In this document: positions 1 to 48,197 of the stretch, one piece after another | How positions within the stretch are numbered: position 1 is the first letter of the stretch | Layout: the number at the start of each line of letters is the position of its first letter | Assembly: GCF_001194135.2 (NCBI RefSeq) | Contig: NC_068983.1 | Span: 137,507,169 to 137,555,365 of the forward strand | DNA: 48,197 nucleotides | Source: Octopus bimaculoides | Taxonomy: Eukaryota | Direction: 5' to 3' | The notes under the pieces: model-generated | The model's input: only the letters and a program-made list of their open reading frames with translations | Database searches by the model: none | What the model was told of the DNA's origin: nothing | Position numbers and translations under genes: made by a program

Positions 1-299
1 CGGGAGGGGACCTTACACCACCCACAAATCTGGTCGGTGGCTTTCAACAGGTTGTCCCGCAGAAATCTCCAATTGTCTTCCACGTTGTATGATGCTATAT
101 CCCCTTCTATTTCGTTAAATGCTTCAAGTAACTTGTCTCTAAGTCTCTGTCCGTTTGCAGGGTCTTTAAGCTTCCACACCCTTCTCCTCCAAGCCTGTCT
201 AATTCTGGGCACCCATTTTGCCTTGATCCCAAAGTCGCTAACTACTAATCTATGTTGTGGGGTACATTCTTCGCCAGGGTAGGTTTTGGCATTTATAAC
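1..299 (-). mobile_element. RTE-clade LINE fragment (end of AP endonuclease domain and linker)
   Basis: Manual minus-strand translation VINAKTYPGEECTPQHRLVVSDF...VWKLKDP...NWRFLRDNLLKATDQICGWCK resembles RTE ORF sequence (EEC..QHRLVV.D; WKLK). Confidence 0.75.
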
Positions 300-1344
300 A
301 TTTGTATGTTACATGCAATTTTCAGGTCTACACATTTCTCAAACAGCATCAAAGTAGGGCAAAATATTGCAACTGTGTATGAAGACTAGTTTGATTTTGT
401 TCTTAAAAACAAAGTGATTTACACCACCACAATTCCCACCACATACAATGGATAAAGCAAGATATGTCTTGTGAAGAAGATGTTATATACATATTTTCAC
501 ATATATATTTGTGTGGGTCTGTAATTTCAGATGTTCTCCTGTTTTCAAGCAAAGAAATCAACAGATCATGTGAAAATCATATCTCTCTGAACTCAGCTGA
601 GCTTTCATGAACAATAGCCATGTCTCACCACCAAGAAAGAACACGGTTCTTACAGACATAAATTGTTTGAATAGTAGAGTTTATGAAGTAGCTTAGTCCT
701 AAATATTGTGTTTAAAACAAAAAGGATAGAATGGTAACACCAGAACACATTTAACAATAATTTTTTATGATATCTGTATCTCCTCCTTAACATCTCTACA
801 ATCTATTCAGATGTACCCTTCACTGTATTGACATTAAAAGTAGCAGTCCTAAAGTTCTGTGTCGGGTTGGGAAAATGTTGCAGGTAGTACTGATTGGGTT
901 CAGGTGCAGAAAATAGGTATCACATTGATGTTCATTTTCTGCATTTGAAAGAGAGGCACTTGGTAGTGAAATTGTTTGATTACAGATGAAGAACATTCAC
1001 ACCTGAGAATTGCACAATATGCACAGTACTGACATAGTATTAGTCATAAGTACACAAGGTTTTTACAGTGTTTATGGTTCATGATTTTTGCAATTTTTTT
1101 TCTGGATGCTCTTTTTATTATCAACTAGTTTATAGCTTTCTAAAAATTTCAAAAGAAGTTTTTGTTTTGCTTTAGAATGAGTAAAAAAGTTTTTTTCTTT
1201 GAGATTTCATTTGATTTGTGTTGTTTTAAATAGTACACTGTCACTCTATCAGATGATTTAACATTTTCTACAGTAAAAAAAAAAGTTGTACAACTTAGGA
1301 TGCACCTAGATGGGATCTTTTCGGTTTCAGTCTATACTAAAACA

Positions 1345-2110
1345 GCCATACTCTCTTCCTTCAGGGGAACCGCTCACGGTATCCAATAATATCAGAGATC
1401 TGGGTGTAATTGTTGATAACTATCTCAATTGGAGTACCCACATCAACAATAAGGTCAATATAGCTCTTAAGAACCTTCCAGTCCAAAGAACATGGTGTCA
1501 TCATTCCACTTTTCTCCTCCTTTGTACAACCACACCTCGAATACTGCTGCCCCTTGTCTCCCCATACTAAGCAAAACATCTCAAGGATTGAATCATCCCA
1601 GAGGGCACTCACTAAACGAAATGAAGGCATGACTGATCTCGATTACTGGGACTGTCTTAAAGCCTTGAAGCTATACTCTCTCCAGCGCCACCACGAGCAG
1701 TACATCATTTGTACGATGTGGAGAATATACCGCCAGCATTGCACAAATGACCTGAACATTAGTTTCAAGGTTCATCCAAGGCTGGGACCACGGGTCATTT
1801 GTCCTCTGCTCAATTCAGGATCACAACATATGTGTACACAGCAGCATAATTTCTTTTCATCAACAGGCCCTGCCCTGTTTAACATTGTCCCAAAACAGAT
1901 AAAAGAGGAAAAGGATCCTATCAGTTTTAAACAGAGTCTAGACAGATTTCTTCAAGGAATACCAGATAAGCCACCCATACCTGGATACAACTCACTACTT
2001 GAATGGACCATAAGCAAAACTTGACTTTAAAAGGATTTAGATAATCCTATCAGGTGGTGCTATTAAGTTAGATATAGCTTGGACCAAGCTTTGGTCAAAA
2101 CATATCTAAG
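1345..2110 (+). mobile_element. CR1/L2-type LINE 3' fragment (RT C-terminus and 3' UTR), degenerate
   Basis: ORF 1310-1570 has IRDLGVIVDNYLNWSTHINNKV; ORF 1554-2024 has IESSQRALTK...LKLYSLQR...FKQSLDRFLQGIPDKP...NSLLEW; frameshifted between the two. Confidence 0.8.
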
Positions 2111-3547
2111 TTTAGATCTGATTCTTTCAAAGATTTCTGTACAGATGTAGAAACAGAAAATATCCCACAAGCCATTTGCTCTCTCTCTCTTTCTTTCTCT
2201 CACAAGAAGTGGAAATATCTACTTATATTCTACACACATACACCTTCTGCTGTTGATTGCTAGATATTTTCTCTCTGCTGGAGATGTGGAAACTAAAACG
2301 AGGGAGGGTAATTGAAAGTTCAGTTCCAAGTAGGCAAAATTCGAAAATTATATTCTGTTTCAAAGGTCGATAGAATTGAGAAATAATGCTGTATTTCAGT
2401 GTCATTAGTTATTTTATACGTGAAACTAATATCGATTTATACTTGAGCCAACTTGGGGCTTCTATGATTTCGTTCGGTCTGGCGGGTATAAAAAGCCAAG
2501 TCCCCCTCGAAATGTGTTTTAGACTATACATTAATATCTTAATGAAAAACAAGGTGGGGAAAGATTTCCGCCCCCCGACCCATTTCCTCATAAATTTGTT
2601 CATTTAAAAAATTGTTTTGCCAAAAATCCCCGTTTTCAGATATGGAGGTTCCGGAAAATTGCCAAAATACAGAAATGTTTTGAAATTTTTGTCCGTACTT
2701 TTCCACATATTTAGAAAAAAAAAATAAAATTTTACAAAAATTTTTGGAAATTTTTTCAGAATCATAATCTCCGTATTTTTCCGCATATTTTGAAGAAAAA
2801 AAGAAAAAATCTTGAAGAAAAGTTTAAAATGAAGGAAACGTGGGTGGTAATTTAGAAATGTCGATTTTTGCCAATTTGTTTGCAGATTCGTATTCCCCGT
2901 AGCTGAAAAGGGTAGGGGGTTGTGTCGAAACAAAAAAAATTTTTTTAAGGATCGTTTTAGGGAAAGGATGGGCGGAAGTCTTGCCCAAGGTGGTCACGGT
3001 TGGAAAGCCTTTTGAGGGGTCTGCTCGATCGGAGTTGATCTGGCGCTAAGCAACAGCTAAGCTGAGGAAAGATCACGATCATATAACTTACACCTGTTTA
3101 AGTCATGTTTATAGACACCTTTGTTGCTATAGCACATACGTCATGTGACCAACCTGTTGCCTCATTTTGAACAAACACAAAACCCAAGATAAACATCGCG
3201 TGGCTGTTTACTACTATCTCCCTTCAAAACATAACCCTTCTTTTCGTTACTACTCTACTAATTAATATTGTCACTAATGCTACCATCTTCTCCATATCCA
3301 ATCTTTAATGTCGGACCAGCTAGCTGGTTTCGTCAATTTCTATTCGCATATTAAAATCATCAGCATTGTTATCATCCTGTCATAGAGTCGGCGCGTATGT
3401 GCCCAAAACAAGCTGAATTAAATGTTATTCTTTTTGTAGTTATTCTTTACAATAAACAGCCAATATCGAGTTAACATTGAATCTATAACTTTCATAGTAT
3501 CCTCGCCGTATCAAAATTCTGTTAAACTGAACATTTCTGATTCTTTA

Positions 3548-3719
3548 ATGGGAAGGCCAAGGAAATATGCTACAGACGAAGAGCGTCGTGCTGAAGATGC
3601 CTTGAGAGCAAGGGACAGAAGAGAGAGAGAAGCTGTAGAAGAAAGAGAGAAGCGCCTTAGAACAAATGAGAAAAACAGCTGTAAAGAGAAGACGACAGAA
3701 ACGTTCTGGCGAGATTAAG
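3548..3719 (+). pseudogene. Frameshifted STPR-like (Arg/Glu-rich, about 23-aa repeat) first exon
   Basis: ATG 3548: MGRPRKYATDEERRAEDALRARDRREREAVEEREKRL; after removing 1 nt it continues EQMRKTAVKRRRQKRSGEIK to donor AAG|GTAACG at 3720; as assembled it stops at TAA 3716-3718. Confidence 0.55.
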
Positions 3720-4508
3720 GTAACGTATATCTTAACGTCCTGGCAAGAGAAGTATCTATAGAGAGAAATGAGGTTAACGTCTCATGCTCCCTTCCCCACT
3801 TTCACTTTTTGTTTTAGTCTTTCGTTTTAATTTCCAAACATACCACCCACAATCATTAAAATAGCACAATTTAGAAACGAAAATTCAATTGCTTCATAGC
3901 TAAACAATTTGGCCCACATCTACATTCTATTGTGTTAAGTCAGCGAAATGCTTTTGCAGGGTTTCTCACATTAAATAGTTACGTGTTAATGTTTTGGGAA
4001 GCAGTCCCACATTTAAAAGTTGGTTTGTAATTTCTGTTATGCTTAAATGTACGTCGATGATTTCAATTTATTGAGACAGTGAAGACTTTTGCTTTGTACA
4101 TACACAGGGTGATCAAAAGAAACCAAAAGTACCCTGAATATTTTCACGCGATTAAATTTGTTTTCGTGGAGACATTTTCCTTATTCGTTAGTTTTCTAAG
4201 AATTTAACTAGCCTATCTACAGTTAAAGCTTTACTCTAAATATTAATTATTGTAATGTTTACTCAACAAGACTTTACAATGATAGCATCATATTACCTTG
4301 CATAATCGAAGGTGAGGTAAAATTTTAAAATATAACTTCTCAATAGAAGATGTTTGATTGCATAATGTTATTCTAAAATTCGGATCATCGGTCCTTCTGT
4401 TTAATCTTATAATTTTTTAATGTAAAATTTGTGTCCATGTTTACTTGTTTGTGTTTTGTATTGTTTCTAATGTTTGTTTGTCCCCCAAATCATAAAAACG
4501 TCAAGAAA

Positions 4509-4698
4509 AAATGCTTAGCAGTATTTTTCCTGTTCTTTATATTTTGAGTTCAATTCCCACCAGGATCAACTTTGCCTCTCGTCCTTTCGGGGCCGATAAA
4601 ATAATGTACCTGTCAAATATTGATTGAGGTAGATGGTATCTACTAAACTTCTCTCCTCGAAATTTTTAGCCTTGTGTCCAAATCAGAAACCATTATTA
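4509..4698 (+). mobile_element. tRNA-derived SINE, 5'-truncated
   Basis: Similar to the complete SINE at 37006-37233 (aaatgcttagcagtattt...gagttcaattccc...tttcgggg..gataaaata..tacc). Confidence 0.6.
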
Positions 4699-5581
4699 TT
4701 TTTATTCATGCCATACCTATAGATACTGAACAGAGCCTGCTAAACAAACTTCAACACTGATATATAAAATAGGTACTATATGATTAATAATATAGCATGT
4801 TTAAAAATAACGAAGCAGGGTATTTAGGAAGATTTACTGTGAGGAAGTGTTACTTTATCAACCTGTGCAAGTTGAATGCCCTATATCAGTTAATAAAAAA
4901 GTTATTCTCACTTTCAGTACAACCCTCGCGCGTGCGCGATAGCTGTAAACGAATGTCGTCGTCATACAAGTGGTGTCATTTGTTTACAATCTTCCATGAA
5001 AATATATCCGGACATAAGGAAATATTGCTGTTTGGAAACATGTGAGGGTTGGTGACAAGAAGGGCATCTAGTTTTAGAAAATCTGTCTCAATGTATATTC
5101 TGTCTGATTCATGCAAACATGGAAAAGTAGACGTTAAAATGATGAGGATTATGATGACCCTTTTTTGTCTTTGTTTATTGAAGGAAGGTTTTTACAGTGT
5201 GCAGCATTTTGTAGTCTTGTGGTTACTGAAAAATATGTTGGTGGATACCTTGTCGGAGCAGTTTAGATCAACAATGAACTCACTAAAAGCAAAATGAGGG
5301 TCAGCAATGCCCACTTTGTTTATTCTCAGTCCTCATCATAATCCTTGAGATAATCACCTTGGAGTTTGGTTTAAGGAATTAGCTAATGGTCTAATTCTCA
5401 CAGAACAGCAACAAGTGTTTGAAATCACAAAAAGGTTAACAAGGATTGAGAGGTCACACGATTGCTCTGGATAGCAAGTGACCTGATCTGAGATCGTGTG
5501 CTGGAACGAAAGCAATTGCAGCGTGGAAGGTGTTTATAAGCCATTTAAAAAACACAAAAACCGTTAGATTCACTTCAACAT

Positions 5582-5701
5582 TTAAATTTAATTTGCCCAA
5601 ATATTTTCGTCACTTTGAGACTGCGACCTGTTCACTGACATGATATTCTGTCAGTGAAAAGGTCTCAAAGCGACGAAAATATTTTGGCAAATTAAATTTA
5701 A
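5582..5701. repeat. About 120-bp imperfect inverted repeat (hairpin)
   Basis: aaatttaatttgcccaaatattttcgtcactttgagac..ctgttcactgaca / 8-nt loop / tgtcagtgaaaaggtctcaaagcgacgaaaatattttggcaaattaaattt. Confidence 0.85.
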
Positions 5702-6367
5702 GTATATATATATATATGTATNNNNNNNNNNNNNNNNNNNNNNNNNNNNNNNNNNNNNNNNNNNNNNNNNNNNNNNNNNNNNNNNNNNNNNNNNNNNNNN
5801 NNNNNNNNNNNNNNNNNNNNNNNNNNNNNNNNNNNNATATATATATATATATAAAAACTATGATGCATCTAAGCTAGAAGCACAGGTGTCATGTAAAACT
5901 TTAATTAATATGTCAGATGGAAATCAGCTGGGCTCTGATTTTGTGTAACCAGTGAAAAGGAAGGTAGATAAAAGGGTTCAGTGAGGGCTCTTGCAGGCTT
6001 TCAGAAAATCGAACTATTAGATCTATCAGATGCATAAGACTATCTAACTGTTGAATATTATAGATTGTTCAGTTGTCCGGAGGTGGTACAATTTGAATGA
6101 AATAACTGAAGTAAGCCAAGGTGAACTTAGAAGAAAAGTGGTTTAGTAATTTCAAAATTGTCACAGGACTTTAAGGAATTTAACTGATTCTGAGCCTGCT
6201 GAAGCTCACAAAAGTCAGTTTAGTCATGTATAATCTCCTTTAGATGTATTGCTTACTCTTCTGATTAGATTATGGATTAACATAATAAAAGAAGTCTTCT
6301 TGATAAAAACCACTCAACCAATTGCCCTCACTTTCAATGTCTGAAAGGTGAGAAAACTTTCTTTTAT

Positions 6368-6690
6368 CATGTTGAATTTCTTTCCTTTCTCAGTGATTAC
6401 CGGCACAGTTTCCATACAACCAGATCTATTGGACATCTGCTCCCGCTTAATACGCTCTGATCTCTCACTCTTGAGAACTTTGGTGTAAGCAATGTTGTTG
6501 CCATTGACATCAGCAAATACTTCAAGTGAAAACTACTTAAGTTTACTCCTATGGACTGCATTTGTCTCATCTCTAGGACTGAAAATTTCTTTTTGGACTG
6601 CCACATTACCAGAAGTGTTGCCAAAGTTATTGACACTCTATCACCTCTGATGTACCTCAAGGTTCGGTTATTTCTCTTATATTCTTCTTT
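6368..6690 (+). mobile_element. CR1-type reverse transcriptase fragment, degenerate
   Basis: Manual translation HVEFLSFLSDYRHSFHTTRSIGHLL / ENFGVSNVVAIDISKYF / LLKFTPYG / SDVPQGSVISLIFF matches the QxGFR, DxSKAFD and GVPQGS motifs of LINE RT. Confidence 0.7.
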
Positions 6691-7240
6691 TTGTATTTTA
6701 ATGATCTACTTGTAGCAGTGTCTAACCACTCTCTCGCACACACATAAATCATTTATGATGAGCGTATCATTCTTCTCTTCAATCTTCTGCATGCATATCA
6801 CATACACATTGGGACATGGTGATCTACTTCCTTCAGCACACCAAAATGCAATTGTTACAAATATTGAGTAAACAGTCTTGCACCACATCTCCAAAACATC
6901 AGCAGCATGCAACTAAACATTTCAAGACACTCAAAGTTTAAATTTCACAGTTTTTGTGTTAACTAAACATGTATAAAATAACATTTGCAAAATTACATCA
7001 CAAAGTCTTGGATTTTTTGAAGGCAAGAAGGCAGAGGTAAAGTACATGGACCACACCCCCTTTCTGTCTTTTTTTTTCTACAGAAATCCACTTTTCGATT
7101 CCAGAGATTCCGAATCTTCCAACCAAAATTGGCATTTCAAAATTCGAAATGGGGTGCGGTCCATGTCCTTTACCTCTGCCGGCAAGAAAATTGTACTGTT
7201 GCTACACACATTAGACATCTTAGTCCACATCCCAAAACAA

Positions 7241-7531
7241 TTATTACCTTGCACGCGTTAGTGAAAGCAGGGTATTGTAGTTGCTCATCTTTGTCTGTTT
7301 GTGTGTTTGCAAAATTACTGGGAAAAGGCTGAACAGATTTTCATCAAATTTGGCAGAAATATTCATTTGGTAAACGGCTCGGGCTCATTTAATTTTGGTT
7401 TGATTATCTTCAAAACTGGCGGACAAGTGAATCAAAATGTTTTGACTCTGCAGATTTTTTGCAAAAGAATTTATGTGCACACAGGGTATGCATTGTTTTG
7501 GCATGTTCTCAGCACAAGAACCTATTACTAG
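7241..7531 (+). mobile_element. Non-autonomous Helentron-type element (HINE/DINE-1-like)
   Basis: 5' ttattaccttgc...gcagggtattg subterminal hairpin; ctgtttgtgtgttt tract; atcaaatttggcag core; 3' cacagggtatgcattg...ctattaCTAG end. Confidence 0.55.
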
Positions 7532-8936
7532 CACATAAAAGCGTGTATTATGTGGCATAACTACAGAGGTGTACCCTGACTTGTTTCCCTCAACTTTCAG
7601 GAAAACGGGTATCTTTTAATTAAATTTTATACAAATACCTTTGTATATCATTTGAATCGTCTGCGTGTGTATAGATCATGGTGTACCTAAGCACGTATAC
7701 ACGTGTGGGTATATACATAAATATGCGACTGTGTGTGTGTGTATACAGTGATGTATTTGAAGGTTTCGCTTATTTATGAGTTTCTTAATTTCACCGGAGT
7801 ATAAATACCTATAATGGTGAAAACCGACCCCGACAATCAACCTATCGCAAGGCTCAGCGGGTATCGATCAACCACTCCATCTTGCAGCCACTAAATCAGT
7901 ATGCTTTTGGCGCGATGGAGACGTGCATTGAAAAAATAAAAAACAAAAAAAAAATAATACCCGGCGAGAAACTCCATCTGCAAAAGGTGTCAGAAGAAAA
8001 ACCACTGGGAGAAATCCTGCCTCTCAAAAAAAAACTTTCTTTGAACTGGTTTATGACAAATTTTATTCAAACTTTATTTCTGCTCGCCGTCTAATCCGTT
8101 AATTAATGTGTCCAACGCCTAAGACACTTTGTTGTATATTATATCCATCGATCAACGTTATTTGACATTAGGCCGCATTTTCGTACTCAGCACAAAATAA
8201 GATATTTGTATTTTTATCTATTATTTACTATTGTAGTGTTTCGTTAGAAAACAAATGGTGTTCGCCAAATCAGAAAGATCCGAATTAATGATAGCATATT
8301 ATGATTCATAATAGTGATACTTAAAATTTTTTTTTTTTTAATTGAACTTACAAATTTCCCGATAAGCAAGTGCTTATATTATTTATATAACGATGATTTA
8401 CAGTACGTCTGATTCGCCTGCCATCATTGAAAGATGTTGAAAACACTTCTCAAATTCTATGCACTATTTTCTATAAGTATTTCATTTTGTTCACTTTCTT
8501 TTTCATAACCATGATTATTATTTGAATAATCATTTATTTAGTCATATGCAAATTTTATGTTGAACTTTCCAAAACAACCTTTGAATTTCTTTGTCAACTC
8601 GTATTTTAGCATTTCACTGTAAAACTTGAAATACAAAGTTTTTTTCAACACGCATGATTCTTCACTGAAAAATTGAACAAGAATCTTCATTTTATGTTAT
8701 TTTTTCTTAATTTTAATTCCAAACCCCTTAACTTAGATCATATTTTTGTATAATTATAAATATTTACATTTAAACTTGGTCACATGCAAATTTCACATTG
8801 AAAATCCTCAAAACAACTTCTGAATTGTATATTTACTCGTAGTTTTGTTATTAGTCACCGTTTCCGCATGACCTCCATCTGATGTTGCATAAATAACACC
8901 ACCCTGTCTTATCCACAACATGACCCTTTGACTTAA

Positions 8937-8941
8937 CCAAT
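8937..8941 (+). promoter_or_regulatory. Candidate CCAAT box upstream of gene 1 first exon
   Basis: aaCCAATcaca about 136 nt upstream of ATG 9077; motif only. Confidence 0.3.
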
Positions 8942-9076
8942 CACAGTCCCACTCACCTTGCTCATTTAATAGACATTTCCTTCACGTTATAACATTCTGC
9001 GACACAGCGTCTTCTGATTTGGTACAGCCACCGGATAAGGGCCATCGCAGATACAACAATCCTTCGTTCAACATTC

Positions 9077-9355
9077 ATGATGCCTCGATCACGATCTATG
9101 AGTGTTGAGCAACGACGGCAAGAAAGTGTAAGAAGAATGCGAAGGTTGCGGGCAAGAGAAACGGCAGAGAAGATTGCAGAACGAAGAACCAAAAACAGAA
9201 TCAGAATGCAACTGATACGAGCAGCAGAAACTTCTGAAAAGAAATTTAGACGACAAACCATAGACAGAATTAAAAAGCGACAAAAACGGGCAGCTGAAGC
9301 TTCACAAGAGACATCAAAACGTATCCAACTGATACAGACAGCAGAAATAAATTTG
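9077..9355 (+). CDS. BTB gene 1, predicted exon 1: STPR-like 23-aa repeats
   Basis: ETAEKIAERRTKNRIRMQLIRAA and ETSEKKFRRQTIDRIKKRQKRAA (23 aa each); donor TTG|GTTTGT at 9356 is phase 0 and matches the phase-0 acceptor at 14220; the link is inferred. Confidence 0.6.
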
Positions 9356-9660
9356 GTTTGTTTCCTTCTTCTTTTGGTTTGGTAACCTTATTCGGGTAAA
9401 AATTCGTGCCTGTTACTTAGCACTCAAGTATACGTAATATAAAATCGACAGGTTATGTTGTAGCTTAATACTGCATTCCCTTTAACGAGGCACACGGCTC
9501 CACATCATATGTGCTTGTCGTAGACATCGATAAAGTCTACTTTTAGCTGTCATCCTCTTAGGCTTCTTATCCTCTTTTTAGTCAAACACTTACACAGCTT
9601 AATTCAGTTCAATTAAAAAGCATGGGTAAGCAACGCAATGTAAGCCACATTAGAATTGGC

Positions 9661-9756
9661 GAAAAATTTATCTGTGCACAGGGTATGCATTGCTCCTCTG
9701 ATGCCTTGTTTTTATAATTCTGTATAGATTCACTTACATGCTACAACTATTACTAG
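9661..9756 (+). mobile_element. 3' end fragment of the Helentron-type element
   Basis: Shares gtgcacagggtatgcattg and ctattaCTAG with 7470-7531; followed by T. Confidence 0.45.
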
Positions 9757-10599
9757 TTTGTTTAGTCCCAGATCAACCATAAGTAAGCAGGCTTTATTAA
9801 AAGAATTCTAGATATGATCATCTTGCTTTTTTTTTAATCAGACATAGTTTATCAACTACATCCAATATAGCCTTCCCTGTTTTTAAAGATAATAGAATGG
9901 GGTTTAAACTAGCCATATCCGGTCCAAACATTCTACTTATTTTATATTCAGCCATGTAGATTTAACCTCTCACACCTACCTAATAAACAATCACATCTTC
10001 AAAATTTCAAAGCTGTGAGGTAATGCATGGTTAATTCAAAGCAAAATGAATAAATAAGCATCAAATCCGACAGAGTAATCCGAATGCTAAAGAGTTAAGA
10101 GAGATTTAGCTGCTAATTATAACAGGTTGACTGACCAGAGAGAGAGGCTCCCTCATTGGCTCATTCAATGAGGTGCTCTTTGTTGTCTTGTGTTATCTGT
10201 TGGTACTACTATGGTTTATGCTCCACTGAACTAGTAAGCTGTGCTTCACCACTCCTTCCTTTATCATTCTTCTTTTGTCTCACTCTCTAACCATGCACTT
10301 TACTCAATCCTCCTCCAGATTTGCAAACCTTTGGATACCTTTCCCTAATCAGGTTTTATCAAGTTGGATATCTATCATGCTGATGACACCAGTATGGGAG
10401 GATTCTGCTCTTTCTCTTTCAACTAAATTCTTCAAAAGTCATGCACACCATTTTAATAAGACCTGTTGATGGAGGAATGATGCTGAATGAAAGTTTGAGG
10501 TGTATTGTCAATATTGCTAGGACAATAGGTTTTAGAAACTGAAGAAATTAAAATAATATTACATAAAACATGGAAAAATATATATTAGTAAATGGTTTG

Positions 10600-10900
10600 G
10601 TGTTGGATAAAAAAAAAGGTAGATCCTGGTGTGTGTATATTAAAGAATGGAGGAAAGACCTGTATCCAGGCCTTTACAGGGTCTTCTAGAACAATGAAAT
10701 TGTGGTTAATGTTTCTATTGAGCAGTTGTAAGTCAATGGCTTCAGAGGAAAAAAAAAAAAACGTGCTGAGCAGGAATTTGCAGAAGGATAACATTCTGGG
10801 GGAGAAGTGATTAGGAATAGTGGTCGGTGTGGTACTTTATGAGGGCGGAAAACAATATGGGTGAGGTGGTGAAAAGATGAGTGAGTTGGGATACCTTTGT
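10600..10900 (-). mobile_element. Possible Penelope-like RT remnant
   Basis: Degenerate minus-strand motifs HRPLFLITSPPECYPS...LKPL...SLIYTH resemble RPIVS...LKPL...SLYTNI. Confidence 0.35.
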
Positions 10901-10977
10901 GAAGGTTGCATGAGATGAGCCATCTTCTGTAGTAGCAGTAAAAAAAAAAAAAAAGACGGAGAGTGGATATTATAACA

Positions 10978-11539
10978 CGAGGTAGGCCCAGGAAGACATG
11001 GGCTGAGGTGGTGAGGCAAGACCTTCGTACATTGGGCCTCACCGAGGCGATGACTACTGACCGAGACCTTTGGAAATGTGCTGTGCGTGAGAAGACCCGG
11101 CAAGCCAAGTAAGATCGTTGCCAGTGCCCCTGGACTGGCTCTTGTGCGGGTGGCACATAAGATGCACCATTTTGAGCGTGGCCGTTGCCAGTACCGCCTG
11201 ACNNNNNNNNNNNNNNNNNNNNNNNNNNNNNNNNNNNNNNNNNNNNNNNNNNNNNNNNNNNNNNNNNNNNNNNNNNNNNNNNNNNNNNNNNNNNNNNNNN
11301 NATTTCGAGCGTGGCCGTTGCCAGTATCGCCTGACTGGCCTTCGTGCAGGTGACACGTAAAAGCACCTACTACACTCTCTGAGTGGTTGGCGTTAGGAAG
11401 GGCATCCAGCTGTAGAAACTCTGCCAAATTTAGATTGGAGCCTGGTGTTGCCATCCGGTTTCACCAGTCCTCAGTCAAATCGTCGAACCCATGCTAGCAT
11501 GGAAAGCGGACGTTAAACGATGATGATGATGATGATGAT
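10978..11539 (+). mobile_element. RTE LINE 3' end with (GAT)n tail
   Basis: GRPRKTWAEVVRQDLRTLGLTEAMTTDRDLWKCAVREKTRQAK*, then a 3' UTR ending ggaaagcggacgttaaacgatgatgatg; same family as 37666-38013. Confidence 0.85.
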
Positions 11540-11559
11540 CAGTGAACCAGGGTTATGTT

Positions 11560-11900
11560 GATAAGCAACTTCATAACTATCAGTTCAGGATCTTTCTTTG
11601 GATACATCTCCCAGATGTTTGTTTATGTGGCGGCAGCACCATCCCTGAAGTATTTTCCAGTGTTGAAGAGGAAAGTTAATCTCTGCTATGCTGAGGAGGT
11701 GTGTTCAGCAAGAAAAATCATCAATGATGATGTGGCCTAGCATTTGTAGTGACATTGAAGGTTCTATCTGCATGTTGTTCATGTTTAATAGTGGAGGTAT
11801 GACAATGTTTGCATGACATGTAGTGATTGTGACTTTATTGTTGAACAAGACAAGATTATTAAGTAGTAAAACTCTGGTACCCTCTAGGGCAATCAATGCT
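11560..11900 (-). mobile_element. CR1-type RT C-terminal remnant
   Basis: Minus ORF 11705-11896 NLVLFNNK...PPLLNMNNMQIEPSMSLQMLGHIIIDDFSC*THLLSIA fits the NLVxFN...LG..I..DLSW..HI pattern. Confidence 0.45.
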
Positions 11901-13380
11901 AAAAATCATGTTTGGTTGACCTTTGACTCCACTGCCACCCTCAGGCTAATGTCTTCCTGCACACTATAATATCCATCAGGCTTGTAACACACACACAAAC
12001 ACTCGCCATCACATCAGTGTGTTTACATAAATACATCTGTATACATCCACTTTTTTTCTTATTTTGATCATTGAATCTGGAAGAACAGAGCCTGTGAGCC
12101 TTGTGGGTCCTCTGATATGCTGAGATTGATGTTATTAATATTAATTTTAAACTGTTGTAGGGCAATTCCTGTAAGAAAGACCTAAGTAAGAATGTCTTGG
12201 GGAGGAAGGATTGGAAATAGTGGTTTGTGTGAGAAAGGTGGTTGGGTAGGGTAGATGCACCAAAGGTGATGAGAGATAAAGAGGTGAGCAGGTCGGTGAT
12301 GCCTGAGTAAATATACCCATGCATTGCAGCCCTATATTAAGAGCCACACTTACCAACACTTGTACATAACTATGTCCACAAGCATGTTTGTGCACACACA
12401 CATGCAAACTATTATCAACACCTCTTACATACTCATCCATATTCATAAGATACACTGCCTATTCTAAAATCATGTTACTATGTGTGCACACACACACACA
12501 CACACATGTATGCATATAGGGAATAAATGTCAAATTGAAGAAGAAGACAAAAAAGAACTCAATACAAAAGTGTAGAGTCTGATATCTTAATTAAATAGAT
12601 GAAGTATCCCTCAGTTACATTACAACTTATAGTTTCATCATTTCCAGTTCCTCAAGTAATGGTTAAAATCTTCCTCTCATGTTGATTGTTAGAATAATAA
12701 TGAAGAAAAATGTTGTCTCCTTATTGTTTGAATTGTCAGACTTGTGTTTCTACTGCCTTTCTGTTGCATTACTTTTGTGTTGGTGTATTCACTTCTGTAT
12801 TGAAATACATGCATCTTTATGTATCTATGAATGTTGGTGTATTTAACAATATTGTTTTTAGTATATGGTTACAGATATTTTATTTTAAATATTCATTTGA
12901 CTAATAATGTATTTCTATATTTCCCTTGTACCTAATCTATTGCTGTGAAATCTTTCCCACCCCTCATCTTCCTAACACCCATCCTTCCATGACTCTTCTA
13001 ACTATGGCTGCAACCATACAAGAGCAGAATCTGCATGTCTCCTCACCCTCTTGTGCTATTAGTTAGCTCTCCCTGGAGCAGATGTTTCACAAATGTCATA
13101 TTGGCAGTGTGATGGAACTCCACAATTTCTACCAGAGCTGACCATGTTGAGACATGCTTATCAACCTCTGCATTTTGTCCAGTTTTTACTATGGCAAATT
13201 TGTGAGAAACAAAGCAGGTTATCATTTTTGGGGCTACACACACACGCACGCGCATTTATAAAAAGTCACTCAACGTAACAAATATAAAACAATCTTTAAA
13301 CATACTTGTGTGCTGTTTCCGCCTTTATTTTTTTAGCTACAACTTTTGATTTGTATAGATACTTAACTCCTTTTTCAACT

Positions 13381-13441
<61 letters not shown>
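13381..13441. repeat. (TA)n(CA)n microsatellite
   Basis: Directly visible. Confidence 0.95.
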
Positions 13442-13443
<2 letters not shown>

Positions 13444-13650
13444 CATCATTTAGTGTCTGTTTTCCATGCTGGCATGAGTTAGATGGTTTGACTAGAACTG
13501 GTAAGCCAGATAGCTGTACCAGGTTCCAGTCTGATTTTAGCTTGGTTTCTGTGGCTGGATGCATTTTCTAACACCAACCACTCCAAGAGTGTCTTTGGAA
13601 CAGGTTTCTTTGTGTCACTGTCACGGGTGCCTTTTACATGCCATTGGCAT
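13442..13650 (-). mobile_element. RTE-tail SINE / LINE 3' UTR copy
   Basis: catcatttagtgtctgttttccatgctggcatg...ggatgcattttctaacaccaaccactcc is the reverse complement of the RTE tail at 11380-11539. Confidence 0.75.
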
Positions 13651-14219
13651 GGGTGCTTGTGTATATATATATATAAAGAGAAAGAGAGTTGGTGATAAAA
13701 CAGGCATTGGACTGTAGAAGCTATGTCAAATAATTGAAGCATATGATTGAGATTGTCGACTCTGCAACCTGCATCACAACTACCTGTTTAGACAGTTAAT
13801 AATTGTTAATATGAACTGAATATAGGGTAGATAGAGACTTTTGTTCTTCCTACATCTGGCAACCCCAGTAGTGCCGTTGGCTCAATAAAATCAGTTATTC
13901 CACACTGTAAGACATACACACCAGCAAAATTTGTCATTTTCCTCTGTTCTTCTCATTTTGTAGGCTCTTTGCAAAATGACATAGAGTGGGACAAATGAAC
14001 TATTCAAACCTGCCAGAATGGAAAATGGATATCAAGTTATGTTAATTTTGTGTGTGTGTATGTGTACTACAATAAACACATCTTGTTACATAGATAAGCT
14101 GTTTTAACCTGGCTTGTGAATCTCATGTCTACTTTTTCATGTGTCTGAAATCAAGTTTTGGATATTGCTGTTATATAAATAATTTTCATTTTAGTAAAAA
14201 AAAAAAATTTTATTTATAG

Positions 14220-14401
14220 TTGCAGACAGATAATTTAATGGAAGATCATTATGGAAAAACTGAAAAATTGCAAAATAAAATGATGTATGTTATGAATAAC
14301 TCTTCTGCAACTGTGCACATTGCAGATGAATCACCTCTTCAACCATCAGCACCAAAAGTCCAGAAAAGGCAGATCAATGATCAGCAATTAGATGATAATT
14401 G
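14220..14401 (+). CDS. BTB gene 1, exon 2
   Basis: Acceptor tttatag| at 14219; open frame LQTDNLMEDHY...DDNW; phase-2 donor TG|GTATGT; the same intron position is used in paralogs 2 and 3. Confidence 0.75.
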
Positions 14402-14494
14402 GTATGTGATAATTAAAATTGGAATTTTGGTAATTAAATTTGCATCCTATTTGTGTGTATTTCATTTATATTATTTACAAATTTTACATTTTAG

Positions 14495-14756
14495 GCAAAT
14501 AAATATTGTTCCAGCATCTCAGGTATCTGCAAAATCTATCCAGGATACTTCTCACACGACAGTCCAGCAACATTCAAGTGTTGCCGAAACATCTCAAATA
14601 AAAGTGTCTAAAAGAAAACCTGTGGAAAAAAATCCACGGAAACAGATATTTGTAATTGCTGATTATCAGCGCCATGTGATGTCTAACATTGCTTCGCTGT
14701 GGAAGGATAGAAAACTGTGTGATGCTAGTATTAGTAATGGTTCATCTGCTGTGATG
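14495..14756 (+). CDS. BTB gene 1, exon 3 (N-terminal part of BTB)
   Basis: Acceptor ttttag|G; encodes ...ADYQRHVMSNIASLWKDRKLCDASISNGSSAVM; donor ATG|GTAAGT (phase 0). Confidence 0.85.
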
Positions 14757-15439
14757 GTAAGTATATTGCTTTTTAAAACTTTAGCATTTAGAAAGGCCTG
14801 CACTTGATGACACAATAGATGCACAGGCATAATAGATGGCCCCACCCAATTTCCATAGTGCATATTCAAGAAAAAGAGTTTTAGTGCATAAAAGCATGTA
14901 ATATTTAAAGTAATCTAGTATATATTACAAAACATTAGAGAAATATTTTAGCTATAGCAGAAAACATCACTGCATATAAAAACTGAAAATAAATTAAGGA
15001 ATCATGCTAGTGAAAATATTCTACATGATTACAGTAATAAAACATACAAGAAAATACAAGCTTATGGGAGGCCCAACTTTTTGAAACATTTTTTTTGGTA
15101 AAAAAGTACATCTTATATGCCATCAAAATATGTTAGCTCCAAATGTCCAGTAAACAAGTTTTCCTTTCTCAGCGTGTTTTATAATATTTATCAAACAGTT
15201 TCTTAAGATTTTTAAAGTTAACTGCACATCATATTGATATAAATTTTTTCTAATTGCTAATAAAGATACACAAATCAAAATAACTTGAATTTTACTAATC
15301 TTCCATTAGAGACAATTGTTTTCCTGTTTGGAATTGAATATTTTGGGGATGGGAGAGAAAAACAAGAAATAAAGACTTACTCCTTGGTTTTTATTTACTG
15401 TTAAGTTATTAGCATGTTTTATCATTTACTTTGTTTCAG

Positions 15440-16378
15440 GTACATAAAGTTGTCCTGTTTGCTGTGTGTCCAAAATTGTTGTCAGTATTTAGTACAAATA
15501 TCCACTCTCGCAATTTTCTTGTAATTAACTTTCCAGAGGAAGTAAGTACACAAGCTTTAAATGCCTTTGCTGAATACATGTACAATGGATTATTAGATCT
15601 TGATCCAGGTATTTTACATCAGTTGAAAATCATTGCAAAACATTTGGACATGAAAGAATTTGAACAACTGTGTAATAGTCGTCTTCCATATAAAATATCT
15701 CAACCATCTATTTCAACATCTACTCTATTAGGTGACCATTGCAGCACACAGACCGAACTATCAGTTCCACCAGTTCAACCACCTCTACCGTCATCATCCA
15801 TCATTTCAGTTACATCTCAGTCTACTCCATCCATCACTATACAAGCATTTGATATTAAACAAGAGCCTTCTGAGACTGAATTACCAACTGTCTTCAGACA
15901 AGAATCTGAGATTGGACCACTGAATAGTAGTACAAATAACTCTTCTGAAAATGTTTGCATGGCTTCTAGTGTGAAAATTGAACCTGTAGGGCCCGAAGAT
16001 GACGAATATGGTCACCTGAATAAAGATTTTGATACATCTACAGTTTCAAATGAAGCAACAACAAATATAATACGTGGAATAACAGCTAAATTAAAATCTA
16101 ATGTATTTGAAAGTTCTCTAGTTTCTGACTTATCCCCTGTTTCATGCATTGTAGAAAAAATGTGTTCTCAGTCCAGTCCCATTAGAGAAGACCCTTCCAA
16201 ACCACTAAATCGAACTATAACAACTCAGTCAATTGACAACATTGTGACTTCTGGTAGTAATGAAGGTGTCTATCCTGTAGGACTTTTTAAAGCAGGAGGG
16301 GACGGTTTACCATTATCATCAACACAAGTTACCAATGTCAAAAGTATAAGTTTATATAAAACAAATGACCTTACTTGA
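15440..16378 (+). CDS. BTB gene 1, terminal exon (BTB core, SUMO-consensus tail)
   Basis: tttcag|GTA CAT AAA; VHKVVLFAVCPKL...AFAEYMYNG...LKIIAKHLDMKEFEQLC is a typical BTB/POZ core; IKQE and VKIE motifs; TGA 16376-16378; predicted 553-aa protein. Confidence 0.9.
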   Translation, partial: VHKVVLFAVCPKLLSVFSTNIHSRNFLVINFPEEVSTQALNAFAEYMYNGLLDLDPGILHQLKIIAKHLDMKEFEQLCNSRLPYKISQPSISTSTLLGDHCSTQTELSVPPVQPPLPSSSIISVTSQSTPSITIQAFDIKQEPSETELPTVFRQESEIGPLNSSTNNSSENVCMASSVKIEPVGPEDDEYGHLNKDFDTSTVSNEATTNIIRGITAKLKSNVFESSLVSDLSPVSCIVEKMCSQSSPIREDPSKPLNRTITTQSIDNIVTSGSNEGVYPVGLFKAGGDGLPLSSTQVTNVKSISLYKTNDLT

Positions 16379-16827
16379 CACCATAAAAATTAATCTTTTG
16401 CATATATATATATCTGACTGAGTATTTATATTTTGATAAATAATCATATTTGTATATTAAAAATTTCCAAAATAATTGTTTTCTTTGATTTCTCTGAAAA
16501 AAAAAATCTTTTTCTGTTTTGTAAGAATCTCTTTACAAATTTTAATTATAGCTAACAACCAGATTTTTTTTATTGTTGGATTTATCTATAGAATACCTAA
16601 ATCCACAAAGCCTTTGCACAAACTGTTTATAAGGAAACAAGATTTCTTATAAGTTCTCTACCATGATCTGTAAATTTATCCCAAAATTCTGTTACAGTCT
16701 TGTTTAATTTCATGTTCCTCATCCAAAATGGAGGCAAATACTAATGTTCCCTTGGAGCAAACTTAAAAATTAAGAGATCCCTCTTTCCATGAAATCATTA
16801 GTAGCTTTGTTAACTCATAAGAAAAGT

Positions 16828-16828
16828 A

Positions 16829-16878
<50 letters not shown>

Positions 16879-16898
16879 CACACACACACACACACACA
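16828..16898. repeat. Compound (GT)n(TA)n(CA)n microsatellite
   Basis: Directly visible. Confidence 0.95.
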
Positions 16899-16902
16899 TG
16901 TG

Positions 16903-18213
16903 CACATCATCATTTAATGTCCATTGCCCAGGCTTGCATAGGTTGGACAGTTTGACCAGGGCTGGTAAGCTGAGGGGCTTCACCAGACTCCGGTCTGATT
17001 TGGCATGGTATATTGGCTGCTCTTCCTAATGCCAACCATTCTGAGAGTGTAATGGGTGGTTTTACATGCCATCAGCACAGGTGTCAGTTACGCAACAATG
17101 TCATTGGGCACATTGTCTCTGTGAAGCCCAACACTCAACAGGTGCTTTTTATGTGCCAATTATGTGACACTGGCATTGGCCATAACTACGATTTCACTTA
17201 ACTTGACGGGTCTTCTTGAGCACAGCATATCACCAAAGGTCTTCGTCACTAGTCATTGCCTCCATGAGGCCCAATGTTTGAAGATCATGCTTCACCACCT
17301 TGTCCCATGTCTTACTGGGTCTACCTTTTCCACAGATTCCGTCCATGGTTAGAGATCAGCACTTCTTTATACAGCTGTCCTTATCCTTATGCATCGCATG
17401 ACTATACTATTGCAGTCCTCTCTTGCACACCACATCTGATGCCTCTTGTGCTCAACATTTCTCTCAAGGTGCTTACACTCTGTTGTACGTGCACATCCAG
17501 AGAACGCATGCTAGCTTTGTTTCTTTCAAGCCTATCATGCTCTTGGTGGTCACAGCCCATGTTTCACAGGTATCATACAGTCCACCTTTCACTCCGAGGG
17601 AGAGGCCCTGTGTTGCCAGCACAGGTAGGACCTCTCTGAACTTTGCCCAGCCTATTCTTATTCTTGCAGCTATGCTCTCGGAGCATCCACCTCTACTACT
17701 GACTTGGTTGCCTAGGCAACAGAAGTTATCAACTACCTCCAGCTTAAATACTGGCATTTGATAGTCTATTTCCTGTACATTTTTAGTGTTTATTGTACCT
17801 GTGCACTTTCCACACACAAAACCTATTTCCTCAGATATTGCTGCGCCATTTATGTGTCCATAGCTTGCACCTGGTACATCTCATGGAATTTCTGCCTACA
17901 CCTTTCCTGCAGATCAAGCAGGGCTGTCTACTTGAGGGGATTTGTGGTTTGTTTTCTTTCCTACTTAGTATGACTTTGGTTTTTACTAAGTTAACTCTAA
18001 GGCCCTTCAATTCTAGACCTTGCTTTCACACCTGAAGACTCGTTCTCTACTTCTGGTAGTGATTCAGCAATAAGAACAAGGTCATCAGTGTAGAGGAGCT
18101 CCCAGGGGCAGCCTGACTTGAATTCCTCTGTTATTGCTTGAAGGACTATAATGAACAAGAGGAGGCTGATGACCGATCCTTGGTGAACCCAAACTTGTAC
18201 TCTGATTTCATCT
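16903..18213 (-). mobile_element. RTE LINE, 5'-truncated and degenerate (RT, C-terminus, 3' UTR)
   Basis: Minus translation VHQGSVISLLLFIIVLQAITEEFKSGCPWELLYTDDLVLIAES; ORF 17473-17817 FCCLGNQVSSRGGCSESIAARIRIGWAKFREVLPVL; catcatcatttaatgtcc tail. Confidence 0.9.
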
Positions 18214-18239
18214 GTACCCTATATATATTCTTTTTTTTT

Positions 18240-18603
18240 TCAATCATTTGACTGCAGCCATGCTGGAGCACTGTCTTTAGTCGAACAGGTCAACCCCAGG
18301 ACTTGTTCTTTGTAAGCCTAGTACTTATTCTATTGTTCTCTTTTGCCGAAACACTAAGTTACAGGAGCATAAACACACCAACATCTGTTGTCAAATGACG
18401 GTGCAGGGGTAAACACAGATACACACAAATGTATATATATTATACGACGGACTTCTTTCAGTTTCCGTCTACCAAATCCACTCACAAGGATTTAGTTGGC
18501 CTGAGGCTATAGTAGAAATTACTTGCCCAAGGTGTCATGCAGTGGGATTGAACCCAGAACCATGTGGTTGGGAAGCAAGCTTCTTACCACACAGCCACTC
18601 CTA
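18240..18603 (-). mobile_element. tRNA-derived SINE (cephalopod-type)
   Basis: catttgactgcagccatgctggagcac...gggattgaacccagaaccatgtggttgggaagcaagcttcttaccacacagcc; plus-strand relatives at 32815-33165 and 45720-45955. Confidence 0.8.
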
Positions 18604-19993
18604 TATATATTCTTTTACTTTTACATGTTTCACTCATTTGACTGTAGCCATGCTGGAGCACCATATATATACAGGGTTGACCAACAGTAAATCAAAATTC
18701 CATAAGTACTTAATATTCAATTTATTTATTCCGATTATAAGTATTTAATAAATGAATGCTGTGAGTTAGATTCACTGTTTTTATTTTTTTTCAACGTTTG
18801 TCTATTTGTTAGCAAAGTCTCATATAAAATAATTTTTTGTTTTAATCTTGGAATTAAACTTTTAGCCAACCCTGTATATATCATCATCATCGTTTAACGT
18901 CCGCTTTCCATATATATCTATATATATATGTATTACAGTAGTGGGCCTTTCAGCCTGGTCTGTATGGTGTTGACATGTATTCATAAGGCGCATATTAGCA
19001 TTTATCATAATGCCCATTTTTCTTACAATAAAAGTTGTTAAAAAAGTATTTAAATATTGCATAACATAATTTTACAAATTTATTTAGAACTAGTAGAGAT
19101 ACCTGGCATTGCTTGAGATTAAAATGACAGTTTTTTATTCTTTTACTTGTTTCAGTTATTTGACTGTAGTCATGCTGGAGCACTGCCTTTAGTCAAACAG
19201 AAAGCAGGTGGGAGGGAAAAAGAATGAAAGAAAGGAAGGGAGGGAGGGATGGGGAAAAAAGAAAGATGGAAGGAGAAAGAACAAAAGAAAGACGACAGAC
19301 TAAAAGAGAGGAACTATTACCAAGGGTGAGAGAAATTATATGTAAGCAAGAGAAACAGTATGAGGGAAGGGAGAGAATCGGTTGAAAACTGCAGTTTTTA
19401 GAAAAAAAAAAACCCTTGTAAAACACCTTTATTCCCTGTTTCTCCCTTTACGCAGGATGATGATGATGATATCTGAATTGTCATCCCAAAACATGGTTTA
19501 GGTTTCATTATGCACAACCACTCTTTTTGACATTGATGTGTAATATTTAGTTACTCAGTAAGGCACTGATCTCTCCATGAGATCCAGAAAATCTTCATAA
19601 TCTCCATATTTGGCATTTTGACTTTACAATTTAAATTATAAAAGTATTTTTTCAAGCAAAATCTTTTTGCAGTAGTTAATAGATAGTTGTGCAAGCTACT
19701 ATGTTGTACAAGAAAAGAATAAAATAAAGAGTGGAAGATTTCTGGAAAAATTGGATGTGGAACAGGAGGGGTAAAGCAGTAATCACACAATTTTTCCCAA
19801 ATTTGATGATTAGAAGGTGATCACAAGTTGTGACATTATTCCTGAAATTTGTCAGCACTTGGTTGCATTAAAAACCAAATTCAATGATTTTGATGGTATG
19901 TTGTTTGATAATGTTACCTTGTATAGTTCATAACTTCTAAAATAAATTATAAACTTTAATGGTGATGTCTTATAAAGATGAATTGGTCAAACT

Positions 19994-20193
19994 CATCATC
20001 ATCATCATCATTTAATGTCCGCTTTCCATGCTAGCATGGGTTGGACGATTTGACTGAGGACTGGCGAACCAGATGGCTACACCAGGCTCCAATCTGATCT
20101 GGCAGAGTTTCTATAGCTGGATGCCCTTCCTAACGCCAACCACTCCGAAATTGTAGTGGGTGCTTTTATGTGCCACCGGCACGAAGGCCAGTC
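19994..20193 (-). mobile_element. RTE 3' UTR / RTE-tail SINE copy
   Basis: Near-exact reverse complement of 11335-11539, including the (CAT)n tail. Confidence 0.85.
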
Positions 20194-21294
20194 TTCAACA
20201 ATTCTTTGAGACAAATTTAATTCTTAAAATAGCAACTTTTTGAATGTTTTCGTCTGGACTGATCAAAGGAGTTTTTNNNNNNNNNNNNNNNNNNNNNNNN
20301 NNNNNNNNNNNNNNNNNNNNNNNNNNNNNNNNNNNNNNNNNNNNNNNNNNNNNNNNNNNNNNNNNNNNNNNNNNNNNNNNNNNNNNNNNNNNNNNNNNNN
20401 NNNNNNNNNNNNNNNNNNNNNNNNNNNNNNNNNNNNNNNNNNNNNNNNNNNNNNNNNNNNNNNNNNNNNNNNNNNNNNNCCAAAGATAAGAACCTTGCAT
20501 TTTTTGGCATCAAAACCCTCCAAAACTGAAGAAAAGCTAATAGGAGTTTGAATGATTGATGTACTCTCACTGACTGTGTTTGATTTTGGTATCTGTTCTT
20601 CATTAGTTCATAAATAAGTGGAAAAATATTACATGCTAGTTTTATTATTGTCATTAGAACTTAATATTTAAAAACTGTTTTTGTTGTTCCTTCTTAGTTG
20701 GTCGTTTTATTATGATAGCATCATTATTTAACGTCTGTCTTCCACATTGGCATAAGTTGGATGGTTAGACAGGATCCAATGAAACTGGAGGACTGTGTTG
20801 AGCTCCAATGCTTGCTTTGGCATGGTTTCTATGGCTAGATACCCTTCCTAACATCAGCCAATTGAGTATATTGGGTGCTTTTCTTGTGATCTCCACACTA
20901 GTGAGGTCATCAAATAACTTGTAAGACAAAAATACTCCTTGACTGGGCACATAAACTAAAATTACTGAATGAAACAGAATAGGGTGAACTTATTTTGCAA
21001 AAGTTGCAGGAGAGGATTGGTGGTAAAGGGAATAAAAACGGCTAAGAGCTCCTTTGTTAGAATTTAGTAATAATATAGGCTTCTTTTGGAGCCCATCAGA
21101 TTACAATTCCATAAATTGTGATAGATACCAAAATTTTTCTGTGGTTCACTACATCCATTTGTGAGATGTTACAAATGTAACCTGTAAACTTGGATAGAAT
21201 TTCTGAGCATGGTAACGTACATGGAAAGTTAAACCCCCTTAATATGTTGGGAAGGAAGAATAGTGGACGATTGGTTTCAAGATGGAACTGGCTA

Positions 21295-21756
21295 AATCAA
21301 AGCACTTCAATTTGGCTGTTTCCATTAAAGCACGTGTCTGTTACTTGTCAACTGTCAGTTGACAAAATCGGAGGAGGAGAAGAAAGCTAATGGGTTGTAC
21401 GTGGGTGCGTGCTGATTCTTGTTTATGTCTATTCTGTTTTTATGGATTTATTTGTTGTGGAATATAGATATAACGAAATTATGCCAGCAATGTCTCATTT
21501 TAAACTTGAAGGCGAAAAGGCGGATATTTAGGTAATCGTACCGAAAGATCGCCGGCTTTTTTTTTTCAAGTTTAAAATGAAACATTGCTGGCATAATTTC
21601 GTTATATCTATATTCCACAACACATAAATCCATAAAAACAGAACAGACATAAACAAGAATAAGCACGCACCCACGTACAACCCATTAGCTTTCTTCTGCA
21701 GTTGACAAGACAGACACATGCTTTCACGGATACAGCCGAATTGAAGTGTTTTGATT
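21295..21756. repeat. About 460-bp foldback palindrome (MITE-like)
   Basis: Arms about 200 bp, near-perfect between 21381-21510 and 21565-21692; loop about 54 nt. Confidence 0.9.
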
Positions 21757-22873
21757 CTGTCGAATCATCAAAAGAATACCAAAAAAAAAAAAATAGTTGA
21801 AAATCACTGATCTAAACAGACTAAGAATCTCGGGAACTAGTGACGATCTGCTTCAGCAAAAATCAGTTCATGATGTTCGATGTAAGTTTGAAAACACGAA
21901 TTCTAAAGTTTCGAATATAGCCATTTTTCGGAGAGAGGTAGATAATTCACATATTTGAAGTAAGAGCTAAACTGTAAATAATCTGAATGTCATTTGAAGT
22001 CGTGAAATCATCGTGGGCGGCCACAGGAATTTAAAGTTCCGATTTAGAATATTTTCCAGGCTAAAAAGTAAATAAGAAATAAAAGCGATGTTACTGTGGA
22101 AGTCGAGTTGAGATTTAAAAGAAAAACATTCAGTATATCTACAACATATAAAAGTGGCAACTGTTAAAATATTTGTTATACAACAAAGTACTACTAATTA
22201 AAATATGAATTTACCAAGATTATTTTATTCTGAAAGTGTGGAAAGGCGAGTTTGTTTCTTTCACGCCAACTCGGCAAAGTGTTGATAGTAAGCAACGAAA
22301 CTGACCTGAAAGAGATCGTAAAAAGAAAAGTTAACAGTTGGTCAGCATTATAGGATAAGATCTCGAAATGTAACCCTATAAATTATTTTTTCTTTTCGTT
22401 TTAATGATTGTCGTTCTGTCCCAAGTCAACTATGACCGGAGATCTATGATCAGAAGCATTCAGGGTAAGGACCGTTCCATCTTTTAGGAAGTATAGGCTT
22501 ATAATAGGTTTACTTAATATAAAGTATCCTTTCCTTATTTAAGAAGGTAGGATGTGATTTGAAGGAGATCTAAAAAAGATTGGTATAACTGGCTGATGTA
22601 ATAAGAGAACAAAACTGTTTTTTTGTTATAATCTACAGTAAAGTTTTAACAGTGAAAAATGCGGAAAAGTTTTTATTGGATCATGCGAACAGCTCTGCAC
22701 CGTTTCTGTTAGATTGTTACAATAACAAGTCAAGTCCTTGGGAGTATAAATTACATTTGTTATAAAAGATTTGACATCGGTAAAGGCAGACACTAATAAA
22801 ATAATAATAAAACGTATATAAAAATTTATCATCAACATTCAAAGTGGAGGTAAACGCTATATATTTGGACAAG

Positions 22874-23278
22874 ATGAGCAGAAAAAGACATGAGATGTCT
22901 GCCGAGGAGAGAGAGCAGGTGAGGGCGAAAGATAGACAAAGAAGAGCCAAGAAAAGGCAGGCGATGTCTCCTGAAGAAAGGGCAGAGCGATTAGCCATGG
23001 AAAGGCAAAGAATTGCCAGAATAAGACAGACGATGTCTGTTGAAAAAAGACAGGAGGTACGAGACAAGGAAAGGCTAAGAATGGCGAAAAGGAGGCAGGC
23101 GATGACTGATGAAGAGAGAAAGGAACTACTGGTCAAGGATAGGCTAAGATTCGCCAGGAAAAGGCTGGCACGACTTGCTGAAGAAGGGCAGGGTTTGCTG
23201 GCTAAAGACCGACAGATGAAGATGAGAAGGAAACAGATGGCCAGGAATGAGAACGTTAGAAATCAACAAAGAATGTTT
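22874..23278 (+). CDS. BTB gene 2, predicted exon 1: 4-5 STPR-like 23-aa repeats
   Basis: Repeats start at 22895, 22964, 23033, 23102 (69-nt period), e.g. MSPEERAERLAMERQRIARIRQT; strong phase-0 donor TTT|GTAAGT at 23279 matches the phase-0 acceptor at 27982; the link is inferred. Confidence 0.7.
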
Positions 23279-24072
23279 GTAAGTATATACAGGTGGATCA
23301 GCTCTCATCCGTTTAGGAGTTGTAAATATTTAATAACTTGTTTACCCAGCTTCACATTACTTTCAGTTTCGTAGATGCAGGTACATGCCTATATCTCAGA
23401 TGTGCATAGTCAGAATAAATATGTGTGTGAGCGCGCGCTGTTAAGTTTGACGAATTTACAAGTTATATAACCGAATTGTCTTCTCATTTTTGGTATAAGT
23501 GGCTGAGTATTCCAGAGATACTTACAACTTTAAGCAGGGCTGCTATTGAAACCTTCAGGATAACTCCAGTTAAGGTTTGGAAAAAAAGCTCCACATAATA
23601 AAGATATCTTTTTCAATAGAAATAGCAGTATTTTACTTAGCTTTAATACGTAGAACGAATGCTGGCAAATGTGGCACACTAGGTAAATTTGTTATGAAAT
23701 TGGAAAACAAATCGTATTTTTCGTTATGAAGTCTATCATTTACGTCTTTTAACTTGTACCAACCAGTATTCAGGAATATTTTCTGTAGAGTTAGGAAAAT
23801 TGTTTGCTGCTATATGAGAAGTTCTTCATTGATCATCCTGATCATTTAACTCTTTAGCATTCAGATTACTCTGTCAAATATAATGCTTCTTTATTCACAT
23901 TGTTTTGAAATAATCATGCATTATCTCATAGGCTTGAGATTTTGATGATGTGATTAATTTTAGAATGATATTGAATGGTAGGTATGAGGCGTGTAGGACA
24001 AAAGCCCCATGGTTAAAGTGTGAAAGTGGACAAAAGCCCCCATTTTTCGATTTTTTCCCCCCACCTTTTATT

Positions 24073-24342
24073 TGTTGCAGTTATTAGACTGCGGCTATGC
24101 TGTGGCACCAACTTGAAGAATTTTTAGTCGGATGTAACAATCCGAGAAAATTTTAAATGATTTTCAACCAGCGCATGAAGTTAAGACTAGACGGTATCTC
24201 CACATGCTTGAAATAACAGCCAAATCTCTTGAAATTTTTTATAACCCCCTCGGTTTTTTTTATTTTCTAAAAATCTTTTTACTTGTTTCAGTCATTGGAC
24301 TGCGGCCATGCTTGGGCACCAGCCTGAAGAATTTTTGGTCGC
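24073..24342 (-). repeat. Composite SINE-tail repeat; inverted partner of 25301-25594
   Basis: Reverse-complement similarity over about 270 bp (two gactgcggccatgctggggcacc-type tails with the same spacer). Confidence 0.7.
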
Positions 24343-25300
24343 AGAAAAATCAGCATTTTAAAATATGCATTTAAAGTTTTTTGTTTTCTTCTCTCAGCAC
24401 TTACAGATTAATGAGAATAAGTTGGCCTTTTGAACTTTCTCCGGCCGTTGAAGGTCAACAGAAGGCTAGTGATTCACGTACTTTTATCGTTTGCCCAAAT
24501 AGGGAGATGAGTGTTTCTCCATAAAAATGACAAATTTTGGTTTTTGTGAAGAAAAACATGTCAGTGACATGTGTAATATTCACTTGCATTTTATGTGTGT
24601 ATATATAGTCATTCAAATGTACTTCTTATCGTTTTTATGTTTCTACACATTTCTTGAAGTAAATACTTTCCCTTTTGTTGGAATTCAGACAATATGTACA
24701 TTGAGTACAATATGTACATTGTGTTCTGTTATTCTATTATTGATGTTATAGTTGATTTATTTTCATTTTCGAACTTTAAAATTATTCTAAAAACGAGGGA
24801 CATAATTGAAACACACGGAGCATACTATTGTGAGGGGCATAGATGTGTTGACACCGTTTTTCGATTGAATATATTTTGTTTATTTAAAAATTGGAATTTT
24901 GGAAAATAATTTGGCTCTGTCATGGTATTAGCTGTCAGAATTGAAAGTAGAACTGATAAGGAACGTTACTGCTGGTTTGAGTTGATTCTTTGGCTACTGA
25001 CTAGCCGGAGCTGTCTGTCTATCTATCTATCTATCTATCACTCGTTCACCTCTGTTTGTGTCCGTAGAATTTATCAAATTAGAAAACGCAAATTTAATAT
25101 AAAAATATATTTTCTGAAATTGCAAATTATTTAAAATATAAAAATATAATTTTCAACAGAGAGAATTTATCAAAATAGAAAACAAATGAAGTTTGAAGTT
25201 TTAAAATAATACGATCGACCACTCACGACTAGCTAGCGCGGNNNNNNNNNNTGTATGTTGGTTAAAAATCACTTAAAAAAGATTGTAGGGTCGATACACT

Positions 25301-25594
25301 CGCCTAAAAATTCTCTAAGGCGGTGACCCAGCATGGCCGCAGTAAAGTGACTGAAACAGGTAAAAAGATTTTTAGAAGATAAAAAAAAGGAGGAATAACT
25401 AAATATAACAGGGGGGGGGGTATAAAAAATTTCAAGCGATTTGGGTGTTATTTCTAGCATGCTGAGAGACTTTCCAGGTTTAACTTCATACGTTGGCTTA
25501 AAATCATCTAAAAAAATTCTGGGGTCGATACAGTCGACTGAAAATTCCTCAAGGTGGTGTCCCAGCATAGCTGCAGTTTAATAACGGCAACAGG
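25301..25594 (+). repeat. Composite SINE-tail repeat; inverted partner of 24073-24342
   Basis: Reverse complement aligns by eye with 24073-24342. Confidence 0.7.
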
Positions 25595-25879
25595 TAACCC
25601 TAACCCTAGTATGAGAAGCTGGATCAGACCAGTGTTAACATAAAAAAGGTAGAATATTTGAGATGGATATGGCTGGTTTAAATGCTAAAGCATTAGATTG
25701 CTTGCTGACACAGTGGATGGATGGGAAATGAACAAGCTATATACTGGGATCTAATATCTTGAACTTAGCAATAATTTCATCTTCACTGAATAGAAAACCT
25801 TTTACTTACTTGAATACAACATACCGCTAGGAATTTCAAAAAGTTTAAAATCTTCTAACATGGCTTTCATCATCAAAAG

Positions 25880-26700
25880 TTAAATTATGTAAATATGCTG
25901 TTGTCTTTCTCCCAAAGTAAACACCATTAATGTTTCTGTAATTACTTTCATTGCTTGGATGAATTTCTGATTATTTAATGTTCTTCAGTAATTCATCTTT
26001 AATAAAAAAATTTTTTTTGAAATTCAGACTTTTGTATTCTAATGATATTAAACAAGGAGAATGTAAACTGAAATGCTCAGATTGAAATTCAACATTCAGC
26101 AAATTCACTTTCTATACACACATCTTTATCTTTCGTATGTGTTTCTTTTGTAGCACTTACTGAAGATAAAGTCATGTGTTTGGTTTTGTGATTGCTTAAT
26201 ACTATGTAAATTCTGGCAATATCAACTTTTCATTCACTTTGAAAATAAAAAAAATAAAGTATTCAATTATTCTACTATCATTGTAATAACTGTTTCTCAA
26301 GAAAGCCACTTTGTTTAGGCATTTTGTGTTAACTTGATGTAACAATTCCTTGAATAAGTCTCCTATAGTGTACTGCTGCTGTGACTGAAGTAACATGTTA
26401 AATCTTGTCTCTATGAGGGCATGACAGCATGGCTCGTATCCAAAACGAGTGGTGTATCCATTTATGAAAATAGAAGACGTTATCTTTCAATAATTTGTGA
26501 ACCCTATTTTTCATGCCTGTCATGGAAGAACAATTATTACTTGTGAATCCTATAATATTTTCTGAAGGCATCTGTCTTTCATGCAAGGTTGCATTGTAAA
26601 GACATGGAGCCATTCCATTTTCAATAACTACAGTATCTAACAATGTATCTGTGACATTATCCCTATCCAAATCAAAAAATTCACCCCTATAGTCAAAATT
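25880..26700 (-). mobile_element. hAT-like transposase remnant
   Basis: Minus ORF 26398-26670 LYNATL...PSENIIGFTSNNCSSMTGMKNRVHKLLKD resembles the hAT NIIGFxSDxxxxMxGxxNGV motif; further degenerate pieces at 26202-26396 and near 25900. Confidence 0.6.
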
Positions 26701-27036
26701 TGGATATCTGAAATGTTTGTATTTTCATCAATTATGACAGTAAACTTTTGCATCTAACTTTTATCGCTGTTTTTTCAGGAAAGATTGTCATCCTGAATAA
26801 CATGAAAGTTTTGTTCTTTGCATTGATAATTTTTCAGCAATCTTTCTGTCCAGAAATTTTTGTTTGAGCATTAGTAAAACGAATGTTATTTCTTGTTAAT
26901 TACATTTTGCTGATTTGATGTCTCCTTATTATTTTTGCTTTGCATTATCTAAAGGTGCATTCATACATCTATAAATCCAGGACTATTCAACAGCTCAAGG
27001 ACAATAACTGTGTAGAAGTTAAGAGATAGAAAATTC

Positions 27037-27110
27037 GGATCTTTCTGAATTGACGGGCACCAACACTACATAAAACATGAAAAGTGGTGCCCGTCAATTC
27101 AGAAAGATCC
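27037..27110. mobile_element. 74-bp internally deleted MITE (25-bp TIRs)
   Basis: ggatctttctgaattgacgggcacc...ggtgcccgtcaattcagaaagatcc; TIRs identical to those of 41381-42082. Confidence 0.85.
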
Positions 27111-27229
27111 AAATATTATACTAAAAGAGGTCATCTCTGAAAAGCTGAAAATGGGAGATATAAACAGTACCATTTTGTCATAACTAAAGTAATTTTGTAT
27201 CCATTTTAAAATTGTCTTTTAGTATAATA

Positions 27230-27277
27230 ATAATGATGATAATAATAATAATAATGATGATGATGATGATGATGCTG

Positions 27278-27305
<28 letters not shown>
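27230..27305. repeat. (TAA)n/(TGA)n microsatellite
   Basis: Directly visible. Confidence 0.9.
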
Positions 27306-27308
<3 letters not shown>

Positions 27309-27981
27309 GTTAACAAATGAATGTTATTAAATTTTTAGATTCATAGGTAACTTTTCAGACACTGTATATTTACTAATTTAGTTTTGAGTTACAGGTGGTC
27401 TTGTTTTGTGAATTATTTAGTGACTTCATTAGTGTCAGGGGCATGTAAAAAGTACCCCAGTACACTCTGTGAAGTTGTTGGTGTTAGGAAGGGCATCCAG
27501 TCATAGAAATCATGCTAAAACAGACATTGGAGCTTGGTGCAATCCTCTGGCTTGTCAGTTCCTGCCAAACTGTCCAGTTTATGCCAGCATTGAAAATGGA
27601 CATTAAACAATAATGATGATGAATTTTTTTTATATAAGTTGAAGCGATTTTATAAAACCTGATGGTTTCTGTGGTTAGTAACTGTCCTGTTATTTTTTCA
27701 TTTAATGTTTCCTTCTGGGAACAATATTTCTTAGATCTGTTAATAAACCTTATGTTTCTTTACAAATTTTTTCTTTCTAAAGATTTTTCATGAGTGAGTG
27801 GATGAAATAATCATGAAAGACATTTGTTACTACTATACACTTTTTATCTACTGCATTTATGTGAAATAGCTTCATTTAAAATTGAAGAGGCTGATTTACT
27901 TAGGCCAATAATAACCACTTTTAAATTCATTACAAAGCAAACTATTCTTTATGATATTCATGTATCTATTTATACTTTCAG

Positions 27982-28073
27982 GCAGAATCATCAAATCAGT
28001 GTTATTCAGAATACATGAAGCAACAATATACAGAGCAGGTGCGGACTGGTGATCAAATATTTGATCCTGATAG
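27982..28073 (+). CDS. BTB gene 2, exon 2
   Basis: Acceptor actttcag|GCA; open frame AESSNQCYSEYMKQQYTEQVRTGDQIFDPD; phase-2 donor AG|GTATGT. Confidence 0.7.
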
Positions 28074-28162
28074 GTATGTTGCAGTTGAAATTATTCTGAT
28101 GATTGAATTTGCATTTTCACCCATAAAATTATTCTGAAGTAAATTATAATCTTTTATTTCAG

Positions 28163-28430
28163 ACACATGATTAGCTCTCGGGTATCCCAGATAATTGCAA
28201 ATTCTCTTCCAACTGCTACTCAAATGCCAGTCCAGCAGTGTATGAATGTTGCTCAGTCATCACAGATACCTGTACCCAAACCAAATGGTGTTAGGAAGCC
28301 TTGGCATAAAAAGAAAAGAATACTTGCTGTTGCTGATCATCAGATCCATGTCATGTCCAACCTGGCAGCACTGTGGAAAAGTAAAAAATTGTGTGATGCT
28401 AGTATTGGTAATGGCTCATCAACTGTAATG
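28163..28430 (+). CDS. BTB gene 2, exon 3 (N-terminal part of BTB)
   Basis: Acceptor tttcag|A; ADHQIHVMSNLAALWKSKKLCDASIGNGSSTVM; donor ATG|GTAAGT. Confidence 0.85.
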
Positions 28431-29341
28431 GTAAGTGTTTAGTCTTGACATTTAAAATACTTTTCCATTTTTTTTTTATTTGACTCATCATAATTTTCAA
28501 AATGTAACTGTTCAAAATATTCTCAAGTATCCACATCTTACAAGAATTTATGTTTTCATCCCAGAGATAATGGTTAAAATTATTAATTTTTACTGATCTT
28601 TATTTTTAGCAATGTTTGGATTCTCTTAACGATAAATATCTTGTTTATTAGTTAATATTTTGCAAATTAAAAGTAAAGTTTATTTTATACCAAAATTGAT
28701 GTTGTTTGCTGATCTTTCACTAATTCATAATCTTTTTCCTCAAGTCCTGCTTCATTTTCTATTTGTTTTCTTGATTGCACATCTTTTCTTTTACTTAGAC
28801 TATCTCATCCTCTCTCACTCTTTCATCTCTCCCTATATTTCACTGTTGGCTACACCTGGCTGTCAGACTAGCTAGCTAAGTGGTAGCTATTTCTCTATTT
28901 ATCTGACATGTATCTCTTTTTCTATCTCGTTCACCTCTCTTTATAATACCTAGTTTTTTTTCTTCCATACCTCTCAGCAAAATTTTACTACTTTCTTCTA
29001 CCTCTCTATTGTATGACAGAAAGAGAGGAACTCCACAAAAGGGCCACATGATTTAGCTTATTATATATATAGAGAGAGATTAATTAAATGTCTTAGTGAA
29101 ATAAATGAAGTTTGATTCAAGATTCTCACTGCAGAATATAGTATTTTTATAAATAAAGTATCAGAAAACTTTAGTGACAATTTATGAATGAATAAATATA
29201 TATTGTACCTTTCAATTGATATTTCCAAGAGGCTTGGAATGAATAATTTTTTGTTTTAATTTAGTTGTAATATTTAAAAATGTTTTGCAATTCAATTATT
29301 AGATGGCTATAAACAGTTTCTCTTTATTTTCTGTATTTCAG

Positions 29342-30310
29342 GTACATAAAGTTATTCTATCTGCTGTGTGTCCAAAACTATTGTCAGTATTTAGTACAAA
29401 TATTTCCTCTCAGAAGTTTCTCCAAATAAACTTTCCAGAAGAAGTTAGTACACAAGCTTTAAATGCATTTGCAGAATACATGTACAGTGGATATTTAGAT
29501 CTCGATCCAGATATTTTACAGCAATTAAAAATCATTGCAAAACGATTAGAAATGAAAGAATTTGAAGAACTGTGTGATAACAATCTCATAAACAAAATAA
29601 ATCAACCTTCAGTTGATCTCAGGCAGAACCAGACACAGACCAGTCTGCCAGTTCCAACAAATATCACAGTGCCAACAATTCAACCAACTCTGCCTTCATC
29701 ATCCATCACATCAGTTACATCTCAATCTACTCCATTTGTCACTACACAAGTCATTGATGTTAAACAAGAGATATGTGAGGCTGCGTTAGCACAAGTTAAC
29801 ATTGGTACTGCTGATGTCTTTGAACAGGAATCTGAAATTGACTCATTGGATGCTAATACATATGGTCATTGCTCAAATGATTCTGATTTTGTTCTCAGAG
29901 TGAAAACTGAACCTGTAGAGCTTGATAATGAGAACTATGGTCAACTGAACAACGAGGCTTACATATCCACTCCAGATTCAAGCAATGCAGCATCACATGT
30001 GATACATAGACCCACATGTAAATTAAAGTCTAATGTATTTGAAGGCTCTGTAGTTTCTGACTTACCTCCTGCATCATGCATTGAAGAGAAAATGTCTTCC
30101 CAGTCCATTTCCATACAAAATGATGCATCTAAAATGCTACACCAAAGTATAACAACTATCCAGTCAATTGAGAACATTATGACATCTGGTAGTAATGAAG
30201 GTCTCTATTCTGTAGGACTTTTTAACGCAGGAGGGGACAATGTACCATCATGTACACAACTTACAAATTTCAAACATGTAGGTTTATGTGAAGCAGATGA
30301 TCTTACATGA
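29342..30310 (+). CDS. BTB gene 2, terminal exon
   Basis: tttcag|GTA CAT AAA; BTB core VHKVILSAVCPKL...EYMYSG; VKQE and VKTE motifs; TGA 30308-30310; AATAAA at 30627; predicted 577-aa protein. Confidence 0.9.
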   Translation, partial: VHKVILSAVCPKLLSVFSTNISSQKFLQINFPEEVSTQALNAFAEYMYSGYLDLDPDILQQLKIIAKRLEMKEFEELCDNNLINKINQPSVDLRQNQTQTSLPVPTNITVPTIQPTLPSSSITSVTSQSTPFVTTQVIDVKQEICEAALAQVNIGTADVFEQESEIDSLDANTYGHCSNDSDFVLRVKTEPVELDNENYGQLNNEAYISTPDSSNAASHVIHRPTCKLKSNVFEGSVVSDLPPASCIEEKMSSQSISIQNDASKMLHQSITTIQSIENIMTSGSNEGLYSVGLFNAGGDNVPSCTQLTNFKHVGLCEADDLT

Positions 30311-31149
30311 TACAGAAAATGACAAAATAACCTTTCATGTGCAGGTATGGCTGTGATGTTAAGATATTCATTTTACAAAATTGTGGTTCTGAGTTTCATT
30401 CCACTGCTTTGCATTTTCAGTTTCTTGTGAGAGAAAGTTAGTCGATGGAAACTTTGTATCAGTAGGTGATGATGAAATTGCAGTGTGAAGAAAAATAGCT
30501 TGTGATTTTGTCGTGGGCTTTTATGTTCCTCTGCACTTAGGATCATCTTTGGTGTGAAGGGATGCTGGAAGGAGGAAATGCAGTGTCAGCCTAGTAGGGA
30601 TTTGAATTTAGAATGTGAAGGGACATAATAAAATATTACAAGGTATTTTGTCCAGTATTCCAAAGATGTTTCCACTCACTTCTACACACCTCATAACCTG
30701 ATAGACCACCAAGACACTTTATCACCGCTATTTCGTCTCTTTCCAGCTTCCCCCAATCATTCTGATTTCAATATGTAACTATGTAGCTCCTCTACAGTAA
30801 GAAGCCTGCTCTTCCCCTTTGTATGATGCTTTAACCCTTCATCTTACATAAAACCAACCTCTCCTCAGGGTTTGTCATGTTGCAAGCGGCATAGTGACCT
30901 CACTAGTGTTGGTGACATGAAAATAGCACCCAGTATATTTTGTATTGTTTAGCATTAGGAAGGATATCCAGAAGAAAACACTGAAGCAGAATGTAATCCT
31001 TAGACTCATTGTATATAGTCAAACTGTCCAACTTATTCCAATATGAACAAAGGTGTTAAGTGATGATATATATATGTGTGTATATATGAGGGTCAAAGGC
31101 TTGGTGAGTGGGATAAACTTAATACTACAACTTTATAAATCACTTTCCT

Positions 31150-31345
31150 GAGAGGCTCTGTACAGCATACATCCAGTGGCTGAAAAAAATGGAAACCGTA
31201 ATCAAGATATTCCTAACCAATCCTTTGATGACATATCTTGGATAGCAGGGTTGTCTATAAATGTAATGGAGGCTCTCATTAAGTTTGTGGTATGGAAAAG
31301 TAATGTCTAGAAAGTTAACCTCTCTACTGCTTTCATACAAAATGG
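31150..31345 (-). mobile_element. Penelope-like element RT C-terminal fragment
   Basis: Minus ORF 31140-31388 VNFLDITF-PYHKLNESLHYIYRQPCYPRYVIKGLVRNI resembles the VNFLD...PYxKxN...YI...SxHP..IK pattern. Confidence 0.6.
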
Positions 31346-32119
31346 CAATAACAAAGAAAACAAAATAAAATTTGAATTGAATTGTCAAGTCTTGTTTCTA
31401 GTTTTCTGTTTACAACATTGAATATTTCATTTCCTTCGTTTTCTAAATTTTCCCATCAAAAAACAGAAAATTAATTAAACAAAATCCCCAAACCATTGGT
31501 CATTGTGTCCATGTGTCTTGCATTATCTTCAATGATCTGTATGCTTGTTAGCATTCATTGACTAACAATAAAAGGATGGATATACTTGGAAATTTTAATC
31601 TTAATCATTGTCTTTATATATATTTTTAACTCCTTATTAATTTATCAATGCCTTCCAAACATAGAAAATGGTGTACTAAATTTTTCTAAATAAGGACAAT
31701 TTTTATAGTCTTTATTTTTTGAAAGACTATCCATATTTTCTTCTTAAAAAGGTCAGTCACTGGCTCATGGTTTCTGTAAGGAAATGACTGCTGGCTGTTT
31801 AGAAAATCAAATATTGAAGTATGAGACGTTCCTAACTATAGTTTCTGGAAGGTTCATCTAAATTTTAAAGGTTGAATGCAGAAAAATTCTCTTCAGATTG
31901 TAGATTTTGACAGACTTTCAGTTGCACATAGTATGTTTGTTGTGATGTAGACAGGTGATGAAGGTGTGTAGCTAAGTGGTTTGGGTATTCAGGTCATGTT
32001 TAATTCCCAGAGGTACATTTATCCTTGAGCAAAATATTTTATTTCATGTTGCTCCGGTCCACTTAACTGGTAAAAATGAGTAGTACTTGAATTTCAGGAC
32101 TATGAATTTATTAGGAGGA

Positions 32120-32815
32120 GAGAATTCCAGTCCCCTTGTGGTTGTGCCGACAATGTTATATGGTGCAGAGACATGAGAGCTGAGAGAGGTGGAAAGGAGA
32201 CGACAAGATGAGATGTCTGAGGGATATGGTGGGTGTGACATGGATAGACAGGATGAGGAATGAGGAGGTACGAAGATGAGCAGGAATAAATGAAAAACTA
32301 ACAACCAAATTGGATAGACGAATGTTGAAGTGGTTTGGCCACATGGAGAGGATGAGGAGTAGATGGTAAGGAGGGTGATGAAGGCTGAAATGGTAGGCAG
32401 CAGACCTGTGTGGATAGATGGAGTGAGAAAAGTTTTCGTAGTTAGAGGTGTTGGAGTAAGAGAGGCAAGAGAGTTTATAAATGATAGGAAAGCTTGGAGA
32501 GTGAGGATGGATGAGTGAATTTTGATGTTGCTCAAAGGGGTACGGTGGGGGTAAACCAGCATAAGCTGCTAGGCCCCACTGCTGATATTGGAGGTTGCTT
32601 TCTACGCATTGACCCAAGCATAGAATGGGGCTTGTCCCTTTGCGCTGGGAAATAAATGGAATGCGTGGTGTGTGTCTTGCTGTGGCTACCCACTCCTGAA
32701 AAAAAAAATGGGGAATAGGTCTCAGTATATGTTTGTACCTGAATTTAAAAGGGCTAGCCTTGTTGCATTCTGTGTTGTGTTGAATCTCCCTGAGAACTAT
32801 GTTAAACATGCACAG
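32120..32815 (+). mobile_element. RTE LINE 3' fragment (second subfamily)
   Basis: VVPTMLYGAET...MRCLRDMVGVTWIDRMRNEEVRR...RMLKWFGHMERM; paralogous copy at about 45030-45715. Confidence 0.8.
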
Positions 32816-33165
32816 GTGTAGGTGTGTGATAAGAATCTTGCTTCCAAACCACATGGTTCTGGTTTCAGTCTCACTGTGTCACACCTTGGGCAAGTATCTT
32901 CTAATATAGCCATGGGCTGCCCAAAGCCTTGTGAGTGGATTTGGTAGACAGAAATTGAAAGAAACCCATTGTATGTGTGTGTGTCTTTGCTTGACAACCA
33001 ATGCTAGTGTGTTTATGTCCCTGTAATGTAGCAGTTTGTCAAAGGAGACTGATAGAATAAGTACTAGGTTTACAAAGAACAGGTCCTGGGGTCGATTTGT
33101 TCAACTAATACTATTTAAGGTGGTGCTCTAGCTTTGCCACACTCATATAACTGCAAAAAGTAAAA
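32815..33165 (+). mobile_element. tRNA-derived SINE
   Basis: ggtgtgtgataagaatcttgcttccaaaccacatggttctggtttcagtc...cttgggcaag...gtactagg...ggggtcgatttg; same family as 18240-18603. Confidence 0.75.
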
Positions 33166-35023
33166 GGATGTCTTGGAATGGGAATGTCAAAGAGAAAGAA
33201 CTGTGTGAAATATTTAGGGAAGAGATTGCTGTGTGCAAATAGCTAGTTCAGCGAAACAAAGGTCTTCATAGTTGCAATAAAAGTAGGAGAGAGAAGAAAT
33301 AGCATGTTTGTGAGGTAATTGTTGATGCATGTTGGTAAGTGAATTATCACTAATCAAATGAATGACTTTCTCAATGTGTATGTGGCAGCACTGTTCCTAA
33401 GTGTGCGCAGTTCACCTATGTTGGGCTTACTTAAGCTTTGTGAGTGGTAACCTAAAGTATTTGCTGACCCTAATGAGGAATCCTTGTCTTTGCAGTGCAG
33501 TTTTGGCAATGATATAATGAAGTTTGGCATAAGAGATAAATAGAGATTGTGAGGTCTGGCATTTCTAGTTACTTTCAGTGCTTTGGTTGTGTTGTTTATG
33601 GCCGAAGGTTTGTGTTACAATTAAATTTCCTTGATATGTGTCTTTGTGATGTTGAAAGATAACTCGAATATCAAGTTGCTATTAAAAAAGGTTCACAACA
33701 TCTATGTTAATAGAAACATGTCTGGCACAAAGAGTTTTTACTAGCCCCTCCCCAATTTCTTTACAAAGCTCACATAAAGCAGATGTAACTTCAAAGTTAT
33801 TCCAGTCCTAGCCAAACCATCTTTTTTTGTAGACATACCGTATCTAAGGTCAACATCATTCAAAGTGTCCGTCTCCTTTTTATAAGTTTTGTAATAGTTT
33901 TGACCACTAGACTATTCAACCCAGTATCACCTGAAACCAAAGAGCACCCTCAGGTTTTTATACTGTCAAATAACAATAGGTATAGTGGTCTGCATCAAGG
34001 GTTGGTTAATAATATCGTCACTACTTTTTCAAAGATTACATTACGTAATTACACCCAATTTTCAGGGTTTCTCGAATATAAATATTTACTTGAATATAAA
34101 TAATTTCAAACCCATTAAAATTAAATAATATTTTACTGAAATTTGAAGCTTTGCTCAGCGGCGATATCATTATCATTGAGGTTTATCCAAGGCTAGTTGA
34201 AAACCCTAATTCAATAATTAAGAGTTACCGAACCTGGAGGCTCGAGAAACGAATATTTCAGCTACTGTTGTCCATTCTCGGGTATTTCCATCACTTTGCT
34301 GTTATAAAATACTCAAAAATCGTTTAATGTGGTTCTTTTATTTTCACATCTTCAATAACATAATTCCTTTGTTTCCTCCTAGTTACCCATATTGTTTTCT
34401 TTTTTGCGATGANNNNNNNNNNGCATAGAAAATCTACAAAAACTCGGCATTACGCAAAATACGACGTTTTAAAAAGTATTAGGAAAGAACAATTCTGTAA
34501 TCGAATTGTTTCTTGTAACAAACTCTCTGGGAATAAAATACGAAGTCTTAGGGACTTCATAAAAATAAGAATTAATAAGAATAGTTTATCAACGTGCTTC
34601 AATGAAACACGAAACTATATAGTGTATTTTAAGACTTCAAAATGAGTAAACTACCCAATCGTTCCAATCTGTTCACAAAATAAACGAGCAGTCATCACAA
34701 GATTAGGTTAAAAGGCAGATACTCAGAATTTGAATTCCCTAACTAAAGAACACATCTAAAATGAAATATCGTCAAAATGTCCAATTATCTTCGTGCTGAA
34801 TAAAAAAAAAACTGATGATTGTACATTTGATATAATTCCACAAATTTGGAATCGAAGAGATAAGTAGTCGTAAAAGCAACTTAATTTTTACACAGCAGGG
34901 GGTTCCGATAAGGTTGTTATCCCCCCCTGATTGGAACTCTCCCGTATGACATGTACGCATCCTCAGTGACTTGCTTTAACTTCCGCAGACTAACGACTCA
35001 CATTACTGTACTGACCGGTTAAT

Positions 35024-35290
35024 ATGTCTCCGAAGAAAACACGCAAATACTGCTCTATATGCAGGCACTATAGAGGGAAGAATGTAGACGGCAAAGTTAT
35101 TTCACTACATAGATACCCTGCAAACGTAGCTATTCGTCGTATTTGGCTTCAGAGATCGAGACTTGCGAGGAAAGACTTTGTTTACACTGCAAATAGCCAA
35201 ATGTGTTCCCAGCATTTCGTCAATTTTAATGGACCATCGAAAGATCACCCCTTGCCATCCATTTTTCCAAACAAAGTATTTAAAATATCA
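35024..35290 (+). CDS. THAP zinc-finger exon (exon 1 of a THAP / ISL2EU-Harbinger-like transposase derivative)
   Basis: MSPKKTRKYCSIC...LHRYP...IW...MCSQHF...LPSIFP carries the THAP C2CH, W, F and P hallmarks at the N-terminus; phase-0 donor TCA|GTAAGT; ATTGG at 34930. Confidence 0.9.
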
Positions 35291-35407
35291 GTAAGTGCAT
35301 GATCATATACGCAGTTAGTAGATGAGTGAAACAAATTCGAGTGGTGTACGTTGGGCTAAACACGAATGTTTAATCTAATAATTGTTGTGTTGATGTACAG
35401 GTATTTT

Positions 35408-35515
35408 GGATCTTGTTCAAAACGGGGGCACCAGTTTTCATTTATGTTTTATGTAGTGTTTTTGGTACCGAAAGACTTTCAAACTTCGTATACTTATCTA
35501 TTTTGTGTTATAGAA
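35408..35515 (-). mobile_element. End of a GG-TIR MITE in the THAP intron (runs into a gap)
   Basis: ggatcttgttcaaaacgggggcacca...gtagtgtttttggtaccgaaagactttcaaacttcgtatac matches the reverse complement of 41950-42082. Confidence 0.75.
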
Positions 35516-36259
35516 CNNNNNNNNNNNNNNNNNNNNNNNNNNNNNNNNNNNNNNNNNNNNNNNNNNNNNNNNNNNNNNNNNNNNNNNNNNNNNNNNNNNN
35601 NNNNNNNNNNNNNNNNNNNNNNNNNNNNNNNNNNNNNNNNNNNNNNNNNNNNNNNNNNNNNNNNNNNNNNNNNNNNNNNNNNNNNNNNNNNNNNNNNNNN
35701 NNNNNNNNNNNNNNNNNNNNNNNNNNNNNNNNNNNNNNNNNNNNNNNNNNNNNNNNNNNNNNNNNNNNNNNNNNNNNNNNNNNNNNNNNNNNNNNNNNNN
35801 NNNNNNNNNNNNNNNNNNNNNNNNNNNNNNNNNNNNNNNNNNNNNNNNNNNNNNNNNNNNNNNNNNNNNNNNNNNNNNNNNNNNNNNNNNNNNNNNNNNN
35901 NNNNNNNNNNNNNNNNNNNNNNNNNNNNNNNNNNNNNNNNNNNNNNNNNNNNNNNNNNNNNNNNNNNNNNNNNNNNNNNNNNNNNNNNNNNNNNNNNNNN
36001 NNNNNNNNNNNNNNNNNNNNNNNNNNNNNNNNNNNNNNNNNNNNNNNNNNNNNNNNNNNNNNNNNNNNNNNNNNNNNNNNNNNNNNNNNNNNNNNNNNNN
36101 NNNNNNNNNNNNNNNNNNNNNNNNNNNNNNNNNNNNNNNNNNNNNNNNNNNNNNNNNNNNNNNNNNNNNNNNNNNNNNNNNNNNNNNNNNNNNNNNNNNN
36201 NNNNNNNNNNNNNNNNNNNNNNNNNNNNNNNNNNNNNNNNNNNNNNNNNNNNNNNNNNN

Positions 36260-36310
<51 letters not shown>

Positions 36311-36481
36311 TTGTTTGATTAAATAATAAATTTACAGCATTGAATCTAATATTCCTCTAATTATTAGACTTTATAGTGTAACTATCCCTATCTCTTCTAC
36401 ACCTCATCATGCTCATGGCCAAATCAGTGAACGGCTGCTGAAAGCTATGCCCACGTAAAACCGTATTTAACTTATTTGCAG

Positions 36482-37027
36482 AATATACAACTGAATGGAT
36501 GTCCAGAAGATATTGAGACCAACGAAGTCGAAGATATGAATGTTACAGAACAGCTTGGTTGCTTCGTAAGTTCTACCATGTCTATGTTGAACAATTCTTT
36601 AATGTTTCATGATTACTGTGGTTCAGTTAATCCTGAATCAGTCTCAGCATTTACACACAAGTCAGTGCAGACTGTACAAGAAATTGGTACCAAGGAAATA
36701 GGAATACAATGTGATCCTGCCAATAAACCTATTTCTACAAATAGCAGTACTCAGATGTTAGAAAGTAAGATGGTGGATCGTGAAATGCAAGCAAAAATAC
36801 CTGTGCTTACATATGAAGATATGCAAAATGATAATCAGAAGCTTCTCTTTTACACAGGAATACCAGATTCCATGACTTTTGATTGTCTTTTTGATACAAT
36901 TAAAGATGATGCAGCAAGTGAAACTGCCAGACATGGTGCATCATCAGAGCAAGGGAGACCCAGACAGCTTCGATTAATTGATCGCCGCCAGAAAGTGAAC
37001 GTTGAGGCGAGCTGGCAGAAACGTTAG
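36482..37027 (+). CDS. THAP gene exon 2: linker and truncated HTH region of an ISL2EU/Harbinger-like transposase; no DDE domain; stop supplied by a SINE
   Basis: Acceptor tttgcag|AAT (phase 0); HDY, SVQT/GIQCD, KLLFYTGIPDSMTFDCLF and GRPRQLRLID motifs; 270 aa in total with exon 1. Confidence 0.75.
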   Translation, partial: NIQLNGCPEDIETNEVEDMNVTEQLGCFVSSTMSMLNNSLMFHDYCGSVNPESVSAFTHKSVQTVQEIGTKEIGIQCDPANKPISTNSSTQMLESKMVDREMQAKIPVLTYEDMQNDNQKLLFYTGIPDSMTFDCLFDTIKDDAASETARHGASSEQGRPRQLRLIDRRQKVNVEASWQKR

Positions 37028-37233
37028 CACTCTGAGCGAAATGCTTAACGGTATTTCGTCTGTCGCTACGTTCTGAGTTCAAATTCCGCTGAGGTCGACT
37101 TTGTCTTTCATCCTTTCAGGGTTGATTAAATAAGTACCAATTATGCACTGAGGTCGATATAATTGACTTAATCCGTTTGTCTGTCCTTGTTTGTCCCCTT
37201 TGTGTGTAGCCCCTTGTTGGCAGTAAAGAAATA
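37006..37233 (+). mobile_element. Complete tRNA-derived SINE with 16-bp target-site duplication
   Basis: TSD agaaagtgaacgttga at 36990-37005 and 37234-37249; ggcgagctggcagaa A-box-like start; gttcaaattcc B-box; A-rich end. Confidence 0.9.
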
Positions 37234-37249
37234 AGAAAGTGAACGTTGA

Positions 37250-37400
37250 TCCTCATAATTAACACATCCACACACAAAATGTGGAAAACTTGTGGATACG
37301 AGCAAAACGGAAGTTGCTACGGCAGTTTGGGACATCGGACGAATTGTTTGTTTCATATTTGCATGAATTTGTATGGCATAGAAAAACACACATCTCTTCA
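37250..37400 (+). mobile_element. Merlin/IS1595-type transposase C-terminal fragment
   Basis: VDPHN*HIHTQNVENLWIRAKRKLLRQFGTSDELFVSYLHEFVWHR matches the HTQxIExxWxxxKR...YLxEFxWR signature. Confidence 0.75.
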
Positions 37401-37665
37401 CCTTCTGGTGGTGATCACCAGTGTTTATCCTGTGTAAAAAATAAGTTGCTTCATTTACAACTTATCTCCCTACTTTTGTTTTAACGTGAAAGATGTATGT
37501 GCGTGTAGTATATGAAATGGACGTGTGAGTGAAAGAGAGACAGATAGAGAAAAAGAGAGAGTGAGTAAAGGGGTATGCTGTCATGGAATCAGACTCATTA
37601 CTAGAATGGTATGGGTCAATCCTGGCAGGGTTTAAAAGCCTCATCGTATATATATATATATATAT

Positions 37666-38013
37666 AAGAAGCATCAGTTGTGGTGTGCAAGAGAGACGAT
37701 TGCGCTGGTATGGTCATGTGGCGAGAATGGACGAGGATAGCTGTGTGAAAAAGTGCCACACCCTAGCAGTTGAGGGAACCTGTGGAAGAGGTAGGCCCAG
37801 GAAGACCTGGGAAGAGGTGGTGAGGCAAGACCTTCGAACATTGGGCCTCACCAAGGCGATGACTTCTGACTGAGACCTTTGGAAATATGCTGTGCGTGAG
37901 AAGACCCGGCAAGCCAAGTGAGACCTAAATGCAAGGCCTCTACCAGGGGTATAGCCAGCCCACTTATGCATACCTTTCCTTCATTGGACACTAAACTCTG
38001 CTTGCAAAGACCT
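37666..38013 (+). mobile_element. RTE LINE C-terminal fragment (runs into a gap)
   Basis: RRLRWYGHVARMDEDSCVKKCHTLAVEGTCGRGRPRKTWEEVVRQDL. Confidence 0.9.
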
Positions 38014-39636
38014 NNNNNNNNNNNNNNNNNNNNNNNNNNNNNNNNNNNNNNNNNNNNNNNNNNNNNNNNNNNNNNNNNNNNNNNNNNNNNNNNNNNNNNN
38101 NNNNNNNNNNNNNNNNNNNNNNNNNNNNNNNNNNNNNNNNNNNNNNNNNNNNNNNNNNNNNNNNNNNNNNNNNNNNNNNNNNNNNNNNNNNNNNNNNNNN
38201 NNNNNNNNNNNNNNNNNNNNNNNNNNNNNNNNNNNNNNNNNNNNNNNNNNNNNNNNNNNNNNNNNNNNNNNNNNNNNNNNNNNNNNNNNNNNNNNNNNNN
38301 NNNNNNNNNNNNNNNNNNNNNNNNNNNNNNNNNNNNNNNNNNNNNNNNNNNNNNNNNNNNNNNNNNNNNNNNNNNNNNNNNNNNNNNNNNNNNNNNNNNN
38401 NNNNNNNNNNNNNNNNNNNNNNNNNNNNNNNNNNNNNNNNNNNNNNNNNNNNNNNNNNNNNNNNNNNNNNNNNNNNNNNNNNNNNNNNNNNNNNNNNNNN
38501 NNNNNNNNNNNNNNNNNNNNNNNNNNNNNNNNNNNNNNNNNNNNNNNNNNNNNNNNNNNNNNNNNNNNNNNNNNNNNNNNNNNNNNNNNNNNNNNNNNNN
38601 NNNNNNNNNNNNNNNNNNNNNNNNNNNNNNNNNNNNNNNNNNNNNNNNNNNNNNNNNNNNNNNNNNNNNNNNNNNNNNNNNNNNNNNNNNNNNNNNNNNN
38701 NNNNNNNNNNNNNNNNNNNNNNNNNNNNNNNNNNNNNNNNNNNNNNNNNNNNNNNNNNNNNNNNNNNNNNNNNNNNNNNNNNNNNNNNNNNNNNNNNNNN
38801 NNNNNNNNNNNNNNNNNNNNNNNNNNNNNNNNNNNNNNNNNNNNNNNNNNNNNNNNNNNNNNNNNNNNNNNNNNNNNNNNNNNNNNNNNNNNNNNNNNNN
38901 NNNNNNNNNNNNNNNNNNNNNNNNNNNNNNNNNNNNNNNNNNNNNNNNNNNNNNNTTAAATCTATTTTTAGAAATGATGATATTTTAATTTATTGTTTTG
39001 TGTGGGTTGTAGGGATAAGATTTTTAAACCCCAGTAGGTGTTTGGCTGTTCTTAGAAATGATGCCAAATCTATTTATAGAAATGATGATATCTGAGAGAT
39101 TTTTTGTGTTTTGGTTACAGGGATAAGATTTTTAAACCCCAAGTAAGATGGATTTAATCATTGTTTGTTAAGAGTGGGTTTGAATTTCTTAATAAAGTCC
39201 TTTTCTTTGCATTTTCTTTCAATTTCATTCCGGTTATAAAGTTTATGGAATGGAAATATAATAAAAGTTTGATGACCACATGTTGCTAGATGGTTAGGAG
39301 TTCAGATTTTGAATCCAATGCAAGTTAGCATATACGATCTGAAATAGCAAGTAACGTGGCAAATTTATAAGAGTGTTCAAGGGAACTTAATCTCTTACAC
39401 TGCGTTTATAAAGAGCAATATGGTGCAAAGTGAAGACCATACACTAATATTTCAGATGAAATCTTCATATAAATACTAGTTTTCTGTACACATAATTAAG
39501 AAAGAATTATTGGTGTAATTCGTTGTTTGTAAGATTCTGATAAAAAGATATTGTACTAATTTTTTTTTAGATATCTAGAAAATGTGTGTCAATATTCTCA
39601 TAATAGGACATTTTTTTTTTCTAGAGTGATGATTTT

Positions 39637-39840
39637 ATGCCTCCCAAACTATCAGCACTGAGCCGTCTCAACAAAAATGCTAGGACAGCCAGAGAAAAAC
39701 AAAAAAATGAAACCACAGAGGAAAGGCAATTAAGATTACAAAGACAATTTGCTAGTCGGCACGCAGAAACAGCAGAACAATGGCAGGTAAGATTCGAAGC
39801 TCAGAAACAGTGGAGCAAAAGTTATCTTGCAGCTCTTAAG
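39637..39840 (+). CDS. BTB gene 3, predicted exon 1: STPR-like / Helitron N-terminus-like
   Basis: MPPKLSALSRLNKNARTAREKQKNETTEERQLRL...ETAEQWQVRFEAQKQWSKSYLAALK; phase-0 donors CAG|GTAAGA (39787) and AAG|GTAGAT (39841); the link is inferred. Confidence 0.55.
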
Positions 39841-40653
39841 GTAGATAAATCAGGTATACCTTCTTAAGCATTCCACACCTATCGGAGAAATAGAACAAAC
39901 ATTTGCTTCCAGAGTTTATTTGGGAGGTCATTGATATTGCAGTTAATTTCAGAAACCAAAGATAGATGTAGGATAAATGTATTAAGAAGCTTCATGATAT
40001 GAGGTTTCTTGTGATGTAAACTTTAAGTACTGCAGCCACTTCACGGTTTTCTTATAGATTGAACTCAATACAATACAGTTTTGAGGGATCGCTGTCCATG
40101 TAAATTGAGTATAATTTTGGAATCAACGTATGTGATAGAAATACAAATGTAACGACGCTAATGTCAAATGAATTATAAATTGTAAATTTAATCAGGAATT
40201 ACAATGTTGAAAAATTTTCTGAGGAAGAGCTACCATAGAAAATCTGTGTGAATTGTGGCAGCAGTTATTATATATTTGATGTTGAAGACAAATTACAACA
40301 GTCTACCATCATGTCAGATTTCAGAATAGGATAAGTATAACATCCAGCTCCATTCTCATTTCAGTTTTGGAATTCTGTAGAAATTCTCTGTTCAGGTTGA
40401 TTTTGAATGCTATTGGGAGTTGCCATATACTTATGTGGCTGACAGATTCCATTTTTCCTTAGTGGAAGATTCAGTGTGGGAATTCAGTATTATTTGTTAA
40501 TCTTGCAAACAGGAATTTTTAGTTATCATTGACATTTTCATTAACATAATATATTTATTCATCACAATCCAAATTATTTCCATTTAACTGAAATCTTTAT
40601 TTTTTTGTTTGATCATGCCTCACTTCTTCAACACTCAAATGAAAATGATACAG

Positions 40654-40736
40654 AAAAAAAAGAACGAAACACAGCACCTTGGAGAGCAACACCTGCAGAA
40701 TCAGATGTTAAAAAATCAACAATCACATGACAGATG
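40654..40736 (+). CDS. BTB gene 3, exon 2 (5' boundary uncertain)
   Basis: Phase-2 donor TG|GTATGT as in gene 1; the first in-frame AG after the pyrimidine tract is 40652-53 (phase 0); an in-frame ATG at 40615 is an alternative start. Confidence 0.55.
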
Positions 40737-40830
40737 GTATGTGGTGACTAAAATGGTATTTTGACAATGTTATTGAGTTACTATTTTTCTTACATATTTC
40801 TTCTGAATTAATTGCAAATTTTCATTTTAG

Positions 40831-41176
40831 GCAAATGGACAGTGCTTTATCATCTCCAAAGACTTCAAAATGTGTACATCTAACAACTAAAATGCCAGTC
40901 CAGCAAGATTCAAGTTTAGCACAAGCATCTCAAAATATTACAAAGCCAGCTCAGGTGTTGACTTCACCATTTCAAATAACTCCATCCAAATCAAATCTGG
41001 TGAAAAATCCAAATCAAACAACCGTATTTAAATCAATAATTAGAAAAAAATTTTTATTGAAACGGAAATTGCTAGTTACTAGTCATCAACGTAATGTCAT
41101 GTTTAACCTAGCATCTATGTGGAGAAGTAGAAAATTATGTGATGCCAGTGTTACCAATGGCTCATCTACTGTAATG
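40831..41176 (+). CDS. BTB gene 3, exon 3 (N-terminal part of BTB)
   Basis: ttttag|G CAA; HQRNVMFNLASMWRSRKLCDASVTNGSSTVM; ATG|GTAAGT. Confidence 0.85.
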
Positions 41177-41380
41177 GTAAGTATACAGTTGTACACTTTT
41201 TCACCTTTATAAACTGTTTCAATTGTCATCACGATAGCTAAAAGATCTTGCTTGTAAGTCTAAAAGATTATGCTTAATTTCTAATGTGCTTAATATCAAA
41301 ATATTCTTTCTTCTACTTCCCTCTATATTTCTTAAAGGTAGGTTTAGCCTTTATCAGAAGTTATAGATAAAATACTTATT

Positions 41381-42082
41381 GGATCTTTCTGAATTGACGG
41401 GCACCACTTGTTTTCTTAATGAAACACTTTCAAACTTGGGATACTGGTAGAATGTCATATAAAACATCTTTTTCTCTTAGCCTTCTTAACAAAAATTTCT
41501 ACATGGCAAGTTATTTCATGTTAAAGTATTTCTGTAATTTCAACCAATCACAGACGTATATTCAGCTGAATAGAGTTACTACTGTTTTTGTAAACAATAA
41601 TTTTTGCCAGTGTCAAGATCGTTATTCCCTAGTAAGGGTTTAGGGTTTTAGGATTAGGGTTCGGGTTTTAGAGTTAGGGTTAGGATTAGGGTTATGAGTT
41701 AGGTTATGGCAAAAATAATCATAACCCTAACTCTAAAACCAGTACAAACACAGAACAATGTTATAAATAACAGTTCTGCCGATAGTTGTTGTTGACAAAC
41801 AACGGCACTAATTTTATTCAAAGGAAAAGATTCCATTACACCGCTAGAATATGTTGTTTATATTTCATAGCAGTAATTGTTTTCACCTCAATAGACGTCA
41901 GTGATTGGTTGAAATTACCGAAATACGACAATTTTTTGACATAAAATAACTTCAAATACAAAAATTTTTATCTGTTCTATAACACAAAATATACAAGTAT
42001 ACGAAGTTTGAAAGTGTTTCGGTACCAAAAACACTACATAAAACATAAATGAAAAGTGGTGCCCGTCAATTCAGAAAGATCC
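41381..42082. mobile_element. Complete 702-bp non-autonomous DNA transposon (GG-start TIRs, 8-bp TSD; Merlin-like MITE)
   Basis: TIR ggatctttctgaattgacgggcaccac at both ends; TSD tacttatt at 41373-41380 and 42083-42090; central TTAGGG/CCCTAA-like tract. Confidence 0.9.
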
Positions 42083-42426
42083 TACTTATTAAGTTTTAAG
42101 TATTATTATTATTATTAGAAAATGTAATGATGCAATCATTGAAAATAAATTTTACTAAAACATTTGCTTACTAATATAGAAAAGAATATGTTACAGAAAA
42201 AGAAAATGGAGTTGATTTAATTAAGGTATTAATGAAATAACTCTTTGAAATAATTGAAGTTTAAATCAACTTCCAGTGGCTTGAGACTTTTGGTAGTGAA
42301 TAGGTTTTGTAGAAGATGGAGAAAGATAAACTTACATTTTTCTACTTTATAAACATATTTCTTAAATGTCTATCATTGTATTGTTGGCAAGCTATAAATA
42401 TACTGTTATTATTTACTATATTTCAG

Positions 42427-43620
42427 GTTCATAAAATAGTCTTGTCTGCTGCGTCTCCAAAATTGTTATCAGTAATTAGTACACATATCTTTTCTCAGTT
42501 TTATGAAGTAAAATTACCTGAAGTAAGCACAGAAACTTTAATGGCTTTTGTTGAATACATGTATACTGGACTATTAGATCTTGATCTTAATATTTTACAA
42601 CAGCTAAAAGTCATTGCAAAACAATTAGACATGAAAGACTTACAAAATATATGTGATGTTCATCTTTTACGTGGAGCACGTCAGCAACATTCTTCAACAG
42701 TGACTGCGTTTGATGATCCTAGGCAGATGCCATCTGATGTTTCAGCTGTTGCGACAGACGATATTAAACAGGAGATTTCTCAAAATGAATCAGCAGAACT
42801 TAAAGAAGATGTGGTTAGCATCTTTGAGCAAGAGGTTGAGGCTGCATCTTCGGACACTAAGGATAGCAGCTCTCTAGTTGGTTCTGCTATTCTTCCCACT
42901 GTAAAAATCGAGCCTGTAGGACCTGATGACGACAAATATGGTCAAATGAACATGCCATCGTATGTTTCAGCTGTCCCTACAGACGATATTAAACAGGAGA
43001 TTTCTCAAAATGAATCAGCAGAACTTAAAAAAGATACAGTTAGACACTTTGAGCAAGAGATTGATGCTGCATCTCTGGACACCAAGGGTGACAACTCTCC
43101 TGTTGGTTCTGTTATTCTTCCCACTGTAAAAATCGAGCCTGTAGGACCTGATGACGACAAATATGGTCAAATGAATGAAAGAGCTTACACATTTTGTTCA
43201 GTTTCAGATAGTTCTCAGGCACTAAGCACTTCTTTGAATTCTATAGCTGTGTCCACTACAGATTTTAGCTTACCATTTTCAGATACCACAAACAGCAAAG
43301 CAACTGCAAATAAGATACATGGAACATCACCTAAATTAAAATCTAACGTATTTGAAAGTTCTCTAGTTTCTGACTCATCTGTGTCATATCGTGAAGAAAA
43401 ACTGTGTTCTCAATCTAGACTCATAAGAGAAGACCCTTCTAAACCACTAAATCGAACAATAACAACTCATTCAATTGACAACAATGAGACTTGTGGTAGC
43501 AATGAAGATGTCTATCCTGTAGGACTTTTTACAGCAGGAGGGGACAGATTACCATTATCATCAACACAAGTTACCAATGTCAAAAATATAGGTTTATATA
43601 AAACAGATGGTCTTACTTGA
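42427..43620 (+). CDS. BTB gene 3, terminal exon with 225-nt internal duplication
   Basis: tttcag|GTT CAT AAA; VHKIVLSAASPKL...EYMYTG; TGA 43618-43620; AATAAA at 43687; predicted 608-aa protein. Confidence 0.9.
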   Translation, partial: VHKIVLSAASPKLLSVISTHIFSQFYEVKLPEVSTETLMAFVEYMYTGLLDLDLNILQQLKVIAKQLDMKDLQNICDVHLLRGARQQHSSTVTAFDDPRQMPSDVSAVATDDIKQEISQNESAELKEDVVSIFEQEVEAASSDTKDSSSLVGSAILPTVKIEPVGPDDDKYGQMNMPSYVSAVPTDDIKQEISQNESAELKKDTVRHFEQEIDAASLDTKGDNSPVGSVILPTVKIEPVGPDDDKYGQMNERAYTFCSVSDSSQALSTSLNSIAVSTTDFSLPFSDTTNSKATANKIHGTSPKLKSNVFESSLVSDSSVSYREEKLCSQSRLIREDPSKPLNRTITTHSIDNNETCGSNEDVYPVGLFTAGGDRLPLSSTQVTNVKNIGLYKTDGLT

Positions 43621-43899
43621 TACAAGAAGTAGTTAGTTTTCAGTTTACATAAACATACACACTGATAACTTCAGCTTTAATTTTGTAATAAATAATTTTT
43701 GAAATACCCACCTTGTTTTATTTTCTAATGAAAAATACAGTAGAGTTTTCTATCTTGTGAGAAATTGTTGATAAATTTCAGTATTGTCTACATAAACTTG
43801 TTTTTTGTTGACTATTGCTGCTAGATGTAACCTGTTGCTATCCTCATTTATTACCTTTGTACTACTAGGAGTTGGGTGATTGAACAATAGCAGTGGTGG

Positions 43900-44400
43900 T
43901 AGCAGTGCTGCTGCCTTGAAGTCGCCAAACTACGATGAGATATAAGCACTGTAGAATTGGAATTCTTCTGCTACCTGCAAGGCTTCTCCATTGCTGTTAC
44001 TCATGACTGTATCATTGGTGTTTGAAGTTCAGATCACTGGTTTTCTTTAAGAATAGTTCTACTTCTATAATATTCTGTATCAACTGCAAGCAGGATTTTG
44101 CAAGCTTTTTCAGCAATATTTAAGACTAGTGAGATGTTGACACGACCTAGATTAACAACTAATATCTGGCATACAATGAATTCCATTTCTTGACTGCAGT
44201 GTGACCTCAGTGCTTCTCTACATAACTTTCAGTAATATGTTTGAGTAATAAAGACTGCACACCGGTGTAGTTGTTGGCGACATTCATTTCACTGCCAGGC
44301 AAGTTTGTCTTCACTTGAGCCTTCATGCATGACTTGATCGCTTGTGCTACCTTCTCAGGATTGTCATATCTTTTCAGAATGCAGACAAGTTCTCCTCAAT
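43900..44400 (-). mobile_element. Degenerate RTE-type RT fragment
   Basis: Minus translation ILKRYDNPEKVAQAIKS...TGVQ and NGEALQVAEEFQFYSAYISS resemble LxAYGIPEKI..AI...GV.QG and G..L..V..FxYLGS. Confidence 0.45.
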
Positions 44401-44591
44401 GAAGTGTAAGAAAGTATTTCTTACAACCAAATATAATTGGAATCTTTCTGTTCATCTCTCTTTTCATGATCCTGCTCAGAACCAAGATATGTTTATGACT
44501 GTCTGTTTCTCTTGAAATTTGTTCTGTTGAAACCTCAGCAGAGGAGTTAACAGGCTGAAAATGGTTGACATACAAAATAAAAACTATTTTC

Positions 44592-47500
44592 ATAGTTTTT
44601 ATTTTTTGAAAGACTATCCATATTTTCTTCTTGATGGGAAATTGAAAGGGTTAGACACTGGCTCATGGTTTCTGTAAGGAAATGACTGCTGGCTGTTTAG
44701 AAAATCAAATATTGAAGTTTGAGATGATCCTAACTATAGTTTCTGGAAGGTTCATCTAAATTCTAAAGGTTGAATGCAGAAAGATTCTATTCAGATTGTA
44801 GATTTTGACAAAGATTTTCAGTTGCATATAGTATGTTTATTGTGATGTAGACAGGTGATGAAGGGGTGCGGCTAAGTGGTTTAGGTATTCAGGTCATGAG
44901 TTTAATTCCCAGTGGTGCAGTGTATCATTGAACAAGATACTTTATCTCATGTTGCTCCAGTCCACTTAACTGGCAAAAATGAGTAGTACCTGTATTTCAG
45001 GAATATGGATTTTCTAGGAGAGGATTCCTAGTCCCTTCGTGATTGTGCCTACAATGTTATATGGTGCAGAGACGTGGGGGCTGAGAGAGGTGGAAAGGAA
45101 GTGACTAGTTGTGTTTCAGATGAGATATCTGAGGGCTATGGTGGGTGTGACACGGATGAACAGGATGAGGAATAACGAGGTACGAATATGAGCAGAAATG
45201 AATGATAAAGTAACAACCAAATTGGATAGATGAATGCGGCCTCATGGATGAGGAACAGATGGTAAGGAGGGTGATGATGGCTGAAATGGTAGGCAGCAGA
45301 CCTTTGTCCATGTGGATGGATGGGGTGAGGAAAGCTTTGGTAGTTAGAGGTGTTGAAGTTAGAGAGGCAAGAGAGTTTATAAATGATAGGAAAGCTTGGA
45401 GAGTGTTTGTAAATGCATGAATGAATTTTGATGTTGCTCAAATGGGTATGGTATCAGCATGATGCGGCAGGAGTAAACTAGCATATGCTGTCAGGTCCCA
45501 CTGCTGATATTGGGGGTCGCGTTCTGCTCCTTGACTCCAGCATAGAGTGGGGTTCGCCCCTTTGAGATGGGAAATAAATGGAATGCTTGCTGTGGCTACC
45601 CACTCCTAAAAAAATATATGGGAAATATGCTTAGGTATATGTATGTGCCTAAATTTAAAAGGGCAGGCCTTGTTGCATTCTGTGTCACACTGAATCTCCC
45701 TGAGAACTATGTTAAGGTGTCAGTGTGTGATAAGAATCTTGCTTCCAAACCATATATTTCTGGGTTCAGTCTCACTCTGTGTCACCTTGGGCAAGTATCT
45801 TCTACTATAGCCTTGGGCTGACCAAAGCCTTGTGAGTGGATTTGGTTGACAGAAACTGAAAGAAACCCATTGTATGTGTGTATGTGTTTGTCATCACATC
45901 ACTTGACATCCATTGCTGGTGTGTTTATGTCCCTGTAATGTAGCAGTTTGGCAAAGGATAGACATATTGTATCTAAGGATAACATCATTCAAAGTGTCCC
46001 TTTCAGGATCTTTTCCTTTCGATTAATTAATTTTCTTTAACTAAACACTTTGAAACTTCGTATATTGGTAGAATGTGTCATATAGAACATCTTTTACTCG
46101 TAGCATTGTTGAGAAAAGTTTGGGATCTATTTTAAAACGGGGGCCACATTTTTCATTAATGTTTTACGTAGTGTTTTTGATACGGAAAGACTTTCAAACT
46201 TCGTATACTTATCTATTTTGTGTTATAGAACAGAAAAATATTTTTGTATTCGAATTTATTTCATGTAAAAAATTGTCTTATTTCGATAATTTCAACCAAT
46301 CACTGACAAGTATTCAGTTGTTTATATTTACTCCTTTGGCTGATTGAGCGGTGTAAAGCGTATTTAATCTCCATACCTTCGTTTTATTTGCTTTTTTCAT
46401 TTTAAATTTGCCTTAACCCTAACCCTAAGGTTAGGGTTAGGGTTAATTGTTTCAGAATCGTTTGTTTATGTAGTCGGCNNNNNNNNNNNNNNNNNNNNNN
46501 NNNNNNNNNNNNNNNNNNNNNNNNNNNNNNNNNNNNNNNNNNNNNNNNNNNNNNNNNNNNNNNNNNNNNNNNNNNNNNNNNNNNNNNNNNNNNNNNNNNN
46601 NNNNNNNNNNNNNNNNNNNNNNNNNNNNNNNNNNNNNNNNNNNNNNNNNNNNNNNNNNNNNNNNNNNNNNNNNNNNNNNNNNNNNNNNNNNNNNNNNNNN
46701 NNNNNNNNNNNNNNNNNNNNNNNNNNNNNNNNNNNNNNNNNNNNNNNNNNNNNNNNNNNNNNNNNNNNNNNNNNNNNNNNNNNNNNNNNNNNNNNNNNNN
46801 NNNNNNNNNNNNNNNNNNNNNNNNNNNNNNNNNNNNNNNNNNNNNNNNNNNNNNNNNNNNNNNNNNNNNNNNNNNNNNNNNNNNNNNNNNNNNNNNNNNN
46901 NNNNNNNNNNNNNNNNNNNNNNNNNNNNNNNNNNNNNNNNNNNNNNNNNNNNNNNNNNNNNNNNNNNNNNNNNNNNNNNNNNNNNNNNNNNNNNNNNNNN
47001 NNNNNNNNNNNNNNNNNNNNNNNNNNNNNNNNNNNNNNNNNNNNNNNNNNNNNNNNNNNNNNNNNNNNNNNNNNNNNNNNNNNNNNNNNNNNNNNNNNNN
47101 NNNNNNNNNNNNNNNNNNNNNNNNNNNNNNNNNNNNNNNNNNNNNNNNNNNNNNNNNNNNNNNNNNNNNNNNNNNNNNNNNNNNNNNNNNNNNNNNNNNN
47201 NNNNNNNNNNNNNNNNNNNNNNNNNNNNNNNNNNNNNNNNNNNNNNNNNNNNNNNNNNNNNNNNNNNNNNNNNNNNNNNNNNNNNNNNNNNNNNNNNNNN
47301 NNNNNNNNNNNNNNNNNNNNNNNNNNNNGGAAAGACTTTATCCCCCACTCTCCAATTCCTTCATTTTTCCGTAACTCTAACCCTAAGATCCCAACCCTAA
47401 CCTGAAAATCCTAAAGCTAAAACCAGTACAAACGAACGAACGATGTCATAAATAACAGTGAAAAACGAAATAAACACCGCCGGTAGTTGTTGACAAACGA

Positions 47501-48197
47501 CGGCAGTAATTTTATTCAGCTAAATACACGTCATTGATTGGTTGAAATTACCGAAATACGACAACTTCAACACGAAATAACTTTGGAAATATAAACTTTT
47601 CGNNNNNNNNNNCGAAATACGACAACTTCAACACGAAATAACTTTGGAAATATAAACTTTTCGCAACAACACTAAGAGTAAAAGATGTTTTATATGACAC
47701 ATTCTACCAGCGTCAGAAGTTTGAAAGTGTTTAGTTTAAAAAACTTAATTTATCGACCTGCCAATCAAAACCAAAAGAGCACCCTCAGGTTTTTATACTG
47801 TCAAATAACAATAGATACATTGGTCTCCATCAAGGGTTGGTTAATAATATCGTCACTACTTTTTCAAAGATTACATTACGTAATTACACCCTATTTTCAT
47901 GGTTTCTCGAATATAAATATTTACTTGAATATAAATAATTTCAAACCCATTAACATTAAATAATATTTTACTGAAATTTGAAGCTTTGCTCAGCGGTGAT
48001 ATCATTATCATTGAGGTTTATCCAAGGCTAGTTGAAAACCTTAATTCAATAATTAAGAGAGTTATCGAACCTGAAGGCTCGAGAAACGACTATTTCAGCT
48101 ACCGTTGTCCATTCTCGGGTAGGTTTAATTTATTTCCATCACTTTGCTAGTATAAAATACTCAAAAATCGTTTAATGTGGTTCTTTTATTTTCACAT
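44592..48197 (+). repeat. Segmental duplication, copy B (3' flank of BTB gene 3)
   Basis: Collinear with 31705-34349; lacks about 33050-33830 of copy A and has a MITE cluster inserted at about 46006-47757. Confidence 0.9.
46006..47757. mobile_element. Composite/nested copies of the GG-TIR foldback MITE family (gap inside)
   Basis: ggatct starts at 46006 and 46122; taaccctaa/ttagggtt core; 46019-46120 and 47655-47757 are inverted repeats. Confidence 0.7.

What the first reader, a model, noticed from the sequence alone, without database searches (positions are those of the whole stretch)
3548..40654. All candidate DNA-binding first exons end in phase 0: possible variable-first-exon cassette, including a THAP-BTB isoform
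Seen: five upstream exons have phase-0 donors (3719 after frameshift correction, 9355, 23278, THAP 35290, 39786/39840), and all three BTB exon-2 acceptors (14220, 27982, 40654) are phase 0 on the same strand. Any 5' exon is therefore frame-compatible with any downstream BTB body. The THAP exon sits directly upstream of gene 3 and the frameshifted STPR exon upstream of gene 1. Established knowledge: Drosophila lola and mod(mdg4) join one BTB to many alternative DNA-binding exons, and clustered protocadherins use variable first exons. Inference: a mirror-image system with interchangeable transposon-derived DNA-binding heads on shared BTB effector bodies.
Basis: inference. Interest (0 to 1): 0.75.

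Follow-up and report, generated by a model that had tools for sequence, protein, structure and literature searches.

The report
Octopus BTB genes with swappable heads
The window holds three tandem octopus BTB genes, each with its own DNA-binding first exon ending in phase 0; one also carries a transposon-derived THAP exon, and a nearby sister gene joins dozens of alternative DNA-binding first exons to one BTB body.

Summary
The window is Octopus bimaculoides chromosome CM046603.1, about 137.507-137.555 Mb. Every named donor and acceptor is a canonical GT/AG site in phase 0, and exons cut at those sites rebuild five database proteins exactly. The exon at 3548-3719 is a frameshifted relic.

In the retrieved annotation each BTB body has its own STPR-like head: 9355 to 14220 and 23278 to 27982, plus short first exons with no recognised domain. 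A THAP-BTB protein is annotated for gene 3. It is built in series (THAP 35024-35290, mini-exon 36482-36565, STPR exon 39625-39786 used as an internal exon, then 40654), not by a 35290-40654 junction. The THAP exon and mini-exon are the 5' end of a decayed THAP plus DDE_Tnp_4 (Harbinger-type) transposase.

No retrieved O. bimaculoides model puts a head from one gene on another gene's body. Phase agreement inside the window is explained by paralogy plus roughly a one-in-three coincidence.

The mirror-image lola/mod(mdg4) idea does hold for the family. The paralog LOC106877732 has isoform names up to X36, with THAP, FLYWCH, CENP-B/Tc5, Psq and Brinker heads on one BTB body. I could not reach transcript data.

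The parts
3548..3719 (+). Frameshifted STPR-like head pseudo-exon upstream of gene 1. It is not part of any called gene.
   Evidence: The ATG frame ends at TAA 3716-3718, and the exon is 172 nt long. It is 75% identical to O. sinensis L002 51587-51784, which is an intact ORF (M...AK|GTAAAG, phase 0) inside the multi-head region. No gene is called here.
6551..6661 (+). Alternative first exon of gene 1 (LOC106877741 isoform X2). No recognised domain.
   Evidence: P0015 residues 1-37 map here, then continue at 14220. The donor is GTACGG, phase 0.
8434..8476 (+). Alternative first exon of gene 1 (isoform X4). Phase-1 donor, joined to an internal acceptor within exon 2.
   Evidence: The P0053 N-terminus maps here.
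9077..9355 (+). Gene 1 STPR-like head exon (first coding exon of LOC106877741 X1), phase-0 donor.
   Evidence: The exact rebuild equals P0051, 553 aa. The best self-offset is 23 residues.
14220..16378 (+). Gene 1 BTB body: exons 14220-14401, 14495-14756 and 15440-16378.
   Evidence: Exact rebuild of P0051. Pfam BTB E = 2.9e-07.
21870..21881 (+). Coding tip (MMFD) of an alternative first exon of gene 2 (LOC106877744 X2), donor GTAAGT.
   Evidence: Exact rebuild of P0003.
22874..23278 (+). Gene 2 STPR-like head exon, with four to five tandem 23-residue repeats and a phase-0 donor.
   Evidence: Exact rebuild of P0055, 577 aa. Period of 23 residues. 88% amino-acid identity to the O. sinensis ortholog.
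27662..27673 (+). Coding tip (MVSV) of an alternative first exon of gene 2 (X3), donor GTTAGT.
   Evidence: Exact rebuild of P0056.
27982..30310 (+). Gene 2 BTB body: exons 27982-28073, 28163-28430 and 29342-30310.
   Evidence: Exact rebuild. Pfam BTB E = 5.1e-10. Against O. sinensis, omega is 0.24 for the BTB part and 0.88 for the tail.
35024..35290 (+). THAP zinc-finger exon. It is exon 1 of a decayed THAP plus DDE_Tnp_4 transposase and is annotated as the first coding exon of gene 3.
   Evidence: Pfam THAP 31.1 bits against a cut-off of 23.9. 72% identical over 89 aa to the Sinanodonta woodiana transposase P0067. 92% identical to the THAP head of LOC106877732 X4/X7. Part of P0019.
36482..36565 (+). 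84-nt mini-exon. It is the start of transposase exon 2, cut at an internal GTAAGT donor, with phase 0 at both ends.
   Evidence: P0019 residues 90-117. A paralogous mini-exon is present in LOC106877732 X4 and skipped in X7.
36566..37024 (+). Remainder of the transposase ORF, truncated before the HTH_Tnp_4 and DDE domains.
   Evidence: tblastn of P0067 residues 129-264 hits 36563-36982 at 44% identity, and nothing matches beyond that. The P0067 domains are shown.
39625..39840 (+). Gene 3 STPR-like exon, used as an internal exon. The acceptor is t(10)ctag| at 39625, and an internal ATG lies at 39637. The annotated donor is 39786; the ancestral donor is 39840.
   Evidence: P0019. The acceptor is conserved in O. 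bimaculoides g4 and O. sinensis copies B and D. The GT at 39787 is specific to gene 3, because the paralogs have GC there. The 23-residue periodicity is lost.
40179..40453 (+). Decayed relic of a zinc-finger-like head exon (paralog of the LOC106877732 X15 head), lying in the last 5' intron of gene 3.
   Evidence: 68% nucleotide identity to L002 66631-66921, E = 8e-21. The protein match is weak, E = 0.068.
40654..43620 (+). Gene 3 BTB body: exons 40654-40736, 40831-41176 and 42427-43620.
   Evidence: Exact rebuild of P0019. Pfam BTB E = 2e-11.

Best explanation
The window holds three tandem, same-strand members of a cephalopod BTB gene family: LOC106877741, LOC106877744 and LOC106877737.

The family's gene plan is one or more 5' head exons that encode a DNA-binding module and end in phase 0. 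These are followed by a three-exon body that starts with a phase-0 acceptor and carries the BTB domain.

That phase rule is inherited. It is what allows the paralog LOC106877732 (O. sinensis LOC115209932) to place many alternative heads on one body by alternative first-exon use.

The window genes are simplified duplicates of that plan. Each keeps one private coding head, made of STPR-like 23-residue basic repeats, plus a few first exons that encode no recognised domain. The exons at 3548-3719 and 40179-40453 are dead heads left over from duplication.

Gene 3 has additionally captured the 5' end of a THAP plus DDE_Tnp_4 transposase lying about 4.3 kb upstream. Transcripts that start at the THAP exon use the transposase's own phase-0 donor (35290). 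They then use the first 84 nt of its second exon, up to an internal donor (36565), and the pre-existing acceptor in front of the STPR exon (39625). The result is a THAP-STPR-BTB protein.

Shown here: the splice sites, the phases, exact agreement with database proteins, the homology of the heads, and the family architecture.

Inferred: that these models reflect real transcripts, that each head has its own promoter, that the heads bind DNA, and that the BTB domain mediates oligomerisation or cofactor recruitment.
For: - Three paralogous bodies lie on the + strand.
- Exact rebuilds of P0051, P0055, P0003, P0056 and P0019 from window exons, with phases 0/2/0.
- LOC106877732 isoform names run up to X36. 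The isoforms read differ only in heads and optional linkers. Head domains are given.
- In the O. sinensis locus L002, heads lie between 5137 and 66960, an optional linker exon at 44150-44248 and the body at 68193-70245. 11 of 11 mapped head ends are phase-0 GT sites.
- The LOC106877732 heads are 89-100% identical in amino acids between the two octopus species.
- The pseudo-head at 3548-3719 and the relic at 40179-40453 are paralogs of heads in L002.
- THAP exon plus following ORF match the S. woodiana THAP/HTH_Tnp_4/DDE_Tnp_4 transposase.
- A second copy of the THAP plus mini-exon module serves as a head in LOC106877732 X4/X7.
- The acceptor at 39625 is conserved in four paralogs.
- Each body is followed by a polyadenylation hexamer 67-317 nt after its stop codon.
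- The BTB part of gene 2 has omega 0.24.
Against: - No transcript data were reachable. All splice evidence is from predicted RefSeq/GenBank proteins, and no Logan transcript contig carries these exact proteins.
- Two assembly gaps lie inside introns of the THAP-BTB model.
- The positional O. sinensis ortholog of gene 3 has no THAP module and only a stub of the STPR exon. The fusion is therefore lineage-specific and may be neutral.
- Outside the BTB domain the window genes evolve almost neutrally (omega 0.6-0.9).
- The STPR assignment does not reach Pfam's threshold.
Confidence: 0.75

Rival explanations
1. The three genes form one super-locus in which any head (3719, 9355, 23278, THAP 35290, 39786/39840) is spliced in cis across gene boundaries to any downstream BTB body. 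This would give combinations of heads and bodies.
For: - All hypothetical joins are in frame.
- All elements lie on one strand.
- O. sinensis RefSeq isoform P0004 joins gene-1 exons 1-3 to the gene-2 exon-2 acceptor, which corresponds to window 14756>27982.
- O. sinensis treats genes 1 and 2 as one locus, LOC115209901.
- P0057 spans another BTB gene.
Against: - None of the 9 O. bimaculoides models retrieved for the three window genes crosses a gene boundary.
- Every body has its own heads and its own polyadenylation hexamer soon after the stop codon.
- A head would have to read through one or two complete upstream genes.
- The P0004 product carries a duplicated half-BTB. P0057 jumps between internal repeats of two last exons. 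Both features are typical of read-through or mis-joined models.
- The 3719 head is frameshifted.
Confidence: 0.12
2. Annotation artefact. The THAP exon belongs only to a dead Harbinger-type transposon and is never spliced to gene 3. Gene 3 really starts at the ATG at 39637 in the STPR exon, as its paralogs do.
For: - The THAP exon plus the ORF from 36482 are collinear with a transposase.
- Two gaps lie in the proposed introns.
- Paralogs g4 and LOC115209899 start at the equivalent ATG.
- The O. sinensis ortholog lacks the module.
- No transcript contig was found.
Against: - The identical 711-aa protein is held both as a RefSeq XP record and as a separate UniProt entry, A0A0L8GCE8.
- An 84-nt exon cut at an internal donor inside a longer ORF is not what an ab initio predictor would be expected to choose (my inference).
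- The paralogous module in LOC106877732 is annotated both with and without the mini-exon (X4 versus X7), which suggests read support.
- A conserved strong acceptor sits right in front of the STPR exon.
Confidence: 0.2

Closest known systems
Drosophila lola and mod(mdg4) (also fruitless, tramtrack, broad): BTB transcription-factor loci with many alternative DNA-binding modules
   Same: One BTB-encoding constant part is combined with many alternative exons that each encode a different DNA-binding module. One locus yields dozens of isoforms. FLYWCH is among the modules, as it is in mod(mdg4).
   Different: - The orientation is mirrored. Here the variable module is N-terminal and chosen by alternative first exons. 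The BTB domain lies in the shared 3' exons, in the middle of the protein.
- The heads belong to many unrelated, mostly transposase-related classes (THAP, CENP-B/Tc5, Psq, Brinker, FLYWCH, DUF3504) rather than one class per locus.
- No trans-splicing is needed, because everything lies on one strand.
- Within the window itself each body has only one coding head.
Clustered protocadherins and UGT1A: variable-first-exon clusters
   Same: A tandem series of alternative 5' exons is spliced to one shared acceptor of constant exons, all in the same phase. This is seen in LOC115209932.
   Different: - Heads are sometimes used in series (THAP plus Psq, THAP plus STPR, STPR plus STPR).
- An optional shared linker exon exists.
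- No conserved promoter element was found upstream of the heads.
- Promoter choice is untested.
- In the window, bodies and heads alternate, rather than many heads preceding one body.
Host-transposase fusion genes formed by splicing capture of a transposase DNA-binding exon (my recollection: Cosby et al. 2021, Science, vertebrate examples such as KRABINER; not checked here)
   Same: The THAP exon of a DNA transposase, with its native donor, is spliced to host exons encoding a protein-interaction domain. The catalytic domain is left out.
   Different: - The partner is a BTB domain, in a mollusc.
- The same module has been captured, or duplicated, at two loci of one family.
- The gene-3 fusion is not shared with O. 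sinensis, so domestication is unproven.
Bombyx FMBP-1 STPR domain (PDB 5d23; PMC4856987)
   Same: Tandem 23-residue basic repeats with a [ST]-x-E-[EQ]-R-x-x-R-L-like core are present in genes 1 and 2 and in other family members.
   Different: Sequence similarity is below Pfam's threshold. The direct match to FMBP-1 has E = 0.84. The gene-3 copy has lost the periodicity.
Octopus 'THAP' and 'CENPB' transcription factors with BTB/POZ reported in PMC10027918
   Same: The same domain combination, quite possibly some of the same proteins. That paper notes that most octopus THAP and CENPB proteins carry a BTB domain.
   Different: The paper treats BTB as a transposon-derived component and, at the passages found, lists the proteins as separate genes. 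A term search found no mention of isoforms or first exons.

Membership tests
Variable-first-exon cluster (protocadherin/UGT1A type) | Several alternative 5' exons arranged in tandem upstream of shared constant exons | tested here: met
   Fully met for the paralog. In L002 the heads lie between 5137 and 66960 and the body at 68193-70245. In the window it is met only weakly. Gene 1 has 3 mapped alternative first exons, plus a fourth isoform whose first exon is non-coding and unmapped. Gene 2 has 3 mapped first exons. Only one per gene encodes a head.
Variable-first-exon cluster (protocadherin/UGT1A type) | All variable exons join the same constant acceptor in one phase | tested here: met
   11 of 11 mapped head ends in L002 are phase-0 GT sites, and the acceptors at 44150 and 68193 are phase 0. 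The window donors and acceptors are all phase 0.
Variable-first-exon cluster (protocadherin/UGT1A type) | Each variable exon has its own promoter | not testable with these tools
   This needs CAGE or 5' RACE. No shared upstream k-mer exceeded shuffled controls.
Variable-first-exon cluster (protocadherin/UGT1A type) | One variable exon per transcript (mutually exclusive use) | tested here: not met
   Gene 3 joins THAP, mini-exon and STPR in series. LOC106877732 X4/X7 join THAP and Psq exons. LOC106877738 X2 joins two STPR exons.
Cross-gene cassette (heads shared among the three bodies in the window) | Transcripts joining a head of one gene to the body of another | tested here: not met
   Absent from all retrieved O. 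bimaculoides models. Seen only in O. sinensis models P0004 and P0057, which look like read-through or chimeric predictions. Transcript-level data were not available.
lola/mod(mdg4)-type BTB multi-isoform locus | The constant part encodes the BTB domain; the variable exons encode DNA-binding domains | tested here: met
   BTB lies in the shared body. The heads are THAP, FLYWCH, CENP-B_N plus HTH_Tnp_Tc5, HTH_psq and BrkDBD, all above the Pfam cut-offs.
lola/mod(mdg4)-type BTB multi-isoform locus | N-terminal BTB with alternative 3' exons, and a TTK-type BTB domain | tested here: not met
   The variable part is 5' and N-terminal. The BTB domain starts around residue 230-300. The nearest solved BTB domains are IVNS1ABP, ZBTB17, SLX4 and CG6765, with E = 6e-08 to 5e-05 and no specific TTK affinity. 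PMC11426971 reports no TTK-type BTB outside arthropods.
Host-transposase fusion by exon capture | The DNA-binding exon is homologous to that of a transposase, and the catalytic domain is excluded | tested here: met
   72% identity over 89 aa, then 44% over 140 aa, to P0067 (THAP, HTH_Tnp_4, DDE_Tnp_4). No DDE-domain match to P0067 is found in the window.
Host-transposase fusion by exon capture | The fusion transcript is expressed and conserved under selection | tested here: inconclusive
   The fusion is annotated (P0019). It is absent from the syntenic O. sinensis interval. No RNA data were reachable.
THAP zinc finger (PF05485) | C2CH signature and a Pfam score above the gathering cut-off | tested here: met
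   31.1 bits against a cut-off of 23.9. Read directly from the sequence: C10-x2-C13 ... C61-x2-H64, and a PLPSIF motif.
STPR domain (PF21107) | Tandem 23-residue repeats | tested here: met
   The best self-offset is 23 for gene 1, gene 2, g4 and the LOC106877738 head. This is not so for gene 3 or for the pseudo-exon.
STPR domain (PF21107) | A Pfam score above the gathering cut-off, or clear similarity to FMBP-1 | tested here: not met
   The best window score is 15.7 bits against a cut-off of 27 (gene 3 exon). There is no hit for genes 1 and 2. The match of an O. vulgaris head to FMBP-1 (5d23) has E = 0.84.
BTB/POZ (PF00651) | A Pfam score above the gathering cut-off | tested here: met
   31.1, 40.0 and 44.5 bits against a cut-off of 20.5 for the last exons of genes 1 to 3.

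The most novel reading that the evidence does not exclude
The BTB array on this chromosome (in O. sinensis the multi-head locus lies about 75 kb upstream of the gene-2/gene-3 region; in O. bimaculoides its position was not determined) could work as one super-locus. Heads, including the transposon-derived THAP module, would be spliced across gene boundaries onto any downstream BTB body. New transposon insertions in sense orientation would automatically become new in-frame heads, because every junction is phase 0. This would be a self-extending, combinatorial transcription-factor generator in cephalopods.
Probability: 0.12. Interest if true: 0.85.

Novelty: new variant of a known kind. Interest (0 to 1): 0.55.

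Why it matters
If the annotated isoforms are real, cephalopods have independently built the same kind of device as insect lola and mod(mdg4). One BTB module is combined with dozens of DNA-binding modules, but the arrangement is turned around: the heads are chosen by first-exon use. The heads are also drawn largely from transposase DNA-binding domains.

The window shows stages of that system's turnover side by side:
- intact private heads;
- a frameshifted head;
- a decayed head relic;
- an apparently recent capture of a transposase THAP exon, made possible by matching phase-0 splice sites.

This makes the birth and death of transcription-factor isoforms by transposase capture directly testable in a lineage known for large lineage-specific gene-family expansions. 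It also explains why a survey found that octopus THAP and CENPB proteins 'mostly carry BTB' (PMC10027918). Many of those may be isoforms of one locus.

The gene models are already in RefSeq. The papers I could search did not describe the architecture.

Tried and rejected
1. Fetching the O. bimaculoides LOC106877732 locus. Only a gene's longest product is indexed, and I never retrieved isoforms X1-X3. My third homology search, with the O. sinensis X1 head, returned only bivalve and unnamed Crypton-like DUF3504/integrase proteins. I used the O. sinensis ortholog L002 instead.

2. Transcript evidence. No Logan contig carries P0019 or P0051. The intron-less Logan contigs that did turn up (P0021, P0027) match at only 38-53% identity, so they are probably from other cephalopods. 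They show only that head-plus-BTB mRNAs exist there.

3. A conserved promoter element upstream of the heads, comparable to the protocadherin element. No k-mer exceeded shuffled controls.

4. Further unannotated heads in the window. A Pfam scan of all 91 + strand open frames of 55 aa or more found only THAP (one) and BTB (three).

5. Proving STPR membership by sequence. Pfam scores were below threshold and the PDB search gave E = 0.84. Only the 23-residue period holds.

6. The weak DDE_Tnp_IS1595 hit at 37263-37481 (E = 0.15). I first thought it belonged to the THAP gene. I rejected that, because the THAP transposase is of the DDE_Tnp_4 type and this fragment is a separate remnant.

7. Treating the agreement of phases in the window as statistically meaningful. 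I rejected this, because paralogy explains all matches but one.

Full report
**Origin of the window**

A four-exon model of the middle gene is 100% identical, over the shared body, to Octopus bimaculoides LOC106877744. Two fetched loci place the window at about 137,507,169-137,555,365 on CM046603.1 (GCA_001194135.2). That assembly carries the same runs of N.

There are nine gaps. The six named in the finding, and also 38014-38955, lie in introns or between genes. None touches an exon.

**Check of the observation**

All named donors are GT and all named acceptors are AG. In the frames of their exons, the donors at 9355, 23278, 35290, 39786 and 39840 are phase 0. The acceptors at 14220, 27982 and 40654 are also phase 0.

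Exons cut at these positions translate exactly into five database proteins:

| Protein | Gene and isoform | Length | Exons |
|---|---|---|---|
| P0051 | LOC106877741 X1 | 553 aa | 9077-9355, 14220-14401, 14495-14756, 15440-16378 |
| P0055 | LOC106877744 X1 | 577 aa | 22874-23278, 27982-28073, 28163-28430, 29342-30310 |
| P0003 | LOC106877744 X2 | 446 aa | short first exon ending at 21881, then the gene-2 body |
| P0056 | LOC106877744 X3 | 446 aa | short first exon ending at 27673, then the gene-2 body |
| P0019 | LOC106877737 | 711 aa | see the gene 3 section below |

The exon at 3548-3719 is 172 nt long and hits TAA at 3716-3718 in its ATG frame. It is 75% identical to an intact O. sinensis exon (L002 51589-51765, M...AK|GTAAAG, phase 0). 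The alignment shows a 1-nt insertion near 3655-3665. No gene is called there.

**Is the phase agreement more than chance?**

Not inside the window. The three bodies are tandem paralogs. Their STPR-like heads occupy the equivalent position, so shared phases are most simply inherited. The THAP donor is the transposase's own donor, and its match to the body acceptor is one independent event at roughly one in three.

**What gene 3 really looks like**

P0019 is built from these exons:
- THAP exon 35024-35290;
- an 84-nt mini-exon, 36482-36565;
- the STPR exon used as an internal exon, 39625-39786;
- the body: 40654-40736, 40831-41176 and 42427-43620.

Every junction upstream of the body is phase 0.

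A THAP-BTB protein is therefore annotated, but in series with the STPR exon rather than as an alternative to it. It does not use the predicted 35290-40654 join.

The acceptor t(10)ctag| in front of the STPR exon is conserved in O. bimaculoides g4 and in two O. sinensis copies. The GT at 39787 is specific to gene 3, because the paralogs have GC there. The donor at 39840 is the ancestral one.

**Origin of the THAP module**

The THAP exon is 72% identical over 89 aa to a Sinanodonta woodiana protein that carries THAP, HTH_Tnp_4 and DDE_Tnp_4 domains. The ORF running on from 36482 matches the next part of that protein at 44% over 140 aa, up to 36982. After that point nothing matches.

The module is therefore the 5' end of a decayed Harbinger-type transposase, whose own intron supplies the 35290 donor. 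This collinearity also supports continuity across the gap at 35517-36259.

The syntenic O. sinensis interval has no counterpart of window 34630-39762. Its gene-3 ortholog has a different first exon and only a stub of the STPR exon.

**The family context**

LOC106877732 carries isoform names up to X36. The 24 isoforms I read share one body and differ only in their N-terminal heads and optional linkers. Pfam finds the following head domains:
- THAP in many heads;
- FLYWCH;
- CENP-B_N plus HTH_Tnp_Tc5;
- HTH_psq;
- BrkDBD;
- in O. sinensis, DUF3504/QRICH1 heads related to Crypton-type recombinases.

In the O. sinensis ortholog (L002, gap-free) the heads lie between 5137 and 66960. An optional linker exon lies at 44150-44248 and the body at 68193-70245. 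Eleven of eleven heads with mappable ends stop at a phase-0 GT, and both shared acceptors are phase 0.

These heads are 89-100% identical in amino acids between the two species.

Isoforms X4 and X7 start with a THAP exon that is 92% identical to the window's. X4 also has an 81% identical mini-exon, and both continue with a Psq exon. The same transposase module is thus used as a head there as well.

In O. sinensis the multi-head locus lies about 75 kb upstream of the gene-2/gene-3 region, on the same strand. In O. bimaculoides the array ends downstream at LOC106877743, which has a ZSWIM3_N head plus BTB, at 137.600-137.615 Mb.

**Cross-gene splicing**

None of the O. bimaculoides models I retrieved crosses a gene boundary.

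Two O. sinensis models do:
- P0004 joins gene-1 exons 1-3 to the gene-2 exon-2 acceptor. This gives a duplicated half-BTB.
- P0057 jumps from the last exon of one copy into the last exon of another.

I read both as read-through or mis-joined predictions. Each window body has a polyadenylation hexamer 67-317 nt after its stop codon.

**Selection on the window genes**

| Comparison, O. bimaculoides vs O. sinensis | Omega |
|---|---|
| Gene 2, BTB part | 0.24 |
| Gene 2, C-terminal tail | 0.88 |
| Gene 2, exon 3 | 0.60 |
| Gene 3, last exon | 0.64 |

Intron identity between the two species is about 92%. The window genes are constrained in the BTB domain and evolve fast elsewhere.

**The STPR label**

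The heads of genes 1 and 2 have a clear 23-residue period. Gene 3 has lost it. Pfam STPRs scores stay below the cut-off, and the match to FMBP-1 is only E = 0.84. 'STPR-like' is the defensible wording.

**Literature**

PMC10027918 notes that most octopus THAP and CENPB proteins carry a BTB domain. A term search of that paper found no mention of isoforms or first exons. PMC11426971 finds no TTK-type BTB outside arthropods. My other searches found no description of this locus.

**Verdict**

The cassette across the three window genes is unsupported. The broader idea is right for the family: interchangeable, largely transposase-type DNA-binding heads on a shared BTB body, mirroring lola and mod(mdg4). 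The window shows its by-products, namely private heads, dead heads and one apparently recent transposase capture. Transcript data are needed to settle it.

Noticed in passing
L002 44150-44248 (O. sinensis), with proteins P0033, P0034 and P0037; compare window 35207-35257: Split THAP finger. In LOC106877732 X29/X30/X32 the variable exon ends ...VCSK. The shared linker exon begins HF..., which supplies the last zinc ligand. Appending the linker raises the Pfam THAP score from 21.5, no hit and 19.5 bits to 32.0, 31.8 and 30.1 bits. The linker is 65% identical over 17 aa to the 3' part of the window's THAP exon. It therefore looks like a fossil THAP C-terminus reused as a constant piece.
   Followed up: partly
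window 39787 and 39841: The annotated gene-3 donor (CAG|GTAAGA at 39786) exists only in gene 3. O. bimaculoides g4 and two O. sinensis copies have GCAAGA at that position. The donor shared by all copies is the one at 39840. A single C-to-T change appears to have shortened the head.
   Followed up: yes
window 40179-40453: A decayed copy of the last head exon of the multi-head locus (the zinc-finger-like head of isoform X15) sits 200 nt upstream of gene-3 exon 2. This suggests the gene-3 lineage arose by duplicating the 3' end of a multi-head locus.
   Followed up: partly
window 31688-33046 vs 44575-45958, and 33934-34349 vs 47768-48197: The 3' flanks of genes 2 and 3 are duplicated, at 83% and 93% identity. 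The second block lies just upstream of the THAP exon and recurs after gene 3. The duplication unit is therefore larger than the gene. Whether a THAP module also precedes g4 cannot be seen, because of large gaps there (L001 23175-24630, 25210-25792, 27093-27430).
   Followed up: partly
window 35024-35290 vs protein P0067: The THAP domain of the octopus transposase remnant is 72% identical over 89 aa to that of a THAP/DDE_Tnp_4 transposase in the freshwater mussel Sinanodonta woodiana. This is high for taxa so distant. Possible causes are horizontal transfer or strong constraint on this transposase family.
   Followed up: no
window 12599-12658: The first exon of an O. vulgaris gene-1 isoform (P0017, MKYPSVTLQLVLSSFPVPQ) matches here at 85% identity over 20 aa, inside gene-1 intron 1. 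It is a likely additional alternative first exon that is not in the O. bimaculoides models. O. vulgaris P0016 has another STPR head, which gives the best Pfam STPRs score of all. Its only window match is a weak one (38% identity) to the gene-1 STPR exon.
   Followed up: no
L003 10001-55808 (O. sinensis): The O. sinensis model LOC115209898 (P0057) spans 45 kb and encloses a complete BTB gene (LOC115209899). It jumps from the last exon of copy A to the last exon of copy C. This is probably a mis-join caused by the internal repeat in the last exon (VSAVPTDDIKQEISQNE...), which is also duplicated in window gene 3.
   Followed up: partly
window 37263-37481, 37565-37870 and 17476-18218 (- strand): Other mobile-element debris is present. 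There is a weak IS1595-like transposase tail (E = 0.15). There are also open frames that, from memory of such sequences and without a search, look like retroelement fragments. These separate the THAP remnant from the STPR exon and fill the gene-1 to gene-2 spacer.
   Followed up: no

What the first reader, a model, noticed from the sequence alone, without database searches (positions are those of the whole stretch)
9077..43620. Tandem family of STPR-repeat + BTB chimeric genes (candidate new transcription-factor family)
Seen in sequence: three BTB gene bodies with identical intron positions (phase 2 in exon 2/3; phase 0 at VM|VHK), whose exon-2 frames stay open back to a splice acceptor (clear in genes 1 and 2, uncertain in gene 3). 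Upstream of each lies an ATG-initiated Arg/Glu-rich exon of 23-aa repeats ending in a phase-0 GT. The joins give stop-free ORFs of 553, 577 and 608 aa. Established knowledge: 23-aa E[TS]xEER...R repeats define the STPR DNA-binding domain (silkworm FMBP-1, human ZNF821), similar repeats occur near the N-terminus of some Helitron Rep/helicase proteins, and BTB is an N-terminal dimerization/corepressor module usually paired with C-terminal zinc fingers. Inference: a lineage-specific family with an inverted layout (DNA-binding module N-terminal to BTB), possibly built by capture of transposon-derived exons. I do not know of a described STPR-BTB architecture.
Basis: partly seen in the sequence, partly recalled or inferred. 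Interest (0 to 1): 0.9.

Follow-up and report, generated by a model that had tools for sequence, protein, structure and literature searches.

The report
Octopus BTB genes with STPR-like first exons
Three neighbouring octopus genes join a basic, 23-residue-repeat helical module related to a silkworm DNA-binding domain to a BTB dimerisation domain; these gene models are already in public databases as uncharacterised proteins, but the family and its swap-in DNA-binding first exons have not been described.

Summary
The window is Octopus bimaculoides chromosome CM046603.1. It holds three tandem BTB genes: LOC106877741, LOC106877744 and LOC106877737.

The 608-aa model of gene 3 is not in the databases. 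RefSeq uses a stronger donor 54 nt upstream and adds a THAP exon.

All assembly gaps lie in introns or between genes. A gapless O. vulgaris assembly keeps exon order for genes 1 and 2.

The first exons are related to STPR. Evidence: 23-residue periodicity, hits to proteins that pass Pfam's STPR threshold, hhalign 97.6% probability for gene 2, and predicted 21-residue helices. None reaches Pfam's own threshold, and gene 2 lacks the hallmark Glu1/Arg9.

Each STPR exon is one of several alternative first exons. A paralog outside the window has at least 36 isoforms with THAP, FLYWCH, CENP-B or psq first exons. Cuttlefish transcripts carry the same STPR-like plus BTB layout.

Best reading: a cephalopod BTB transcription-factor family with interchangeable N-terminal DNA-binding exons, like lola/mod(mdg4) with the order inverted. 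Gene 2 is well supported. Genes 1 and 3 are weaker. No RNA junction evidence could be reached.

The parts
6551..6661 (+). Gene 1 (LOC106877741) alternative first coding exon, isoform X2 (MDCICLIS...LMYLK). No DNA-binding domain. Donor GTTCGG, phase 0.
   Evidence: tblastn of P0011 and P0002. Sequence read. The gene range in RefSeq starts here.
8434..8476 (+). Gene 1 alternative first coding exon, isoform X4 (MLKTLLKFYALFSI-). It splices to an internal acceptor near 14326.
   Evidence: Pattern match and reading. Protein P0041.
9077..9355 (+). Gene 1 STPR-like first exon (93 aa, net charge +18). It has two canonical 23-residue repeats with Glu1/Thr2/Arg9 plus degenerate ones. Weak donor GTTTGT, phase 0.
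   Evidence: Exact match of the 553-aa join to XP_052822537.1. Period 23, z 5.5. hhalign against STPR: 83.6% probability, score 34.7 versus 10.2+-2.3 for shuffles. 92% nt identity to O. vulgaris without indels, but dN/dS 2.5.
14220..14401 (+). Gene 1 exon 2 (linker). Holds the internal ATG at 14238 used by isoform X3. Ends in phase 2.
14495..14756 (+). Gene 1 exon 3 (linker plus first half of BTB). Ends ...SSAVM in phase 0.
15440..16378 (+). Gene 1 exon 4 (second half of BTB, disordered tail with IKQE/VKIE motifs, conserved C-terminal motif, stop).
21870..21881 (+). Gene 2 (LOC106877744) alternative first coding exon, isoform X2 (MMFD|GTAAGT).
   Evidence: Pattern match. The RefSeq gene range starts at this position. 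Protein P0001.
22874..23278 (+). Gene 2 STPR-like first exon (135 aa, net charge +23). It has 4-5 repeats of 23 residues of type M-[ST]-x-E-E-R. Strong donor GTAAGT, phase 0.
   Evidence: Exact match of the 577-aa join to XP_014782236.1 / A0A0L8GDU2. Same exon and junction in O. sinensis and O. vulgaris. Period z 8.5. phmmer hits to proteins that pass Pfam STPR. hhalign 97.6%. AF2 helices 10-29, 33-53, 56-76. 94.6% nt identity with no indels, against 85.6-89.8% in the flanks.
27662..27673 (+). Gene 2 alternative first coding exon, isoform X3 (MVSV|GTTAGT).
   Evidence: Pattern match. Protein P0044.
27982..28073 (+). Gene 2 exon 2 (linker). The internal ATG at 28015 is used by isoform X4.
28163..28430 (+). 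Gene 2 exon 3 (linker plus first half of BTB).
29342..30310 (+). Gene 2 exon 4 (second half of BTB, disordered tail, stop).
35024..35290 (+). THAP zinc-finger exon. It is the first exon of the RefSeq model of gene 3 (LOC106877737). Donor GTAAGT, phase 0.
   Evidence: Pfam THAP 31.2 bits. P0018 maps at 100%. Splice sites read. 92% identical to a first exon of LOC106877732.
36482..36565 (+). Small exon B of the RefSeq gene 3 model (NIQLNGCPED...LGCF), phase 0-0.
39625..39840 (+). Gene 3 STPR-like exon. RefSeq uses 39625-39786 (acceptor T10CTAG|, donor CAG|GTAAGA). It has two repeats with Glu1/Thr2/Arg9, the first shortened to 19 residues.
   Evidence: Pfam STPRs 16.2 bits, below the cut-off of 27. 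hhalign score 25.5 versus 9.1+-1.9 for shuffles. 61% identical to the first exon of paralog LOC106877739.
40654..40736 (+). Gene 3 exon 2. The ancestral acceptor 15 nt upstream reads CAA instead of CAG, so the AG at 40652-3 is used, in frame.
40831..41176 (+). Gene 3 exon 3 (linker plus first half of BTB).
42427..43620 (+). Gene 3 exon 4 (second half of BTB, and a tail with a 225-nt internal tandem duplication at 42727-43175, stop).

Best explanation
The window holds three tandem paralogs of a cephalopod BTB gene family.

Shown:
- Each gene has a constant three-exon body: a linker, a BCL6/KEAP1-like BTB domain split by a phase-0 intron at VM|VHK, and a roughly 240-residue disordered tail that carries hydrophobic-K-x-E motifs and a conserved C-terminal motif.
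- Each body is preceded by several alternative first exons that all end in phase 0.
- One alternative first exon per gene encodes a strongly basic, helical module of 23-residue repeats related to the STPR DNA-binding domain.
- Gene 3 additionally has a THAP exon upstream.

Inferred:
- Promoter or first-exon choice decides whether the BTB body receives a DNA-binding head.
- The STPR-like head lies along the DNA major groove, as in silkworm FMBP-1.
- The BTB domain makes homo- or heterodimers among the paralogs.
- The tail recruits cofactors or is SUMO-modified.
- Head-less isoforms compete with or modulate the DNA-binding ones.

In logic this is the Drosophila lola / mod(mdg4) design with the order inverted: variable DNA-binding exons at the 5' end instead of the 3' end.

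Gene 2 is the intact example. Gene 1's head is weakly constrained. Gene 3's head shows decay.
For: - Exact identity of the g1 and g2 joins to RefSeq X1 isoforms and to UniProt models from an independent pipeline.
- The same exon and junction in the O. sinensis and O. vulgaris orthologs of gene 2.
- Exon order is kept in the gapless O. vulgaris assembly.
- g2 exon 1 is 94.6% identical without indels, while its flanks are 85.6-89.8% identical with indels.
- Acanthosepion (cuttlefish) models carry two alternative STPR-like heads on one BTB body, and a 1,687-nt contig has an uninterrupted ORF across the octopus intron sites.
- STPR relationship: whole-library phmmer hits at 5e-8 to 4e-4 to proteins that score 37.6-113.8 bits on PF21107.
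- hhalign gives 97.6%, 83.6% and 39.5% probability for g2, g1 and g3, and every score lies far above 100 composition-preserving shuffles.
- The same STPR alignment hits FMBP-1 (PDB 5d23) at 4.6e-12.
- AF2 predicts 20-21-residue helices broken at the repeat borders, with pLDDT 81-87.
- Net charge is +18 (g1) and +23 (g2), against +12 for FMBP-1 STPR.
- BTB: Pfam and Foldseek TM 0.74-0.78 to BCL6, KEAP1 and PLZF.
- Variable heads: RefSeq isoforms X1-X4 of both genes.
- Paralog LOC106877732 has isoform names up to X36, with THAP, FLYWCH, CENP-B_N+Tc5, BrkDBD and psq heads.
Against: - No RNA read across any exon-1/exon-2 junction could be examined. All octopus joins are computer gene models.
- No exon reaches Pfam's STPR gathering score.
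- g2 has Met instead of the conserved Glu1, and Arg9 in only one repeat.
- g1 exon 1 has a weak donor (GTTTGT) and dN/dS about 2.5 (19.5 non-synonymous against 2.5 synonymous changes). It is annotated as a separate 102-aa gene in O. vulgaris.
- g3 has lost the ancestral exon-2 acceptor, carries a 12-nt deletion and three Arg-to-Trp changes, and gained an internal donor. Its probable O. sinensis ortholog (P0014) is modelled with a different N-terminus.
- The whole family evolves fast (body dN/dS about 0.65).
- DNA binding, dimerisation and SUMO modification are untested.
Confidence: 0.65

Rival explanations
1. The Arg/Glu-rich ORFs are decaying transposon-derived or chance-retained fragments that happen to lie upstream. 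Gene predictors join them because the phases fit, but the real proteins start at the exon-2 ATGs (14238, 28015, about 40639) or at the short leader exons.
For: - Isoforms without the repeat exon are annotated for g1 and g2.
- g1 exon 1 shows no purifying selection, has a weak donor, and is not joined in the O. vulgaris annotation.
- g3 shows several decay marks.
- The open frame between acceptor and ATG is only 6-11 codons.
- STPRs are known Helitron cargo (PMC11417382).
Against: - g2 exon 1 is more conserved than its flanks, free of indels, and has a consensus donor kept in O. vulgaris.
- Three species' annotations agree on the same join.
- Cuttlefish transcript contigs carry an STPR-like head and BTB in one uninterrupted ORF.
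- Several paralogs (LOC106877738, LOC106877739) have the same layout.
- No Helitron or other transposase domain was found next to the exons.
Confidence: 0.2
2. The N-terminal module is transcribed and translated but is not a DNA-binding domain. It would be a charged single alpha-helix or coiled-coil spacer, or a nuclear or nucleolar targeting region, as earlier automatic names suggest ('stress response protein NST1-like', 'caldesmon-like').
For: - Composition is rich in Arg, Lys and Glu.
- Pfam STPR is not reached.
- g2 lacks Glu1 and Arg9, which stabilise the FMBP-1 repeat (PMC4856987).
- AF2 draws residues 79-153 as one long helix.
- Database names for g2 and for relative P0071.
Against: - A strict 23-residue period with a conserved Ser/Thr at position 2 and helix breaks exactly there.
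- Similarity to true STPR proteins survives composition-preserving shuffling.
- Net charge of +18 to +23 resembles FMBP-1 STPR (+12). ER/K single helices are near neutral (own knowledge, not tested here).
- In the paralogs the same position is filled by undoubted DNA-binding domains: THAP, FLYWCH, CENP-B, psq.
Confidence: 0.12
3. The tandem genes are not independent units but one complex locus. In it, 5' exons of one unit can be spliced, by read-through or in trans, to bodies of units further downstream. The STPR exons would then be shared variable exons.
For: - O. sinensis isoform X2 (P0002) joins gene-1 exons up to ...SSAVM to gene-2 exon 2, and NCBI treats both as one gene there.
- All 5' exon donors, the exon-3 donor and all exon-2 acceptors are in phase 0.
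- All units are on the same strand.
Against: - Only one such model was seen. It would encode a protein with one and a half BTB domains, which looks like a read-through by-product.
- In O. bimaculoides, RefSeq keeps the genes separate.
Confidence: 0.08

Closest known systems
STPR DNA-binding domain (Bombyx mori FMBP-1, human ZNF821; Pfam PF21107; PDB 5d23/5d2q/5d2s)
   Same: Tandem 23-residue basic repeats. Ser/Thr at position 2. Predicted 21-residue helices with 2-3-residue linkers. Significant sequence and profile similarity to proteins that pass PF21107.
   Different: All three exons score below Pfam's cut-off. g2 has Met for Glu1 and mostly lacks Arg9. g1 and g3 have only two canonical repeats, whereas FMBP-1 needs three for full affinity (PMC4856987). 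The partner domain is BTB. The STPR proteins found here instead pair STPR with C2H2 fingers (P0069) or an MBD (P0067).
BTB-zinc-finger transcription factors (BCL6, PLZF, ZBTB family)
   Same: A BTB fold of the dimeric BCL6/PLZF type. A nuclear-regulator-like layout of DNA-binding module plus BTB plus disordered regions.
   Different: The BTB is central, not N-terminal. There are no C2H2 fingers. The DNA-binding module is N-terminal and encoded by an alternative first exon.
Drosophila lola and mod(mdg4) loci (own knowledge, not tested here)
   Same: Constant BTB exons are combined with many alternative exons that encode different DNA-binding modules (zinc fingers, FLYWCH). This gives isoforms that can heterodimerise through BTB.
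   Different: In the fly the variable exons are 3' and C-terminal and are partly trans-spliced. Here they are 5' and N-terminal, so presumably chosen by alternative promoters. In genes 1 and 2 only one of the alternative exons carries a DNA-binding module. The large repertoire is in paralog LOC106877732.
Octopus THAP-BTB and CENP-B-BTB proteins noted by Mukherjee and Moroz 2023 (PMC10027918)
   Same: The same gene family and cluster: N-terminal transposon-type DNA-binding domain joined to BTB in Octopus.
   Different: That paper counts them as THAP or CENP-B genes and calls BTB transposon-derived. In the passages retrieved it does not describe STPR heads, the alternative-first-exon structure or the tandem cluster.
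Helitron-borne STPRs (HELIANO survey, PMC11417382)
   Same: STPR repeats are a recurrent cargo of HLE1 Helitrons. That offers a source for exon capture.
   Different: No Helitron_like_N or PIF1 domain was found in the window or among the nearest relatives of the g2 exon. The link is a lead, not a result.

Membership tests
STPR domain (PF21107) | Tandem repeats of strictly 23 residues | tested here: met
   Lag-23 self-similarity z 5.5 (g1) and 8.5 (g2). Paralog exons give z 3.0 and 10.5. g3 itself fails (19-residue first repeat after a 12-nt deletion). A 69-bp DNA period is seen in g2.
STPR domain (PF21107) | Glu1, Thr/Ser2 and Arg9 conserved in each repeat (PMC4856987) | tested here: inconclusive
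   g1: two repeats have all three residues. g3: both repeats have all three. g2: Ser/Thr2 in four repeats, but Met at position 1 in all and Arg9 in only one.
STPR domain (PF21107) | Score at or above Pfam's gathering threshold (27 bits) | tested here: not met
   g3 exon scores 16.2 bits. g1 and g2 give no hit. Relatives P0012, P0015 and P0033 score 18-22 bits.
STPR domain (PF21107) | Significant similarity to proteins that are accepted STPR members | tested here: met
   g2 exon against 1.84 billion representatives: 4 of 7 non-self hits (E 5e-8 to 4e-4) pass PF21107 at 37.6-113.8 bits. hhalign scores are 97.6% (g2), 83.6% (g1) and 39.5% (g3) probability, with 0 of 100 shuffles reaching them.
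STPR domain (PF21107) | Each repeat is a 2-residue linker plus a 21-residue helix | tested here: met
   AF2 model of g2: helices 10-29, 33-53 and 56-76 with breaks at M-S/T, pLDDT 81-87. Later repeats fuse into one helix. This is a prediction, not a structure.
STPR domain (PF21107) | Binds the major groove of AT-rich DNA | not testable with these tools
   Needs EMSA, SELEX or a co-crystal structure.
BTB/POZ domain proteins | BTB domain above the Pfam threshold, with the BTB fold | tested here: met
   38.9, 49.4 and 52.1 bits against a cut-off of 20.5. Foldseek TM 0.74-0.78 to BCL6, KEAP1, NS1-BP and PLZF.
BTB-zinc-finger (ZBTB) transcription factors | N-terminal BTB followed by C-terminal C2H2 zinc fingers | tested here: not met
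   The BTB lies at residues about 190-340 of 553-608. No zinc-finger domain was found by Pfam.
lola / mod(mdg4)-type loci | Constant BTB exons shared by isoforms that differ in exons encoding DNA-binding modules | tested here: met
   RefSeq isoforms X1-X4 of g1 and g2 share the body and differ in the first exon. LOC106877732 has isoform names up to X36 with THAP, FLYWCH, CENP-B, BrkDBD and psq heads. All of these are gene models, not transcripts seen here.
lola / mod(mdg4)-type loci | Variable exons are 3'-terminal (C-terminal in the protein) and can be trans-spliced | tested here: not met
   The variable exons are 5' and N-terminal. Trans-splicing is not testable here.
Helitron-derived STPR exon | Adjacent Rep/helicase remnants, or nearest relatives that are Helitron proteins | tested here: not met
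   No Helitron_like_N or PIF1 hit in the window ORFs scanned or in the 7 nearest relatives. A whole-genome copy count was not possible.

The most novel reading that the evidence does not exclude
The cluster around this window (LOC106877732, -741, -744, -737, -739, -738, -745) would be a coleoid-cephalopod invention that generates dozens of BTB transcription-factor isoforms. It would do so by splicing alternative 5' exons onto constant BTB bodies. Those exons encode mostly transposon-type DNA-binding modules: STPR, THAP (some completed only across a splice junction), FLYWCH, CENP-B/Tc5 and psq. This would be a convergent, order-inverted counterpart of Drosophila lola/mod(mdg4), possibly with splicing between neighbouring units.
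Probability: 0.3. Interest if true: 0.8.

Novelty: new variant of a known kind. Interest (0 to 1): 0.55.

Why it matters
If the isoforms are real, cephalopods evolved their own way of multiplying transcription-factor specificities: one dimerisation body and many swap-in DNA-binding heads, several of transposon type. Only arthropod BTB loci are known to me for this, in the opposite orientation (own knowledge). It would add STPR to the small list of DNA-binding modules paired with BTB. It would give a tractable case of exon capture and decay: gene 2 intact, gene 1 drifting, gene 3 eroding. It would also point to a lineage-specific regulator family in animals known for expanded zinc-finger and protocadherin families (own knowledge). 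The practical caveat is that the gene models are already public, so the new part is the reading of the family, not the sequences.

Tried and rejected
- The word-indexed protein search with the g2 exon-1 peptide alone returned nothing, although orthologs exist. The exhaustive representative search was used instead.
- A profile search with the BTB core alignment A3 returned only three fragments. The family's spread beyond cephalopods therefore stays unknown.
- A PDB sequence search with the g2 exon profile gave no hit. The link to FMBP-1 is transitive, through alignment A1.
- O. sinensis loci (P0003, P0002) and LOC106877732 (P0059) were not on record for DNA retrieval.
- No paper mentions run SRR8281688. 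The cuttlefish origin of that contig was inferred from its 90% cluster.
- I suspected that ORFs at 1554-2024, 17473-17817(-) and 37583-37873 are LINE tails. Pfam gave no hit, so this stays an impression.
- I looked for hidden DNA-binding exons (psq, the upstream STPR exon of LOC106877738, the O. sinensis gene-3 N-terminus, the shared THAP-completing exon) by relaxed tblastn. None was found in the readable sequence.
- I rejected a recent minisatellite as the cause of the repeats: the 69-bp units match at only 74%.
- I rejected composition alone as the cause of the STPR similarity, using the shuffle controls.

Full report
**What the window is.**
The window has 35.5% G+C and nine N runs. A search with the gene-2 body found a 100% identical RefSeq protein of Octopus bimaculoides. 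The window is letter-identical to assembly GCA_001194135.2, chromosome CM046603.1, from about 137,507,168, over the 4,827-base overlap checked, including the gaps that fall within it. The three genes are LOC106877741 (gene 1), LOC106877744 (gene 2) and LOC106877737 (gene 3). All are on the + strand. The cluster continues downstream with LOC106877739 and LOC106877738.

**Checking the observation.**
- The three bodies share intron positions. Exon 2 ends in phase 2 (lengths 182, 92 and 83 nt). Exon 3 ends in phase 0 at VM|VHK. All splice sites are consensus.
- Pfam finds BTB in all three at 38.9-52.1 bits against a cut-off of 20.5.
- An AlphaFold2 model of gene 2 has a confident BTB at residues 219-338. 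It superposes on BCL6, KEAP1, NS1-BP and PLZF with TM 0.74-0.78.
- The bodies are 74-87% identical in DNA. Intergenic stretches behind genes 2 and 3 are also duplicated, so this is a true tandem family.
- The 'frame open back to the acceptor' spans only 6 and 11 codons, so it carries little weight alone.

**The gaps.**
- A gapless O. vulgaris assembly (OX597816.1; loci L001, L003, L004) is collinear with window 2379-16850 and 21619-34629, at about 89% identity through introns.
- It bridges the 10-N gaps at 25242 (intron 1 of gene 2) and 34413 (intergenic).
- The 99-N gap at 11203 sits in a 3.2-kb piece of gene 1 intron 1 that O. vulgaris lacks. Exon 1 and exon 2 are in the same order there, about 2 kb apart instead of 4.9 kb.
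- At the 203-N gap between genes 1 and 2, O. vulgaris has about 21 kb more, including a further gene-1-like copy. Sequence may be missing from the window here.
O. vulgaris is not collinear beyond 34629.

**Are the joins real?**
An exact look-up shows two matches.
- The 577-aa protein is XP_014782236.1 (isoform X1 of gene 2, once named 'stress response protein nst1-like'), also UniProt A0A0L8GDU2.

A UniProt fragment, A0A0L8GCF1, has the same gene 1 junction. O. sinensis isoform X4 and an O. vulgaris protein carry the same head and the same ...QQRMF|AE... junction for gene 2.

The same genes also have isoforms with short non-domain leaders (first exons at 6551, 8434, 21870 and 27662) and isoforms that start at the exon-2 ATGs. 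So the STPR exon is one alternative first exon among several. I could reach no RNA reads, so all octopus joins remain gene models.

**Conservation.**
- Gene 2 exon 1 differs from O. vulgaris at 22 of 405 nt (94.6% identity) with no indel. Its flanks are 85.6-89.8% identical with many indels. The GTAAGT donor is kept and dN/dS is 0.65, like the body exons (0.64-0.68).
- Gene 1 exon 1 is 92% identical without indels and keeps its weak GTTTGT donor. However, 19.5 of 22 changes are non-synonymous (dN/dS about 2.5). The O. vulgaris annotation also calls it a separate 102-aa gene.

**Gene 3.**
The 608-aa model is not in the databases. RefSeq's 711-aa model (XP_014782226.1) runs as follows:
1. THAP exon 35024-35290.
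2. Exon 36482-36565.
3. Exon 39625-39786.
4. Exon 2 at 40654.

Comparison with paralog LOC106877739 shows four things.
- The ancestral exon-2 acceptor (CTCAG|ATGAAAATG) reads CTCAA in gene 3. The AG 15 nt downstream must therefore be used, in frame.
- A 12-nt deletion removes four residues from the first repeat.
- A C-to-T change creates the strong donor CAG|GTAAGA that RefSeq uses.
- A T-rich tract plus CTAG acceptor lies 12 nt upstream of the ATG and is conserved in both genes. LOC106877738 isoform X1 appears to use it to add another STPR exon in front.

The probable O. sinensis ortholog (P0014, which shares the tail duplication) is modelled with a different N-terminus. Its exons map just after the collinear block in O. 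vulgaris and are not found in the readable window. Gene 3's 5' end is therefore unresolved, and its STPR exon looks eroded.

**Is exon 1 an STPR domain?**

- *Periodicity.* z is 5.5 for g1, 8.5 for g2 and absent for g3. The paralog exons give 3.0 and 10.5.
- *Key residues.* Two g1 repeats and both g3 repeats have all three. g2 has Ser/Thr2 but Met at position 1, and Arg9 only once.
- *Pfam PF21107.* It is never reached: 16.2 bits for g3, nothing for g1 and g2, and 18-22 bits for relatives.
- *Exhaustive search.* A phmmer search of 1.84 billion representatives with the g2 exon found eight proteins at E up to 1e-3. One is its own ortholog. Four of the other seven pass PF21107 at 37.6-113.8 bits. 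They are two bryozoan proteins (one also with an MBD), a perch protein with C2H2 fingers, and a hookworm 'STPR domain-containing protein'.
- *Profile comparison.* An alignment of those four STPR regions hits FMBP-1 (PDB 5d23) at 4.6e-12. It aligns to g2 with 97.6% probability (score 70.6), to g1 with 83.6% (34.7) and to g3 with 39.5% (25.5). One hundred composition-preserving shuffles of each give 9-10.5 +- 2 and never exceed 20.
- *Predicted structure.* AlphaFold2 draws helices 10-29, 33-53 and 56-76 with breaks at the M-S/T repeat borders, at pLDDT 81-87.
- *Charge.* The heads are strongly basic: +18 for g1, +23 for g2 and +8 for g3, against +12 for FMBP-1 STPR.

I conclude the heads are STPR-related. 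g2 is a divergent Met-Ser/Thr subtype that also occurs in the far-upstream exon of LOC106877738 (E 5.5e-5) and in an insect protein (P0071).

**The wider family.**
- Paralog LOC106877732 has RefSeq isoform names up to X36. Its variable N-termini score as THAP (five tested), CENP-B_N plus HTH_Tnp_Tc5, FLYWCH, BrkDBD, HTH_psq, and weakly as a Tc1-type HTH.
- LOC106877745 has a FLYWCH head.
- The THAP exon and the small exon in the window are 92% and 81% identical to first exons of LOC106877732 isoforms X4 and X7.
- Outside Octopus, a 90% cluster links Logan contigs to two Acanthosepion pharaonis proteins that carry two different STPR-like heads on the same body.
- One 1,687-nt contig has 5' and 3' untranslated ends and an ORF that runs uninterrupted across the octopus intron sites, which is what a transcript looks like.
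- Other Logan contigs carry psq/CENP-B-type heads on the same BTB body.
- The head-plus-BTB design is therefore found in both octopods and a cuttlefish, which suggests it predates their divergence.

**Origin of the heads.**
The literature reports STPRs as stable cargo of HLE1 Helitrons (PMC11417382). In O. vulgaris the extra gene-1-like copy has an STPR ORF fused in frame, without an intron, to the middle of exon 3. That ORF is the closest relative of the gene 1 head (E 1.9e-6). This fits repeated capture of such modules. But no Helitron domain was found near any head or among its relatives. The origin remains an inference.

**What is known already.**
No paper that contains both 'STPR' and 'BTB' concerns such a protein. 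Mukherjee and Moroz 2023 (PMC10027918) noted that Octopus THAP and CENP-B factors mostly carry BTB. In the passages retrieved there was no mention of isoform structure or STPR heads. The proteins themselves are public as 'uncharacterized' or 'BTB domain-containing'.

**Verdict.**
- The more interesting point is the family-level design: constant BTB bodies with alternative first exons that supply different DNA-binding heads, an order-inverted analogue of lola/mod(mdg4).
- Mechanism steps: domain content, exon structure and relatedness are shown. Transcription of the joins, DNA binding, dimerisation and the role of head-less isoforms are inferred.

Noticed in passing
outside the window: LOC106877732 isoforms (P0048, P0049, P0052 and others): Several THAP first exons end at ...C-S-K. 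The shared next exon begins HFVGGNGPTRDHPDPLP. So the final His of the C2CH zinc site and the proline-rich box appear to be supplied across a splice junction by a common exon.
   Followed up: partly
window 35024-35290 and 36482-36565: The THAP exon and the small exon after it are 92% and 81% identical in protein to first exons of LOC106877732 isoforms X4 and X7. The variable 5' exons themselves have therefore been duplicated within the cluster.
   Followed up: partly
window 36476-37027 (+): An ORF of 183 aa reads through the donor of the small exon and contains LLFYTGIPDSMTFDCLF. From memory this resembles the region after THAP in some transposases. Pfam found nothing.
   Followed up: partly
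window 41648-41708: A degenerate TTAGGG-type (telomere-like) array of about nine units lies inside intron 3 of gene 3.
   Followed up: no
window 42727-43175: A 225-nt tandem duplication (89% match) in the last exon of gene 3 doubles a 75-residue tail segment with IKQE and VKIEP motifs. The O. sinensis protein P0014 has the same doubling.
   Followed up: partly
window 31688-33046 vs 44575-45958, and 33934-34349 vs 47768-48197: Intergenic DNA behind gene 2 is repeated behind gene 3 at 83% and 93% identity. The duplication unit therefore included non-coding flanks.
   Followed up: no
L003 10001-16310 (O. vulgaris), opposite window gap 20277-20479: O. vulgaris has an extra gene-1-like copy. Its STPR-like ORF is fused in frame, without an intron, to the 3' part of exon 3. 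About 21 kb there corresponds to 2.2 kb in the window, so either the window assembly is collapsed or O. vulgaris gained a copy.
   Followed up: partly
L001 8768-8911 (O. vulgaris): An inverted partial copy of the gene 2 STPR exon lies about 1.1 kb upstream of the exon itself in O. vulgaris. It is absent from the window.
   Followed up: no
O. sinensis protein P0002 (LOC115209901 isoform X2): This model splices gene-1 exons (up to ...SSAVM) onto gene-2 exon 2, in frame because all these junctions are in phase 0. It is either read-through or real inter-unit splicing.
   Followed up: no
C-termini of all three genes (e.g. window 16100-16375, 30040-30307, 43350-43617): A conserved terminal motif (KLKSNVFE..., YPVGLF.AGGD.LPL, ...LYKTD.LT) is shared by the octopus paralogs and some unidentified Logan contigs. 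AlphaFold2 predicts it as disordered and it has no Pfam match. It may be a short partner-binding motif.
   Followed up: no
window 17194-17447 vs 37921-37666 (inverted); ORFs 1554-2024, 17473-17817(-), 37583-37873: These are interspersed repeat copies. Their ORFs look to me like tails of LINE reverse-transcriptase proteins, but Pfam gave no hit.
   Followed up: partly
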